Below are positions 1 through 54,811 of a DNA stretch of 54,811 nucleotides, piece after piece. This DNA comes from a virus. Lineage: Duplodnaviria; Caudoviricetes. The notes under the pieces are model-generated. The model saw nothing but the letters and a program-made list of their open reading frames with translations, did no database searches and was not told where the DNA came from. Each line of letters opens with the position of its first letter. Within the stretch, counting starts at the first letter, position 1. The position numbers were made by a program, and so were the translations under genes. The stretch is taken from IMG/VR virus record IMGVR_UViG_3300036806_000054, positions 1 to 54,811 of that record. One strand, given 5' to 3'.

Positions 1-127
1 CATCCATTGAAATAAATATTTCCGGTCTGGTTTCCATGCAGATCAACGCCCCACGCTTTACCTGAAAGATTGCAGTTATTGAAATGTTGCTCCGATGTTG
101 TATGCGCGCCGCTTGAGGCTGATCTAA
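1..127. repeat. Terminal direct repeat (circular assembly overlap), copy 1
   Basis: Bases 1-127 are identical to 54685-54811; 127 is a common assembler k-mer size. Confidence 0.95.
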
Positions 128-1706
128 CAGAAATCTGATAGCCTATCCCTCCTGCGGCCTCACCTTCAAAAGTCGATGAATGCCAATTGTTAGTAAACCC
201 TCCACTTCCAAAGAAGTCGCACGCGGCAAGGCCAACAGACAATCTAGAATTCGGGTCTTTAACGTCCAGCCCTTTCCATTCGATTGAAGTTGTGCAGGCC
301 AACACTCCGACAACTTTAGTGCTCTGTGTTCCAGTATAAGAAAAGCGTCCCGACGCCGTTCCAAATACGCCAGCGTGTCCGCCGTACCCATCGATCTGCA
401 TCCCCGGCACAGAAGCTCCCGATGAATTCTTGAGTCGCAAAATGAGCGGTGCTTTTGAGGAAGTACCACCGAGAGTTAAAACTTTTCCCGCGCTCCCAGA
501 GTTGATCACCGCATCATAAGCTTGCTGTAGATTACAAATCGCGGTTTGAGCTGCACCCGCTGACGGAGCCGCACCGCTTGAGTTGTAGTCGTGTATTTCC
601 CCCGTCACGTAATGAAGCGGCTGTGTAAACTGTAAATGAAGGTTCGCGGGAGTCGATGAAGTTCCGAGATAAACCCTGACCGCGACCGCTCCCGAAGGTG
701 GTTCTTCGTTGATTTGGAGAAAGACTCCCCGTCCGGCGCTCAAACTCAAACTAGACGATACAGGGGAAAGGGCCGTTTCCGTTCCATCATCACACAGATA
801 AGCAAACGCCCCGTAGACCGTTGCTGCGGCGTTGGCCCTGAGATTAGTGATTGTTGGCGCTGAGGTTGGCACAGGAACGGTTAGACCGCCCTTAGTCGTC
901 GTTGTCGTCCCGGCAGTAGGAGGGGCAGCGCCTGAGGCGTTGTATTGAACTATTGCCCCACCCCAGTTCGCATGATCGTCGCCAAAACTCACCAGAGCAG
1001 GAACAAGCGTACCACCTAATGCGTTCGCTCTTTTCCATGTAGTACCACCATCAGCCGAGATATAGATATATGCTCCCACAGCATATTTTGAATTATTTGC
1101 GAGACTGGCAATCGGGAGAACAACTAAGCCTTGACCGTTCTTCGCTGTGAAAGAACTAACCGGAGAAATGCCCGTCTCTCCGCCCCATGCAACATAGGAA
1201 TAGGCTACTTGATAGGTTGTCGTATCGGTAAACGACCCGGCAGAACTTCCACTGTCTTGCGTGAGTGTTGGTGCGGACGCTGGGCCTGAAACCGTAACTG
1301 TTTTCTCGCCCCACCACGCGGCAAACACGTTGCCGGTTTTGACTGAATTGAAAATGATTGATCCGGTTCCAATAAAGACCTGCCGAGGCGCGGCGATAAC
1401 CGATCCATTAATTGTTACTGTATGAGTTTGATTGAGAGTTCCCGCTCCGATAAATCGCAAGGCTAGAGTCGAAGGAGCGGTACAGTTTGCTCCATCTGGG
1501 AAACTCGCGGTTGAAACGATAAGGGTCGCTACGGATGATCCGATGGCCGTGATCGCGGTATTCAGATCGGCATAGCTTGAAGAATAGAAGACTGAGCCGC
1601 CGCCGCCGATATCCGCGTCAATCTCATCTAAATATCGTCGCGCCTCAAGAGGATTGTCCTTTTGAAGTGGATAATGATAACCACGGTTTGCTGTGGTGTC
1701 GGCCAT
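1..1706 (-). CDS. Tail fibre/receptor-binding protein, 5' part (ATG at 1706, continues across the junction to 53529; 953 aa total)
   Basis: Missing from the ORF track. It starts MADTTANRGYHYPLQKDNPLEARRYLDEIDADIGGGG, has no stop in this frame from 1706 to 1, and joins in frame with ORF 53529..54641. Ser/Thr/Gly-rich and downstream of the tail-tip genes. Confidence 0.85.
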   Translation of the reverse strand, partial: MADTTANRGYHYPLQKDNPLEARRYLDEIDADIGGGGSVFYSSSYADLNTAITAIGSSVATLIVSTASFPDGANCTAPSTLALRFIGAGTLNQTHTVTINGSVIAAPRQVFIGTGSIIFNSVKTGNVFAAWWGEKTVTVSGPASAPTLTQDSGSSAGSFTDTTTYQVAYSYVAWGGETGISPVSSFTAKNGQGLVVLPIASLANNSKYAVGAYIYISADGGTTWKRANALGGTLVPALVSFGDDHANWGGAIVQYNASGAAPPTAGTTTTTKGGLTVPVPTSAPTITNLRANAAATVYGAFAYLCDDGTETALSPVSSSLSLSAGRGVFLQINEEPPSGAVAVRVYLGTSSTPANLHLQFTQPLHYVTGEIHDYNSSGAAPSAGAAQTAICNLQQAYDAVINSGSAGKVLTLGGTSSKAPLILRLKNSSGASVPGMQIDGYGGHAGVFGTASGRFSYTGTQSTKVVGVLACTTSIEWKGLDVKDPNSRLSVGLAACDFFGSGGFTNNWHSSTFEGEAAGGIGYQISVRSASSGAHTTSEQHFNNCNLSGKAWGVDLHGNQTGNIYFNG

Positions 1707-1856
1707 TTATTCAGGGCAATATAATCGGCGTTTTTTTGCATCAGCCGGACACGGCACGCCGACGACTGCTGGCTGATGGAAAGTATATGCTTCGCTCATC
1801 CATTCGGCCTCATGTTTCCAAGAAAGAATTACGAATAGTAAGTAAAAGATGATCAT
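1707..1856 (-). CDS. Small hypothetical protein (49 aa, hydrophobic N-terminus)
   Basis: ATG overlaps the upstream stop (ATGA) and its TAA abuts the next ATG; MIIFYLLFVILSWKHEAEW... Confidence 0.45.
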   Translation of the reverse strand: MIIFYLLFVILSWKHEAEWMSEAYTFHQPAVVGVPCPADAKKRRLYCPE

Positions 1857-2605
1857 GTTATATCCACGTCTGTTGCGATTCCGTCAACAGTCAACGGCGG
1901 AGTCGCGTTCTGATAAATTCGCGCGTGAAGACCTGAAGATATTCCATCGGCGGTTCGATCACGCAAAGAATAAATCGTCGAGAATTCATTCGGTCGCGCT
2001 CTGGCAATGCGAATATCGGGAACATTAAATCCTGAACTTGAGGTTCCTACGACCCAAGCACCCAGACTTAGCGGATAGCCCACGCCTTGCCACGGACTTG
2101 CAAGTATGATAACAGGTGAAGACTCGCGAGCATTATAAATTCTAAACTCCGTACCTGTAACCATAAAGCTATACTGCTGGCCTTTGCGTCCCGATCCAAT
2201 GGCCGCATAGCCCGGATCGATGTTATCCCGCGTTGCCAGCAAATTGCGGGTTGTGACCACTCCGCTGCCATCAAAGAAACAGCCATAATAATTTTCCTTA
2301 ATCGTATGCGCTAAAGTTCCCGCAGCCCAATCTACGCTTAGAACCGCAGCGCCAGAATCCCATCCCGATCCGTTTTTATATGCTTGTGCGCCGAAATCGG
2401 GACTCATCGGAAAGATACCCCTGACTAATCCGACGCTGGGCTGGCTAGGTGACGAGTCAACGGAAGCCGCAGCGTCGCCGCCCGCCCATTTGATCCCAAA
2501 GTCATAACGAGAGTTTGGCTCTCGAATAGCCTCTAGCGTTCCCGCCGTACCGGAAATCAGATTATTCCGATCGGTGTAATTTGAACTTGTATGGTCTACT
2601 GCCAT
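1853..2605 (-). CDS. Tail-tip accessory protein, possibly the separated C-terminal part of the host-specificity protein
   Basis: Starts 1 nt after the stop of the 963-aa ORF. Its C-terminus (STIYSLRDRTADG...ARIYQ) resembles the end of GTA-type host-specificity proteins. Confidence 0.65.
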   Translation of the reverse strand: MAVDHTSSNYTDRNNLISGTAGTLEAIREPNSRYDFGIKWAGGDAAASVDSSPSQPSVGLVRGIFPMSPDFGAQAYKNGSGWDSGAAVLSVDWAAGTLAHTIKENYYGCFFDGSGVVTTRNLLATRDNIDPGYAAIGSGRKGQQYSFMVTGTEFRIYNARESSPVIILASPWQGVGYPLSLGAWVVGTSSSGFNVPDIRIARARPNEFSTIYSLRDRTADGISSGLHARIYQNATPPLTVDGIATDVDIT

Positions 2606-2606
2606 A

Positions 2607-5474
2607 TCAGTGAACCGTGAAGCCTGAGTTTGATACTAACAAACAAGCCCTTCCTGAATTTGGAACAACGGGCAGATCGCGCTTATGTTCTGACGATGTC
2701 ACGCGGCCCGATCCAGTCCAGATTTCGACAGTATAAGTCTCAGATTCTTCCAAGTTGCGGGGATGCCCTACAAACGTAATCAGCCAATCACCATACCCAT
2801 CATCAACCACCTCAACATTCGACACTGCTAACGGCCTTAGGCTATTGCCGTAAAGTATCTGTTCGGTGACAGGAACGCTCTCTAGTTGTTGCCCTGAAGT
2901 CTCAGCCTTGAATTTCAATGTTTGCCCGATGTCTTCTTTTCTTTGTCTTCGAGGTTTGATTGTCGAGTCGATAAACATCACTTCATCCGCTGAAGTATGC
3001 GAGCCAACATTGTTCTGACTTTCAAATCTACCTCGCAGGAAAGTGTCAACTGTGTATTGAGCAACGTAAGGTGATGCCGCTGTGCCCGGAGTCGCATTCT
3101 TAAACTGTACGCACTCAACGTCACCCGTAGATGGGTTCTTGATAGCTAAGAGATTAAGGTTCGGGTTGTCCTCGATTAGTCCAGTGGTCGAGCTTGATAG
3201 TTGTGGATCGTGATAGAAGTTAATTGTTAGACTTGAGACTGTGTCCCAAACAGTAGTGTCAGAAACAGAGGCTAAGGTCGTCCCATCTGTAACGCCAATG
3301 GACGAAGGAATGTTTTGCAGTGTAACGAGCTCATAGACGCCCGAAGTCAACGGCATCTCTTGATACAAGAAACCACCCGGCCACGCGCCTCCACCAATTC
3401 CACAAAGTCCAGTATAGAGAACCGCATCAGTACCATCCCCGGCATCCTCAGGTCTAAACAATGGGCCATCTAAGATAATGCTCTTACTGTTACTTGGAAA
3501 TCCTGCTATCGGCGTCTCTGCTCCTGAGATTGATCCAAATCCAGTAGGACTATAGATACTCGCAGCTTGTCTCACGGCTTGAAACTGACACAACCCTACA
3601 GGTAAGCCATACTTCCCATCCCCGATCCTGACGGTATGAGTAGCATTCGGTAAAGTTACCCGACCAACGCATCCGGGTACTACAGGGAAGAACTCCGGCC
3701 CCGCCTCAAAAGTGAATGATCTCGATTCCATTTCTGCCTTATGCAAAAGAGTCGAACAGAGTTTCTTAATGTTGTGCTCGTTATCGACTAGTGCGAGAGA
3801 GAAACTTTGCACGTCATAGCGATACGAATCCAATGCTCGATCAAACTGTACTCCGTTGTGATAGTCCTGCCCTTTATCGAGATAGTTAATATCAACTTCC
3901 ACAGGTAAGAGAATAGGATCGATATCTGTTATCACCGCATCTTGCGCGGGCATTTCCGATCCGTCTAAGTGTGCGCGAAGTTTTGCAAATGGAATTGTAA
4001 AATCTATCGTTGTGCGGTTTCTGAGAACCGCATTCACAAGACCATCAAACTCAACCATATCGAACTGGTGTAGAGTCTGTAAGTCTTTAATCGTATCGCC
4101 AAGAGGTTTCTGATTGGTTCTAATGACTCCCGCGACTTCCAAACCACTCAACGCAGACAATTCCAAGTCAGAACTTGCCCTGCCGCCAAGAGCATAAATG
4201 TCGGTGACGATCTGATCGACTGCCGTGATTCCATCATCTGATTCGATAGTGACATTAGGCAGCGCTCCGTTAGGTAACTGAATGTCTTGAATGAATATCG
4301 TAGCCAGTCCGCGATAAGCCGGAGCATTGTCTACCCCTTTATCTGCGATCAGTGCAGGATCGGCTGGCTGATCTAATGTCCCTCGATAAATTCTTATCTG
4401 AGGCGATCCCCACTTCGCTAAGTTCGCCGTAATCGTGGAAGTTCCCGCAAGTGGCTGCCCATCTTCGCCAATTTCCAGCGGTCGAACATTGTAAATAGGC
4501 CACGGCTTTGTTTCGTCTGTTGGCGGGAGGATTGTCGGATCGGTTAGATCGGTAAACACCCTGCTATCACTTAAAACCCCATCCGCAAAAGAAACCGTCT
4601 CTACTACATCAATACAGTCGAGATTCGGGGAATGTCCTGACATGTTTCCTAGTCGAATCGTATGCGCCCCGGCAGTCATTTCAAATCCGATTGTTTGAAT
4701 GCCGATCAGCCCCGCTCCTGATGCTTCGCATGATACTGATCCCTGCGAGACAGAATCGAGCAAGACCTCAAAGCTCTGCGTTCCAGTATCTAGCTGATAA
4801 GAAATAGCGATGTCATAATCACCGTCATCGGGAACCGTGATCGCAAAGTCAACATAACCATTATCTCCGCTGCCTGTGCCCAGATGAGTAACCCCTGCCC
4901 CGTTGGAAGCATAGGAAGCCGGGGTAATCGCTGCCGTACCGCCAAGAGTTGCCGATTCAGCTTCATATCGAATAGAAGATAATTGCGGGCCAGTATTCCA
5001 AACGAGATCAGTTCCAAACCATATTCGAGTGACGTTACTTATTGGCCCTTCACGAAACACTCCGGCAACTGAAGTGAAATACTGATGGTCAACCGTGGCT
5101 GGTGTGGGCGGCTTTGGCGGGCCTTTGCCTCCTGAGTGGCCGGGAGTCGTAACAGGCCGGTCTACAATAGGCGTATGCCAGAACCAAACAGGAGCGCAGC
5201 GTACTTGCCCTCTAGCCCAAACAATAGGCTCTCCATATCCCGGTAACGAAATTCTAATGTCATCTTGCTTTCCTCGATCAACCGGACTGACTTTAGTTTT
5301 CTTGGCAATGAGATACTCAAGTCCGATTGACCCGGCAGTCACAGCAGCGGAGATAAGTAGCGGAATAATAATCGCGGCAGGAATGCGGAACGTAGATGTG
5401 CCAAGATATATAGGACGCTCTCGCGCCCACCATTCGGCCATCCGAGTCTTGAAAAATGGTAGAAACTCACGCAT
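2607..5474 (-). CDS. Host-specificity/tail-tip protein (GTA orf15-like) with inserted CBM6/35-like domain
   Basis: Motifs YGEPI..G, GGKG, PAYRGLA...LPN and ...FLRG. Follows DUF2460, DUF2163 and NlpC genes. Likely start is ATG 5474, overlapping the NlpC end. Confidence 0.85.
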   Translation of the reverse strand: MREFLPFFKTRMAEWWARERPIYLGTSTFRIPAAIIIPLLISAAVTAGSIGLEYLIAKKTKVSPVDRGKQDDIRISLPGYGEPIVWARGQVRCAPVWFWHTPIVDRPVTTPGHSGGKGPPKPPTPATVDHQYFTSVAGVFREGPISNVTRIWFGTDLVWNTGPQLSSIRYEAESATLGGTAAITPASYASNGAGVTHLGTGSGDNGYVDFAITVPDDGDYDIAISYQLDTGTQSFEVLLDSVSQGSVSCEASGAGLIGIQTIGFEMTAGAHTIRLGNMSGHSPNLDCIDVVETVSFADGVLSDSRVFTDLTDPTILPPTDETKPWPIYNVRPLEIGEDGQPLAGTSTITANLAKWGSPQIRIYRGTLDQPADPALIADKGVDNAPAYRGLATIFIQDIQLPNGALPNVTIESDDGITAVDQIVTDIYALGGRASSDLELSALSGLEVAGVIRTNQKPLGDTIKDLQTLHQFDMVEFDGLVNAVLRNRTTIDFTIPFAKLRAHLDGSEMPAQDAVITDIDPILLPVEVDINYLDKGQDYHNGVQFDRALDSYRYDVQSFSLALVDNEHNIKKLCSTLLHKAEMESRSFTFEAGPEFFPVVPGCVGRVTLPNATHTVRIGDGKYGLPVGLCQFQAVRQAASIYSPTGFGSISGAETPIAGFPSNSKSIILDGPLFRPEDAGDGTDAVLYTGLCGIGGGAWPGGFLYQEMPLTSGVYELVTLQNIPSSIGVTDGTTLASVSDTTVWDTVSSLTINFYHDPQLSSSTTGLIEDNPNLNLLAIKNPSTGDVECVQFKNATPGTAASPYVAQYTVDTFLRGRFESQNNVGSHTSADEVMFIDSTIKPRRQRKEDIGQTLKFKAETSGQQLESVPVTEQILYGNSLRPLAVSNVEVVDDGYGDWLITFVGHPRNLEESETYTVEIWTGSGRVTSSEHKRDLPVVPNSGRACLLVSNSGFTVH

Positions 5475-5928
5475 CGGGAATCCGAAAACAATTCGCAATT
5501 CGTTGCCTGAAATCCACGGCCTGCTCTCTTAACTTGCCGATTTTTCCATCTAGCGATCTCCATGCTTCAACAATCGTAAGCGGTTGTAGTTCGGTGACAA
5601 TGCCTACATGCTTCGGGTTGCGATGCACGTAAAGAACGATTAAATCGCTAATCTTGGCGTCGGGCACGGAGTTATTGATCACCGGAATTTCAATGAAGTG
5701 TTTCTTCATCAGCGCGACCATTGCATAACCGTCTGGCTGTTCCGAATAGGCTTGCATTGCCTGCGTAAGTTCGTCCGGCAAGTGTAAGCCTTGTTTCCGG
5801 TATCCCCATGCCGGGGCATGAACACAATCTAAGCCCGTCTCGGGTTCGCGTCCTAAATGCCGATAGGCCGTGCCCCGCAACACTAGTCCGCGCAAATCCG
5901 ACACGAATTGTTGGCGATCAAATTTCAT
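5467..5928 (-). CDS. NlpC/P60 tail-associated peptidase
   Basis: GTAYRHLGR..GLDC and HVGIV motifs; standard position in the GTA-type tail tip. Confidence 0.9.
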   Translation of the reverse strand: MKFDRQQFVSDLRGLVLRGTAYRHLGREPETGLDCVHAPAWGYRKQGLHLPDELTQAMQAYSEQPDGYAMVALMKKHFIEIPVINNSVPDAKISDLIVLYVHRNPKHVGIVTELQPLTIVEAWRSLDGKIGKLREQAVDFRQRIANCFRIPDA

Positions 5929-6839
5929 TGCAACGGTAAGCGGGTGAGACTTTCCAACGTTGGCATGTCCGGAAAAAAGTCCGCGTTCAGAATGTTATTA
6001 ACAACAGTCGTGTCGATCTGCGTTCGCGTCTTACAATCACTTGGCCTCTTACGACAACCAATCACCGCTGAATAGGTGTCTCCAACTTCCGGCAAGAAAG
6101 GTGTTGGCGTTCTCAGTCCGAAAATACCGCCCGTTCCCGTGTAGGCATCAACCTTAAATCGATATCCTGAGTTATCACCGGACGTAAATAAAAACTCCCC
6201 ATTTCCAAACGTATCATCTAATTCGGTTCGCGATGAATCGGCAAAGATGTTTTGATCCGTGACTGACGTTAGAGTTCCAGTCACCGTAAAATCAGCAACA
6301 TCTAAAGTACAAAGAGCATCACAAAAAGTTCGGGAACATTCTGCACGTGTGACCTTTCCATAAATCTGGGACAAACAAGCATTGAATCCCATGATCTCTA
6401 CGGAAAGCATCTTGCCCTTTTGTACGAATTGGCCGAGATGTCCCTCGTGGGTTATGTATTGGCCCATTCCTAGAGCTAGATAATTCGTGACGAAGATTGT
6501 TGTTTCCGCATGAGTCCATTTCCCCGCTAACGCATCAGCTTCAGTTATCCCCGCTGCAACAAGAAATAAGTCGGCTTCCATGTTCCCCGCTGCTTGGCCT
6601 TGCTGAACCTCAACATTAGAAGCAGACATTCCTGTAGTCGTTTTGAACGTCACGCCAACGTAACCGGGGACGCTTGTTAAGTCTCGCGACCATGTAGTAA
6701 ATGCCACAACCGATCCATCAATAGGTGAAATGACTTTGGCACACGCGCAGATTGTTAGCGTCGTTCCAGCATAGTGCGCGGGCAAAGATGCCGACGTGTA
6801 AGGCGACTGAACATTCTGTGGGGTTCTAAGTAGTGTCAT
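5925..6839 (-). CDS. Baseplate hub protein (DUF2163/BR0599 family)
   Basis: CSRTFCDALC and GC.KRP.DC...N..N..FFP motifs. Confidence 0.88.
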   Translation of the reverse strand: MTLLRTPQNVQSPYTSASLPAHYAGTTLTICACAKVISPIDGSVVAFTTWSRDLTSVPGYVGVTFKTTTGMSASNVEVQQGQAAGNMEADLFLVAAGITEADALAGKWTHAETTIFVTNYLALGMGQYITHEGHLGQFVQKGKMLSVEIMGFNACLSQIYGKVTRAECSRTFCDALCTLDVADFTVTGTLTSVTDQNIFADSSRTELDDTFGNGEFLFTSGDNSGYRFKVDAYTGTGGIFGLRTPTPFLPEVGDTYSAVIGCRKRPSDCKTRTQIDTTVVNNILNADFFPDMPTLESLTRLPLQ

Positions 6840-7489
6840 GCGTACTCAGCCGGATAACGGACTTCCTGCATTGGAAGCTCCGGGCCCTTTACTAATCCTG
6901 TGCCGTTAGCATTCCAGATAAAAAGCTTTGCGCTAGGGAAAGACTTAACTTGGTAACGAACCGGAATGTAAAACGTAAAGGTTCCCGTTAGAATATGTCC
7001 CGAGACGGGCGCGGTTCCGAACGTCACTAAGCCAGCGGTTGAGCCTGTATAAGGAACGGTGAATTTCCCCGCGCCCGCACCTTCTGTGACAGGTGTGGCG
7101 TTATCGAAGATAGACGGGCCATTATCGATCAGGTAAATCTCTCTGTTGTAAGCGTTGCTGGAATTACCGTCGTTAATCGAAAGCTGGAAGGTTGTGGTTG
7201 ATCCATCACCTACACCGAACGCTTCAGTGGTTGCCTTATAGAAACTGCGATCCCTGACTTTGAACGCATACCCTCGCCCTCTCACTGCGTTGAAGTGTTG
7301 GCGAATTGAATTGAGATTAGGGATCGTGATGTTCTCGGCAGTGTTTGCGTTATACATCCTTTTGGAGTCTGACCAAAGGATTGCCCGCTGTTCTGAGCCG
7401 CCGCCGAGTTCTACAACGATGTCCTCCCAAGTGTCCTGAGAGTCCACCGCCGCTAATTCGAGAGGAAATGCTGTGTCCAAATAGGCCAT
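6836..7489 (-). CDS. Distal tail protein (DUF2460 family)
   Basis: GSEQR..W, F.A.RGR..F, GDG.TT.FQL and F.FYIPVR motifs. Confidence 0.9.
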   Translation of the reverse strand: MAYLDTAFPLELAAVDSQDTWEDIVVELGGGSEQRAILWSDSKRMYNANTAENITIPNLNSIRQHFNAVRGRGYAFKVRDRSFYKATTEAFGVGDGSTTTFQLSINDGNSSNAYNREIYLIDNGPSIFDNATPVTEGAGAGKFTVPYTGSTAGLVTFGTAPVSGHILTGTFTFYIPVRYQVKSFPSAKLFIWNANGTGLVKGPELPMQEVRYPAEYA

Positions 7490-7491
7490 AA

Positions 7492-10038
7492 TTATCCTTG
7501 TAATGCGGCGTAAAGCTGAAGCCGTCGCACCTTTTCAGCAACTTGCCTCTGCGTCTCCCGCGATCCCGCGCCAGCTACGCTGTCAACGTGAAAATGAACA
7601 TGCAGATCGCCGCCTACTGTTCGCTTATTCTCTTGTGCGGTCATTACTCGTTCGCCTTTGTGCAGCATCGCGGGAAAGTTGTCATAAGGAACATAATCTA
7701 ATCCGCTCGCGTAACCACCGATATGGCCTATCTCGTGAATAGGCCCATGCGCAGCCGCGCCGCCTCCGCCTGCACTACCAAGCCCCGCGCCAAATACCGA
7801 ACCAATGAAAGGGAGTGCGACTTGTAGCGCCTTCAGAAACCAATTTCCTCCGCTCGTTACTTGTCCACCCGTTGTAGTGCCACCGCTTGGGCTAAATGCA
7901 CCCTGTAGCATCTTGAAAATGGACGAGGCCAACCACTGCTCGGCCATCTGCTCAAGCATATGAAGGAAGCCCAGAGCCATCGATCTGAATCCTTCTTTTA
8001 TTCCCTTGTCAAACCCGTCCCGAATTGCCTGATCGAGCGTGTTAGTAATATCCCCCGCTAGTTGGTGCAATTTCTCATCAACATCCCCACCCGGCAGAAT
8101 CTTATAGAGCCAATCCGGTAATTGAGTTGCTCTTCGTTGTCGGGTCGCATTCGTTTCGTCTAGCTCTATTCCAACGCTGTGAGCAAGATTCTTGTCCTCA
8201 GCAAATCGCGGACGTTCTGCAATGGCTCTACGTTCGCGTGTTAGCATCTTAACCAGATCAATCGCTCTCTGTGTCTGGGCATTGGTTCGAGCTATTGAGA
8301 GAGCATAGTCAATTTCGGTGACGCCTGCTTTTCGTAGTTGAACCTCTAATTCAGCCACGGCGCGATCATATTGATCGGTATTCGACCGCGCATAACCAAT
8401 GTCACGAATCTGCTGATCCATGAAATCATGGAGTTGATCTAATAGCTTCGCGCGATCGTCTAAGACCTTATTCGAATTCTTAGTATGGGTGTTTTCTTCC
8501 TCAGCCTGCTTGTTCTTAATCTGTTGAATTGCGATCAGTCGCTCTTGAGGCTTGCGAATCTTTTCAGCCGCATCCATTTCTTCTTTCAAGCCTTCAATGA
8601 CAGCCGAATGCCTGCGTAATTCCGTGGCGTTATATCTTCCCGCGTATTGATCGAAAGTTTCCCAGCGACGATCCAGCGATCTCTTGTTTGCTTCGTCCTC
8701 TGCCTTTAGTCCATCTAAAACAGCCTTGAGACGTAGATCGGCTAGCCGTTTCTCGGCTACGGCAGGATCGCCCCCGCGCCCACCTCCGCCGCCTTTTGGA
8801 AATGTCGGCATTGATCCCTTGGAAGCATCGCCGACGCCGCTAGTTACCATAGACTTGAGAAATTCAAAGCGCGCAGCGCGGCCTGCGTTAACCATTGCGT
8901 CTAATTCGACTTGGAATCCAGTACCAACGCTGCCCGTCGCATAGCCTGCCGCTATCGCCCCCGGCAAGGTGCGAACCGATGCGGCCACGATCGAGGCTTG
9001 CACGCGCACTTCATTTACAACGCGCGCCATGATCTCGCCAATGAAATCTGCCCATGAGGCCCATGCGCCTTGATTGCCTGTAAGAGCGTAATTAATATCG
9101 TTCAACGCCCCCGTCACTTGCGGAACCAGCCAGCCCCCAACCTTAAGGCCAAACCCTTCCACAATAAGCATGCTGTCCGTCATGGCAACTTGAAATTCAC
9201 GGGCACGCTCAACAGCGTCCTGACCAAGCGTTAATCCGAAAGCGTCGGCTTTCTTTCTGGCCTCTTCGCTGCGCTCTGCGATATCCTTAAGTGCGTCGGC
9301 GCTCTGAATCCATCCTCGGCTTACTAAAGCTTGCGCAGATCGATTCTTATCCGCTTGGTTTGTTACGCCCTCTAAAGCCTTCGCGGTTCGAACTAATTGC
9401 TCATCAGGCGAGGATTTCTTGAATTCTTCATTGTTAAGCCCAAGAAACCTCAATGCCCGCCCTGCTTCCCCTGCTGGCTCAGTAATGCCCTTGCTAATAT
9501 TCACCTGAAGACGGGCGGCGGTAGTCGTAAGCCCTTCAAAACTGGTTTCTGTTTCCACAGAAATAACTTTAAGACTGGAAAGCATTTCGGCGGTTAGCCC
9601 GGTCTTGGCTTGTGCCTTATAGATTTCCTCTCCATAGGCCGCTGATGTTTTTGCCAATTCAAATAACGCGGTACCTAGACCAACGGCCGCGACTGTCGTT
9701 CCAATCATTCCAGCCGCGATTAGAATTAGAGGGTTTTCGAGGAGTCCCGCGCTAGAAATCAGGTCAACAAATTGAATATGTAGTCCTTCGCCTGAGAGCG
9801 ACGTTCTAACAAATTCTCTATGTAGCTCGCTGGCAGCATGAGACGTGCCGCCAAGATGAGAAGTTAGCCGTTGCGCGGCTTGACCGACATTCTTAAATGC
9901 CGCTGTAGATTTTCTGTCTAGAGCTTGGTGTTCGGCGGCAAGAGCGAGAACTTTCTTTTGGCTTTCTGTGAGTGCACGATCATGAGCGGACGTATCCGCC
10001 GTGATCTTCGAGGCCAAATCAAAGAGATTATCAGCCAT
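7492..10038 (-). CDS. Tail tape measure protein
   Basis: Long, helical, Ala-rich. Starts MADNLFDLASKITADTS (ATG 10038 in a TAATG overlap); C-terminal GLDYVPYDNFPAMLHKGERV motif. Confidence 0.92.
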   Translation of the reverse strand: MADNLFDLASKITADTSAHDRALTESQKKVLALAAEHQALDRKSTAAFKNVGQAAQRLTSHLGGTSHAASELHREFVRTSLSGEGLHIQFVDLISSAGLLENPLILIAAGMIGTTVAAVGLGTALFELAKTSAAYGEEIYKAQAKTGLTAEMLSSLKVISVETETSFEGLTTTAARLQVNISKGITEPAGEAGRALRFLGLNNEEFKKSSPDEQLVRTAKALEGVTNQADKNRSAQALVSRGWIQSADALKDIAERSEEARKKADAFGLTLGQDAVERAREFQVAMTDSMLIVEGFGLKVGGWLVPQVTGALNDINYALTGNQGAWASWADFIGEIMARVVNEVRVQASIVAASVRTLPGAIAAGYATGSVGTGFQVELDAMVNAGRAARFEFLKSMVTSGVGDASKGSMPTFPKGGGGGRGGDPAVAEKRLADLRLKAVLDGLKAEDEANKRSLDRRWETFDQYAGRYNATELRRHSAVIEGLKEEMDAAEKIRKPQERLIAIQQIKNKQAEEENTHTKNSNKVLDDRAKLLDQLHDFMDQQIRDIGYARSNTDQYDRAVAELEVQLRKAGVTEIDYALSIARTNAQTQRAIDLVKMLTRERRAIAERPRFAEDKNLAHSVGIELDETNATRQRRATQLPDWLYKILPGGDVDEKLHQLAGDITNTLDQAIRDGFDKGIKEGFRSMALGFLHMLEQMAEQWLASSIFKMLQGAFSPSGGTTTGGQVTSGGNWFLKALQVALPFIGSVFGAGLGSAGGGGAAAHGPIHEIGHIGGYASGLDYVPYDNFPAMLHKGERVMTAQENKRTVGGDLHVHFHVDSVAGAGSRETQRQVAEKVRRLQLYAALQG

Positions 10039-10330
10039 TACATATTCCGCAGGATTCGATGAAGTAAGTGCATGGTTAACTGCTCGGTAGTTATCTTGCT
10101 TTCCTTGCAAGCCAAATTGAACGCATATCTATCACCAATCTTTTCAGCTTGAGCATATCCCGCACACTTGGCGATGAAGTCAGGCGACTCTTTTGCTAGT
10201 AACAGCGCATCACAATGAAGCCATTTGGCTGCTAGTCTGAGACTGTTGAGTTGGTGATAGTCTCTGTCTGGTTCTTCTCCAAGCTCTCCGTTTGTGCCGA
10301 GCCAGATTCCGACCCGGCTATAGTAGGGTT
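10038..10330 (-). CDS. Tail assembly chaperone C-terminal extension (gpT-like, -1 frame)
   Basis: Open frame that is -1 relative to the upstream chaperone and ends at the tape-measure start. The 5' boundary is approximate. Confidence 0.55.
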
Positions 10331-10792
10331 GCGCCACACTTCCTCTGCGGCATTTCCGACAGCTAGTAAAAGATTGTCCGGCACTGTCACAAGGTTCTCT
10401 TTCGTCGGCGGAAAATCCTCGCCGTTGCGCTTCATTGGCTCGCCGTTCAAACTCCAACTCTTGAGCATGAAGGGAACAATCACACGCATGATCTCCACCG
10501 ATCCCGTGTCGAGATCGCTAAGCTCTCCGCGAAGCGTTTCTAGTTGTACCGCTTGCTCGTCTCCCAGCGGACAGAGAAGCTCAGCAGCTTCCAATGGCTG
10601 AATCTGCTTCTGAAGCGCCACGGCTTTAACGTGAGACTCACGATACCTTGCTGTAACATCGCGAAGTTCTTCGCCTTCCTCATGAGTAAGGCGAGAGATG
10701 CCCGCCGTATAAACTTCGAGGTTGATTGTCTTACCTAGAAATTCGCAAGTAGTCGCCTGAGTCGCATCAAGCAACATTGAAAGGTCATTCAT
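10232..10792 (-). CDS. Tail assembly chaperone (gpG-like)
   Basis: Lies between the tail tube and tape measure; LKSWSL motif; SD GGAG upstream. Confidence 0.7.
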   Translation of the reverse strand: MNDLSMLLDATQATTCEFLGKTINLEVYTAGISRLTHEEGEELRDVTARYRESHVKAVALQKQIQPLEAAELLCPLGDEQAVQLETLRGELSDLDTGSVEIMRVIVPFMLKSWSLNGEPMKRNGEDFPPTKENLVTVPDNLLLAVGNAAEEVWRNPTIAGSESGSAQTESLEKNQTETITNSTVSD

Positions 10793-10810
10793 TTGTCGGC
10801 TCTCCTAAAG

Positions 10811-11233
10811 TTATGCCCAAGTCGTGTGTGTTACCGCTCCGGTTTTCTGAAAGGTCGCAACGATCTCATCAATAGATTCCGGCGCAGCACTTAGCTTATA
10901 GTCCTTCAAGAACGCCTCTACTACCTTTTTAGCATTGCCTGTAGTTGTCCCCTCCGGCGAGACTTGCACCGTAACGCTTGAACTGTAGTTCGATGGTCGA
11001 ATTGAAGCTAAATGTGCTTCTGGCGTTGGATCGTAACGGAAATTAATAACCACATCATCTCCTCCGTCAAATCCCGGTATGAACGATTTGGAGGACGAGC
11101 CGAATACGGTTGTGTCCAGCATGTCTGTTGGGAAACCTAGATCGACCTTGTTTGCGTAGCCGGTTAAATCAACGAGAGTCCCGCCAGTCCCGTCGATCTG
11201 GATGTTCATTTTCTTGCCCGTGATTACAGCCAT
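10811..11233 (-). CDS. Major tail (tube) protein
   Basis: MAVITGK...DTTVFG..K.FIPG...PEG...F..TG, typical of siphovirus tube proteins. ATG 11233 has SD AAGGAG. Confidence 0.8.
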   Translation of the reverse strand: MAVITGKKMNIQIDGTGGTLVDLTGYANKVDLGFPTDMLDTTVFGSSSKSFIPGFDGGDDVVINFRYDPTPEAHLASIRPSNYSSSVTVQVSPEGTTTGNAKKVVEAFLKDYKLSAAPESIDEIVATFQKTGAVTHTTWA

Positions 11234-11255
11234 GATTGTTTCTCCTTTAGTCTTC

Positions 11256-11990
11256 TTACCTTCTTGCCAGCGAGACACTTGGAGTTATGCTCGAAGTTGT
11301 CCCATTTTCCGTGATTGTAATTCTCGTGTTTCGGTTTATGGTAGTTCCCGGCGCAATGACCACCCTCTGAAACCCATTCGTTAACGCCGTTACTGCCGCG
11401 AACGTAACCAGATCAGCATACGTCGATACGGCAGCATGTTGGATTTTAATAATCGCGCTAGGAGCCGCTCCTGTAATCGCTGAGACGTGAAGAAACGCAA
11501 CCCCTCCATTTGTTGTGGCCGCGCCGTTGTCTGAAGCCGATCCGGTATAAGGGAGCGAAGTTTCAGCGGTCAGAGCGTGGAGCGAGACGCCGAAATCGTA
11601 TCCATCGTTATCGGTAAACTCCGCTTTGTTCATTATTAGAGCGTCAATCTGCGCCCCGATGTCATGCTTATTCTGATGGGCTTGCAACAGATAAACCCGC
11701 TTGCCCAATGCCCATCCTTCTGGAAATGCGCTAACGATTGGAACTACAGACGCGGATTCAAGTGAAGCAAAGACACTATCAGGGTTTCCGGTGGTAGGGG
11801 TAGCTTCAAACAACCCCTCAAACCCGACCGTGCCAGATTGAATCCCCGGAATAGAAGTCTTAGACGTGCTTCCGAAAACGGTCGAATCATACATGCTCGT
11901 TTGACAATCAATATCCATCTTCCGAAAATACCCCGTAAGATCATATTGGTTAACTAAAATCTTAAGTGTGGTTCCTGTTACGATTGCCAT
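11256..11990 (-). CDS. Second tail-tube-like protein with extra C-terminal beta domain
   Basis: N-terminal half is paralogous to 10811..11233 (DLTGY, D.TVFG.TSK..IPG, PEG). Confidence 0.7.
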   Translation of the reverse strand: MAIVTGTTLKILVNQYDLTGYFRKMDIDCQTSMYDSTVFGSTSKTSIPGIQSGTVGFEGLFEATPTTGNPDSVFASLESASVVPIVSAFPEGWALGKRVYLLQAHQNKHDIGAQIDALIMNKAEFTDNDGYDFGVSLHALTAETSLPYTGSASDNGAATTNGGVAFLHVSAITGAAPSAIIKIQHAAVSTYADLVTFAAVTALTNGFQRVVIAPGTTINRNTRITITENGTTSSITPSVSLARR

Positions 11991-12799
11991 ACGCCCTCCT
12001 CAATTTCCGGTTGCCCCTTTTCTTGCCATCCACTGATATATTGAAACATTGGAGTAAAGTCAGGCTTCGGCCAAGTGATAATCCTTTGCAAGTGCCCGAT
12101 CCTTACCTCATTTGCAAGACAGACATTCCAGCCAACAGACATCGCATTAAGCCAGAAATAAATATCTTCATCAATATGTCCGGCTTCCCACTCGCCATTC
12201 AGATCGGGAATAGCTTTCATCCACGGCTTATGGAGTTTAGCTAGAGATGAAGTCCTGATAATCGTTAACCCAAAATGCCCCGTGGCGATCTTCGTCAATG
12301 GCCTCATAAACTCATCGGCCTTAACACTGAGAACCCCAAACTTATCGCTGTCAGTCCACATCGTAAACATCGAAGCATTCGCTTCACGCTTAACTTGCAC
12401 GGGCACAATCGCATCGACATCGGGATTCTCAGTCATCAGTTGATAAAGTCTTGCAACGTGTTCCTTGTTGAAAATCGAGTCGTAGTCAAGAGTTATGACA
12501 TATTCAATTTCCCGTTCTGCGCAGAGCTTCAGAAGCCTCGACAACCCCTGCCCCCAGAACACACCTGAATCAACCAGCATCCCGATCCCTAGCGACATAA
12601 AGACGGTTTGGGCGCATTTGAAGTTATCCGTCCATCCGAGACGCGGACAAGACATGATCGCCACAATCTTAGGCACTTCACCATCAGGCAATCGCTTAAT
12701 GTCTTGAGGCATAGAGATAGCTTGAGCGCGGCGCCAGTCGTCAATTAAGGTTTCGGGAATGTGGCCGTTACCGTTCATGTGTGATCTGTTTGAAATCAT
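11978..12799 (-). CDS. Glycosyltransferase-like protein (GT-A fold)
   Basis: YVITLDYD (DxD), TGHFGLTII, KPW, DEDIYF, and V.IGH motifs. Confidence 0.75.
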   Translation of the reverse strand: MISNRSHMNGNGHIPETLIDDWRRAQAISMPQDIKRLPDGEVPKIVAIMSCPRLGWTDNFKCAQTVFMSLGIGMLVDSGVFWGQGLSRLLKLCAEREIEYVITLDYDSIFNKEHVARLYQLMTENPDVDAIVPVQVKREANASMFTMWTDSDKFGVLSVKADEFMRPLTKIATGHFGLTIIRTSSLAKLHKPWMKAIPDLNGEWEAGHIDEDIYFWLNAMSVGWNVCLANEVRIGHLQRIITWPKPDFTPMFQYISGWQEKGQPEIEEGVWQS

Positions 12800-13073
12800 A
12801 ATAGAGAATCTTGTTAAGCCAGTGAGTTATCCGCAACCGCCGAGGAAGTACAATTTTCACCCGCCCGCATAACACTTCCTTAGCTACTCTTGCGCTAGTA
12901 TGCCCAATGGAAATAGCTTCGATATAAAACTTGCCCATCTTATCAACACAATAGCAATACGCTTCACCTCGCCGCCCATCAGCACCGTAGCAGCGAGAAG
13001 AAATATCTAGCCCGTCAAGCAATACCTTAGCGTGTGTCGCGATACGAGGATCATCTTGAATAAAGACTCTCAT
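12768..13073 (-). CDS. Hypothetical protein
   Basis: Coupled ORF in the tail operon. Confidence 0.55.
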   Translation of the reverse strand: MRVFIQDDPRIATHAKVLLDGLDISSRCYGADGRRGEAYCYCVDKMGKFYIEAISIGHTSARVAKEVLCGRVKIVLPRRLRITHWLNKILYYDFKQITHER

Positions 13074-13222
13074 GCTTCCTTAATATCCCCGCTTGCCAGC
13101 AATGCTTTGATGTCCTCAGGATCGATGCCAACAGGAACAGGCTCCCCCGGCTTAACCTCTGGCTTGCCTTTTAATCCATCGCAATAAACCGCATTCACCG
13201 CGACATACTTTTTCGCCTTCAC
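13070..13222 (-). CDS. Small hypothetical virion-operon protein (50 aa)
   Basis: Not in the ORF track; GTG start overlaps the upstream stop; MKAKKYVAVNAVYCDGL...DIKALLASGDIKEA. Confidence 0.65.
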   Translation of the reverse strand: MKAKKYVAVNAVYCDGLKGKPEVKPGEPVPVGIDPEDIKALLASGDIKEA

Positions 13223-13653
13223 GCTATCCATATCTCTACCAACACTCCTCTTCCGTAGATATATCTTTGCCCCGTTACGTCTCTTTCCTTTGTGGGCGGA
13301 TAAGAGCGATCAAACCGACACCCTAAAAACGTATGACCCGAAACGCTCATGTTCGGATTAGTCAAAATAGTTTTCAACCTGTCTGCGATTTTCGCTACTC
13401 TCAAAACTCCCGAATCACCGTTAGGGTTATCAACCGCAAACCCTCGAAACATGTAATAGAAGTGATCGGCCTGAAGCGTATTCCCAAACGCATAAAAGGC
13501 TAGATCATTCGCTTCCTGAAATATCAGATAAGGCGGCGTCAGTCCTTCAGCATCTAACTGTGCAATCCCTCCTGATGCCAACGATGCAACGCCTACGTTT
13601 GCCGTGCTGTCGGCGTCTAGGATTGCTTTAATTGCTACGTCCAAAGCATTCAT
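13219..13653 (-). CDS. Tail terminator/completion protein
   Basis: Size, position, PYLIF motif, and IADR.K..L pattern. Confidence 0.7.
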   Translation of the reverse strand: MNALDVAIKAILDADSTANVGVASLASGGIAQLDAEGLTPPYLIFQEANDLAFYAFGNTLQADHFYYMFRGFAVDNPNGDSGVLRVAKIADRLKTILTNPNMSVSGHTFLGCRFDRSYPPTKERDVTGQRYIYGRGVLVEIWIA

Positions 13654-14054
13654 CAGAACCCTCGACCTTTGCGTCCTGTAACGCCGTGATATTCGGTCAA
13701 TGCTGCTTTAATAACTCCCGGCCCCGCCGTCCCTGACGATCTCGTATAAATGAATTGCTTGAACTTTTCTTTAGTCACCAAAAATGCCCGCGTGAACCAG
13801 AGGTTGCCATGTTGCCCTACATCCTGAAATCCCGAGTAGGGAGCCAGCGCTCTCAGTTCAGCGAAAAGACTATTAGGCGTGGCCGCTACTGTAACGCCTG
13901 TCGAGTCGCGCATGAATCCAGTATCTACCGCTGCGTTTTTTTGTGCTTCAGTAACAAAGAAGCTCGCGGCATTATTCAACCCATTCGCCACTTGCTCTTT
14001 CAACGCGGCTACCACCTTGTCTTTATTATCAATTAAACGGTAGCCCATAATCAC
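13653..14054 (-). CDS. HK97 gp10-like neck protein
   Basis: A.VDTGFMRDS...APYS motif. Confidence 0.75.
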   Translation of the reverse strand: MIMGYRLIDNKDKVVAALKEQVANGLNNAASFFVTEAQKNAAVDTGFMRDSTGVTVAATPNSLFAELRALAPYSGFQDVGQHGNLWFTRAFLVTKEKFKQFIYTRSSGTAGPGVIKAALTEYHGVTGRKGRGF

Positions 14055-14128
14055 ACGAAAGCCTTTAGCGAAGAGCCGACTTTCGCCTGTGGCCTTCGCG
14101 TTCTTCTCGCAGGAAACAGCGAGAATCT

Positions 14129-14521
14129 CTATTCAGTTGACGACGCCAGAATCTTAATCACTCCCGGCGCTCGTTGGATTGCTTCGATCGTAAAAGTCTT
14201 GGCTGAGAATCCATCTCTCGCGGCTACAACGGCTAAACATGATGCGTCAACATCAATGAAGTCGGAGCCAGTCTGAGAAGGAACAAACAACGCATAGAGA
14301 GTGCCTTTGATCGGCTTCTCCCCTGCTAATTTCTCTCGCTCATTCGGACGTGCCGGGCGATAACTACAAGGAACGCTTGCTGGGCTTGTACTGGTTATCG
14401 TTCTCCCGTGCCCGCCAGATGAATCAATCGTTATCGCGGGACGAGAAAAGGTCACGCTATCCTGCATGAACTGCGTCGCCACGCCTACCGCTCGATTGAT
14501 CTGTGTTTGTAGTCCACTCAT
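14129..14521 (-). CDS. Head closure/head-tail joining protein
   Basis: Position and D..GG...T...VPC pattern. Confidence 0.65.
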   Translation of the reverse strand: MSGLQTQINRAVGVATQFMQDSVTFSRPAITIDSSGGHGRTITSTSPASVPCSYRPARPNEREKLAGEKPIKGTLYALFVPSQTGSDFIDVDASCLAVVAARDGFSAKTFTIEAIQRAPGVIKILASSTE

Positions 14522-15036
14522 CCGCGCACCATAGGAACACCCGAAACATTCAATCTAAACCCTCGCAGCAAGGCGGCGATCCGAGAGGGAATCACTCCCG
14601 CCGATGACTCCTTGAAACTCACCGTTAGAATGTCGCCCACCTTGACTTCGCTTAAATCGCCGACGTTCCCCGTCTCAATATCCATTGAACTCAGCATGTC
14701 TTGTGCTAACTCACAGGTTGCATCCTTAATGAGTTGTGGGATTTCTGTAGTCGTGTAGTACGAAGCAAACGAGCCATAAGAAACATTCGAGTCCGGCTTT
14801 GGAACCATGAAGCGCGGAAATCTAAGCCTCTGGGTTGTGCTCGCTCGTCCGCCAACATAATCATACTCATCAAGTTTCGCTGTCGCGGTAATCAGCGCCT
14901 TTTCTTTATCTGCATCTTCAGCGGCGTCCCAAACAGAGGTATTCAATCGAGTCTCAAAATAGGTATTGCCTTCTGCGAGCGTGGCATAACTATTAGAACT
15001 TGCGCCTCCAACCGTGCTGTCGATAACCGTACTCAT
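14518..15036 (-). CDS. Head-tail adaptor (DnaT-like ssDNA-binding domain family)
   Basis: NSYATLAE...YF...KEKALI.AT...Q.L.FPR...IP..IK.A.CELA. Confidence 0.85.
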   Translation of the reverse strand: MSTVIDSTVGGASSNSYATLAEGNTYFETRLNTSVWDAAEDADKEKALITATAKLDEYDYVGGRASTTQRLRFPRFMVPKPDSNVSYGSFASYYTTTEIPQLIKDATCELAQDMLSSMDIETGNVGDLSEVKVGDILTVSFKESSAGVIPSRIAALLRGFRLNVSGVPMVRG

Positions 15037-15091
15037 TGACTATTCAACTTTGGCCTTTTCTCTCTCTGCAATCTCTGCTTGTCGGCGTGCC

Positions 15092-16699
15092 TTAGGGCGA
15101 GGTTGGAGTAGCAACCGTAAGGTAAATTTCCACGATGCCAGTAGTATTTCCAGAGCCGCCCGCTGCTTGAATGCCCGCATAAATACTAGTAGCGTGTAGA
15201 CATTTTCTTGGTAAACTTCCGGTATAAGGTAGCGGCGCATCAACGATCATAGCCGATGACGCTTGCTCTTGCCCTGCATTATTTGCCGCCCCGCCCCAAT
15301 TGGTTTGCGTAGTGGCATCGTCAAGGTGCTGGTAAACCTCTATAGGATCAAGAAACTCATCTCCCATTGAGTCGTAATAGCCGAGACGGGCACTTGAATC
15401 TTGAAATGCTTCAATCCGATCAATCACCACATCCATCCACCAATCACCCGGTTGAAAGCCGGTGAAATTAGGGCCAATGAGTACCTTTTCAATATCGGCA
15501 TTTGTAATGAAGATATCCACTGCTGCCGGAGTATTCGCTGCTGTAATATCAAACGTTGCTCCAGTTCCAGTCACGCTCCCGCTGGATGCAACACCGTTCG
15601 CGGTCGTGTAACCCGTGCCCGGAGCGGTAATAGAGACTCCAGTGATTATGCCGCCCGGATCAACCGAGTCTACATTCAGCGTAGCATCGCCATTCCCGCC
15701 TGCCACTGTGAGCGCGTCATTAACCTGATAGAGCACGCCGCCAGCGTTGGTGGCTGCGGCAGTTAGATGGCCATCACCTAGCGTGAGATTGTTTGTTCCC
15801 GTGGTAATGAGCGTCGGAATAATTGAATCATCAATCACACAGTCAAGAGCGCCCGGATTGCCACTAAACGGCATGTTACCTGCGCCAACGGAAGGCAGCG
15901 CCTCGAACGCAGCCGTGTAATCATCTGCCACCGCATCAAAGGCAATCGCGGTTGTTTCTTCCCCATTGAAAATATAAGCACAATCGCCACCATCGGCAGT
16001 GAATACGATTGTCTGTTGCTGCACTCCATAGATAGTCCACGGGCCGATCAAGCGAACCGCGCCCGCGGCCGAACCTCCGCCATCCGCTCCCTTATAATTC
16101 TTCCACAGTCCCGCAAAGTCACTTGCCTGTGGAGCTTCTATTTCAGTGTCCGTTGGAAGAACCGCGATGAAGTTCAGATCGGGATCGAAGGTGAGCGTGA
16201 AGTCAGCGCCTTGATCGTCGCTCGCGTAGGCGATATAGACGAAGGCAGAAGCACCCGGAGGCACATAAAGTTTATCGTCTTCTCCTGTGACTAGAGCGTT
16301 GTCTGGGCCAGAGGAAATGAGATCGGTTGACAGTTGTGCAGGAGTGCGATTTGTCCAAACACCTGACTTCCGTTGAATGACATCATCATCAGAAGCCGAA
16401 GCGTCGGCAATCTCTTGAAGGTCAAGATCATAGGCTTGAATGTTTGTTCCTACCGCAGATAGCCCTTGCGTAACAGTCAGAAATCCAGCAGAGGGAATAA
16501 CATCAAACCGTGTGATCGTCGGAAATGGCCCGACCGTCTTGGTTTCGCTTGCAGCTACAGAGGTAGGGGATTGAGGCGCACTCCCAGCACTATCACCCAA
16601 ACGCCAAATAGTTCCAGCAGAGACGCTATCAGCCACAACCGATAACGTCTCGCCGGGGTTTAAGTAGAACGTCCGATGTTCAGGAGCGGTAATGATCAT
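15092..16699 (-). CDS. Large acidic head-associated protein (decoration/head fibre candidate)
   Basis: 535 aa, Gly/Thr/Asp-rich with PGTGYT-type motifs; lies between the capsid and adaptor genes. Confidence 0.55.
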   Translation of the reverse strand: MIITAPEHRTFYLNPGETLSVVADSVSAGTIWRLGDSAGSAPQSPTSVAASETKTVGPFPTITRFDVIPSAGFLTVTQGLSAVGTNIQAYDLDLQEIADASASDDDVIQRKSGVWTNRTPAQLSTDLISSGPDNALVTGEDDKLYVPPGASAFVYIAYASDDQGADFTLTFDPDLNFIAVLPTDTEIEAPQASDFAGLWKNYKGADGGGSAAGAVRLIGPWTIYGVQQQTIVFTADGGDCAYIFNGEETTAIAFDAVADDYTAAFEALPSVGAGNMPFSGNPGALDCVIDDSIIPTLITTGTNNLTLGDGHLTAAATNAGGVLYQVNDALTVAGGNGDATLNVDSVDPGGIITGVSITAPGTGYTTANGVASSGSVTGTGATFDITAANTPAAVDIFITNADIEKVLIGPNFTGFQPGDWWMDVVIDRIEAFQDSSARLGYYDSMGDEFLDPIEVYQHLDDATTQTNWGGAANNAGQEQASSAMIVDAPLPYTGSLPRKCLHATSIYAGIQAAGGSGNTTGIVEIYLTVATPTSP

Positions 16700-17028
16700 T
16701 CTTGTTCTTCCTCGGCCTCAGATGATTCGTTCATGGCCGCTCGAATCTTTTCAGCCGTAGCTTCACCGATCCCCGATACGGTGGTGAGATCGTCTAGCCG
16801 TTTTCTGACTTTGGCGTAAGTCGTTAAGCCCTCAGCTTCCAAAGCCGACAAGCCCGGAAAATCTTCTGGCAACTTCCCTTTTAGTGCTTTGGCTGGAACG
16901 AGATTAGGCGGGAGTACGCCCTTAACGTATCCCGCCTTCTCAAAAGCCACAACATCAGCATCAGGCACTTCCCTTTGCACAAAGTTCCCGCCCTCGCTAA
17001 ACGCGGGGCCGTACATCGTCACGCTCAT
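16696..17028 (-). CDS. Small protein with helix-hairpin-helix motif
   Basis: LTTVSGIGEATAEKI HhH motif; directly downstream of the capsid gene. Confidence 0.75.
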   Translation of the reverse strand: MSVTMYGPAFSEGGNFVQREVPDADVVAFEKAGYVKGVLPPNLVPAKALKGKLPEDFPGLSALEAEGLTTYAKVRKRLDDLTTVSGIGEATAEKIRAAMNESSEAEEEQE

Positions 17029-17043
17029 CAGAATCCTCCTCTC

Positions 17044-18216
17044 TTAGCCAATCAAAGTCGCGATGAAATCGGACTTCACGGCCTTGACGCCGTAGAGTAC
17101 GCGAAGTTCAAACGAACTCTGCATGTATTGAGGGTAACGGGCGAACTGGAATACCAAACCCGAGAAAGCGTCTGTCACCGTAACAGTTTCGGCTTGCGCG
17201 GCATCGTCACCCGTGTCTGGCGCTCTCATAATCAAGTGCAGGGCGTTACGATGAAATGCCACGTTCGGAGTATAGGTCGCCGTGGTGGTAAAGGCATGAG
17301 TGGCCGCTGACAGCGTTCCACGTAGGCCCGGAGTATTCAATACTACCGTCCCGCCGTTGGACACGTCAGTATCCCCGGTTTTGACGACGTATTTCACCGC
17401 CGAAGCATCACCAGTAATCGCGATGATGTCGCCCGCGAGAATCGTTCCAGTACCGTTTGAATCGAGCGTCAGCGTGGTTGCGCCGACTGCATAACCCGAC
17501 GCATCAGATCGCCCGCCTGAGTTTGTACCGGCAGTAACCGGAGCAATCGGATAGGAATTATGGACATCCAACCCCATGACCTCACCGATTCGTCCGCGTC
17601 GCAGCGTCTCACTTGTGCCAGCCTCGTTCACCTTAAAGAGAACCGACTGTTTTCCGCGAAGATTGACCATCGCCGCACCGCCAACCACAAGATGCCGATC
17701 CATCTCTGGCGTGCCGTTGTCGTCAAGAATCTTTTGAATGTTCGCGAAATCAGTCAGGTCGTTTGCCGTGCCAAAAGGCGCAACAGTCGCGGAACCATAG
17801 CCACGAGACGATCCTTTGTAGGCCGCGACCCACATCGAGGACTCAATCTCATTCACGAGCGTTCGCATGGCCTGCTCAAGCGTTTGCCCGACAATATCGC
17901 TATAGGGCGCGATGTCGCCGTTGTTCAAAGCTCGCCGCTCTTCACCCGTCCAGTTCCATGAGACTTTCCGAAGATTGTCCATGACGATAGACCCTGCGGC
18001 CTGTGTGATGTCGGTACCAGCCGGAGCAGTCGCAGCCGGAGCTACCGCCGCCGCCGCCAATGCCGGGACGATAGGATAATTAATAACCTGATTGTAGCCC
18101 GCGCGTTGTGCAGAGGCGTTTTTGTAACAAGCCGGAATGAATCCAACTAGCTCACGTCCCACTGTGTTTGCGCGGTCTTGGAGGATCGGAAGGATCGCAG
18201 AAATCGTGTTCGACAT
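17044..18216 (-). CDS. Major capsid protein (P22 coat-like family)
   Basis: 390 aa after the scaffold gene; NVAFHRNA..L and LYGVK C-terminal motifs; SD AGGAG. Confidence 0.9.
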   Translation of the reverse strand: MSNTISAILPILQDRANTVGRELVGFIPACYKNASAQRAGYNQVINYPIVPALAAAAVAPAATAPAGTDITQAAGSIVMDNLRKVSWNWTGEERRALNNGDIAPYSDIVGQTLEQAMRTLVNEIESSMWVAAYKGSSRGYGSATVAPFGTANDLTDFANIQKILDDNGTPEMDRHLVVGGAAMVNLRGKQSVLFKVNEAGTSETLRRGRIGEVMGLDVHNSYPIAPVTAGTNSGGRSDASGYAVGATTLTLDSNGTGTILAGDIIAITGDASAVKYVVKTGDTDVSNGGTVVLNTPGLRGTLSAATHAFTTTATYTPNVAFHRNALHLIMRAPDTGDDAAQAETVTVTDAFSGLVFQFARYPQYMQSSFELRVLYGVKAVKSDFIATLIG

Positions 18217-18299
18217 ACTCTTCTCCTAATGAAATGTAATGTTGAGAATTCCCAACACTGACACCATCAGTGAAGAGCCGACATTCGCCCGGAATGCCT

Positions 18300-19028
18300 C
18301 TACGCGGCTATCTTGCCGCCATCCTTAAAGAACTGAGTGCTTTCTTGCGCGGTCATCTTTTGCTGCTCGTCAACGGTGATAACCCGACCACCATTCTTGC
18401 CGCCATTTGTTTGAGTCGCGCCGCTACCGCCCGCATTGGTAGCTTGATAAAACTTAGGATGCTCTTGCTTGTAAACTTCCCCGAAATACTTGTCCAATGT
18501 TAGCTCAGTCGGATCGCCGTCTTTATCCAGAACAACTACTTTTCGTTTGTCGTTCAACTTAAAACGAGGACTCGTATGACTTAATACAATGTCGATATCA
18601 TCCGCTAATACCCCGGCTTTTAATGCCGCATCCCTGACGGGATTAATCAATTCAAACCTGTCTAGCCGAGCATTGCGTTCTGTGATTTGCTGTTCGAGCG
18701 TCACCCGCTCGTCTTTCCACTCTTTTTCTTTCTTGGCGAGAACGCGATCATACTCACCCTTATCAACAAGCTCTTTATCGTCCAGTTCCTGCAACTTGAG
18801 AAGGGCTGCGCGCGCCTTTTCAGGATCGAGGTCTTTATACTTCTCGGCCTCGCCAGCCAATCGCTTGCGCTCTTTCTTCTCTTTTTCAAAGGCTGACTTC
18901 AAGCCTGTTACATCTTCAATGCCTTCGCCTTGAAGAATGTAATCCTCGCCAATTGCTTTGTAATGCTCTTTGAGCGCATCGGCCAGAGCATCAAACTCGG
19001 CCTTCGTTAACTTGAATTTCAATGCCAT
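18300..19028 (-). CDS. Capsid scaffolding protein
   Basis: Coiled-coil, EDVTGLKSA motif, P.FY...GGSGA tail. Confidence 0.85.
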   Translation of the reverse strand: MALKFKLTKAEFDALADALKEHYKAIGEDYILQGEGIEDVTGLKSAFEKEKKERKRLAGEAEKYKDLDPEKARAALLKLQELDDKELVDKGEYDRVLAKKEKEWKDERVTLEQQITERNARLDRFELINPVRDAALKAGVLADDIDIVLSHTSPRFKLNDKRKVVVLDKDGDPTELTLDKYFGEVYKQEHPKFYQATNAGGSGATQTNGGKNGGRVITVDEQQKMTAQESTQFFKDGGKIAA

Positions 19029-19117
19029 TTACAGGGAACTCGTCCTTTGATGGTTTTGTGGCTCTCGGCCATTTCGCAAGAGTGTACGCCTAAAGATTCT
19101 CGTTTTGCAACAACTTT

Positions 19118-19465
19118 TTATTCGAGCAAGTCAGAATCAAGAATTGAATCGTCAGATCGCATCCTGAGTTCGACGGGAATACCTAAACTCACCTCACCTG
19201 TTTGGATTGCTTCCCGCGCTACCTCGCTCATGCGCTCATAGCACTTCTGAGACATATCTAGTTGGCCGCGCAACGAGGCATTCTCAATCTCGGCTCCCAT
19301 TCTTTCTTGTTCTGATTGTGCCCAAAGAGAAGCATTGTAGTTTGCCGAAGTGGCATTGAGATTCGCCGAGATAATCGCGGCATCTTTTGCGCGACGATCC
19401 CTAGAAAACGCCCGGAGCATTGTTAGCAGAACGCCGAACATGAAACCGATTAACATTTCGCGCAT
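19118..19465 (-). CDS. Hypothetical protein with N-terminal TM helix and coiled coil
   Basis: ORF track; hydrophobic N-terminus. Confidence 0.55.
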   Translation of the reverse strand: MREMLIGFMFGVLLTMLRAFSRDRRAKDAAIISANLNATSANYNASLWAQSEQERMGAEIENASLRGQLDMSQKCYERMSEVAREAIQTGEVSLGIPVELRMRSDDSILDSDLLE

Positions 19466-19548
19466 TTGAATTAATTATTCGAGCGGCGTTCCAGCAGAGA
19501 TTCCCAGACTGAGCAGAATTGGATTAAACATAAATGCTCCGATCTATC

Positions 19549-19737
19549 TCAAGAGGCTTTACAAGCAAACTCATCACTGACAACAGTAATATCAAGACCG
19601 AATACGCGATCCGCAAAGGGCAAATAAATCACGAAGCCTCGTCCAATTTCAAGCATGGACGGGCTACGGCCCTTCTCACGCTCGCAACGTAAGCACTCTG
19701 CAATTAACCGCATAATAGCATTTTGCGTTTCAAGCAT
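19549..19737 (-). CDS. Hypothetical protein
   Basis: Coupled to the minor head gene. Confidence 0.5.
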   Translation of the reverse strand: MLETQNAIMRLIAECLRCEREKGRSPSMLEIGRGFVIYLPFADRVFGLDITVVSDEFACKAS

Positions 19738-20614
19738 ATACCTCTCGATCTATTTGCAGTGGCTCGACATTCAAGTAGGAAAACTCAAAATCACAGCGAC
19801 AATTAGAAAGGCAAGCACAGCCTTCGCCGATGTCTGTTATTTCGTCCATACTAACATAATCCTCAGTCGCGAGGCCGGGACAATCATCACACGTCGCGGA
19901 ATCGTTGAGACATACCCTGCGAACCCCAACCGCTCCCGCATCCGATTCTCTAGCCTTTTGGCTATTGGCATAAGTTGAATAAATCGAGTCCGCATACACG
20001 CGCCCTCGCGAACTCATTGATCCCCAGATTAAATCTTCCAAGTTCTGAGAGTCTAATAAGTCTTTTGCGACACGAATCGCAACCTCATCAGCAATGTCAG
20101 TCGAAACAGAATCAGCGAGGGCCTCGTTAACCGCCTCTTTGACTGCCGACGTTCGTTCTGCCGCGTTCGACTTAGTTAATGCTCGCCGGACTTCTCTTTC
20201 AACAACCGCCTCAAGCCCAGAAGGTACTGATGAATCTTTAGCAGCAATGTTCGCGGCCTGCGAGGCTAGTTCTCTCGTTCTCGCAAATCCCTTTTCTGCT
20301 TGAACTTGCCATGCGTCTAAAAAACCTAATTCCCTTTGAACCTTATCATTTATGCGATGCCAGCGATCAAGATTCATTTGAGATTGACCACCATAAGCAA
20401 TCACTCCAACAACGGAATGCCATGATTTGATTTTGTCTCTTAGAAGGGCGAAAAACGCGGCGAGTGTAAGAGTTCCGAGTAGAACCTTTTTCGATTGACG
20501 ATCAACCTCGTCTTTCTCCTCGTCTATAAAAACTTCTATTTGATCGCGGATTTCTTGAGGCGGGACGATACGGCCTTTGTCGATGTATTGACGAGTTTTA
20601 GGATCGAATATCAC
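19730..20614 (-). CDS. Minor head morphogenesis protein (Mu F/SPP1 gp7-like)
   Basis: C-terminal C.DC...C..NCRC motif; follows the portal. Confidence 0.75.
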   Translation of the reverse strand: MIFDPKTRQYIDKGRIVPPQEIRDQIEVFIDEEKDEVDRQSKKVLLGTLTLAAFFALLRDKIKSWHSVVGVIAYGGQSQMNLDRWHRINDKVQRELGFLDAWQVQAEKGFARTRELASQAANIAAKDSSVPSGLEAVVEREVRRALTKSNAAERTSAVKEAVNEALADSVSTDIADEVAIRVAKDLLDSQNLEDLIWGSMSSRGRVYADSIYSTYANSQKARESDAGAVGVRRVCLNDSATCDDCPGLATEDYVSMDEITDIGEGCACLSNCRCDFEFSYLNVEPLQIDREVYA

Positions 20615-22101
20615 TGAACGCCGCTCGCATTAAACATGCTTCCTAATTGTCCCGGCAGTCCGGTAGGGTTCGCGTTCGCGGCCAAGCCGACCGCTTGAGA
20701 CACTCGCGTCATTTCGTTAATCCGCTTCACTTCATCATCAACCGTAACGTCCTCTGCTAAGACCCCGGCAGTTTCAAGCAAATTCAACACGGCAGCTAAG
20801 AAAGTTTCGAGTGACAATTTGCCAGACATAAGCGCAGTCAGCAGAACTTGGAAATGCTGAGGAGTTAAGACTAACGCTTCTTCTGCGATACCTAGCTCAA
20901 TCGAGCCGCCCTTGCCTACTTCACCCGTCAAGTATTCATTGTGAAAGTCAATCGCGAGTTCAATACAGTCCTTCTCCGATCTTGCCATTGTCGCGAGTTC
21001 GGATAACTTCTCGGTAGTATCCTGTCTCTTCTCCGTAGCTGTGATCTGAGTGTCTTGTCGTTGAGTGAGAGTAGAGAGGCCAAGCATTCCCATTCGCTGC
21101 TCAATGTCGAGCAGGTGAGTTCGGCCTGCGGATGTCGCTCCAGCTTCTTTAATTTCCAGCCAGAAAGCATTTCCACCTTCGGGTAAATCCATCGTGCCCG
21201 AAACACTTACAACTTGTTCGGTACTATCCTGCTTCACTCCAACCCGAACTAAAACAGGCACGCGCGTTATATGGAGAATGTTTTCTTGATCTGAGGCATT
21301 TTGATAATGAGAAACATTCAGATGTGCTTGGCCCAACAAGGGTGGCAATGCTCCTAATTTGCCAGCTATCGCAACGGGAATTCTCTTGATTGTTAATTGT
21401 CCGCCGCCTTCGGGAATGATTTGCTGATCTTCTGGCTTAGAGCTGTCGAGTCGATTCAATTCCCATTCAACTACTCCATCAACTTTACGAAATGTTCTGA
21501 ACCTTGTGACTTCCCGCTCACCGTAAAGACCGTCCGGCTCAGTCGTTATCTCTTGGCGTGTTAATTGGGTGAATTCTTGCCGTCCATTAACCCGCTCTAT
21601 GCGCCAATTGATAATTTCGTCGCCTTTGCAAGATACCCAGTAAGGTCTACGGTTTAAGACTTGCTCATCCGCGAGGGTAGAACCTTGAGGCAGTGGCGCT
21701 TCCATTTCCACGAGAATAAATGCGTACCCTTCAAACTGATCGGTGAAATGCCTCTTTGCGAACACATCAATATGGTTCCCGCAAAGATCAACATCTTCTA
21801 GCTGTGTTTGAATCTCAGGAGGAACGTCATCGCCGATAATAATCTCTTTCTTAAACACCATCCCAGAAAGAGCTTCAACTGTCTTTCGATAGGCATCAAA
21901 GAAAACAGAACGATTAAGTCTTAATCTGTAGTCTTTATCAGGTTCACGAGGTTCTTGGGGAAGATACTTACTGCCAGCCTTACGCATTGCATCCGTGCCT
22001 GCATAAACATCACGGACTAGCTGAACGGATGGTTGACACGCAGACCATTCGGCGGATTTGTAGTCTGGGCGATTCTTTTTATCGACTGAGGGATCAGGCA
22101 T
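20611..22101 (-). CDS. Portal protein (DUF4055 family)
   Basis: YAGT.AMR..G..YLP...E....Y..RL..S.F, PPLL..A.LN..HYQ, and TATE motifs. Confidence 0.92.
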   Translation of the reverse strand: MPDPSVDKKNRPDYKSAEWSACQPSVQLVRDVYAGTDAMRKAGSKYLPQEPREPDKDYRLRLNRSVFFDAYRKTVEALSGMVFKKEIIIGDDVPPEIQTQLEDVDLCGNHIDVFAKRHFTDQFEGYAFILVEMEAPLPQGSTLADEQVLNRRPYWVSCKGDEIINWRIERVNGRQEFTQLTRQEITTEPDGLYGEREVTRFRTFRKVDGVVEWELNRLDSSKPEDQQIIPEGGGQLTIKRIPVAIAGKLGALPPLLGQAHLNVSHYQNASDQENILHITRVPVLVRVGVKQDSTEQVVSVSGTMDLPEGGNAFWLEIKEAGATSAGRTHLLDIEQRMGMLGLSTLTQRQDTQITATEKRQDTTEKLSELATMARSEKDCIELAIDFHNEYLTGEVGKGGSIELGIAEEALVLTPQHFQVLLTALMSGKLSLETFLAAVLNLLETAGVLAEDVTVDDEVKRINEMTRVSQAVGLAANANPTGLPGQLGSMFNASGVQ

Positions 22102-22109
22102 CGAACGCG

Positions 22110-22138
22110 AGAATAACCCTATTTAGCTTGTGAGGCAA
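22110..22138 (-). promoter_or_regulatory. Sigma70-like promoter directly upstream of the portal ATG
   Basis: TTGCCT-17-TATTCT, with the ATG 8 nt downstream. Confidence 0.5.
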
Positions 22139-22145
22139 TAGAAAG

Positions 22146-22373
22146 TTACGCACTCAAACTTTCGGCGATCTCCCGGCGGGAGCGTTCCTCGACACGGCTC
22201 ACTAATAGCTGAAGGTCTTCGATCTCGTCAGGTCTTAAGGCAGCCTCGAACGATACTGCGTTCTGTCCTACATAGTGTACGCCCAGCGCTTTGACTTCGC
22301 CGATAATATAATTACGCGACGGGTCGCCCAACCTTGTCACATCACGCCATTCGATATTAATCGCTTGAATCAT
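22146..22373 (-). CDS. Hypothetical protein
   Basis: Coupled to the RHH gene. Confidence 0.6.
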   Translation of the reverse strand: MIQAINIEWRDVTRLGDPSRNYIIGEVKALGVHYVGQNAVSFEAALRPDEIEDLQLLVSRVEERSRREIAESLSA

Positions 22374-22552
22374 TTTCTCTCCTTTGGCTTCAACAGTGGT
22401 GCAAAGTCTTTCTTGGCTGGCTGAGGTTTCCCAAATCGCACAACTAGACTTGTAATCACGTCAGCTTGGGATTTGTCGCGACGCACAGCTTCATCAACAA
22501 TCCATTTCGCGATGTCTGATTCCAGCCGACAGTTAAACTGAACTTTTGCCAT
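22370..22552 (-). CDS. Ribbon-helix-helix DNA-binding protein
   Basis: VQFNCRL beta strand followed by two helices (SQADVI). Confidence 0.7.
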   Translation of the reverse strand: MAKVQFNCRLESDIAKWIVDEAVRRDKSQADVITSLVVRFGKPQPAKKDFAPLLKPKERK

Positions 22553-22585
22553 ACTGGAATGTATAGCACGATTGTATAGCAGAAG

Positions 22586-23911
22586 TCAAAAGGGACGCCC
22601 CGGAGTAAACCGAACTATTGGTTGATTAATTGCCGCCCACCAAGCCAACGCTCTCGCGATAACCGTGTCATCGTGCATTCCCTCCGGTGCTGAATAACCT
22701 GGTCTACCTGTTGCTAGTGAAATCTTTGATTCGTAGGCTACTAACTCGGCCTTGCCAACCGGATCATTAAGCCACTTCGCTTCGTTGCGCTCAAAACATA
22801 ATGCTAAAGATTGAATCAATGGAGGCTTGGTTGCTGCCGTGGTTGTAAATGGATGAATGTTCAACTTCTCTTTGATCAGTGCTTCAATGTTTGGCGAGCC
22901 GATAGAGTTTTCTTCGGCCAGCCCATAACCTACATTCCATCTCTGATAGCCTGCTTTTAATCTGCCGCGCTGAAAATCCCATTGGATTTTATTAAACCGA
23001 TCCAGTTCTAGTTCGACTTTGCAAGTCACACAAAAGCTACAGATCGCCGTAAAGTCTACCTTTTGCGCCCAATCAATTCCTTGAACAATCTTATGGCCCT
23101 TATGAGCCTCGACATCACCTTTCGGAGCGGTCAGGTTTGGTTCGATATTGCGAAACACGGCACCTTCAGATTGTAGAAATTCTGCTAGATATTCTTGCCT
23201 GAAAGTTAGATCAGGTAACTCTAATCTAGCTTTCTCAACTTCACTTGCTAAAATAAACGGGTTGGAAGTAGTCGGAAATCGCCACGAAGCCCAGTCTTCC
23301 ATTAGCGGGTCTTGCCCATAGTCAAACCCTTGCTTAAAGAAATTCATTCCCCGTGGAGTTGAAAGCCAATAGGCATCGCCTTCATAATCAGTCAGTGTTG
23401 GCCTAATTGCTGCTTGCCATGCTTCTTGAAAGTTTGGCACCATTGCAGCTTCGTCAACAATAACCCTCTTATACTTCCTACCTCGCGAACTATCAGGCGA
23501 GTCCAACGACCACATATCAATAGAGCCTTTATTCAGTTCTAATCTATGCTGCTGGACGTTTACATTTGTAATTGCAGGGTGAAGCATCTGCCGCGCATCT
23601 CTCCAAACCTCGGCCAACATTTTATAAGTAGGGGAAAACCAAGCAACAGGCCAACCTTCATTCGCTAAACTAGCAAGCTCAATTCCGATTAAAGTCTTCC
23701 CAAAACGTCGCCCGCAGGCTAAGACGTTAAACCTCTTGGCTTCGTTGACGATTATTTGCTGTGATGGGTGGGGAGTTGGAAGAGTAAGATTAGTTGACTG
23801 CTTCGCTCTCAGCCGATCCCGAAGTATCAGCTTCGCGTCCGGCGGCAAGGATCGCCAATTCCCGCTCAATATCGGAGTCAAGTTGCTTGACATCGATCTG
23901 AATCTTATCAC
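22586..23911 (-). CDS. terL: Terminase large subunit
   Basis: Walker A CGRRFGKT, Walker B IVDEAA, STP.G, GIDWA, HDDTVIA. The true start may be MSSNL at 23893. Confidence 0.97.
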   Translation of the reverse strand: MIRFRSMSSNLTPILSGNWRSLPPDAKLILRDRLRAKQSTNLTLPTPHPSQQIIVNEAKRFNVLACGRRFGKTLIGIELASLANEGWPVAWFSPTYKMLAEVWRDARQMLHPAITNVNVQQHRLELNKGSIDMWSLDSPDSSRGRKYKRVIVDEAAMVPNFQEAWQAAIRPTLTDYEGDAYWLSTPRGMNFFKQGFDYGQDPLMEDWASWRFPTTSNPFILASEVEKARLELPDLTFRQEYLAEFLQSEGAVFRNIEPNLTAPKGDVEAHKGHKIVQGIDWAQKVDFTAICSFCVTCKVELELDRFNKIQWDFQRGRLKAGYQRWNVGYGLAEENSIGSPNIEALIKEKLNIHPFTTTAATKPPLIQSLALCFERNEAKWLNDPVGKAELVAYESKISLATGRPGYSAPEGMHDDTVIARALAWWAAINQPIVRFTPGRPF

Positions 23912-24239
23912 GATACTCAGACTTGCGGGCTTTTAACGTAAACATTAGAAGCGCGTCAGAGAACTTGCGAATATGGCCGCATACTTCACCTTGATAAAAG
24001 ACTGGTTCTTCAACCCCGTGATATGCGCGGCGGCGAGCTTCGTTCTCTAAATCCTCAGTAGCTAACTCGACTACTCGATCCCACGCAGCAGCAAAAATTG
24101 AATGACGTTTACGCCATGCATAGACCGAAGGCTTAGAGACCTTTACAGTCTCGCAAGCCTTACCAACGAATCCGCCATTGTCTCGCAATTCTCTGAGAAA
24201 TAGGCGAACTTTCCGACCCTTATTGAATCTCGTTAACAT
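23790..24239 (-). CDS. terS: Terminase small subunit
   Basis: HTH followed by EARRRA..G and KFSDALLMF.LKA; directly upstream of terL. Confidence 0.85.
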   Translation of the reverse strand: MLTRFNKGRKVRLFLRELRDNGGFVGKACETVKVSKPSVYAWRKRHSIFAAAWDRVVELATEDLENEARRRAYHGVEEPVFYQGEVCGHIRKFSDALLMFTLKARKSEYRDKIQIDVKQLDSDIERELAILAAGREADTSGSAESEAVN

Positions 24240-24340
24240 TGTAAGAAATCAGGTAATTCCATTTCACTTCCAACCCTATCTTAAAAGTAGAAAATACTCA
24301 ACTTCTTTTTGATATTGCGTGTTCAAACTCTCGATTTGTT

Positions 24341-24660
24341 TCAAAATGGCGCGCCATTTATCGGCGCACTTGACCCTTGCTTCGTTCCGCGCTTAATTAC
24401 CCCTTGCTTGAAGTTAGACCGCACAACAGCAACAGTTCGGCGCGTAGCCGATCCTTTGCACTTTGGCAGCTTGTTGATGGTTTTCAGCGGCCATGTCTTA
24501 ACATTAGCGTTGCGAATCCGAATGATTTGAAATCCTTTGCTTTCAAGATATTTCGTGCGCCGAGCGTCATAGGCTAATTGATCGAGCTGATAGTGATGTG
24601 CTCCGTCTAGTTCAATTATCAACATTCGGTTTGGAATTAAGAAATCAACGATGTACGGCG
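24341..24660 (-). pseudogene. N-terminally truncated DUF559/Vsr-like endonuclease
   Basis: YIVDFLIPNRMLIIELDG.HH...YD..RT..LE..G..IIR is present, but the frame closes upstream and the usual N-terminal helix is absent. Confidence 0.6.
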
Positions 24661-24770
24661 GTTGGTGACGGTCATTTGTAACTTTCCGTAACGCAAAATA
24701 GTTCTTGACAAGCTTTTCTGGCTAGAGGCTAAAAAGTGCCGCATTTTCCTGACGTTTCCAAAGGTAACAC

Positions 24771-25202
24771 TTAAGTGCGGAAACTGGCGGTCTTTGTGTT
24801 ATGCCTTTCTATCGGGAGTGAGAGCGCATCAATTTCACCTTGCGGATCGTGGCCATTCACAAGCGCTCTGCCAACTGCCGCTCGCGCGTCCCGTTTTGCC
24901 AGCTCATATCCTTCACGAAACAAGTCTGAGCCAGTAAGGACTGACTCAATGATAGCTGCTATTTCTGCTTGTTGCTCTTTGAAATCGCAGACCGGGCTTG
25001 GCGGACAAATCTTCTCAGCCGCTTCTCTGCATAGGTGTTTGATGTCAGGCGGTTCTGTTCGCAGTTGGCGATCGTAATACTCGTTGATGGCAATCGGAAC
25101 GGTGTTCATCCATTCATGCGTTTTAGTGCTCAGGTTGTCGTAATGCTCAAGCGCTGCGCGCCTCAAATCTTCTATCGGTGTTTGTGCTGCGTGGTCACTC
25201 AT
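24771..25202 (-). CDS. Hypothetical protein
   Basis: Part of a tightly coupled leftward operon. Confidence 0.65.
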   Translation of the reverse strand: MSDHAAQTPIEDLRRAALEHYDNLSTKTHEWMNTVPIAINEYYDRQLRTEPPDIKHLCREAAEKICPPSPVCDFKEQQAEIAAIIESVLTGSDLFREGYELAKRDARAAVGRALVNGHDPQGEIDALSLPIERHNTKTASFRT

Positions 25203-25438
25203 TGGGTATCGTGCTCCTCAACTCTTTCGCCGAATTGATTTCTTTGGTTCACTTCCTCAAGTTGCCCGAACCAGACATCTTCCCATCCGCGATAGAACTT
25301 GCGATCATTCTCACGCCATTCTTCAGTCATGCGTGACATGCTGCGCTCAAAAGTCAGCTGAAAAATTGCCCACGTCGCTGCGGCAGTTGCAAGTGTTGCC
25401 CAGATAACCAAAACCACTATCGTAAACTTTTCAGCCAT
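25199..25438 (-). CDS. Hypothetical membrane protein
   Basis: N-terminal TM helix; coupled stop/start. Confidence 0.65.
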   Translation of the reverse strand: MAEKFTIVVLVIWATLATAAATWAIFQLTFERSMSRMTEEWRENDRKFYRGWEDVWFGQLEEVNQRNQFGERVEEHDTQ

Positions 25439-26013
25439 TACCCTTCTCCTAACTCAGCTAGAATTTCATTTGCTGCTCGCGCCTTACAGCCACAGCGAGC
25501 CATGTTTTCTTTTGAGCCCAACCTAGATCGATGATGCCACTCATCTCGTTTTCGCTTCACAACTTCTACTGCTCTATTAGCAGCAGAGCGGAGCGTAACA
25601 ACTTGAGTCAGAAGGTTTTCTTTTCTGCGAATCAGCCCAAGAATGCCATTTACGAGTTCAGTTGTTGAATACAGCGGATCATCATCTTCAGTTGGATCGT
25701 TTAATACCGAAGAAGCGAGGGCACGCTGAATCTCAAGACGCTCTGCTTGCAATCCCTCAATCTCTCCTGCTTGTTCAGTGACAAGAGCATCGAAGCGGCG
25801 AAGATCGTTAAGTAAATCATTAACGGTGAGTTCGTATGCGCGCTCAACATCTCCTGCGCCTTCGATCATTGCTTTAATGTCTACCTGCAGGCGATCCACT
25901 TTCGCTCTTACTTCTGCTCGCCACTGTTGCTTCGAGACCATTACAGGTTCAAGTTCTGAGGCGATGAGCGATGCGACCGTTAAGCCTTTCCGAATTAAGA
26001 CGCACATCAGCAT
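25438..26013 (-). CDS. Coiled-coil hypothetical protein
   Basis: Coupled ORF; start uncertain. Confidence 0.6.
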   Translation of the reverse strand: MLMCVLIRKGLTVASLIASELEPVMVSKQQWRAEVRAKVDRLQVDIKAMIEGAGDVERAYELTVNDLLNDLRRFDALVTEQAGEIEGLQAERLEIQRALASSVLNDPTEDDDPLYSTTELVNGILGLIRRKENLLTQVVTLRSAANRAVEVVKRKRDEWHHRSRLGSKENMARCGCKARAANEILAELGEG

Positions 26014-26063
26014 CGAAGCCTACGGCATCTGCAACCTTCTCTGCTATGCGGTATGCGATTGAG

Positions 26064-26270
26064 TTAGTAGAGTTCTTGGGCATACATTTCCTTCTTGACT
26101 TCTTCCATCATCACCATGTCGTGGGCATCGTGTGCCGCGTTCCAATCACACACCATTGGTGCAGCCTCCTCTGCTGAAAACTCGCCGCAAAAGCGAAGCG
26201 GTAGACACCAACCACTGAAAACCGCAATGATGCGATATTTCTTGGGCGTTGCCTCATGGATTTCAGCCAT
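26064..26270 (-). CDS. Hypothetical protein
   Basis: SD-like GAGAGG and operon context. Confidence 0.6.
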   Translation of the reverse strand: MAEIHEATPKKYRIIAVFSGWCLPLRFCGEFSAEEAAPMVCDWNAAHDAHDMVMMEEVKKEMYAQELY

Positions 26271-26271
26271 C

Positions 26272-26505
26272 CTACCTCTCTCCTTTCACCGCAGCCGCAC
26301 GAATCGCGGCGGCGATTTCAGCGCCGCCTGTCATTTCCATGTGAATGTCAGCAGCGAACGATTCAACGATCTGCGCGTCCGCTTCTCTCTGCTCATCCCG
26401 TACTGCTTCTCCATAGGCGAGGATGGCGGCAACCAGCGAACGCTTATGATCTTCACTGATTCCATAGTCAGGAAAGTCTGCGACGATCTTCTCTGCTTCA
26501 TTCAT
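26272..26505 (-). CDS. Hypothetical protein (IAAAIRA-tail phage family)
   Basis: EQREADAQI...IAAAIRA motif common in phage early proteins. Confidence 0.65.
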   Translation of the reverse strand: MNEAEKIVADFPDYGISEDHKRSLVAAILAYGEAVRDEQREADAQIVESFAADIHMEMTGGAEIAAAIRAAAVKGER

Positions 26506-26515
26506 GATTTACCTT

Positions 26516-26791
26516 TCACAACATGCTCTCAAAGACGTGCCACACGGGCGGCATATTTGGCCTCTGGGCGGTGGCGATAAACTTTCTGTGAACACCCATA
26601 TCGACCCACATTGGATTGCCTGTGCCAAAGATTTCAATAACGCGCTCTCGGATCGGCCTGTCAGTATCAACGACTGCCCATAGACATAAATCCTCACCTT
26701 GGAATTGTGCGGTAAGGATTTCCGCGTCTTCAGGCATTTTTACTCGTTGCGCGTCCGTGATTTCAAGTCGATACTTGTAAATAGTTTGCAC
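26516..26791 (-). CDS. Conserved phage hypothetical protein
   Basis: TIYKY...MP..AEIL..Q.Q...CLWA.VD...GTG...VWHVFE, a widespread phage family. Confidence 0.8.
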   Translation of the reverse strand: MQTIYKYRLEITDAQRVKMPEDAEILTAQFQGEDLCLWAVVDTDRPIRERVIEIFGTGNPMWVDMGVHRKFIATAQRPNMPPVWHVFESML

Positions 26792-26795
26792 GGGC

Positions 26796-27113
26796 TTACC
26801 CCTTACCTTTCACTGATGCTAAAGCCTTGCGAGCGATTTCCACGCTTCCCGGCTCATCGAACGACGAATAACTACCTGTCTGCTCAAGATGCTTGCTTGC
26901 GCCCTCATCGTTGAACGCCGCAATCTGCTTCAGTGCTGATACTGCTTCATCAAAGTTGTTTAGTCGTTCCGCGATCAGTCGCGTTAGTTCTGCCTCTTGC
27001 GCGCCTGAAAACGCTGGAATTGGCATCATGCTTGGATCGCGCCATTTCTCAACGTCATGCCAGTCGGCGATAACTTGTTGCGCGATTTCTTGCGGTGTTG
27101 CTTTATCTGTCAT
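26796..27113 (-). CDS. Hypothetical protein
   Basis: Coupled ORF with IARKAL tail. Confidence 0.65.
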   Translation of the reverse strand: MTDKATPQEIAQQVIADWHDVEKWRDPSMMPIPAFSGAQEAELTRLIAERLNNFDEAVSALKQIAAFNDEGASKHLEQTGSYSSFDEPGSVEIARKALASVKGKG

Positions 27114-27346
27114 GATGATTGCCTTTCCTCTTTAGCAATCTGAAACTTCTGATTTGTCGGCGAAAACACGCGGACGCGAGCGCCTATCACGGCAACAATA
27201 ATCACCGCCTTCTTGCGTTGAAATCCAACCATCCACCAAGTATCAGTAACCTGCCAGATTTGCTTCCATCCTGCACGGACAAGCCTCTCGGCAAGCTCTT
27301 CTAATCTCTCAAACTCATCTTTTCGTTTCAGGCGGCTCACTTTCAT
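27110..27346 (-). CDS. Hypothetical protein
   Basis: Strong SD GGAGGTG. Confidence 0.65.
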   Translation of the reverse strand: MKVSRLKRKDEFERLEELAERLVRAGWKQIWQVTDTWWMVGFQRKKAVIIVAVIGARVRVFSPTNQKFQIAKEERQSS

Positions 27347-27535
27347 TTCACCTCCAAAAGTTTCTTAGCCTTCTCAGTCAACACCGCCCGCCCCGGACTC
27401 ACTTCCTCAATTAATCCTGCATCAATTGAAATCAGTAAAGACTATTACTCTTGAGGTAGTAGGTGGCGCGGAGTGGGGGTTTGCAAACAACAGAGAGCCG
27501 ATCTCGCCGTCGATCATCAAGTCATTTCGATCACC

Positions 27536-27739
27536 TTACCTCTTCTTGCTGCCTTTGCCGTTCAACTTTGGCCGATTCCGCGTACTGTCAATAAACGCTT
27601 GGAGCTTGTCGTCCTGCTTCACCGCGCGGCGTCCAATCACCTCGGTTTCGGTTAGGCGTTTATCGGTTAAAGCAATAGATACGGCCTGAGATGTTACGCC
27701 CGCCAACTTCGCCGCTTCTGTTACTGACAAGGGTTTCAT
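27536..27739 (-). CDS. Cro-like HTH regulator
   Basis: LSVTEAAKLAGVTSQAVS HTH; first gene of the leftward transcript. Confidence 0.8.
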   Translation of the reverse strand: MKPLSVTEAAKLAGVTSQAVSIALTDKRLTETEVIGRRAVKQDDKLQAFIDSTRNRPKLNGKGSKKR

Positions 27740-27747
27740 GATTTCGG

Positions 27748-27872
27748 ATTGTAAGCGCGCTGCTTACCTAAAGTCAAGAACATTCTCAGCTACGCTGTTT
27801 TACCTGCGTAAACGCCAAAGGGTCGCTCCTCTAACATTTTTGCTTGACTTCCGTAAGCGATAGGTTTACAGT
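27748..27872. promoter_or_regulatory. Divergent promoters, each overlapped by a GTAAGC-N5-G(C/T)TTAC operator
   Basis: Minus strand: TTGACT(27772-77)-18-TACAAT(27748-53). Plus strand: TTGACT(27844-49)-17-TACAGT(27867-72). Operators at 27751-67 and 27853-69. Confidence 0.8.
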
Positions 27873-27878
27873 TACATC

Positions 27879-28118
27879 GTGTTTGAGATCGATAAAGACA
27901 TTCCGTGTATCCCGCGCAATACTCGAACCTCGTCGTTTACTATCGAGGTACGCGAGACGCTAATGAAGATGGAGATAGGTGATAGCTTTGCTTACCAAGA
28001 TGCGACACCAAGCATGGCGCTTAATAGAACCATCCGTTCCGTTGCGCGATCCATGAATATCGGTATTACGGTGCGCTCAATAAGTGAAAAGAGATTCAGA
28101 GTATGGAAACTCAGTTAA
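27879..28118 (+). CDS. Small putative DNA-binding protein (leaderless)
   Basis: IDKDIP...MEIGDSF...RVW pattern; GTG lies 6 nt after the -10 box. Confidence 0.7.
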
Positions 28119-29197
28119 TCACATTAGAGCGCGGGATTCCGATTCCGCCACGCTACCCGAAGCGCAAAGCTGCGGGACCGTGTCCTTCCTGTGCTCGAAT
28201 GCCGCGCTCCGGTCTGACATATTGCGATCACCATCTTGCGAAGCAGCGAGAATGGGCACGAGCGCGAATACTCAAAGGGCTGTGCGTCGCTGGTAGTTGT
28301 AAGAATAGTCCGGCTAAGGGGCGCACTCAATGCCGAGAGCATCTGCGCTCAATGGTGATATACAGCCAATCTTTACGTCATCGCAGAACATCAAGACGAC
28401 TTTGCATTCAGTGTGGTAAACGTCCAGCATGGTGGACACTCTTTTGTGTTATCTGTCGAACCGGCAATGACCATCATTACAAGTTCATCCTTCCTTCTGG
28501 TGCGCGCAAAGCGCTCCAAAAGCACCGTCACCATGAAAGAATAGATGCCCGTCGCCAACAAGCGGAAATCGCGGTTGAATGGACGGATAATCCTCGCATA
28601 GCCAAGATTTTCTCAATGCGACACGGACTAGAAGACGGCTCGGATCGCACACTTGAGGAAATCGGTGCGGTATTTTCCGTCACTCGCGAACGAATCCGAC
28701 AGATTGAGGATAAGCATTTAACATGGCTCGCTAGCGAGGGGTTCGACCTTCCGCTATTGCGCCCACCTTTTGAAGCCGCCGAACGCCAACCATTAAAGAC
28801 CAGGACATATCTGGTAAGCGACGGGCAGCGAAAGAAGGCTCATTGCCACGTTCTCGTTAAAGAAGCATTAGAGCAAGGGACTCTCATAAAAGGTTTATGC
28901 GGGACTTGTCAGGCTGTGGACGTAGTTGGTCATCATAACGACTACGACAAGCCTTTAGAGGTAGAGTGGCTATGTCGCAAACACCATATGGATGCCCATC
29001 GAGGGTTCTGGCTAGACAAGTTTGACTCGTCATCACTTTTAGTAAGCGCGTTACGGCGTTTGAAGCCGCGCCAAGAGGACGTATTAGCCGCGACTGGCAT
29101 TAGTTCAACGACGCTTCTAAAGATATTACGTGGTGATACAAGCGTAAAACGTCAGTACGTGTTAGCTGTTGAGAGGTATGCTAACCACAAATCCTGA
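28103..29197 (+). CDS. Multi-domain regulator: Cys/His zinc fingers + sigma70 region 4 + HNH-like + HTH
   Basis: [21 protein letters not shown] (sigma r4); [20 protein letters not shown]; C-terminal [20 protein letters not shown]. Confidence 0.8.
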
Positions 29198-29267
29198 TCT
29201 ATTCAGAGTAGGCCACAGACGGAGCGAAACAAAATCTTGTAAGTTTTGAATCGCAGAAGGAGAGAAG

Positions 29268-29600
29268 ATGAACCAAAGAATCAAGAAATTGTGGGTCAAG
29301 GCGTTGCGAAGCGGAAAGTTCAGCCAAGTCACGGGGAAGTTGCGCAAAAGGGACGGGCACGAGGTTGGTTATTGCTGTCTCGGCGTTTTGGAATCGCTTT
29401 GCATTCAGGAAATAGGCGGTAAATTCAAGGGCGGCTTGCATCCCAATCAAAACCTGCTTTCAGCAAAGACAATGGAGTGGGCTGGGCTAAACACGAACGA
29501 TCCCGTGTTAATGCCCAGAAAGCACCTAACAGCGTCCGAATTAAACGATGACGGTAATTCATTCGCCTCCATCGCAGATCGAATCGAGAAATATCTATGA
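29268..29600 (+). CDS. Conserved phage hypothetical protein
   Basis: W..ALRSG...Q....L....YCCLGVL...LND.G.SF..IAD.IE family pattern. Confidence 0.8.
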   Translation: MNQRIKKLWVKALRSGKFSQVTGKLRKRDGHEVGYCCLGVLESLCIQEIGGKFKGGLHPNQNLLSAKTMEWAGLNTNDPVLMPRKHLTASELNDDGNSFASIADRIEKYL

Positions 29601-29695
29601 AGCCTGAATCAATCTCAAGCACTATCAAGGCTGGCATCGCGCTAGTCTGCGTCATCTTGGCTTACATTTTAGCTGTGGCGTTGGCTCAGCAGTAG
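29597..29695 (+). CDS. Small membrane peptide (32 aa)
   Basis: ATGA-coupled; MKPESISSTIKAGIALVCVILAYILAVALAQQ. Confidence 0.5.
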   Translation: MKPESISSTIKAGIALVCVILAYILAVALAQQ

Positions 29696-29707
29696 GAGGG
29701 GTGAATT

Positions 29708-29941
29708 ATGGGTGAGCGCACATCGAAAGAGAATGAATTGATTGGAACCATCGCGCAATGTCTTTTGAACGATATGGCGGACGCTTCGAATTTACGTGTT
29801 CAAATTGCCGAGTCTGTCGGATTTAACAAGGGCTATGAGCGCGGCTTTGATGAGGGATACGCATCCGCGCAGCGTGACATGCGGAAGGCAATGGGCGGGG
29901 TGCATGTTGCGGCTGGTTATCAATTCAGGGAATGCCAATAG
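29708..29941 (+). CDS. Hypothetical protein
   Basis: SD GGAGG; GxxxG repeats. Confidence 0.65.
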   Translation: MGERTSKENELIGTIAQCLLNDMADASNLRVQIAESVGFNKGYERGFDEGYASAQRDMRKAMGGVHVAAGYQFRECQ

Positions 29942-29956
29942 AGAGGATACCTAGTC

Positions 29957-30304
29957 ATGGGTGAACAAGTAGACAAAATCTCCGCGCTGATTGACGAATT
30001 TATGGAGACACAGGAAAAGACAAATCCCGGTTATTACATTCAGATGCGCCGATCACTTTCTCGACACATCGCCAATGGATTGTCCGCCGCCGAATCTGAG
30101 ACTATTGCAGCACAACGTGAAGTGATCGTTGCGCAGACCACTACCCTTGCGGGGATATGTTCCCACTACGCCACGGCACTTAGAATGCTCCACAAGACCC
30201 ACGTTCCCTATGAGGCTGAGCATTGCCCCATAGTCGTCTGCGTAGAAGGCAGAAATAACTTGTCGCTCGTCCTTGAACTCGCTAGAAAGGCTCAAACCAA
30301 ATGA
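29957..30304 (+). CDS. Hypothetical protein
   Basis: SD GAGG; operon context. Confidence 0.6.
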   Translation: MGEQVDKISALIDEFMETQEKTNPGYYIQMRRSLSRHIANGLSAAESETIAAQREVIVAQTTTLAGICSHYATALRMLHKTHVPYEAEHCPIVVCVEGRNNLSLVLELARKAQTK

Positions 30305-30615
30305 CCAAATCAGAACTAGCCAAGCTACGGAGAATCATCTTACGAGTTATTGATGATGGCTGCACTTGTGAAAGCGGCGAAAAGCATCCGTGGGAATTCT
30401 ATGAGGATGGAACTGAGGGCGGTAATGTTGATGCCTACACAGAAGATATGGCAAATGCTAATCGACTACGCTTTTGTGATCGCATTCAAGAGCTACTCAC
30501 CGAAGAATCCCCGGTCGATTACAGCCAGCCGCATAAGTTTCAACTTGAAACACAGCGAACGAACTATCAAGTCTGTAAGTGTGGTCTATCTGATTCTAAT
30601 GCAGTACATGTTTAG
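30301..30615 (+). CDS. Hypothetical protein with C-terminal Cys/His motif
   Basis: ATGA-coupled. Confidence 0.6.
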   Translation: MTKSELAKLRRIILRVIDDGCTCESGEKHPWEFYEDGTEGGNVDAYTEDMANANRLRFCDRIQELLTEESPVDYSQPHKFQLETQRTNYQVCKCGLSDSNAVHV

Positions 30616-30619
30616 CCCT

Positions 30620-30695
30620 AGAAACACTTCGGGCCAGCTTTTGACGGCTGGCCTTCTGTGTGTTCGATATTGCAGGTTTGCGCTTCCCTACTGAG
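30620..30695 (-). ncRNA. Candidate divergent antisense sRNA, module A
   Basis: Extended -10 TGgTATGCT (30702-10, minus strand); contains CAATATCGAACA complementary to 30756-67; ends in a GGCCAGC/GCTGGCC hairpin. Confidence 0.5.
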
Positions 30696-30756
30696 GCCCA
30701 CAGCATACCACAAAAAAGCTATTGACGCGCAACTCGTTTCGGCGTAGTCTGAAAAT

Positions 30757-31140
30757 GTTCGATATTGACCTGAGATTCCTTCCAAAGAATCCCTTCTCAA
30801 TATCATGACCGCGCCGCAAGAGAAGCACTGGCGGAACATGAAGCTACAAGAGAACAATCGAGACTCGCATACGCCTGACGGCCATCTCAGGGATATTCCC
30901 CTCAGACTGCCTCAATCAGACGACTGATAGAACGAGCGTTTACGGACAAGGGAGAGTAAACCCATTGCCCTCTGTAGCCCTGTGAGAGGTCGGCGCGTTA
31001 GAAAAGCTAAACCAAAGTACCCGCTGCAAAGAAACCTATACGCTGGCTCCATACGAATAGGCAACTATTGCATGACCTTCCAATAAGAGAAGGCCGTGCT
31101 GCGTCCTTCCGCTTCTCCACCGAATAGGTTTTAAGAGGTT
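30757..31140 (+). ncRNA. Large structured non-coding RNA/leader, module A
   Basis: Promoter TTGACG(30722-27)-17-TAGTCT. Nested stems GATATTGA/TCAATATC, GCTACAAGAG/CTCTGTAGC and AAACCTAT/ATAGGTTT, plus an AATAG-GCAA-CTATT GNRA hairpin. No plus-strand ORF of 60 aa or more. Confidence 0.6.
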
Positions 31141-31145
31141 CGCTT

Positions 31146-31454
31146 ATGACACGTTGTTCAATTTGTCCGAAAGACGCTGATTACTTAGAAAAGAAAGAAG
31201 GGCCGCTTTGCAAAGGTTGTTGGTTAGGCTTAAAGATGTTCAATTTCAGTCCCGAACGTCTCAGCCGAGCTAAAAAGTACATGCTTTGTGGTTTGAATCA
31301 TCGGAAACAAAAGAAACGAAAACATAAGCACGTTTCTTACCTACCAGAGGACGTGAAATTTAACCGAATGGTTAGAGAGGAAATTCAGGCCGCGCCATTA
31401 AAGATTCCTGAAGTGGTCGCTTCTAAGCCGCGCAAGGTTAGGATCGTGAAATGA
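31146..31454 (+). CDS. Basic zinc-finger protein, EndoVII-like fold without catalytic motif (paralog of 51317..51547)
   Basis: CSIC...LCKGC.LGL..F...ERL.RA..Y; SD AAGAGG. Confidence 0.75.
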   Translation: MTRCSICPKDADYLEKKEGPLCKGCWLGLKMFNFSPERLSRAKKYMLCGLNHRKQKKRKHKHVSYLPEDVKFNRMVREEIQAAPLKIPEVVASKPRKVRIVK

Positions 31455-31512
31455 TATAATCGCTGAATTATTATATTGACTTTCGCCTACAAAAGTTGTA
31501 CAAAAGGATTCC

Positions 31513-31758
31513 ATGAGCGAACACGTAACTATCAAGATTACCAAAGCCGCAAGGGTCGGCCTTAAGCATATCGCCGTCCAGACGGGTGAAAAACAATACG
31601 CATTGGTAGGCCGTCTTGTTATGCAGGAAAAAGATAGGCTTGCCGACTTGGAGCGAGCATCACGTTTACCTCGTGACTTGAACCCGTCAAAGGGCGGTAA
31701 GTGGGTAATGAAATTCAACCGCAAGCCGGGGCCGCGTAAGAATGGGAGCAAGAAATGA
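31513..31758 (+). CDS. RHH-like small DNA-binding protein
   Basis: VTIKI strand followed by helices. Confidence 0.55.
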   Translation: MSEHVTIKITKAARVGLKHIAVQTGEKQYALVGRLVMQEKDRLADLERASRLPRDLNPSKGGKWVMKFNRKPGPRKNGSKK

Positions 31759-31955
31759 GTGCACCAACAAAACGTGAAGCACTAGAATCTGCTTTGTCCG
31801 GCATCAAGGAACGTCTGCGAGTGGTCAACCAAGAAATTAATGAGCGAATCATCCTGCGCGAACAGCTTTACGATTCGCAAGCAACCACAGAAGAAATGAT
31901 TATCGAGGCAATGCGAGAAGAACTAAGGAGAAACTATGAGCAACGAAGAACTTGA
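31755..31955 (+). CDS. Coiled-coil hypothetical protein
   Basis: ATGA-coupled. Confidence 0.6.
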   Translation: MSAPTKREALESALSGIKERLRVVNQEINERIILREQLYDSQATTEEMIIEAMREELRRNYEQRRT

Positions 31956-32121
31956 AACCGCTTTTGATGACGCCGCAGAGCGATGGAGCAACGAAAACCC
32001 GATGATTGATCGGCGAATGGCTCGATACTTCTTTTTTGCAGGCTCGACATTCGGAACGCAGGCCGTGGGCAAGCTCTATGGAGAATTCGTAAAAGCCATC
32101 GAGCCAAAAGAGGCGAAATGA
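31936..32121 (+). CDS. Hypothetical protein
   Basis: SD AAGGAG. Confidence 0.6.
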   Translation: MSNEELETAFDDAAERWSNENPMIDRRMARYFFFAGSTFGTQAVGKLYGEFVKAIEPKEAK

Positions 32122-32270
32122 TCGACTTTAATAGTAGTGACTACGACGAAGGATACGAAGAATCCTTTAACCATGAATGGCCTCCATCTGACGAAGATAT
32201 TAATCGTTGGACGGATGAGAATGAGAAGTTTCTCGCCCTTAATGAGAATGATGGGAGCATTCGAGCGTGA
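32118..32270 (+). CDS. Small highly acidic protein (50 aa)
   Basis: Not in the ORF track; coupled at both ends; MIDFNSSDYDEGYEESFNHEWPPSDEDINRWTDENEKF... Confidence 0.6.
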   Translation: MIDFNSSDYDEGYEESFNHEWPPSDEDINRWTDENEKFLALNENDGSIRA

Positions 32271-32956
32271 GTAGACCAAAAGGCGGATACAAACTTGCTG
32301 ACGGCACAAAGGTTCCGGGCGTCACAACTATCATCGGGCGATTCAAGGATTCTGGCGGTCTAATTCATTGGGCATGGCAACAAGGCTCTGAGGGGTTGGA
32401 TTTCCGAGAGACGCGCGATGACGCTGCTAATGCCGGACTTCTCGCTCACGATCTCGTGGACTGGCATTTAACCGGGAATGATGACGCTAAAATTCAGGCT
32501 AGTTTCGCCTTCAAAGTTGCTTCTGATATGGTCACGCAAGACGCCGCAGATAAAGCCATGAAAGCCTATGAAAACTTTGGTGCGTGGCAAATTCTGGCAA
32601 ACCTGAAGATTATTTCAACAGAAGAGAGTCTTGTATCAGAAAAGCATCGATTTGGCGGCACTTACGACGGGATTGCGATTGCGGAAATTGACGGCAAGCG
32701 AAGTCTTTGTGATTGGAAAACCAGTAACGCGGTCTATCGAGATTATGCAATTCAACTAGCCGCCTATAAAGGGCTATGGGACGAGAACCATCCGGATGAG
32801 CCGATTACCGGAGGATTTCATTTAGTTAGATTTAGCAAAACGGATGCGGACTTTGAACACCGATATTTTGGGGAACTCGAATTGGCATGGCAACAGTTTC
32901 TTTTACTGCGCCAAGCTTACGAGAACGATAAGCTGTTAAAGGCGCGAATTCGATGA
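32267..32956 (+). CDS. PD-(D/E)XK exonuclease (Cas4-like phage recombination nuclease)
   Basis: VPGVTTII, GGTYD, DWKTS and QLAAY motifs. Confidence 0.85.
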   Translation: MSRPKGGYKLADGTKVPGVTTIIGRFKDSGGLIHWAWQQGSEGLDFRETRDDAANAGLLAHDLVDWHLTGNDDAKIQASFAFKVASDMVTQDAADKAMKAYENFGAWQILANLKIISTEESLVSEKHRFGGTYDGIAIAEIDGKRSLCDWKTSNAVYRDYAIQLAAYKGLWDENHPDEPITGGFHLVRFSKTDADFEHRYFGELELAWQQFLLLRQAYENDKLLKARIR

Positions 32957-33294
32957 GCGATATAATCTCAATTCACAAAGAGCTAATCCGGCTCAGTAAG
33001 GCTCTGGCTGGGGCTGTAAACGAGTTTTCCGATGTCGTGGTTGATGCCGCCGAGAAACGCAGCGCCTATGACATATTATGGGCGCAGTCAATGCTCCAGA
33101 CGCCGGACGAGAAAACGCAAAAGATTAAGGAGGCTTTAGCGACCGAAGCATGTGCGGTTCAGATGCTTCAAGCGCGGGTTGCTGAGGCTACGCGAGACGC
33201 GCTCAAAGAAAGAATTCGAGCACTTGAGACGGTACTATCAGTTCAACAGTCACGTCTTCGCTACCTCGAATCAACTGAAAAAGACTTCAACTGA
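32953..33294 (+). CDS. Coiled-coil recombination-associated protein
   Basis: Helical; lies between the exonuclease and the SSB-like gene. Confidence 0.6.
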   Translation: MSDIISIHKELIRLSKALAGAVNEFSDVVVDAAEKRSAYDILWAQSMLQTPDEKTQKIKEALATEACAVQMLQARVAEATRDALKERIRALETVLSVQQSRLRYLESTEKDFN

Positions 33295-33310
33295 AAAGGA
33301 CAACACAACC

Positions 33311-33703
33311 ATGAAATCAACCGATGTTTTTAGCTCAAGATACATCAGCGCTGCCGATTTGAAAGATCGCGACGTAGCCGTAACTATCGAGCGTGTCGAG
33401 ATCGAAAAGATGCCGAGCGGCGAGAAAAAACCAGCCTTGTTTTTTAGAGGCAAAGAGAAAGCCTTTCTGCTCAATAAAACCAATTTCAATACCATCGCTG
33501 ACGTGTTAGGCGCAGACGACACCGACGATTGGGAGGGCAAGCAAATCACCATCTACCCAACTGAAACGGATTATCAAGGGAAGATGGTTGACTGTATCCG
33601 CGTCCGGCGCAACAAAAAGACCGCAAGCGCGTGGCAAGCACCGCCGCCACAAGACGCACCAGCGCCCAGCGACTACGATGACTCAGAAGAAATCCCGTTC
33701 TGA
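33311..33703 (+). CDS. ssDNA-binding/annealing protein with acidic IPF tail
   Basis: YISAADL...LNKTN...DDW.GK.I...IRV; ends DDSEEIPF; ATG 33311 has SD AAGGA. Confidence 0.75.
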   Translation: MKSTDVFSSRYISAADLKDRDVAVTIERVEIEKMPSGEKKPALFFRGKEKAFLLNKTNFNTIADVLGADDTDDWEGKQITIYPTETDYQGKMVDCIRVRRNKKTASAWQAPPPQDAPAPSDYDDSEEIPF

Positions 33704-33819
33704 TCCTTCTACCTGTCCGGGCTGTGTAACCTTATTTCTCCGTTGACGGGATAGACGAGGGAGCAGCCCTGGAATCTTTCTTCTTGACTATGCTTGCCAC
33801 TTACTATATGCTTAGAACC

Positions 33820-34029
33820 ATGAAACGTGCTGACATTAAAAAGGGGTTGGATCGGTTGCGCAGAGAGGTTGACCCTCGATTCGCTTCTGCGATACGCAAG
33901 ATCGCTGACAACTTGGAGGATATCCTTGATGGGCCTAGTAAGGGCGGCAATGCTCGCGCTAAGAATCTCTCCAAGAAACGCCGGAGTGAAATCGCTCGCA
34001 ACGCGGCAAAGATAAGGTGGAGCAAATGA
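33820..34029 (+). CDS. Small basic protein with KGG.ARA..L...R.EIA..AA..RW motif (leaderless)
   Basis: Promoter TTGACT(33784-89)-17-TATGCT(33807-12) places the TSS at ATG 33820. Confidence 0.7.
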   Translation: MKRADIKKGLDRLRREVDPRFASAIRKIADNLEDILDGPSKGGNARAKNLSKKRRSEIARNAAKIRWSK

Positions 34030-34220
34030 GTGAGTGGAAACCAATAGAGAACCCGCCGCGCAGTGGTCGATATATTGTCGGCAATGCCAAAGAGCAACGA
34101 GTGGGCGAGGCTCGCTATATGGCGAACAAAAAGATTTGGAAGTTTCCCAATGCGGGGATGCGATTTGAGGTAACCTACTATATGCCGCTTCCTGCTCCTC
34201 CGGCTGAAGAGAAAGGGTGA
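34026..34220 (+). CDS. DUF551-like protein
   Basis: MSEWKPIE.PP...VTYYMPLPAPP. Confidence 0.8.
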   Translation: MSEWKPIENPPRSGRYIVGNAKEQRVGEARYMANKKIWKFPNAGMRFEVTYYMPLPAPPAEEKG

Positions 34221-34276
34221 AATCAATGGGAATTATATACTTGACTGCTCCGTTTAATTCGTGGTAAATTCTCTCT

Positions 34277-35197
34277 ATGAGTCGAAGCACAATAAGCACC
34301 TTTCAGTTGTTCGAGTTGATTCCCGATCAGGAAACGGCTCGCGTCTATTTGGAGTCTCGCCTGTGGCCTAACGGAGTGATTTGCCCTCAGTGTAAGTCCG
34401 GCGAACGCATCACGACCCGCAAGGATGGTTTCTACGCTTGCAACGCCTGTGACAAGCTGAAATTCACTGTCCGCACCGGAACGATTTTTGAGCGCAGTCA
34501 CGTTCCCTTGAATAAATGGATTTACGCTATGTATCTTCTCGTGACCGCGCGGAAGGGTATCAGCTCGCTTCAGTTGGCGAAGGAGATAGGCGTAACCCAA
34601 AAGTCCGCATGGTTCATGCTTCAGCGACTCCGAGAGGCTTGCGGCTCGGATATGGACAAGCTGAGGGGCATTGTCGAAGTTGACGAAACCTTTGTGGGCG
34701 GTCTGGAATACGCGAAGCACGAAAACAAAAAACTGAAAGAAGGACGCGGTTCTGTTGGCAAGACGCCGGTGCTCGGAATGCGTGAGCGCGGCGGGCGCAC
34801 GAAAGCCTTCCCGATTGCCGCAAACGATCTGCCAACGATTCAGGCGGCGATCCATGACAGCGTAGAGGTCGGCTCTACTCTCTACAGCGACCAACACGGC
34901 GCATATTCCGGCATCGGCGGTCTTTTCTTCCATCACGCGAGCGTCAACCACTCTGACGGCGAATGGACGCGGGGTAACATCTCCACTAACTCGATTGAAT
35001 CCGTTTGGGCCGTTCTGAAACGCGGACTTCATGGCGTCTATCACCACGCCAGCAGAAAGCATCTTCATCGTTACGTTGACGAGTTCACTTTCCGGCTGAA
35101 TGCGGGCCGCGTGGCGCGTCATACTCTCTTGCGGCTGGATTCCTTCATCGCCGCCGTCGCCAACAAACGAATCACTTACGCGGAGTTGACTGCATGA
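34277..35197 (+). CDS. IS1595-family (ISXO2-like) DDE transposase
   Basis: Zn ribbon WP.G..CP.C, VEVDETF.GG, TNSIESVW, and Y.DEF.FR.N motifs. Confidence 0.97.
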   Translation: MSRSTISTFQLFELIPDQETARVYLESRLWPNGVICPQCKSGERITTRKDGFYACNACDKLKFTVRTGTIFERSHVPLNKWIYAMYLLVTARKGISSLQLAKEIGVTQKSAWFMLQRLREACGSDMDKLRGIVEVDETFVGGLEYAKHENKKLKEGRGSVGKTPVLGMRERGGRTKAFPIAANDLPTIQAAIHDSVEVGSTLYSDQHGAYSGIGGLFFHHASVNHSDGEWTRGNISTNSIESVWAVLKRGLHGVYHHASRKHLHRYVDEFTFRLNAGRVARHTLLRLDSFIAAVANKRITYAELTA

Positions 35198-35307
35198 AGA
35201 AGCCAAGGGTTCCTGCGGTCTTAGATCGCATAACAGACGTGGTTGTGAACTTTCGCCCGAAGGTGAAGCGGAAGAAAACCAAGAAGCGAAAGCGAGCAAA
35301 GCGGTAG
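35194..35307 (+). CDS. Small basic IS passenger peptide (37 aa)
   Basis: ATGA-coupled to the transposase; MKKPRVPAVLDRITDVVVNFRPK... Confidence 0.55.
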   Translation: MKKPRVPAVLDRITDVVVNFRPKVKRKKTKKRKRAKR

Positions 35308-35308
35308 G

Positions 35309-35962
35309 ATGCAGCCATATCACGAGGAAAATGGAATCACGATCTACCACGGCGATTGTCGGGACGTTCTCAACTCGCTTCCGTATGCCGCCGCCGTCGT
35401 TACCGATCCGCCTTACAACGTCGGAAAAGACTACGGAACTCACAATGACAGCATGAGCGATCTTGATTATGCAAAGTGGGTTGAAACCGTGACGAGCAAG
35501 TGTATCGTGTCGGCCGGTAAACAGTTCTGGGTTGCGCCGCGCTATAAACTGGAACTCTGGCTTCACCACTTGCCGGGTGCGCATCTGATTGTCATTCCGC
35601 GCGGCGCAACGGGCCCGTTTCGGCAAGGATGGAGTGACCAATTCGAGATCGCGCTTTCGATTGGCAAGCCTGCCGAATGCGTTCCCGATCTGTGGTCCGG
35701 AATTCGATTGAAAGGCGAAGGCTACTTTTTCCGCGAAGAAACTTTCGGGCATCCGGGCTATACGCCCTATCCGATCATGCGCAGAGCGGTTGAATTGCTG
35801 TCTGAGCCGGGAGAGTTGATTGTAGAGCCGTTCTGCGGCACTGGAACCACTCTGAGAGCCGCGAAGGACACAGGACGCAAGGCCATCGGCATCGAAATCG
35901 AAGAGCGATACTGCGAGATCGCCGCCAAGCGTTTGAGTCAAGAGGTTTTTCAATTTGCCTAA
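35309..35962 (+). CDS. DNA N6A/N4C methyltransferase (beta class)
   Basis: TDPPY (motif IV) precedes PFCGTGTT (motif I); GIEIEERYCEIAAKRL. Confidence 0.93.
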   Translation: MQPYHEENGITIYHGDCRDVLNSLPYAAAVVTDPPYNVGKDYGTHNDSMSDLDYAKWVETVTSKCIVSAGKQFWVAPRYKLELWLHHLPGAHLIVIPRGATGPFRQGWSDQFEIALSIGKPAECVPDLWSGIRLKGEGYFFREETFGHPGYTPYPIMRRAVELLSEPGELIVEPFCGTGTTLRAAKDTGRKAIGIEIEERYCEIAAKRLSQEVFQFA

Positions 35963-36004
35963 CATTTATGAATCAGAGCACTAAAGTGTATAATTCCCAA
36001 ATCA

Positions 36005-36226
36005 ATGGCTAAGCGGATTCACATATTTAAAATCTCTCTTAACTATACTCGCTGCGAAATCTGGTGGGGATCGCGCACTTTTCATAACAAGCTTGGCTCA
36101 ACGATCATCACGCCAGATAAAGGATTGACCCGCAGGCAACGACACGACGTGATTGCAGAAGCGCTATTCGAGCGCGCGGGCATACCTGCCCCAAGCTATC
36201 GGCCAGCGAAAAGAGAAAAAGCATGA
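36005..36226 (+). CDS. Hypothetical protein
   Basis: ATG overlaps the right TSD. Confidence 0.6.
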   Translation: MAKRIHIFKISLNYTRCEIWWGSRTFHNKLGSTIITPDKGLTRRQRHDVIAEALFERAGIPAPSYRPAKREKA

Positions 36227-36459
36227 GCGTGCTTTTGTCAGACCACGAAACCTACACAGCGCATTGCAATGGCTGCCGGGACACGCTGACCATCATAATT
36301 ACAGATGATGAACCGTGGGACGATCAGGAATATGCAGCTTTAACTGATGCTGGCTGGGAACAAAGAGACTTAGGATATTTTTGCCCTGATTGTTTACCGG
36401 ACGCTCCCGAAAGTTTTCTCGAAAATGTTGATAGACGTGTTGATGAGGTAATGGCGTGA
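36223..36459 (+). CDS. Acidic zinc-ribbon protein
   Basis: CNGC...AGW...FCPDC. Confidence 0.7.
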   Translation: MSVLLSDHETYTAHCNGCRDTLTIIITDDEPWDDQEYAALTDAGWEQRDLGYFCPDCLPDAPESFLENVDRRVDEVMA

Positions 36460-36647
36460 GCGAAAAGCGTTACTTAGGCGATTCGGTTTATGCAGAGTTT
36501 GATGGTTATTACGTTTGGCTGACCACTGAAAACGGCTTTCCCGGCGATCCTCGGAACAAGATCGCGCTAGAGCCTGCCGTGCTTGATGCGCTTAACGAAT
36601 ACGTGAAGGGACTTCTATTGCGAACGGAAAGAAATGAGGGCTTATGA
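36456..36647 (+). CDS. Conserved phage hypothetical protein
   Basis: YLGDSVYAEFDG..VWLTTENG....IALEP.V family pattern. Confidence 0.75.
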   Translation: MSEKRYLGDSVYAEFDGYYVWLTTENGFPGDPRNKIALEPAVLDALNEYVKGLLLRTERNEGL

Positions 36648-37030
36648 GTCTTAATAATATGAAGGTTGGCGACTGTGTGCTGATTCACTTAAACGGTGTT
36701 CTAACCACCGAACGAGTCAAGTATGTAGGCGCAAAGACTTTCAGAACGGACACAGCTCGCTCTTATTATAAGTCTACAGGTTGCGAGTCGAATGGCGGCA
36801 TATGGCAAGAGCATTACCGAACTGTTTGGCGTATTGCGACCGTCAAGGACGTAGCCGCCACCGCTCAGCGCCAACAAGAACAGGAAGAACGACGAGAACG
36901 GGCGATAAACCTATGCCAGACGTTCGGAGTCATGTTTGATTCAAAGTCATGCGAAGGTGATCTTATAACAATCGAGCATCGCGGCCACCGATACGAAATA
37001 AGGGAGATCGAGGGAAGGTTGTGGAGCTAA
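36644..37030 (+). CDS. Hypothetical protein
   Basis: ATGA-coupled. Confidence 0.6.
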   Translation: MSLNNMKVGDCVLIHLNGVLTTERVKYVGAKTFRTDTARSYYKSTGCESNGGIWQEHYRTVWRIATVKDVAATAQRQQEQEERRERAINLCQTFGVMFDSKSCEGDLITIEHRGHRYEIREIEGRLWS

Positions 37031-37392
37031 TGAATTCAGTTTGCTATATCTGCCATCGCCCAGAAAACTATGATGGATGGGTTGGTCTTGGTCGTATCGT
37101 TCGTGACTGCGATCATTGCGGGAATCCGGTTTGCTCCGAATGCTCAGAATGCGATTACGATATGGTTGGCGATCCGCCGCGCTACGTCAATACTCAGTGG
37201 ACTTGTAATGTTTGCATTAACCCGGCGGCGCATATCGGCAAGGACGAAGCAGACTATGCGGCTGCTTGTATGCTGCAATGCCTCTCAGACCAAGCCGCGA
37301 CTCCGTTTGCAACGGCAGTGCTTTTTAATGCGGCTCGTCACTTAGTAGAAAAGGAATTAGCTTCCGGGTCGGCTGCGCAGTTGGAGACGTAA
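37021..37392 (+). CDS. Cys-rich zinc-finger protein
   Basis: Four CxxC pairs. Confidence 0.65.
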   Translation: MELMNSVCYICHRPENYDGWVGLGRIVRDCDHCGNPVCSECSECDYDMVGDPPRYVNTQWTCNVCINPAAHIGKDEADYAAACMLQCLSDQAATPFATAVLFNAARHLVEKELASGSAAQLET

Positions 37393-37513
37393 CCTCGATA
37401 TAAAGTTCTACCATTGAGGTACGTCATGAGACACAATCGCGATGAAACCAGTCCGGCCCGGATTTTATGAATTGGTGGTTAAATCTTAGGTTGTTGTTGA
37501 GGAGGTTTTTATA

Positions 37514-37644
37514 ATGTTTCCCGTTTCAACCATTGACGACGCGACGTTGGCGTTTCCTGCAAACGTGCGCGACATAATGCCAGCACAATCTGACATTCCT
37601 GACGAGTTTAGGCGCTCGTCAAACAAATGGAACAAGCTTTTTAG
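37514..37644 (+). pseudogene. 5' fragment of a phage gene interrupted by the second IS1595 element
   Basis: SD GGAGG; MFPVSTIDDATLAFPANVRDIMP..SDIPDEF...NKWNKLF stops at the TIR. Confidence 0.7.
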
Positions 37645-37862
37645 GGTAATAATATAGTTGACGCAGCAGGCGGGCAAGAGTAATCTGTCCTCGATGCGCT
37701 GGCTAGAAATCATAGCCTTGATCGTGTCCATCCTCAGTGGGCTAGTCGCGATCAGTCAGTTTTTGGGCCTTAGTTTGGTGGGCCTTTTCAAAAAAAATTT
37801 CTTCTATTTACAACAAGTTCGACTAAGTGTAGACCAAGGCGTCTAGAACCTCGCGAGTCAAT

Positions 37863-38948
37863 CTATTTTCCGGCCTTCCTTCGGTTGTCGTCTTTACAAA
37901 GCATCTGACAATTCTGTTCTACTGTCTTGCCGCCTTCTCGCCACGGCTTGATGTGGTCGCCTTCCATTTCAGACACCTCGTAGTGTTTTCGACACTTCGG
38001 ACAAATGCCCTTTTGCTTCTCGTAAACCTTCTGCTTCATTGAATCCGTGAACTGTCGGATTCCCAGATATTTTTCATCACGAGTAAGAATGTATGGATAG
38101 ATACCATTCTTCTTTTGGACATCATCGTCCGCGATGAGCTTGGCAGTCTCATCTTCAATCCTCTTCGTGTTAACGGGCTTGTCGTGAAACTGGTTATACA
38201 GCTTCCCCCAATCGACGGTCTTCATGAACTTTCTTTTCTTTGTAAAGGTAGCGTTGATCCAGTCGATGACACGTTTGTAATAGAGCCATAACTCATTGGC
38301 GTTTTGGTCGTGCTGGTGCTTCGCCATGTATTGCTCGATCTTTCCATCAGATTTCCAATCGATAGCAGTCTCAAGGAATTCTTGCCGGATAGGGCTTCCG
38401 GTAACGTAATCGCCTCCTATGACGTAGGCGGGACAGCCAGTCTTACTAAAATACCGTTTTGCGTCCGTCACCCAAGACCCGGAGTAAACGGCATTTCGCA
38501 ATTCCTGATCGGAGAGTTTTTCGCCTGCAATGTTGATTGTGCGAAACCAATCAAGCCTTTCACTGTCGCTTCCCGAACAGAGATAGACCATTAACTTGTA
38601 ATTAAGAATCTGCTCCTTCTTGTCCTTCGGTAAATTATGGAAGTAAATATTCTTGTAGGAAAAATCCCCGTTAACGTACTGGCATACGGAGATTGTCCGC
38701 TGTTGCCCGTCGATGACTTCAAAGTTCCCATCGTCACGAACTGCCCAATACATCACGTTCAACGGAAAGTTATTTTGAATCGTATTTATGACCGCGTCGC
38801 GCTGTTTGTCTTTGTAGATGAACTCGCGTTGATAAGGCGGACGAATATCGAGCTTGCCGCCATACCCAACAACTCCACCTTCGGCAGGCTTTTCTTCAAA
38901 TTCTTTTGCTAACTCGCGTACCGTAATCTCTTTAAGTTCGATCTTCAT
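37863..38948 (-). CDS. DUF262 (ParB/GmrS-like) + HNH endonuclease
   Basis: RPPYQREF, IDGQQR, F..IN..G..L..QELRNA; C-terminal C..C...DHI.PW..GGKT...N.QMLC...NRRK. Confidence 0.92.
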   Translation of the reverse strand: MKIELKEITVRELAKEFEEKPAEGGVVGYGGKLDIRPPYQREFIYKDKQRDAVINTIQNNFPLNVMYWAVRDDGNFEVIDGQQRTISVCQYVNGDFSYKNIYFHNLPKDKKEQILNYKLMVYLCSGSDSERLDWFRTINIAGEKLSDQELRNAVYSGSWVTDAKRYFSKTGCPAYVIGGDYVTGSPIRQEFLETAIDWKSDGKIEQYMAKHQHDQNANELWLYYKRVIDWINATFTKKRKFMKTVDWGKLYNQFHDKPVNTKRIEDETAKLIADDDVQKKNGIYPYILTRDEKYLGIRQFTDSMKQKVYEKQKGICPKCRKHYEVSEMEGDHIKPWREGGKTVEQNCQMLCKDDNRRKAGK

Positions 38949-39979
38949 TTGGTTTTTCTTTTGATGACAATGCGCTTATACAACGGTCTCTTATTCACCA
39001 CCGGGCCGTTCCAAAGAATTGTTCGACCATTTGAAATCGTTTCAGTCTTAATAGCACCAAGTTCCTCGCCATGTTCACCAGCATTGAAACTTCCAATAAT
39101 CTGGAACTGCTTCGGGTTGTATTTTTCCAAAAAAGTGATCGGAACACCCATCAAACCTTGAAAATCCATCGGGATGTCTTTTGTTTTTGAAACTTCAATG
39201 GCATCAAAGTTATCGTATGTTGGAAATTCGATTTCGTTATAAGTTTTATAAAGAATCAATTCTTCGTGTCTCTTGCTTATATCAAGATTTGTAAACCAAC
39301 AAGTATTATTGCTTGAGACAATTCGGTTCCCGTCTTCATCAATGCGGGCTTCAGTACCGTGCAAAGGATAATGTTTAGGAACGATAAAACCTGAAAAGTT
39401 ACGATTACTATTTATCCCTATCCAGAGCTTATCTTCCTTTATCAACGTGAACGTTTCCTTGTAAGTGACTGCATTCCAAGTTCCGACGACAAGAAACTTT
39501 TTATGGTACTTAGCTAACTGCGTGACGTATTCTCTAAACAGCGAGAATGGTGGGTTTGTGACAACGATATCAGATTGTTCCAGGAGTTCGATGCACTCTT
39601 TGCTGCGAAAATCCCCATCGCCGTCGAGGTGTTTGATGCCAATCTCATCGGGGCTGGGAACTCGATCACCGTCCTTGTCGCCTGTGTATTCAAGCCAAAC
39701 TGCTTTATCGGATTTGTGTTCGCTGAAGATGTTCGGTTGGCTATTCTTGTAACAGGTGGTGATGAGCTTTTTCAGCCCTAGCTTTTCGAAATTCTGCGAA
39801 AAATAAACGAAGAAATTGCTAACCCACGGATCGTCGCAGTTACAAAAAACAACCTTGCCTTTGAAGTGCTTTTTGTAGTGTTTGAGTTCCCTTTCGACAT
39901 CGGGAAGCCGAGTATAAAACTCATCATTTTTTGCTACTCTTGCGGCGTGTAAATCTTTATTCGTTGCTTTTCTCGCCAT
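38945..39979 (-). CDS. Adenine-specific DNA methyltransferase, EcoRI family
   Basis: KNDEFYT, CNCDDP, GDFRS.EC, TNPPFSLFREY, and MGVPITF motifs. Confidence 0.93.
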   Translation of the reverse strand: MARKATNKDLHAARVAKNDEFYTRLPDVERELKHYKKHFKGKVVFCNCDDPWVSNFFVYFSQNFEKLGLKKLITTCYKNSQPNIFSEHKSDKAVWLEYTGDKDGDRVPSPDEIGIKHLDGDGDFRSKECIELLEQSDIVVTNPPFSLFREYVTQLAKYHKKFLVVGTWNAVTYKETFTLIKEDKLWIGINSNRNFSGFIVPKHYPLHGTEARIDEDGNRIVSSNNTCWFTNLDISKRHEELILYKTYNEIEFPTYDNFDAIEVSKTKDIPMDFQGLMGVPITFLEKYNPKQFQIIGSFNAGEHGEELGAIKTETISNGRTILWNGPVVNKRPLYKRIVIKRKTK

Positions 39980-39982
39980 CTG

Positions 39983-40138
39983 TTACGCGGCTCTCTTTTT
40001 CCTTGCGGCCTTCTGCTTGTCGTACTTCGCTTTCTGTTGGTCGATCTCTTTCTTAGGAACGGCCATTAGTCGCCGCGTGAAGTCCTCGAAGCGTTTGAAT
40101 TCTTCGGATGGCGGTTTAGCTATCTTAGGTTTTTTCAT
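39983..40138 (-). CDS. Small basic IS1595 passenger protein (51 aa)
   Basis: MKKPKIAKPPSEEFKRFEDFTRRLMAVPKKEID...; ATGA-coupled. Confidence 0.65.
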   Translation of the reverse strand: MKKPKIAKPPSEEFKRFEDFTRRLMAVPKKEIDQQKAKYDKQKAARKKRAA

Positions 40139-41709
40139 TCGTCCTCCGAACTCTCTGCGGTATTTAGCAAATATCTAGCCTGCGGATCAACCTTTAGACT
40201 CGTGCGCCTTTTATCTTTGAGTATTCCCTTTTTCTTCAAGCCTTCAAGTAATCGCTTTGAGGCGGGCCAAGTTTTTTGAGTGAGCCGCTGAAGATCACTT
40301 ACGCTTATCGCGCCATGTTCGGCAGCGAAGTTTATCGCCCGTCGTTCATCTTGAGCAAGGGTCTTAAATATAGCTTCGCCCACGACGGCCATTGCATCCG
40401 CGTCCAGTAAGGCTTTCCTTTGCTTATAGGCGTTGCGTAATATTACCTGAACCTGAACATCGCCTTTTTGTCGTTGGCGGAATTCTGGCTTCGGTAATTC
40501 CATTGCGGCCATTGAATCGCGTATACGCCGCGCACCTTCACGAGCAGCGCGCGCATATCCCAGATATATCATTACGTCCATCAAATGTGGATTGCGCGCG
40601 TGTTGTGTGAAATAGATATTGTCGGGATTAACGAGCGGAGGGAAAGCGCCCGGACTGGTGATTTCTAGTCGATCTTCGAACATCCTTATTGCGACATACA
40701 TGTTGCGAATATTGTATGAGCGATGGGCGCACGCATTGACTAACGCTTCGAACCAAGCAGTTTTTGGATATTCCGGCTCAGTGTGGAACTTGTTGTCAGA
40801 GCCTAAGCGAGTAAACGTACGAATTTGAGAGTCAATAATTCGTACTGCTTCCTCAATTTGAAGCGGGATCGGGCCACTGTCAATCCAGTTATCTCTAATA
40901 GGATTCCATCGCTCGCCTGTTCCTTCCGTTTCCCCTTCGAAGCGAAGGAAGCGAATCTTACAACCTGGAAAAGCGCGTTGCGGATCTTTTGCAAACAATA
41001 GAGCGCAAGCATTATTTGGGATAAAGCCGTTTGGGGTTACTTTACCCAAGTGGCGCATCGCCAATAGTTCCTCGACGGAAATCTCTTCGCGTAGCTCTCT
41101 TGCTTTGTAAAAACTCGACGCATACGCTTGAATTAAATCGGTGAGAAAGTCTTGTGGATATTCGTAATCCGTAGGCTCTTGCTCGAAATCAATTTGTCCT
41201 CGATCTATTTCTAGTTCGCGAATTTCATATTCGTTAAGCTCTTTCTTTTCGTCACCTAATCGGACAAACGCCTTGTTCTTATTAGTGCGAACGAGCCTAC
41301 CCGCAGGCTTATAATGAACGTACATGAGAAGCACGTAATCGTGTTGGCCCTTCTCGTGTCGGAACGGAATACGTTTGGTTTCGCATCGCGCCTCCGAGCA
41401 ATAGGTACGTGCGGCCTTCTCAAGGTCATTTATATGTGACTGCTCTGCTTTTAGACATCCGCTGATTACTCCGTCATCCTCTATCCCGATGGCTATAAGG
41501 CCGCCATCTGGCGGTGAGTTGGCCCACATTGAGAGGTAGACGCCTAAGTAATCCGCTTGAATGCCAACTGGCTTCCGTTCAATTCGACGATCTTCGGCCA
41601 ATAGACGGAGCAACGAAGCATCGGCCTGTTCATAGATTTCAGACGCGGTGAGCAGCGCGGGCGATGGAATAGGCGGCTCAAAGGGTAGAAAAGTTTGGTC
41701 AGTCGCCAT
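40135..41709 (-). CDS. Schlafen/AlbA_2 + HATPase_c_4 (RecG C-terminal-like) + wHTH protein
   Basis: SMWAN...GG...IGIEDDG; YP..AWFEALVNACAHRSY; DRLEITSPG; RNP.L. Confidence 0.88.
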   Translation of the reverse strand: MATDQTFLPFEPPIPSPALLTASEIYEQADASLLRLLAEDRRIERKPVGIQADYLGVYLSMWANSPPDGGLIAIGIEDDGVISGCLKAEQSHINDLEKAARTYCSEARCETKRIPFRHEKGQHDYVLLMYVHYKPAGRLVRTNKNKAFVRLGDEKKELNEYEIRELEIDRGQIDFEQEPTDYEYPQDFLTDLIQAYASSFYKARELREEISVEELLAMRHLGKVTPNGFIPNNACALLFAKDPQRAFPGCKIRFLRFEGETEGTGERWNPIRDNWIDSGPIPLQIEEAVRIIDSQIRTFTRLGSDNKFHTEPEYPKTAWFEALVNACAHRSYNIRNMYVAIRMFEDRLEITSPGAFPPLVNPDNIYFTQHARNPHLMDVMIYLGYARAAREGARRIRDSMAAMELPKPEFRQRQKGDVQVQVILRNAYKQRKALLDADAMAVVGEAIFKTLAQDERRAINFAAEHGAISVSDLQRLTQKTWPASKRLLEGLKKKGILKDKRRTSLKVDPQARYLLNTAESSEDE

Positions 41710-41800
41710 GTGTTCATTTCAAAGGGCTTAGGTTACCCTTCGAAGCCCTTCGAAATTACATTGTCATCGTTTCCCGCGCCTTTGTCGAGTTAAGTGTTTT

Positions 41801-42690
41801 TCAGGCTTCGGAGGAACACTCGCCCGTCAATTCCTCGAACGTGAGGCGACGGCCAGTGAGACACTTGGCAACCTCCAAAAACCGATAGAGATCGTTTCCC
41901 ATGCGCTTGTTGAAGCGAAAACTTTGTTCATCGAGATAGCGGAAAAGGTGGAACGGCTCGACAGATACATACGTCCCTTTCAACGCTCGCTTTAAGAGAC
42001 TCCAAAAGTTTTCAATCGAGTTAGTGTGCACGTTTCCATCAACGTACTTTTCAGCATGGTCAATCACTTGGTGAATATATTGATCGGCCAATTCGTTGTA
42101 AGACTTGAGCGCGTCAGAGTAAACATGCGCTCCGGCTTCGACGTGTTCGCGGACAGAACCATCAAGCGATTTGCGGCGACGATCTCCGACTACATGGACT
42201 CTCACTTCGCCGTGTCGTTCGAGCAATCCCATGACAGCGACCTTGCCATAACCGCCCGTGCCTTTGATCTTCCGCTCACGATCATGCTTGTGCATGAATC
42301 TCGCTTTTCCACCGATGAAAGTCTCATCAACTTCGACGTGGCCGCTCAGCTTCTCAAACGACTTCGCTTGCATCGCTAATCGGATTCTGTGAAGCAAGAA
42401 CCAAGCAGATTTTTGCGTAATGCCTAACGCTCTGTGAATCTCATAACTCGACACGCCGTTCTTCGCATTTACGATCATCCAAATCGCTGGCAACCATTTA
42501 TCTAAACCTATCGGACTATCTTCCATGACCGATCCGGTTTTGATGGTAAACTGCTTGCGACAGTCTTTGCTCTTGCATTGCCAGAGACGACGCTTGCCGA
42601 CCTTCATGAATTTGCAGTCGTTGTGATTACAGTGCGGACAGGTAACGCCTTCAGGCCAGCGGATCATTGCCATGAATTCAGTGCAGCGAT
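41801..42690 (-). pseudogene. IS1595-family transposase lacking its N-terminus and start
   Basis: RWPEGVTCPHC, VEVDETFIGG, HTNSIENFWSLLKR. The first residues of the ORF-track translation come from the antisense of the host gene. Confidence 0.8.
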
Positions 42691-42864
42691 AGCAGTTTAG
42701 AGTTAACACCAAAAGAAGGAATCGATAAGGATAAAGCCCTTCGACATATTAAGGCCATTATGGGTTCGTATCAGCCAAAGCATGAGCATAAAGAGGCTGC
42801 CGTGGCGTTTCTTTTTAATGAGTGGTTCGATGATGAGACGCACCAACGAACGGAACGTAAATGA
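42691..42864 (+). pseudogene. 3' fragment of the gene interrupted at 37644
   Basis: SSLELTPKEGIDKDKALRHIKAIMGSYQPKHEHKEAAVAFLFNEWF...; no start codon of its own; stop is coupled to 42861. Confidence 0.7.
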
Positions 42865-43058
42865 AACCACAAAGCCTACAAACACGAGACAGGCTCCAAG
42901 AGCGGCAAGAGAAAGCCTTGCGGAGCATTATCGAGGAGCGCGACCGGGAAAGCCGTAACGAGTGCGTATTCATGAGCTTTGGAGCTACGTCGCTAAACGA
43001 GACTGATACGTTACAGCGATACGATCGGATGCTTGAGGGGATGATTGGAAAGCAATGA
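42861..43058 (+). CDS. Hypothetical protein
   Basis: ATGA-coupled. Confidence 0.6.
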   Translation: MKPQSLQTRDRLQERQEKALRSIIEERDRESRNECVFMSFGATSLNETDTLQRYDRMLEGMIGKQ

Positions 43059-43225
43059 AACGAATCACTATAGGCGCAGCATCCTTCGTTTGCGGGTTTC
43101 TTATAGCAGCCGCCACATTCGGCCCCAATATCGATCTGGCAGGCAGGCTTTTTCTGGGCATGGTCGCGATTATACCAGCCGCCGTAGCATTTCTCACGAT
43201 GAGGGAGCTTCATGAGCGAAACTAA
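43055..43225 (+). CDS. Small two-TM membrane protein (56 aa)
   Basis: MKRITIGAASFVCGFLIAAATFG...RLFLGMVAIIPAAVAFL; ATGA-coupled. Confidence 0.6.
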   Translation: MKRITIGAASFVCGFLIAAATFGPNIDLAGRLFLGMVAIIPAAVAFLTMRELHERN

Positions 43226-43451
43226 ATCTCAATCCCAACTTATTCTGGCGCATCTCCAGTCAGGTGGTACGCTGACAGTCTTTGAAGCGATGTTTGAACC
43301 ATTTCGCTGTATGGCGTTGTCGCAAAGGTGTGGAAATCTCAAGCAGGATGGTTGGAACATCAAAAGTGAAATGGTGAAACTACCTTCGGGAAAACGAGTC
43401 GCGAGATATTCGATCCCGGCAGATAAGCAACGGCTTGATGCGGTACAATAG
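43212..43451 (+). CDS. Winged-HTH protein (HTH_39-like)
   Basis: SQ..LIL.HL..G..LT..EA....C..L.QR...LK..G..I...VARY. Confidence 0.8.
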   Translation: MSETKSQSQLILAHLQSGGTLTVFEAMFEPFRCMALSQRCGNLKQDGWNIKSEMVKLPSGKRVARYSIPADKQRLDAVQ

Positions 43452-43471
43452 TTCTTTGAAACGAATTCATT

Positions 43472-43654
43472 TTGTCTATGTTGGCGGCGTGGAGAATTGC
43501 AGACACGCAACACAGGGCGAAGCCGGGGTAACTGCCGGGGAAGGTAAAGCAATTTGTTAGCGCGGAAAGCCCGGATCGAAAGATCGCATTCTGCCTCTGG
43601 GGATCAACCAGCATCAAGGTCGCGCCGGGGTAGCGTCCGGCCCAGCATAGACAA
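43472..43654 (+). ncRNA. tRNA-like-shell ncRNA with long internal insert
   Basis: 13-bp terminal stem TTGTCTATGTTGG/CCAGCATAGACAA; D-like GCGTG..CACGC; T-like GCCGG..CCGGC next to the 3' strand. Confidence 0.6.
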
Positions 43655-43698
43655 TTCATTTTCAGCCTCAGATCGGATTTCCGAGAAGAGGTTGAGAA

Positions 43699-43799
43699 GT
43701 TGCGCGGCGTAACTCAGGGGAATTGACGTGCAATCCTGAGTGATACGCAACGGGTCGCGCTCGTTGCGATGCCGGAAACGATGGGATGCGTCGCGCAAC
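43699..43799 (+). ncRNA. Multibranch structured ncRNA
   Basis: 13-bp closing stem GTTGCGCGGCGTA/TGCGTCGCGCAAC enclosing ACTCAGG/CCTGAGT and CGCAACGGG/CTCGTTGCG hairpins. Confidence 0.55.
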
Positions 43800-43842
43800 A
43801 TTAATTTCTTTGAAGCTGTGTGAGCAGCATCTTAAAGTTGTT

Positions 43843-43938
43843 TGGCAAGTGGCGGAAATGGCAGACGCGCTGACGAACAGTGTTAGGCGGATTCGCGATG
43901 ATGCCTGACGATTGTAGGTTCGAGTCCTACCTTGCCAA
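43843..43938 (+). tRNA. Non-canonical tRNA-Leu-like gene (aberrant anticodon loop)
   Basis: Acceptor TGGCAAG/CTTGCCA+A; Leu-type D arm GGCGGAAATGGCAGACGC; T arm GTAGG-TTCGAGT-CCTAC; anticodon loop GAACAGT lacks U33. Confidence 0.6.
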
Positions 43939-43950
43939 TTCAATCTTGTA

Positions 43951-44158
43951 TCTTGCTGAGGAGGGAATTGACCAATGAGCTTAGGCCGTCAAGGCACGCC
44001 GCCGCACATCTTTCAGCCTAGTGGATTGAAGGATAACAGAAATCGTGAAGTCTGCCGCCTATGTAAGCGACACAAGAGGGATCGCCGTAAACACACTTGT
44101 GCTGCCCTAGTGAGGGAGCGACCAAACGCATGAGGCGTCCGGCCCACCTTCAGCAAGA
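43951..44158 (+). ncRNA. ~210-nt structured ncRNA upstream of the HNH gene
   Basis: Closing stem TCTTGCTGAGG/CTTCAGCAAGA; internal hairpins CTTTCAG..TTGAAGG, CACAAG/CTTGTG and CCCT-AGTG-AGGG. Confidence 0.55.
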
Positions 44159-44176
44159 CGGGGCTAGGTTTTTACG

Positions 44177-44416
44177 ATGGGCAGATCACAAAGAGCATTT
44201 CGGCGGAGCCTTTGGCGAGAGAATTCGCGCTGTCATTGGTGCAACACAATAACATCGTTACGCGTGAAGCAGGGAACGCCCAACGAGGCGACTATTGACC
44301 ATCTTTACCCGCGTGGGGATTCGAGACGCAGGGATAGTGGACGAAGCATAACCCGCGAAAGCGTCGTTCTGGCGTGCTACAAATGTAACAACAATCGAGG
44401 CAATACGCGAATCTGA
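44177..44416 (+). CDS. Minimal HNH endonuclease
   Basis: CHWC...ATIDHLYP...VVLACYKCNNNRG. Confidence 0.88.
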   Translation: MGRSQRAFRRSLWRENSRCHWCNTITSLRVKQGTPNEATIDHLYPRGDSRRRDSGRSITRESVVLACYKCNNNRGNTRI

Positions 44417-44435
44417 ACCCTTTCATAAAAATGTG

Positions 44436-44636
44436 TTGCGGTAGCAGATGAAATGATGTAGAGTTCGACTGTTATTTTTGATCTTTTAGAGTTGCGCTTG
44501 ACAGCGCCCGTGGCAGCGGACATACTTTAGATGATAAAAGCCTTCAGTTATGAGGGCGTTTTGGACGCTATCTCGTCTATCATCCGAGAGAAACTGCCAA
44601 TGCGCCAAGCGTTCTCAGAACTGAGGGCTTTTCTTT
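44436..44636 (+). promoter_or_regulatory. Promoter and attenuator-like leader of the replication gene
   Basis: TTGCGG-17-TAGAGT; long hairpin 44536-44632 followed by a T-tract that runs into the TTG start. Confidence 0.6.
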
Positions 44637-45554
44637 TTGCCACGTTCCCCAAAACTCACTATCGTCGATGACGGCGATCCCAAAAAGTACTGGGCACAAG
44701 TTCCTAATATCGTTTGTGATCTGGGATTGCCCTCGCAAGCGTTGGCACTCTACTTACAAATCAAGCGCGTAGCGGGCGAAGGCGGAACTTGCTACAAGTC
44801 CACAAGAACACTCGCACTGGCATTAAAGGTCAGCACGGGCACGGTGGTTCGCGCGAAAGCTCTGCTTGAGCGAGACTGGCCACAACTCGGGAATAAGCCA
44901 TTAATACGCACCATAGAGAAGCCGAACCCGAGAGGAGGCAAACCCTACCATGAAATCAGAGTTACAGATATTTGGCACGCCAACATGAAAGCCTTTACAA
45001 GTGCCACTATTGAACTTGATAACCAAGTGCCAGAATTCGCAAGGCAAGTGCCAAGATCGAGAAAGCAAGTGCCAGAACCAAGTGCCACTATTGAACATAA
45101 GAATAACCCTCCTGAAGAAGAACCCAATAAGAAAACCCCACAAGAAGAAGTCTTTGAATTTTGGGTACTACACCTTAACCATCCGCGAGCAGTTTTTGAT
45201 GAAAAACGGCGTAAGGCCGTCGCCGCTCGCCTTCGTGACGGGTACTCCGTTGCTGATCTGATTCTCGCGGTGCGCGGCTGTAAACTTACGCCGCACAATA
45301 TGGGCGAAAACGATCGGCAGGAAATCTTTGATGACTTGGAATTAATTTGCAGAGACACGCCTCACGTTGAAAGATTTATTGCGCGCGTAGAAGTAGGAGT
45401 TAACGGAAATGGACACAAACCCAAAACAGCCTCAGAGCGAAACATTGCAAACCTTCGAGACGGGCTGGCACTCTTTTCGGGACGCGGTAGGCCGGATAAT
45501 CTTGAAGAGCCGCCTAGCTTCCTCGCTTCCAATTCCAACGGCAATGGAAAGTAA
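44637..45554 (+). CDS. Replication initiator (lambda O-like; N-terminal wHTH)
   Basis: QVPN...ALALY....G..G.CY.S..TLA; internal iterons; C-terminal VFEFW...R...V.ARL.DGYS..DL..A. Confidence 0.8.
   Translation: MPRSPKLTIVDDGDPKKYWAQVPNIVCDLGLPSQALALYLQIKRVAGEGGTCYKSTRTLALALKVSTGTVVRAKALLERDWPQLGNKPLIRTIEKPNPRGGKPYHEIRVTDIWHANMKAFTSATIELDNQVPEFARQVPRSRKQVPEPSATIEHKNNPPEEEPNKKTPQEEVFEFWVLHLNHPRAVFDEKRRKAVAARLRDGYSVADLILAVRGCKLTPHNMGENDRQEIFDDLELICRDTPHVERFIARVEVGVNGNGHKPKTASERNIANLRDGLALFSGRGRPDNLEEPPSFLASNSNGNGK
44998..45096 (+). repeat. Iterons (putative replication origin)
   Basis: CAAGTGCCA at 44998, 45024, 45045, 45066 and 45079. Confidence 0.8.
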
Positions 45555-45873
45555 TCTCATGGCGGAAGCGTGGGTAGAAGTGCTAGAACCTGTTATTCCC
45601 GAGTCGAGCCTAGAGGCGGCATATCTTCGCGCCGCGCAAGACAAGGGAAGCGGCTATCCACTGGCGGCAAGCGATTTAGTGCAAGGCTACCGCGCTAACT
45701 GTGATTCAGAACGTGCCGCGCCGCAAATCCCACAAACCGCAAACTTGCTTACGGGTGATGTTTGCAAGCGATGTTTCGGAACGGGATGGGAGCAGTATCG
45801 CGAGGGTGGATATGCCAACATGCGCAAGTGCGATCACGTCATTGACGACGAAGATATGTCAATGTTCGAGTAA
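45409..45873 (+). CDS. Putative helicase loader/replication accessory protein
   Basis: Overlaps the end of the initiator gene; C..C.GTGW...C motif; start uncertain. Confidence 0.6.
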   Translation: MDTNPKQPQSETLQTFETGWHSFRDAVGRIILKSRLASSLPIPTAMESNLMAEAWVEVLEPVIPESSLEAAYLRAAQDKGSGYPLAASDLVQGYRANCDSERAAPQIPQTANLLTGDVCKRCFGTGWEQYREGGYANMRKCDHVIDDEDMSMFE

Positions 45874-45906
45874 GGAATGCAACTCAAGAATTGAGGTAGA
45901 AGCCAA

Positions 45907-46272
45907 GTGATTGAATATCGTTGCCCTCGTTGCGAATCTCATTTACCCGAATCTGAATTCGGCGTTTGTCGAAGTAGAGCAACAGGCAGAAACTTATATG
46001 ACAAGAAGTGCGTTCGAGAGCAGATGGCCGCACGTCGCGCCAAACAGCAGCGCGCGAAACGCAAACCAAACAGGACAGCGCGGCCTATCTGGATGATGCC
46101 AAAAGCTGATCGAGTATGCACAGCGTTTCAGCGAGGCATCACAGATCGAGTCGAACTTCGCCGAGTGACTAGATTGACATGGGACGAGCTAACGGACGCT
46201 ATCGCCGTGCTGAATGATCAAAAAACAATTCGCTGGAATCGCAAACTAAGAGAATTTGAATACGCAGCATGA
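45907..46272 (+). CDS. Zn-ribbon + wHTH protein
   Basis: CPRC...P.SEF...G...Y.K.C. Confidence 0.65.
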   Translation: MIEYRCPRCESHLPESEFGVCRSRATGRNLYDKKCVREQMAARRAKQQRAKRKPNRTARPIWMMPKADRVCTAFQRGITDRVELRRVTRLTWDELTDAIAVLNDQKTIRWNRKLREFEYAA

Positions 46273-46386
46273 AGCACTTTAACTCACACAAAGTAACGAA
46301 ACGATCTGCTCCCTCTACGCTGGGAGTTGTCAGGACGGTAAATAGATAGCTGAGCGCGCAGTGATGATGATCAGAGAGGGGATGAA

Positions 46387-46596
46387 GTGAGCGAAATAAA
46401 ATACCGCGTATGGCTGGATAACGGAGATGCCTATACCGTGCCGCGCTCTCAAGCGGAAGTCATGGAAGATGTTGAATCGGAAATGCACTTGACCTCGGGA
46501 GCGATTCTAGTTACTAGCGAATACCGGAATAAAGCTGAGACATTGGCCGCAATAGAACACTTGAAATTTCTTGTTGAGCATTCGGATATTCCATGA
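46387..46596 (+). CDS. Hypothetical protein
   Basis: SD GAGGGG. Confidence 0.6.
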   Translation: MSEIKYRVWLDNGDAYTVPRSQAEVMEDVESEMHLTSGAILVTSEYRNKAETLAAIEHLKFLVEHSDIP

Positions 46597-47075
46597 AGCG
46601 ATCACAATCTCGAATTAAGCCATACGCACAACTCAAGTCTCATAAACCACTCAAGCGGAGCCGATTCAAGGTGCGCAAGTTTAGCAAAGTATCTGCCGAT
46701 GAAGGTGCAAGTGAGAGAGAGTTGCGAGATGAAAATGATCAGCTTGTTCGCGAGATTATTAAGCTACGCGATCATGAATGCGTGAATTCCTTTGCCTCTC
46801 TCTGTCGGAATCGCGATCTAAATGTAGGACACTATGTTCCGCGCGGTGTCTTAGCGGCTCGTTGGGATTTAGAAAATTGCAATCTTCAGTGTAACCAAGA
46901 CAACGCAGCGCATGAGTATAATACTAACGGATACCGCATCGCGCTTGCGGTAAAGTATGGCGGTGACACAGTACGTCGTCTTGAACGAATCAAGCGTGAA
47001 AATCCGCACGTCACCTATGTTGACCTGCTCACCGTCCGAGACGAGTTAAGAGAAGAACTAAAGAAGCTGAAATGA
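46593..47075 (+). CDS. NinG/Rap-like recombination endonuclease
   Basis: I.LRD..CV....GHY.PR...A.RWD..NC.LQC..DN...Y...L..KYG. Confidence 0.8.
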   Translation: MKRSQSRIKPYAQLKSHKPLKRSRFKVRKFSKVSADEGASERELRDENDQLVREIIKLRDHECVNSFASLCRNRDLNVGHYVPRGVLAARWDLENCNLQCNQDNAAHEYNTNGYRIALAVKYGGDTVRRLERIKRENPHVTYVDLLTVRDELREELKKLK

Positions 47076-47593
47076 ACGAAACCCATCTCGCCAACATACT
47101 CAAAAAGGACGGCTACCGCCTCTCGCCAGAGAATCGCGTGAAATCGCTCTCTAAGCCTCTTGGTGGTCAGAGTAGGCAGGAACAGGAAAAACACGCTCAG
47201 CCTCAAGTCTTGCTTAACGCGACCGCTCACAGTCCGCGCCGGGACTATAAATCAGAGCTAATTCAGCAATGCGAGCTAATTGGCCTGAGACTGGAGCCTG
47301 AGTTTAAGTTTCATCCTGAGCGAAGGTTCAGAGCGGATTGGCTGATAGTTGGCTACAAAGGATGCGACGTTCGCGGGCGTAAGGTGCTGGTCGAGTTTGA
47401 AGGTGGGCTGTTTTCATCGGGCAAGCGCGGACATTCTAGCGTGGCTGGAATCCTCAGAGATATGAGCAAGGCAAACGAAGCTCAGATACTTGGCTTTATC
47501 GTAATCAGGATCGCACCGTCGCATGTAGTATCCGGCGAGGCTTTGACGTGGATTGAAAACGCCATACTGTCGAGAGTGGAAAGTCTAGTCTAG
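47072..47593 (+). CDS. PD-(D/E)XK (DUF559/Vsr-like) nuclease
   Basis: EFKFHPERRFRAD...VEFEGG...GH...RD..K.NEA...G..VIR. Confidence 0.8.
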   Translation: MNETHLANILKKDGYRLSPENRVKSLSKPLGGQSRQEQEKHAQPQVLLNATAHSPRRDYKSELIQQCELIGLRLEPEFKFHPERRFRADWLIVGYKGCDVRGRKVLVEFEGGLFSSGKRGHSSVAGILRDMSKANEAQILGFIVIRIAPSHVVSGEALTWIENAILSRVESLV

Positions 47594-47606
47594 GGGAATA
47601 CAATCC

Positions 47607-47801
47607 ATGAAACGCTGCATCGAATGTCGCAACCTCTACCCTCTGGATTTCTTCGGGCGCTTCCAAGATAGGTGCATAGCTTGTGATGATAAACCAGTAG
47701 CAATTAAGGTTCAGCCTCGTGATTCCGGGGAAGAGTGGAAGCCCTTAAATACGATTATGAAGTGTCACCAGATGTTTATGAGGATGCCAAAGAGGAGTTG
47801 A
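47607..47801 (+). CDS. Zn-ribbon hypothetical protein
   Basis: CIEC...CIAC. Confidence 0.6.
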   Translation: MKRCIECRNLYPLDFFGRFQDRCIACDDKPVAIKVQPRDSGEEWKPLNTIMKCHQMFMRMPKRS

Positions 47802-47807
47802 GAGAAA

Positions 47808-48275
47808 ATGAACGACCATCAAAAGACCGCCCTCCATCATCATTGTCGGCTTGCGAGCGAGACGGCGCATCCGCGATTTGGTTATATTGCGCCGGGAGCT
47901 ATCGCGAGCATCGTACTTTCGGTGAACAGCGGCTACGAATGAATTGAGGCGGGATTTGGCGGGCCGGTCTGGCACGCATCAGCCGCGCCAATGCGCGGAA
48001 ACATTCTCGGAAGCAAGACTCTTCGCGCTATTGCTTTGAAAGCATTAGAGGGTGTTGGTGATGAGATTACTGGACAGTGGGAAGAATATACGGGTAAAGC
48101 CTTTCACGTTCGACGTAGGCTGACCAACGAAGAACAGAAACCCATCGGAGTTGCCGTTGACGTGAGAGGTACGCCCGAAGCGATTCATCGTATCAACGCG
48201 ATCAGAATCGTAATGCCGTTCTTGCCTAGAGAAATGTTAGAAGCGGAAATTTATGGAGAACGGCTACCAAACTAA
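47808..48275 (+). pseudogene. Hypothetical gene with in-frame TGA at 47940 (or two small genes)
   Basis: The frame from ATG 47808 continues into ORF 47991..48275 except for one TGA. Confidence 0.5.
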
Positions 48276-48309
48276 CTCGTCAACAACACTCCAATAGCAC
48301 AGAAGATGA

Positions 48310-48510
48310 TCACGCCTGACACCTCGCCTGATGTTGTTCCCAAAGCGTTGCATCAATAACAGCACCGCATATCTCGCAAACTTCTACAGGGAATCCGGGA
48401 TCAACCGACTCAGCAAAGTAACTCTTGGGCTTTAAGCCTAACCCGACAGTTCGCAGCCAGTCCAGTATGCGGTCGCGCCTCTCTTTGGGAGTAAGTTCAG
48501 CTTGGCTCAT
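48310..48510 (-). CDS. Hypothetical protein with C2H-type motif
   Basis: CEICG...H; last gene of the late transcript. Confidence 0.6.
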   Translation of the reverse strand: MSQAELTPKERRDRILDWLRTVGLGLKPKSYFAESVDPGFPVEVCEICGAVIDATLWEQHQARCQA

Positions 48511-48527
48511 TGATTCTCGAATTCCTT

Positions 48528-48782
48528 CTAGGCTACTCCTGCGGCCATGATCGCGATCTCTTTTTGGGCGAATTCAATCAAATCAGTTTTGGCTTGCTCG
48601 ACTTCATTGAAGGCATAAGAATGATCAGTATGTACGCTTCGTTTTCCGTCAATCCGCGCATGGTAGCGTGAATTAGTCCCGTCACCGTCAAGCTCGATCC
48701 ATAGCCAAATCAATTCGAGATCGGTAGCCATGAAGCCGTGGCCGAGCTTTCCCGGTGTTCCGAATTCTTCCCATTTCATCAT
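48528..48782 (-). CDS. Hypothetical protein
   Basis: Coupled to the upstream gene. Confidence 0.6.
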   Translation of the reverse strand: MMKWEEFGTPGKLGHGFMATDLELIWLWIELDGDGTNSRYHARIDGKRSVHTDHSYAFNEVEQAKTDLIEFAQKEIAIMAAGVA

Positions 48783-49378
48783 TTCTTAATCATTAACACT
48801 GCCCCAGCACCTAACACAAGTCCCAGAGCCGCGGCGTACTTAGTCAGATTCTTCCATTTTGCTGCTCGCTTCGTTTGCCTTGCAGCCTCAGTTACCGCGT
48901 CTGTCTTAGCTTTCTCGGATAATGCCAGAGCTTGATTCAACGCGATAATCTGAGTATCTAATGCCTTGATTGTGTCGAGTCTGATCTGGTCACGGTCTTT
49001 AAGGGACTGGATTAGCTCGTCATCTTTCTTTGACTGAGACTCAAGAGTTGTTATGTATGCCTGAGCAGCCCTTGATTCGGTTTCTAGCTGGTCGAGCTTG
49101 TCACTCGCCTGAGCCAACAAATCTCTAACTTGACTATCGGATAATGAGGTTGTGCTTTGCGGCGATTGCCCGAATGTCCGCATCGGAAACAGGATTATTA
49201 GAACGCAAGACAACAGGACTGCGACTAGCGACGTATACAACTCTCTTTTGCTCTGTTTGAGTTTTGAGGTCAGCGACTTCAGATTGTAGTTGCTCAATTT
49301 GTGCATCCTTAGCCTTCGCTTGATCCTTCGCCGCGTTCGCTTGCGATTCGGCAACAGCCGCTTGAGTTTTCGCAGCAT
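48779..49378 (-). CDS. Spanin-like protein (signal/TM + coiled coil + C-terminal TM)
   Basis: Overlaps the upstream spanin-like gene; the true start is probably downstream of the ORF-track start. Confidence 0.55.
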   Translation of the reverse strand: MLRKLKRLLPNRKRTRRRIKRRLRMHKLSNYNLKSLTSKLKQSKRELYTSLVAVLLSCVLIILFPMRTFGQSPQSTTSLSDSQVRDLLAQASDKLDQLETESRAAQAYITTLESQSKKDDELIQSLKDRDQIRLDTIKALDTQIIALNQALALSEKAKTDAVTEAARQTKRAAKWKNLTKYAAALGLVLGAGAVLMIKK

Positions 49379-49523
49379 CTATCTGCTTTTGATATTCAGC
49401 TTGTCGCTGTTGAAATGCAGACTCTTTGTAGTTGTTTATCCCGGCACCGACTGCGATGACTACAACTACCAGCAGTCCGAAGCCGATCAGAATAGGAATT
49501 AAATGAGCCTTGAACCATGCCAT
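49134..49523 (-). CDS. Inner-membrane spanin-like protein
   Basis: N-terminal TM helix plus Ala/Gln coiled coil directly after the endolysin. Confidence 0.65.
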   Translation of the reverse strand: MAWFKAHLIPILIGFGLLVVVVIAVGAGINNYKESAFQQRQAEYQKQIDAAKTQAAVAESQANAAKDQAKAKDAQIEQLQSEVADLKTQTEQKRVVYVASRSPVVLRSNNPVSDADIRAIAAKHNLIIR

Positions 49524-49531
49524 GCGTTTCC

Positions 49532-50407
49532 TCAGCCAAACCAGATATTATTCTTATTTGGATCGGCAGCAACATCAGCCGCCTTCAGAGTCTTGGCTAA
49601 TGCCCGCTTGTGACGTTCGTTAATCAGATAAACCGCGCTCAGGATAATCGCGATGATGATTAGCGCCCACGCCCACGGCGGAATCGACATAAAGACTTTC
49701 CCGATAGTCGCCAACACACCGCCAAGTCCGGCAGGTATTGAAATGTCCTTTGCCTGATCCAGTAAACTCGGCTTGCTTGGAGTAACTACGGTCGCGGTGT
49801 CCGGGGTAATTTCGGCAGGCGCGTCCGGCTTCTTATCCGTGGCCGTCTCAACATCAACTCCACCTTGAGGGGTAACGCTGACCTTAGTTGTCACCGCGTC
49901 GGCATCTGGAACCCCTAGCAAGTCAGAAAAGACCTTCTGCCGCGCCAGAACGTCCGCAGAATAGTCTTTCCCGGTTGTTCCCCTGTCAGGGTCGTCGTGG
50001 TTAATAAAGTTGCGGTACGCTGGCCCAGAACCGCAGTTGTATCCGGCTACTGCGCATCTCAGTAATGTTCCGTTAAGAAGAACATGTCTACCAGCTAACT
50101 CTCTTACTTCGTTCTGTTTCTCAGCCAGAACTTCACAGCACTTGTTTACTGCTTTGCCAACATCTTTCCAGTCACCTGACTTAACAAATTCAGGATAGGA
50201 TCGTATGTCGATCTGCCACCAGCTAAATCCATGATTATTGTCGCCGCCAACTCGTTGATACTTTGGATCGAATTCAGTCTCTCGCGATCCTATGGCGATA
50301 ATGAGTGACGGCTCGAATCCGTGAGTTTGCGCCGCTGACTCAATCACAGGAAGATGAGACTTAATCGAATTGAACTGCTTGGTTAGCTGTGCACGAGTTG
50401 CGTTCAT
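49532..50407 (-). CDS. Endolysin (GH23/goose-lysozyme-like) with C-terminal TM segment
   Basis: AIGSRET, GD..HG...WQID.R, AGYNCG, D..TTG.DYS.DV.AR; hydrophobic WAWALIIIAIILSAVYLI. Confidence 0.9.
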   Translation of the reverse strand: MNATRAQLTKQFNSIKSHLPVIESAAQTHGFEPSLIIAIGSRETEFDPKYQRVGGDNNHGFSWWQIDIRSYPEFVKSGDWKDVGKAVNKCCEVLAEKQNEVRELAGRHVLLNGTLLRCAVAGYNCGSGPAYRNFINHDDPDRGTTGKDYSADVLARQKVFSDLLGVPDADAVTTKVSVTPQGGVDVETATDKKPDAPAEITPDTATVVTPSKPSLLDQAKDISIPAGLGGVLATIGKVFMSIPPWAWALIIIAIILSAVYLINERHKRALAKTLKAADVAADPNKNNIWFG

Positions 50408-50471
50408 AAGAGAAAGTTAGATCGCTTGCTCCCTAAGAAGCGTAGACAGTCAATGATGAGATGGAGAAGTT

Positions 50472-50699
50472 TCAACATACCCAAGCAAGTCCAAATTGGT
50501 AAATCTGAATCAGAATGATGAGTAGCAGAATCAACAAAACAATTACTATCGTCCAGTTAACGTAAGGCTGATAAGGTGGCGGTAGAACGTGCGAGCAGAT
50601 CAACCAAAGAATAAGAAGGAACAATGCAACGATTAACGCGCCCAAAAGAAGATGGGGTAGGCATCCCAAACCCAAACCAGCAAGTAGAAGTGTTGTCAT
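50472..50699 (-). CDS. Holin-like small membrane protein
   Basis: Two to three TM helices; SD GGAGG before ATG 50699; upstream of the endolysin. Confidence 0.55.
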   Translation of the reverse strand: MTTLLLAGLGLGCLPHLLLGALIVALFLLILWLICSHVLPPPYQPYVNWTIVIVLLILLLIILIQIYQFGLAWVC

Positions 50700-50794
50700 A
50701 GAACCTCCAATGGTCGAATCCAACCAAATTCAGAGGGGTCAAACATCGCCGCCCATTCTACTACATAATCCTAAATATCAAGCAAGAAAATCGT

Positions 50795-50866
50795 CTCTAC
50801 TCACACGAAGCCCGCCAACGGTTGCTCGCTGACGGGCGACGTGACGTTTGTTGAGAACGAGTTGCT
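50795..50866 (-). ncRNA. Candidate divergent antisense sRNA, module B
   Basis: Minus-strand promoter TTGATA(50893-98)-16-TACACT(50871-76). 5' end GCAACTCGTTCTCAAC is complementary (13/15) to 50942-56; followed by a GCCCGTCA..TGGCGGGC hairpin. Confidence 0.55.
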
Positions 50867-50941
50867 AGAGAGTGTACCCTCGATTTGCACTCTATCAAAA
50901 AAAGTGTTGCATCGCAAGTTAAATCAGTTCATAATGCCCTC

Positions 50942-51308
50942 GTTGAGCATGAGTTGTGAACTGAAGTCTTTCCGATTCCTCGCAACCCTAAAAACAACAC
51001 TTTGTCGGATGATTTACCTATGACGCTTTTGAGTAATAGCGTAGAACCCTATTGGTCGGCTGCTTGGCTGATGGGACACCGTACTGTTTGGCAGACCGTC
51101 TAATCTTTCGGTAATTCCGAATCCTCGGTAAAGGCAGACCATAGCGAGGCTGCAAGGATACGACGAAGCAGAGCGCGAGAACCATAAGGACACCTCAGCG
51201 GGCTCAGCCAAAAAATCCGGCAATGCGCAATCGCAATTAAATCTTCGTGCCGTTTAATAAGCGCCATGAAGTAGGGCAAACCGCGTTCAAGTTTCCTAGC
51301 GTCTCAGC
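50942..51308 (+). ncRNA. Large structured non-coding RNA/leader, module B
   Basis: Promoter TTGCAT(50907-12)-17-CATAAT(50930-35). Ends pair (GTTGAG/CTCAGC); hairpins GTTGTGA/TCGCAAC, ACGCT/AGCGT, CCTATTGGTC/GGCTGATGGG, TTCGG/CCGAA, CCTCG/CGAGG and CTTCGTG/CATGAAG. Confidence 0.6.
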
Positions 51309-51316
51309 CTTCAAAA

Positions 51317-51547
51317 ATGCATTGTTTGATTTGTGGTAACGAAGCAAGTTACGGTGATATCTGCAAAGATTGTTCCGTTGGTCTTGAGAGATTCAAGCGC
51401 AACACCAAATATCTAGGCAGAGCGATAAGCTATCTAACAAAGAAAGCAAAACTGACAACGAAGCATCAGCGTCGCGTCATACGAAAGCGCAAGGCAGACT
51501 TGAGACGATTAATTGACGAGCAACGGAAAGACTCCCCTCTCCACTAA
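51317..51547 (+). CDS. Basic zinc-finger protein, EndoVII-like fold without catalytic motif (paralog of 31146..31454)
   Basis: CLIC...ICKDC.VGL..F....KYL.RA..YL followed by a basic helix; the only plus-strand gene in the late region. Confidence 0.75.
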   Translation: MHCLICGNEASYGDICKDCSVGLERFKRNTKYLGRAISYLTKKAKLTTKHQRRVIRKRKADLRRLIDEQRKDSPLH

Positions 51548-51559
51548 AGACAGGTGAGA

Positions 51560-51892
51560 CTATGAGAGCATCTTCCCGACTGCGCCGTCGTAACCGATAG
51601 CCTTTAGGAATAGTGAATGCGCTCGCAGCACTTCATCCTCGGCATGGTTCAAGTCTGCAATGGCTCCTATCTTGTCTTCGGCTGATAATAGGTGAGCTTT
51701 GCCGTTCAGAGCTTTCACGCATCCTTCGGCGTAATCGCAAATGGCGTTGATTTCGTCTTGCACGTCTTTTGGTAGCTCATCATGATCGGACGAACCAAGA
51801 CGTTTACGAATAACACCAGTCAAGGCCGTGATGCTGTCGCCATTTAGCAACAGTTTTTGACAGATCGGATCGCAGATAGGTGGTCGGGACAT
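51560..51892 (-). CDS. Hypothetical helical protein
   Basis: SD AAGGA; coupled. Confidence 0.65.
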   Translation of the reverse strand: MSRPPICDPICQKLLLNGDSITALTGVIRKRLGSSDHDELPKDVQDEINAICDYAEGCVKALNGKAHLLSAEDKIGAIADLNHAEDEVLRAHSLFLKAIGYDGAVGKMLS

Positions 51893-51893
51893 T

Positions 51894-52424
51894 TCATTTA
51901 TCCTTTCGCTGTTGGTTCTGCAACTGCATCGCCGTCAGCATTCCTTCGAGCTTCGACATCTTGTTACTATCAGATTGAGCTAACGCCCAGACTGAACCAA
52001 AAGAATTTGTAAGTGAATTGATTTGCTGAGTGAGCAGAGTTGTTTGTTGCTGGATCGCATCGATGCGCTTGTCCTGGTTCGCCCTCTCAGTGCCCTGCTT
52101 CTCAATTAGAGCCTTGATTTCTTTTAGCTGCGCCGTGGTGCTGTCTACGTTCGCCTGAAGCTGGGGAAGCTCTTTGACTTGATTTAACGCGGCCTCAGTC
52201 CTCCCGGCAGAGCGGCCATAAGAAATCAATCCAACAACGATAGTGAGAATTAGCGCTCCATGAGTAGCAATCGCCAGCCAACGCGGCGTGGTCGTTGGTT
52301 GTTTTGCCATTCTTAGAATCCGTTCTCCAAGCGAGAGATGCAAAGAATCACGCAAGCGATCATCTGCACGTCTGCCGTTCTGTGAGGTATACGGTGCTTC
52401 ATAAACATTTGCTGCTGCTCTCAT
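51894..52424 (-). CDS. Membrane-anchored coiled-coil protein
   Basis: GRRADD motif, one TM helix, long coiled coil. Confidence 0.7.
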   Translation of the reverse strand: MRAAANVYEAPYTSQNGRRADDRLRDSLHLSLGERILRMAKQPTTTPRWLAIATHGALILTIVVGLISYGRSAGRTEAALNQVKELPQLQANVDSTTAQLKEIKALIEKQGTERANQDKRIDAIQQQTTLLTQQINSLTNSFGSVWALAQSDSNKMSKLEGMLTAMQLQNQQRKDK

Positions 52425-52522
52425 GCGAACATCATTTTCTAATTCAGCCTATTGGCGGGTTGCGAACAAGTTGAGATTTCATGCCGATGGATCATTTCAA
52501 TTTGTTTCTGTTTTGACCGTTT

Positions 52523-53056
52523 TCAAAGCGGATACTTCAATCGCAGGCTCCAATAAATCAGACTGGCCGCGTCGCGTTCATCTCTCGTTAGCGCCTCATC
52601 CTCTTTTCGTTCTGCCATGACTCGTAGAAGTTGCCGGATTTCTCGATCATCTCTCAACCGATCATTCTTGAACTTGTCTAAGAGTGCGTCGGCTACTCGA
52701 TATTCTGGTTCGGGGTGATGAACATCGTCTACTCTGAGCTTCGCTCGCTCGTGCGTCATCTCGATAAACATATTGACACGACCAACAAGACGAAACAATT
52801 CTTCAGCTAATGCGGCTCTTGCCTCTGTTGCCCTCTGCTCTACATTGGCGATTCTTTCATTGAGTTGGCCTAATAAAACTCGCAGACTCTCGCGCAAACT
52901 CTCCGACGATTCGCTACACTGTTTCTTGACTGCGGCAACCTGTGACTCGGTTGCTCCCGCCTCCCCGGCTATCCGGGTTTTCCGCGCATCGCGGACTACC
53001 ATGTACCCGGCCAGCAATAGGTTTAACCCCAGCGAGATATACGCGATCCATGTCAT
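52523..53056 (-). CDS. Membrane-anchored coiled-coil protein
   Basis: N-terminal TM helix; ATGA-coupled to the PAS gene. Confidence 0.7.
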   Translation of the reverse strand: MTWIAYISLGLNLLLAGYMVVRDARKTRIAGEAGATESQVAAVKKQCSESSESLRESLRVLLGQLNERIANVEQRATEARAALAEELFRLVGRVNMFIEMTHERAKLRVDDVHHPEPEYRVADALLDKFKNDRLRDDREIRQLLRVMAERKEDEALTRDERDAASLIYWSLRLKYPL

Positions 53057-53466
53057 TCACTGTCCACAAACGGCCATGCCAACACGGCAACAAAAAATCC
53101 TTCATCAGAAGACAGGGGAAGCAATTCAATTTGTACTCGAAAGAGCGACCCGTTTTTGCGCTGAAACATTAATTGAGGATTTGCCCCGCCCATCGCACGC
53201 GCACGAGGGAAGTCTAAAAATCTCTGTCGATGTTCCAAGTGTTTTTCTTTTAGATTATTCGGCACAAGAATCTCGGGCATCTGGCCGTATAGGTCACTCG
53301 CGTTATATCCCGAAACATCGATCAACTTTTGGTTTACAAGACAAATCTTACTTTCTTCTGCCTTGCGCTGATCGGATTCATGGGTCAATAAACATAGAAC
53401 GCCCATGCCGTTAACCAGCTTCGTTAGAATTTCTAAACTTGGGGGATCAGGTGCCATCTCAGACAT
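53053..53466 (-). CDS. Stand-alone PAS-domain protein
   Basis: I..VN......GY...DL.GQ..E.LVP......H...R..F...P..R.MG...L...RKNGS.F.V.I.L. Confidence 0.88.
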   Translation of the reverse strand: MSEMAPDPPSLEILTKLVNGMGVLCLLTHESDQRKAEESKICLVNQKLIDVSGYNASDLYGQMPEILVPNNLKEKHLEHRQRFLDFPRARAMGGANPQLMFQRKNGSLFRVQIELLPLSSDEGFFVAVLAWPFVDSE

Positions 53467-53528
53467 TGTACCTGTTATATCGTTTCTGGGTATGACTAAT
53501 TTTCTAGGCTACTGCTTCTAGTCTTTCT

Positions 53529-54811
53529 TTAAGGCTGTGGCCCGATTCTAACCATCCAGAATTCAGGGCTATAATTCCCTGCCGCATTTACATTCAACGC
53601 ACCACCAGAGTCTTGGTACACTACCAATTCAACATAATCATTAGCAGCCAAACTATAGAGAGCACCTATGGAGAGTGCTGTTACGTTGCCGCCTCCCGCT
53701 AATGGAGGGCTTTCAATCAGATCAATGAAAATTGTTCCGTTTAATCTAATTCCAATCAGGCGAATATTTCCACCACCTGCCGCAAAAGTGGCCGAGCCGC
53801 CGATTTCATATAGACCTGCCGTGGTTGCGGTCAATCGAGAGGTATTCGATGAAGTTGAATGAATTGTGTCGTTATCCCAGCGCTCAGAATCCAGCGTAAG
53901 AGCCGTATATGTAACATCAGCTATTGAAAGGTTGCCGCTATTGTAAGCCCTCGCTGAATTGCCGCTAGCGCCCAGACTCTCAATCTTATCTCTGACTGCG
54001 TTTTTAGTTGGAAGACCTAGATTTCCATTCCACGTCGTTGCGTCATAAGCATCATCAGTTGCCAGAGCAGCCTTACCTGAATATGGCGCGAGGATCAGAT
54101 CACCACTCGCGTTAGTTTCGATTAGTGATGAGTGTCCCGCCTCGTCTCGTATCTCTAACGCGGAAGTAAAGAGTTGAAGATGAGGCAAGGCGTAACTGAT
54201 GTTATTTGTAGACTTGAATCCATAGGTCGCGCCTAACCCAAAGAACTTATCTTGACCAAGTTGAATGATTGAAGGATATTCCCCGGCTGACGGGCTTGTA
54301 TTGATCCAGTTGATCCAACTATTACCTCCGGCGCTCGTATTCGTGATCACAACGGAAACTGGGCCAGCAAGATAGAGGGCGATGCGATCACTAAGATTAG
54401 AGTTAAAACTAGAATGGCTAATTCCGACCGTGCCCGTGTTGACGTGATAGGCCGAGACATGAACGAACGAAGCCAAAGCGCTTCCTGCGTCGGTGAAGCA
54501 ATGCTCCAAAGTCATCGAAGTGTAGACAGCGTTATAGCGATGTGAAAGATCGGCAGTCAGGAAAAACGCATAGCCTGCCGCGCTTGTTGGCCCTTCCAGA
54601 TCGTAGCAATGAACGAGGAAGGCTGATGCGTTGCGTATCAATCCGCTGTTTGCGGAGTTGGAATCACCGCCTGAATAGAACTGGCATCCATTGAAATAAA
54701 TATTTCCGGTCTGGTTTCCATGCAGATCAACGCCCCACGCTTTACCTGAAAGATTGCAGTTATTGAAATGTTGCTCCGATGTTGTATGCGCGCCGCTTGA
54801 GGCTGATCTAA
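53529..54811 (-). CDS. Tail fibre, 3' part (C-terminal C1q/TNF-like beta domain)
   Basis: In frame with 1..1706 across the junction; ARAY...D.ER.D...H.....SRLT...AGLY...DYVELVVYQDSG. Confidence 0.85.
   Translation of the reverse strand, partial: RSASSGAHTTSEQHFNNCNLSGKAWGVDLHGNQTGNIYFNGCQFYSGGDSNSANSGLIRNASAFLVHCYDLEGPTSAAGYAFFLTADLSHRYNAVYTSMTLEHCFTDAGSALASFVHVSAYHVNTGTVGISHSSFNSNLSDRIALYLAGPVSVVITNTSAGGNSWINWINTSPSAGEYPSIIQLGQDKFFGLGATYGFKSTNNISYALPHLQLFTSALEIRDEAGHSSLIETNASGDLILAPYSGKAALATDDAYDATTWNGNLGLPTKNAVRDKIESLGASGNSARAYNSGNLSIADVTYTALTLDSERWDNDTIHSTSSNTSRLTATTAGLYEIGGSATFAAGGGNIRLIGIRLNGTIFIDLIESPPLAGGGNVTALSIGALYSLAANDYVELVVYQDSGGALNVNAAGNYSPEFWMVRIGPQP
54685..54811. repeat. Terminal direct repeat (circular assembly overlap), copy 2
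   Basis: Identical to bases 1-127. Confidence 0.95.

Follow-up and report, generated by a model that had tools for sequence, protein, structure and literature searches.

What is the function of a small gene cassette that a soil phage of about 54.7 kb carries in two copies, loci A and B? We analysed the whole available stretch of this phage (54,811 nt, referred to as the window); the sole sequencing run containing the phage is a DNA run. We tentatively read the cassette, with a probability of about 0.4, as a self-contained phage regulatory unit in which a control architecture like that of type I toxin-antitoxin loci would act on a non-catalytic nucleic-acid-binding protein. The initial annotation of this DNA was confirmed in part as to what it observed and supported in part as to how it interpreted it.

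Layout of the cassette and its protein

The three-part layout proposed for both loci is present in A and B and recurs in three related phage or prophage contigs (L003, L006 and L011), which have one cassette copy apiece. In all five loci, the order from left to right is a GC hairpin, a direct repeat (DR1), back-to-back promoter-like sites, a second repeat (DR2) at the predicted +1, and the first hairpin of the leader (P0). Beyond P0, 375–412 nt without a conserved ORF are followed by a gene for a Cys4 protein of 76–102 aa. DR1 and DR2 are 86–95 nt apart, and DR2 is 375–412 nt from the ORF. The duplicated segment and the long upstream region are thus both present in 5/5 loci examined. The P0 loop has the motif GATT(T)CC, which reads GATTCC (+16 to +33) in four of the five loci and GATTTCC in L011; GATTCC occurs by chance in 1.8% of random 60-nt stretches. 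Three different genomic contexts hold the cassette, each with sharp borders. The features of the two phage loci are listed in Table 1.

Table 1. Positions of the cassette features in the window
Feature	Position	Strand	Basis
Locus A: terminator-like GC-rich hairpin, T-rich tail; left end of cassette	30631..30654	+	terminator-like site in scan
Locus A: DR1, TGTTCGATATTG	30661..30672	+	exact copy of 30756-30767
Locus A: extended -10-like TGGTATGCT, 29 nt from DR1	30702..30710	-	pattern reading; absent from consensus scan list
Locus A: rightward promoter-like site; A-tract, TTGACG (30722-30727), 17-nt spacer, TAGTCT (30745-30750)	30712..30750	+	pattern; below scan thresholds
Locus A: DR2	30756..30767	+	predicted +1 of rightward transcript; starts 5 nt past -10-like hexamer
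Locus A: leader, 390 nt	30756..31145	+	folding, nhmmer, covariance model: no significant support
Locus A: P0, first leader hairpin, 8-bp stem	30761..30804	+	MFE folds; GATTCC in loop at +19
Locus A: A-type Cys4 zinc-ribbon protein, 102 aa, basic tail	31146..31454	+	ORF list, BLASTP, profile alignment
Locus B: GC-rich hairpin; U-rich tail UUCGUGUG on minus strand	50810..50837	-	comparison of loci, folding
Locus B: DR1, GTTGAGAACGAGTTG	50850..50864	+	repeat search of window
Locus B: leftward promoter-like site, TTGATA-16-TACACT	50871..50898	-	listed by consensus scan
Locus B: TGATAGAGT, within span of leftward promoter-like site	50889-50897	-	pattern reading
Locus B: rightward promoter-like site; A-tract, TTGCAT (50907-50912), 17-nt spacer, CATAAT (50930-50935)	50897..50935	+	below scan thresholds
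Locus B: DR2, GTTGAGCATGAGTTG	50942..50956	+	repeat search; at predicted +1
Locus B: P0, first leader hairpin, 7-bp stem	50953..50986	+	GATTCC at +33; folding, comparison
Locus B: structured RNA core	51002..51306	+	nhmmer, comparative fold, covariance model
Locus B: B-type Cys4 zinc-ribbon protein, 76 aa, basic tail	51317..51547	+	ORF list, BLASTP, relatives

Both downstream ORFs, which had been called paralogs, are present and align by BLASTP with 28% identity (E 7e-9). Alignment of the family profile with true endonuclease VII proteins (hhalign probability 90.5%, E 1.4e-6) agrees with the proposed origin from this fold and with the loss of DHxH and Asn: the HVDHDH...R segment is missing and CN is replaced by CW. 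The DHxH segment is deleted in B-type proteins and reads DADY in the A-type, and W or S stands in place of the CN-motif Asn. The zinc-ribbon proteins score below the Pfam threshold for PF02945, which was found in 6/6 more distant matches versus 0/4 family members tested. Their best PDB sequence match is Hpy99I (E 0.0063), which by fold takes rank 2 (Z 3.1, rmsd 2.2, 49 residues aligned). P0011 and similar relatives combine live catalytic motifs with the same basic tail. All five loci, and about 10 more members of the family, have an intact ORF. Judged from these alignments, the A and B proteins are paralogs in a rare family that goes back to endonuclease VII-type (His-Me/HNH) nucleases and has lost the catalytic residues. 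They share two CxxC zinc knuckles and the helix region G-x-[LI]-C-x-x-C-x-[LV]-G-L-x-x-F ... L-x-R-A-x-x-Y-L with the recombination endonuclease VII family (PF02945; T4 endonuclease VII, Hpy99I, F-CphI) and differ from it in the catalytic changes, the subthreshold score and a Lys/Arg-rich helical tail.

Direct repeats, promoter-like sites and a candidate short RNA

The start of each leader had been described as duplicated upstream, and this holds at both loci. The only 0-mismatch copies of the 12-nt TGTTCGATATTG in the whole window are those at 30661 and 30756. At locus B, GTTGAGaacGAGTTG at 50850 corresponds to GTTGAGcatGAGTTG at 50942, and GTTGAGNNNGAGTTG has no other 0-mismatch copies in the window. 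Across the cassettes the repeats are 12–17 nt long and non-palindromic, and they change in concert between relatives: GAGTTG occurs twice in locus B, AGGTTG twice in L003, CGGAT twice in L006 and TTGG(G)AA twice in L011.

An A-tract with a sigma70 promoter had been placed ahead of each leader. The A-tract/-35 pattern AAAAAARNTRTTGNNNCGCAA (21 nt) stands: it is mismatch-free only at 30712 and 50897, and at up to 3 mismatches it gives 5 matches versus 0.94 expected. The promoters were not confirmed as described: both rightward sites fall below the scan thresholds, and in the five loci the consensus scan listed no rightward promoter and a leftward one in locus B only. A -10-like hexamer ends 5–6 nt before DR2 (TAnnnT in 4/5 loci, CATAAT in locus B), and the rightward site of locus B is conserved in L003. 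On the minus strand, TGnTAnnnT is found 18–29 nt from DR1 in 5/5 loci.

An equivalent of the hairpin lies 8–18 nt left of DR1 in every locus. It is part of the cassette, because L006 and L011, whose upstream genes are unrelated, become similar from about 10 nt to its left. Locus B and L003 keep the hairpin with no plus-strand gene upstream, and its U-rich tail there is on the minus strand. In L006, L011 and locus A the plus strand carries the T-rich tail, so the hairpin may be no more than a terminator of the upstream operon. The conserved minus-strand TGnTAnnnT and the hairpin position, two features in all, point to a candidate leftward short RNA, complementary to the first 12–17 nt of the leader, with the divergent geometry and the 5′-end pairing that the initial annotation had suggested. 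The predicted complementarity is 10–17 nt. By RNAduplex, the energies of cognate short-RNA/leader pairs in the five loci were no better than those of non-cognate pairs, and 203, 71, 93, 110 and 270 of 300 shuffles were at least equal to them.

In the proposed mechanism, the leftward promoter would give a 65–75-nt RNA bearing the complement of DR2, with its end at the hairpin. This RNA would anneal to the leader's single-stranded 5′ end and invade P0, which may alter mRNA stability or translation, as in divergent type I toxin-antitoxin loci. The protein would regulate by binding nucleic acid, possibly its own leader or DR DNA, and would act neither as nuclease nor as membrane toxin.

A more doubtful explanation is that DR1 and DR2 are DNA operators and that the zinc-ribbon protein, a homing-type endonuclease in decayed form, is a sequence-specific DNA binder that represses itself. 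Two asymmetric 12–17-bp sites would then flank its own promoter about nine helical turns apart (86–95 bp) over the A-tract, and antisense RNA would be unneeded. The non-palindromic repeats do differ between A-type and B-type along with the protein. In locus B and L003 the mismatch between repeats is confined to the central 2–3 nt with the flanks kept, so a bipartite protein site fits as well as an interrupted duplex. The basic tail shared with catalytically live relatives such as P0011 is also consistent with this. According to excerpts of two published sources, I-TevI represses itself by binding a promoter operator that resembles its homing site (PMC2988022), and DNA-binding His-Me fingers without catalysis exist, Smad MH1 having lost catalysis and kept DNA binding (PMC5714182). 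However, the 1-nt DR1-DR2 indel found in each of L006 and L011 suits RNA pairing better than a spaced protein site, and B-type proteins with 52–57% identity have repeats as different as GTTGAG..GTTG and TGTTCAT.GG. Operators also leave unexplained the complementarity of divergent transcripts that arises from direct repeats at or near their starts, as well as the minus-strand TGnTAnnnT, the retained left hairpin and the strongly conserved RNA core.

The leader RNA

Searching with nhmmer gave full-length matches to leader B in 4/4 distinct B loci (325–460 bits). Among the four, nucleotide identity is 76–89% in the core versus 54–64% in the ORF. The core is closed, built of several helices and marked by long invariant loops: in locus B, a long-range helix (51002-51009/51216-51223) surrounds a multi-helix junction, 3′ hairpins follow, and the invariant CCTAGCGTCTCA at 51295-51306 closes the core. 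Compensatory changes occur in 14 of 80 pairs among four related sequences, the same ones that were used to derive the fold; shuffles gave 6.3 ± 1.8 double-changed pairs (0/500 reached 14), and slid controls 0–2. In P0 of leader B (helix 1), 3 of 5 pairs have changes on both sides. Paired cells make up 97.1% of 311 in this fold, and the strand test gave 302/311 for the plus strand versus 276/311 for the minus-strand mirror.

Both leaders had been called densely base-paired. Single-sequence folding of the plus strand does not bear this out (MFE z-score -1.42 for A, not significant, and -0.33 for B); structure is supported for B, by the four-locus covariation. As for their being ORF-free, ORFs of 30–79 aa are listed in the leaders; the B core has stops in every frame in all four relatives, and of its 12 indel runs, 8 have lengths not divisible by three. 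The leader B core is non-coding. An Rfam search with leader B gave no match, in line with its proposed position outside described RNA families. On the comparative evidence, leader B is a genuine structured RNA: it lies on the plus strand, is conserved and folded, belongs to no described family and is more constrained than the protein gene.

Leader A resembles leader B in the first ~40 nt only; the 5′ strand of its P0 stem lies inside DR2. It was not matched by nhmmer or the covariance model of the B family, and homolog searches with it found none among available sequences. One layout with little RNA identity had been claimed: the layout is common, and past the first ~40 nt the leaders have no detectable homology. 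The two homologous ~380-nt structured RNAs are reduced to one, as structure is supported for B only. Since leader A has no significant fold or homolog, half of the two-locus "system" rests on one sequence.

It is possible, though rather improbable, that the B-type RNA, a stable non-coding RNA or ribozyme, is the main product and that the dead nuclease is its putative dedicated partner in a small ribonucleoprotein. The RNA core is better conserved than the protein gene, and its closed architecture and invariant loops agree with such a role. In L003 the RNA heads the operon although a 108-aa ORF lies between it and the zinc-ribbon gene, so the leader does not act via that gene's own ribosome-binding site. 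G001 and G002 have one RNA copy per zinc-ribbon gene, and endonuclease VII relatives recognise branched nucleic acids (excerpts of PMC5714182). However, no terminator-like site is listed at the core end in locus B or its relatives, and the core is thus read as part of the mRNA; moreover, the A copy has no recognisable core despite its paralogous protein.

Comparison with known systems

Could the zinc-ribbon protein be a soluble toxin, harmful if over-made, with the leftward short RNA as its type I antitoxin? In tisB-istR1, shoB-ohsC and zorO-orzO, a divergent small RNA has limited complementarity to a long structured 5′ UTR (excerpts of PMC3919570 and PMC7708055). The cassette resembles these loci (zorP-orzP included) in its back-to-back genes, in the complementarity of a short RNA, here predicted, to a stretch of the long 5′ UTR, in the direct repeat that this makes at the DNA level, and in duplication within one genome, as with zorO/zorP. 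However, their products are hydrophobic peptides of <60 aa, whereas the cassette encodes a strongly basic Cys4 zinc ribbon of 76–102 aa without a predicted catalytic centre. The predicted pairing covers 10–17 nt where the mRNA begins, with >370 nt between it and the start codon, versus 18–21 nt in long 5′ UTRs of known divergent loci (excerpts of PMC3919570). The cassette also differs in its leader core of ~310 nt, better conserved than the ORF, and in its phage rather than chromosomal setting; its small RNA is predicted and any toxicity hypothetical. The type I toxin-antitoxin-like switch of the initial annotation lacks the defining small hydrophobic toxin, and a true toxin-antitoxin pair is unlikely.

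It is very improbable that the cassette is a functionless relic in decay, once a free-standing homing endonuclease cassette, with repeats and leader as leftovers: the dead nuclease, the three sharply bordered contexts and the endonuclease VII-type motifs of free-standing phage homing endonucleases (excerpts of PMC6083498) agree with decay, but the intact ORFs in the five loci and about 10 more family members, the compensatory changes and high conservation of the RNA core, and repeats that vary in concert without drifting apart do not.

T-even homing endonuclease cassettes likewise have a small gene of nuclease origin, under its own promoter and at variable intergenic positions, a sequence like a protein-binding site across that promoter (I-TevI autorepression) and RNA structure ahead of the ORF (hairpins gating mobE, segB and I-TevI translation). 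The phage cassette differs from them in its dead nuclease, in a second site copy with a likely divergent promoter, and in a ~310-nt conserved multi-helix domain where T-even cassettes have one hairpin over the ribosome-binding site. Leader-encoded RNA also controls phage early operons in P4 (CI RNA, seqA/seqC) and in P1/P7 (c4 RNA). We found no sequence or Rfam relationship of the cassette to these RNAs; common to all is a long untranslated leader heading a phage operon, with short repeats that pair, or in the cassette would pair, with RNA from the same region. The regulatory RNA of P4 and P1/P7 is cut from the same strand, whereas the candidate partner in the cassette would come from the opposite strand.

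Control region of the duplicated cassette

The initial annotation described a three-part system occurring twice in the window. The system does exist, and part of its description holds: loci A and B represent one duplicated type of cassette, sharing a control region and encoding paralogous dead-nuclease proteins. Each locus contains a repeated 12–15-nt tag, with DR1 to the left of back-to-back promoter-like sites and DR2 at the predicted rightward start. These duplicated segments lie at the positions originally reported, and a search for further exact copies gave none. A 21-nt pattern over the A-tract and the -35 region occurs without mismatches only once in each locus; with up to 3 mismatches, it gives 5 matches versus 0.94 expected. 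The true resemblance of A and B lies in this control region.

Features of the window and their coordinates
Feature	Position	Strand	Remark
Promoter of the 364-aa protein gene	~27845-27873	+	near-consensus TTGACT-17-TACAGT, by eye
Gene of 364-aa protein	28103-29197	+	first of the plus-strand block
Locus A	30620-31454	+	102-aa protein
Repeat TGTTCGATATTG	30661 and 30756		only 0-mismatch copies (locus A)
A-tract/-35 pattern, 21 nt	30712 and 50897		only 0-mismatch matches
Lower-G+C island	37863-42712	-	0.41-0.45 around 38-40 kb
Weak match to 3' part of B core	40262-40455	-	inside a coding region
HTH_36 gene	44637-45554
Iteron-like direct repeats	44998-45103		within the HTH_36 gene
Promoter-like site beside lysis genes	50724-50800	-	TTGATA-15-TAGAAT, by eye
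Locus B	50795-51547	+	76-aa protein
Repeat GTTGAGNNNGAGTTG	50850 and 50942		only 0-mismatch copies (locus B)
Core of leader B	51002-51306	+	~310 nt

Three further, mutually distinct B-type loci with available DNA were compared: L003 (75.1-kb viral contig), L006 (71-kb contig of an Acidobacteriota metagenome-assembled genome) and L011 (63.8-kb metagenome contig). The layout proposed for A and B, with repeats, promoter-like sites, leader and paralogous ORF, is confirmed, and its control region is seen in all five loci. In each of them DR1 lies 8–18 nt after a GC-rich hairpin, DR2 follows DR1 at a spacing of 86–95 nt, and the first ORF starts 375–412 nt after DR2. A -10-like hexamer ends 5–6 nt before DR2 (TAnnnT in four loci, CATAAT in locus B), and a minus-strand TGnTAnnnT is located 18–29 nt from DR1 (5/5). 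TTGCGCT, 15–17 nt past the start of DR1, is common to locus A, L006 and L011. The 3' half of DR2 is in every locus the 5' strand of P0, the first hairpin of the leader. The P0 loop, at +16 to +33, reads GATTCC in four loci and GATTTCC in L011; GATTCC occurs by chance in 1.8% of random 60-nt stretches. DR1 and DR2 are alike within a locus and different between relatives (GAGTTG twice in locus B, AGGTTG twice in L003, CGGAT twice in L006, TTGG(G)AA twice in L011). The predicted complementarity between short RNA and leader is 12 contiguous nt in A, 6+6 of 15 in B, 7+8 of 17 in L003, 6+5 with a bulge in L006 and 10 contiguous in L011.

A consensus promoter scan misses most of the cassette promoters in the five loci. 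It lists the leftward promoter in locus B only (TTGATA-16-TACACT), a plus-strand hairpin in locus A, and neither rightward promoter at A or B. Thus, the sigma70 promoters assigned to both leaders are absent from its listing, and the proposed back-to-back leftward promoter is listed in locus B and unlisted in locus A.

The hairpin is part of the cassette: the similarity of L006 and L011 begins ~10 nt to its left, even though the upstream genes are unrelated, and locus B and L003 retain it without an upstream plus-strand gene. In the latter two it has a U-rich tail on the minus strand. Beyond it, the lysis genes of L003 have a promoter-like site of their own (TAGACA-18-TACAAT). The counterpart in the window, between the locus B hairpin and the holin-like gene, is probably the lysis genes' own promoter, distinct from the leftward promoter of the cassette.

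Zinc-ribbon proteins and their relation to endonuclease VII

The two ORFs are paralogs, as had been suggested (BLASTP E 7e-9, 28% identity). A profile search run exhaustively over 1.84 billion representatives (E up to 0.001) gave 17 proteins: the query, ten similar small proteins (P0002–P0010, P0015), P0011 and five ordinary tandem endonuclease VII proteins. PF02945 (gathering threshold 23.6 bits) matched all six distant proteins (P0011–P0014, P0016, P0017) at 66–141 bits and none of the four family members tested (P0002, P0004, P0007, P0009). Formal membership of the A and B proteins is not supported; neither gave a match even at E up to 10. Profile-profile comparison of the family with true endonuclease VII using hhalign gave a probability of 90.5% and E 1.4e-6. 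The alignment runs through the first CxxC, a gap at HVDHDHRTGKVR, G-x-L-C-x-x-C and the L-x-R-A-x-x-Y-L helix. The zinc-knuckle and helix region is thus homologous, but the catalytic DHxH segment is missing or replaced in both window proteins, and W stands in place of the catalytic-site Asn (CN becomes CW or CS). The core is devoid of His, except for residue 2 of the B protein. The proposed descent from endonuclease VII with loss of the DHxH and Asn is therefore upheld.

The 'endonuclease VII' family phrog_2633 was matched at E 2.9e-4 by B and at E 0.03 by A, and the best PDB sequence match was Hpy99I (E 0.0063). The AlphaFold model has a mean pLDDT of 72.8 (~90 over residues 1–40), and a wide fold search with it ranked first and second two beta-beta-alpha-Me restriction enzymes with weak Z of 3.3 and 3.1. 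Foldseek of the protein model against PDB gave nothing at E up to 0.001, and the ESM Atlas scores were under 0.9 and serve as leads only. Searches of solved structures by sequence and predicted fold agree weakly with endonuclease VII ancestry. In the beta-beta-alpha-Me superfamily, proteins that lost catalysis but still bind DNA are known (PMC5714182).

P0011 (101 aa, PF02945 66 bits) combines a live DHDH...CN motif (DHDH...CNGCN) with a basic LxxLIxxQRxD...RRFR tail like that of the dead family. From its sequence, it is possibly a picture of the active ancestor. Its ORF call may be N-terminally short, because the first CxxC is missing.

The zinc-ribbon family is rare, and no member turned up among GenBank phages, where neither megablast (20 kb) nor tblastn (both proteins) gave a match. 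A word-based protein search with protein A returned only itself. Nothing was found in viral-contig scans that used each protein, the A-type alignment or P0009 plus P0010, or in a protein pattern scan of metagenome contigs. Among 400 other genomes from the phylum of G002, one of two genomes with a copy of the B-type RNA, there was no family member; one stretch (L031) reached E 7.4e-4 within a 296-aa frame over 32 of the 94 profile positions. Longer fused forms were absent among 7999 candidates, a negative result of little weight. With about ten representatives among 1.84 billion, the family illustrates how an HNH nuclease of the endonuclease VII type can lose its catalytic function and still be retained.

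A candidate structured RNA in the leader of locus B

Both leaders had been described as a ~380-nt densely base-paired RNA. It turned out that single-sequence folding on the plus strand gives z of -1.42 for A and -0.33 for B, so neither is more paired than shuffled sequence. Leader A does not match the nhmmer profile of the B leaders and scores only 5 bits with the covariance model of the B core; the idea that the leaders are two copies of one RNA is therefore rejected. By comparative evidence, the structured RNA is demonstrated in one of the two leaders, B.

Leader B is present in 4/4 B-type loci (full-length nhmmer matches of 325–460 bits). Identity of the core between loci is 76–89%, and that of the zinc-ribbon ORF is 54–64% (nucleotide) and 52–68% (protein). 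A coding role of the core is rejected: each of the four sequences has stops in every frame of both strands, 8 of the 12 runs of indels have lengths other than multiples of three, and no three-base periodicity shows in the variable columns. RNAalifold predicts 80 pairs in 14 helices, a nested structure (pseudoknots lie outside the prediction) in which the long-range helix TTGTCGGA / TCCGGCAA encloses a multi-helix junction. Across the four sequences 97.1% of the 311 cells pair, 31 of them as G-U. Both-side changes affect 14 pairs, versus 6.3 ± 1.8 in shuffled controls (none of 500 has as many as 14) and 0–2 with slid partners, a covariation based on only four sequences, from which the structure itself was derived. 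The plus strand pairs in 302/311 cells versus 276/311 for the minus-strand mirror, and a consensus fold made independently for three sequences was weaker on the minus strand, at -62.7 versus -72.1 kcal/mol.

Using Rfam 15 at gathering thresholds, we found 0 matches in the whole window, so the search points to no described family. At E up to 10, EGFOA reached 17.8 bits (threshold 37.7) in locus B and HSR-omega_2 reached 13.3 bits; neither match is repeated in L003 or L006. Distant-mode blastn of both leaders against phages gave no match. Thus, the B core is a candidate structured RNA of ~310 nt, comparatively supported and outside every Rfam family. A group I intron with a homing ORF, which would interrupt a gene and match the intron core, is not supported: Rfam gave no intron match, upstream of locus B and L003 lie promoter DNA and a gene in the opposite orientation, and the core is predicted as a nested multi-helix junction.

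The genomes G001 and G002 each contain one RNA and one zinc-ribbon gene. An additional 108-aa ORF of no known family (L003 2700–3026) separates the leader of L003 from the zinc-ribbon gene, with which it shares 32 nt; it is missing from the window, L006 and L011.

Three extra loci found in viral contigs with the pattern GCAAGGATANGACNAAGCAG (L008–L010) were chance, with the RNA profile unmatched. A 23-nt pattern gave 20 stretches in metagenome contigs. Two are true (L011, and L029 with the same sequence as L003), and seven fall within the coding sequence of two unrelated families of genes. The other 11 (L012–L015, L017–L019, L021, L024, L027, L030) are not B RNA; they belong to a cyanobacterial-looking, MITE-like repeat with inverted repeats CAATACCCCGGACAGT ... 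ACTGTCCGAAGTGTTG and GCGATCGC sites. The 23-nt motif TTTTGAGTAAAAGCCTAGAACCC of this element also occurs in the B-type RNA, in its invariant loop region. This is probably coincidence, although the match runs a few bases past the pattern. The weak match to the 3' B core in the window (covariance model 16.7 bits, rough E 2e-4; nhmmer E 0.0024) sits in a Schlafen AlbA_2 / HATPase_c_4 coding region, where ~50 nt resemble GCGCGAGAACC..CCTCAGCGGGCTCA..AAAAAATCCGG.

Possible regulation and genome setting

The most likely mechanism is that a putative leftward RNA of 65–75 nt would pair with the leader's unpaired 5' end, displace P0 and so change what happens to the mRNA of a nucleic-acid-binding protein. 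Where divergent transcripts start at or near direct repeats, they are complementary, and a putative antisense RNA is thus a reasonable reading of the sequence. Against it count the promoters that the scan does not list, the interrupted repeats of locus B and L003 and the hairpin, which in three loci looks like a plus-strand terminator. In RNAduplex, cognate pair energies were no better than those of shuffled or non-cognate partners. Divergent type I toxin-antitoxin loci have this repeat arrangement, in which a small RNA pairs over 18–21 nt with a long 5' UTR (PMC3919570, PMC7708055); here the pairing would cover 10–17 nt. Those loci encode a small RNA with a terminator; the candidate counterparts here are the minus-strand TGnTAnnnT and the hairpin left of DR1. 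Should the leftward RNA exist, the divergent small-RNA/long-leader logic would extend to soil phages and to a soluble protein that binds nucleic acids; so far it has been linked to tiny membrane toxins in enterobacterial chromosomes.

The main rival reading takes DR1 and DR2 as operators bound by the cassette's own protein, for which I-TevI at its own promoter gives an analogy (PMC2988022). Conservation of the RNA core above that of the ORF favours a ribonucleoprotein reading. We consider unlikely the full version, with the B core as a structured phage RNA of a new class that forms a small ribonucleoprotein with the dead zinc ribbon, its production gated by a divergent antisense RNA pairing with the first 12–17 nt of the precursor, in a cassette that moves between phages with its own hairpin and promoters. 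The type I toxin-antitoxin-like switch with a soluble effector, offered by the initial annotation, fails as a true toxin-antitoxin pair because its protein is not a small hydrophobic toxic peptide: the Cys4 proteins of 76 and 102 aa are Lys/Arg-rich and modelled as helices without a hydrophobic span.

Free-standing homing endonuclease cassettes combine an active site-specific nuclease, a promoter of their own and a variable intergenic position. Here the borders are sharp and the position varies (early region, beside lysis genes, two further contexts), and the nuclease centre is lost. The window covers one entire IMG/VR virus record of 54,811 bp, with a 127-nt terminal direct repeat and structural genes on the minus strand. 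Locus A lies within the plus-strand early region (Sigma70_r4/HNH-like protein, phrog_298 exonuclease, HTH_36 replication-type protein, NinG), after a terminator-like hairpin and directly before exonuclease genes. Locus B is an isolated plus-strand unit between minus-strand virion genes on the right and, on the left, a minus-strand holin-like gene, a 291-aa gene and an Rz-like spanin. The 291-aa gene, labelled as likely lysozyme-like, had no family match. Since one cassette adjoins lysis genes and the other heads recombination genes, the cassette may bear on phage timing decisions.

A whole-window search gave no tRNA or tmRNA. The 364-aa protein combines a Sigma70 region 4 match with a C-terminal part matching the phage 'endonuclease' phrog_2340. 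The lower-G+C island, which encodes a GmrSD_N+HNH protein, an EcoRI-type adenine methyltransferase, a Schlafen/AlbA_2 protein and an IS1595-family transposase, has the look of an insertion of defence or counter-defence genes. In lambdoid phages, the replication origin lies within the initiator gene. Likewise, the 3–4 iteron-like direct repeats (AACCAAGTGCCA...; a 25-nt pair, 81 nt apart) in the HTH_36 gene are likely a replication origin inside the initiator gene.
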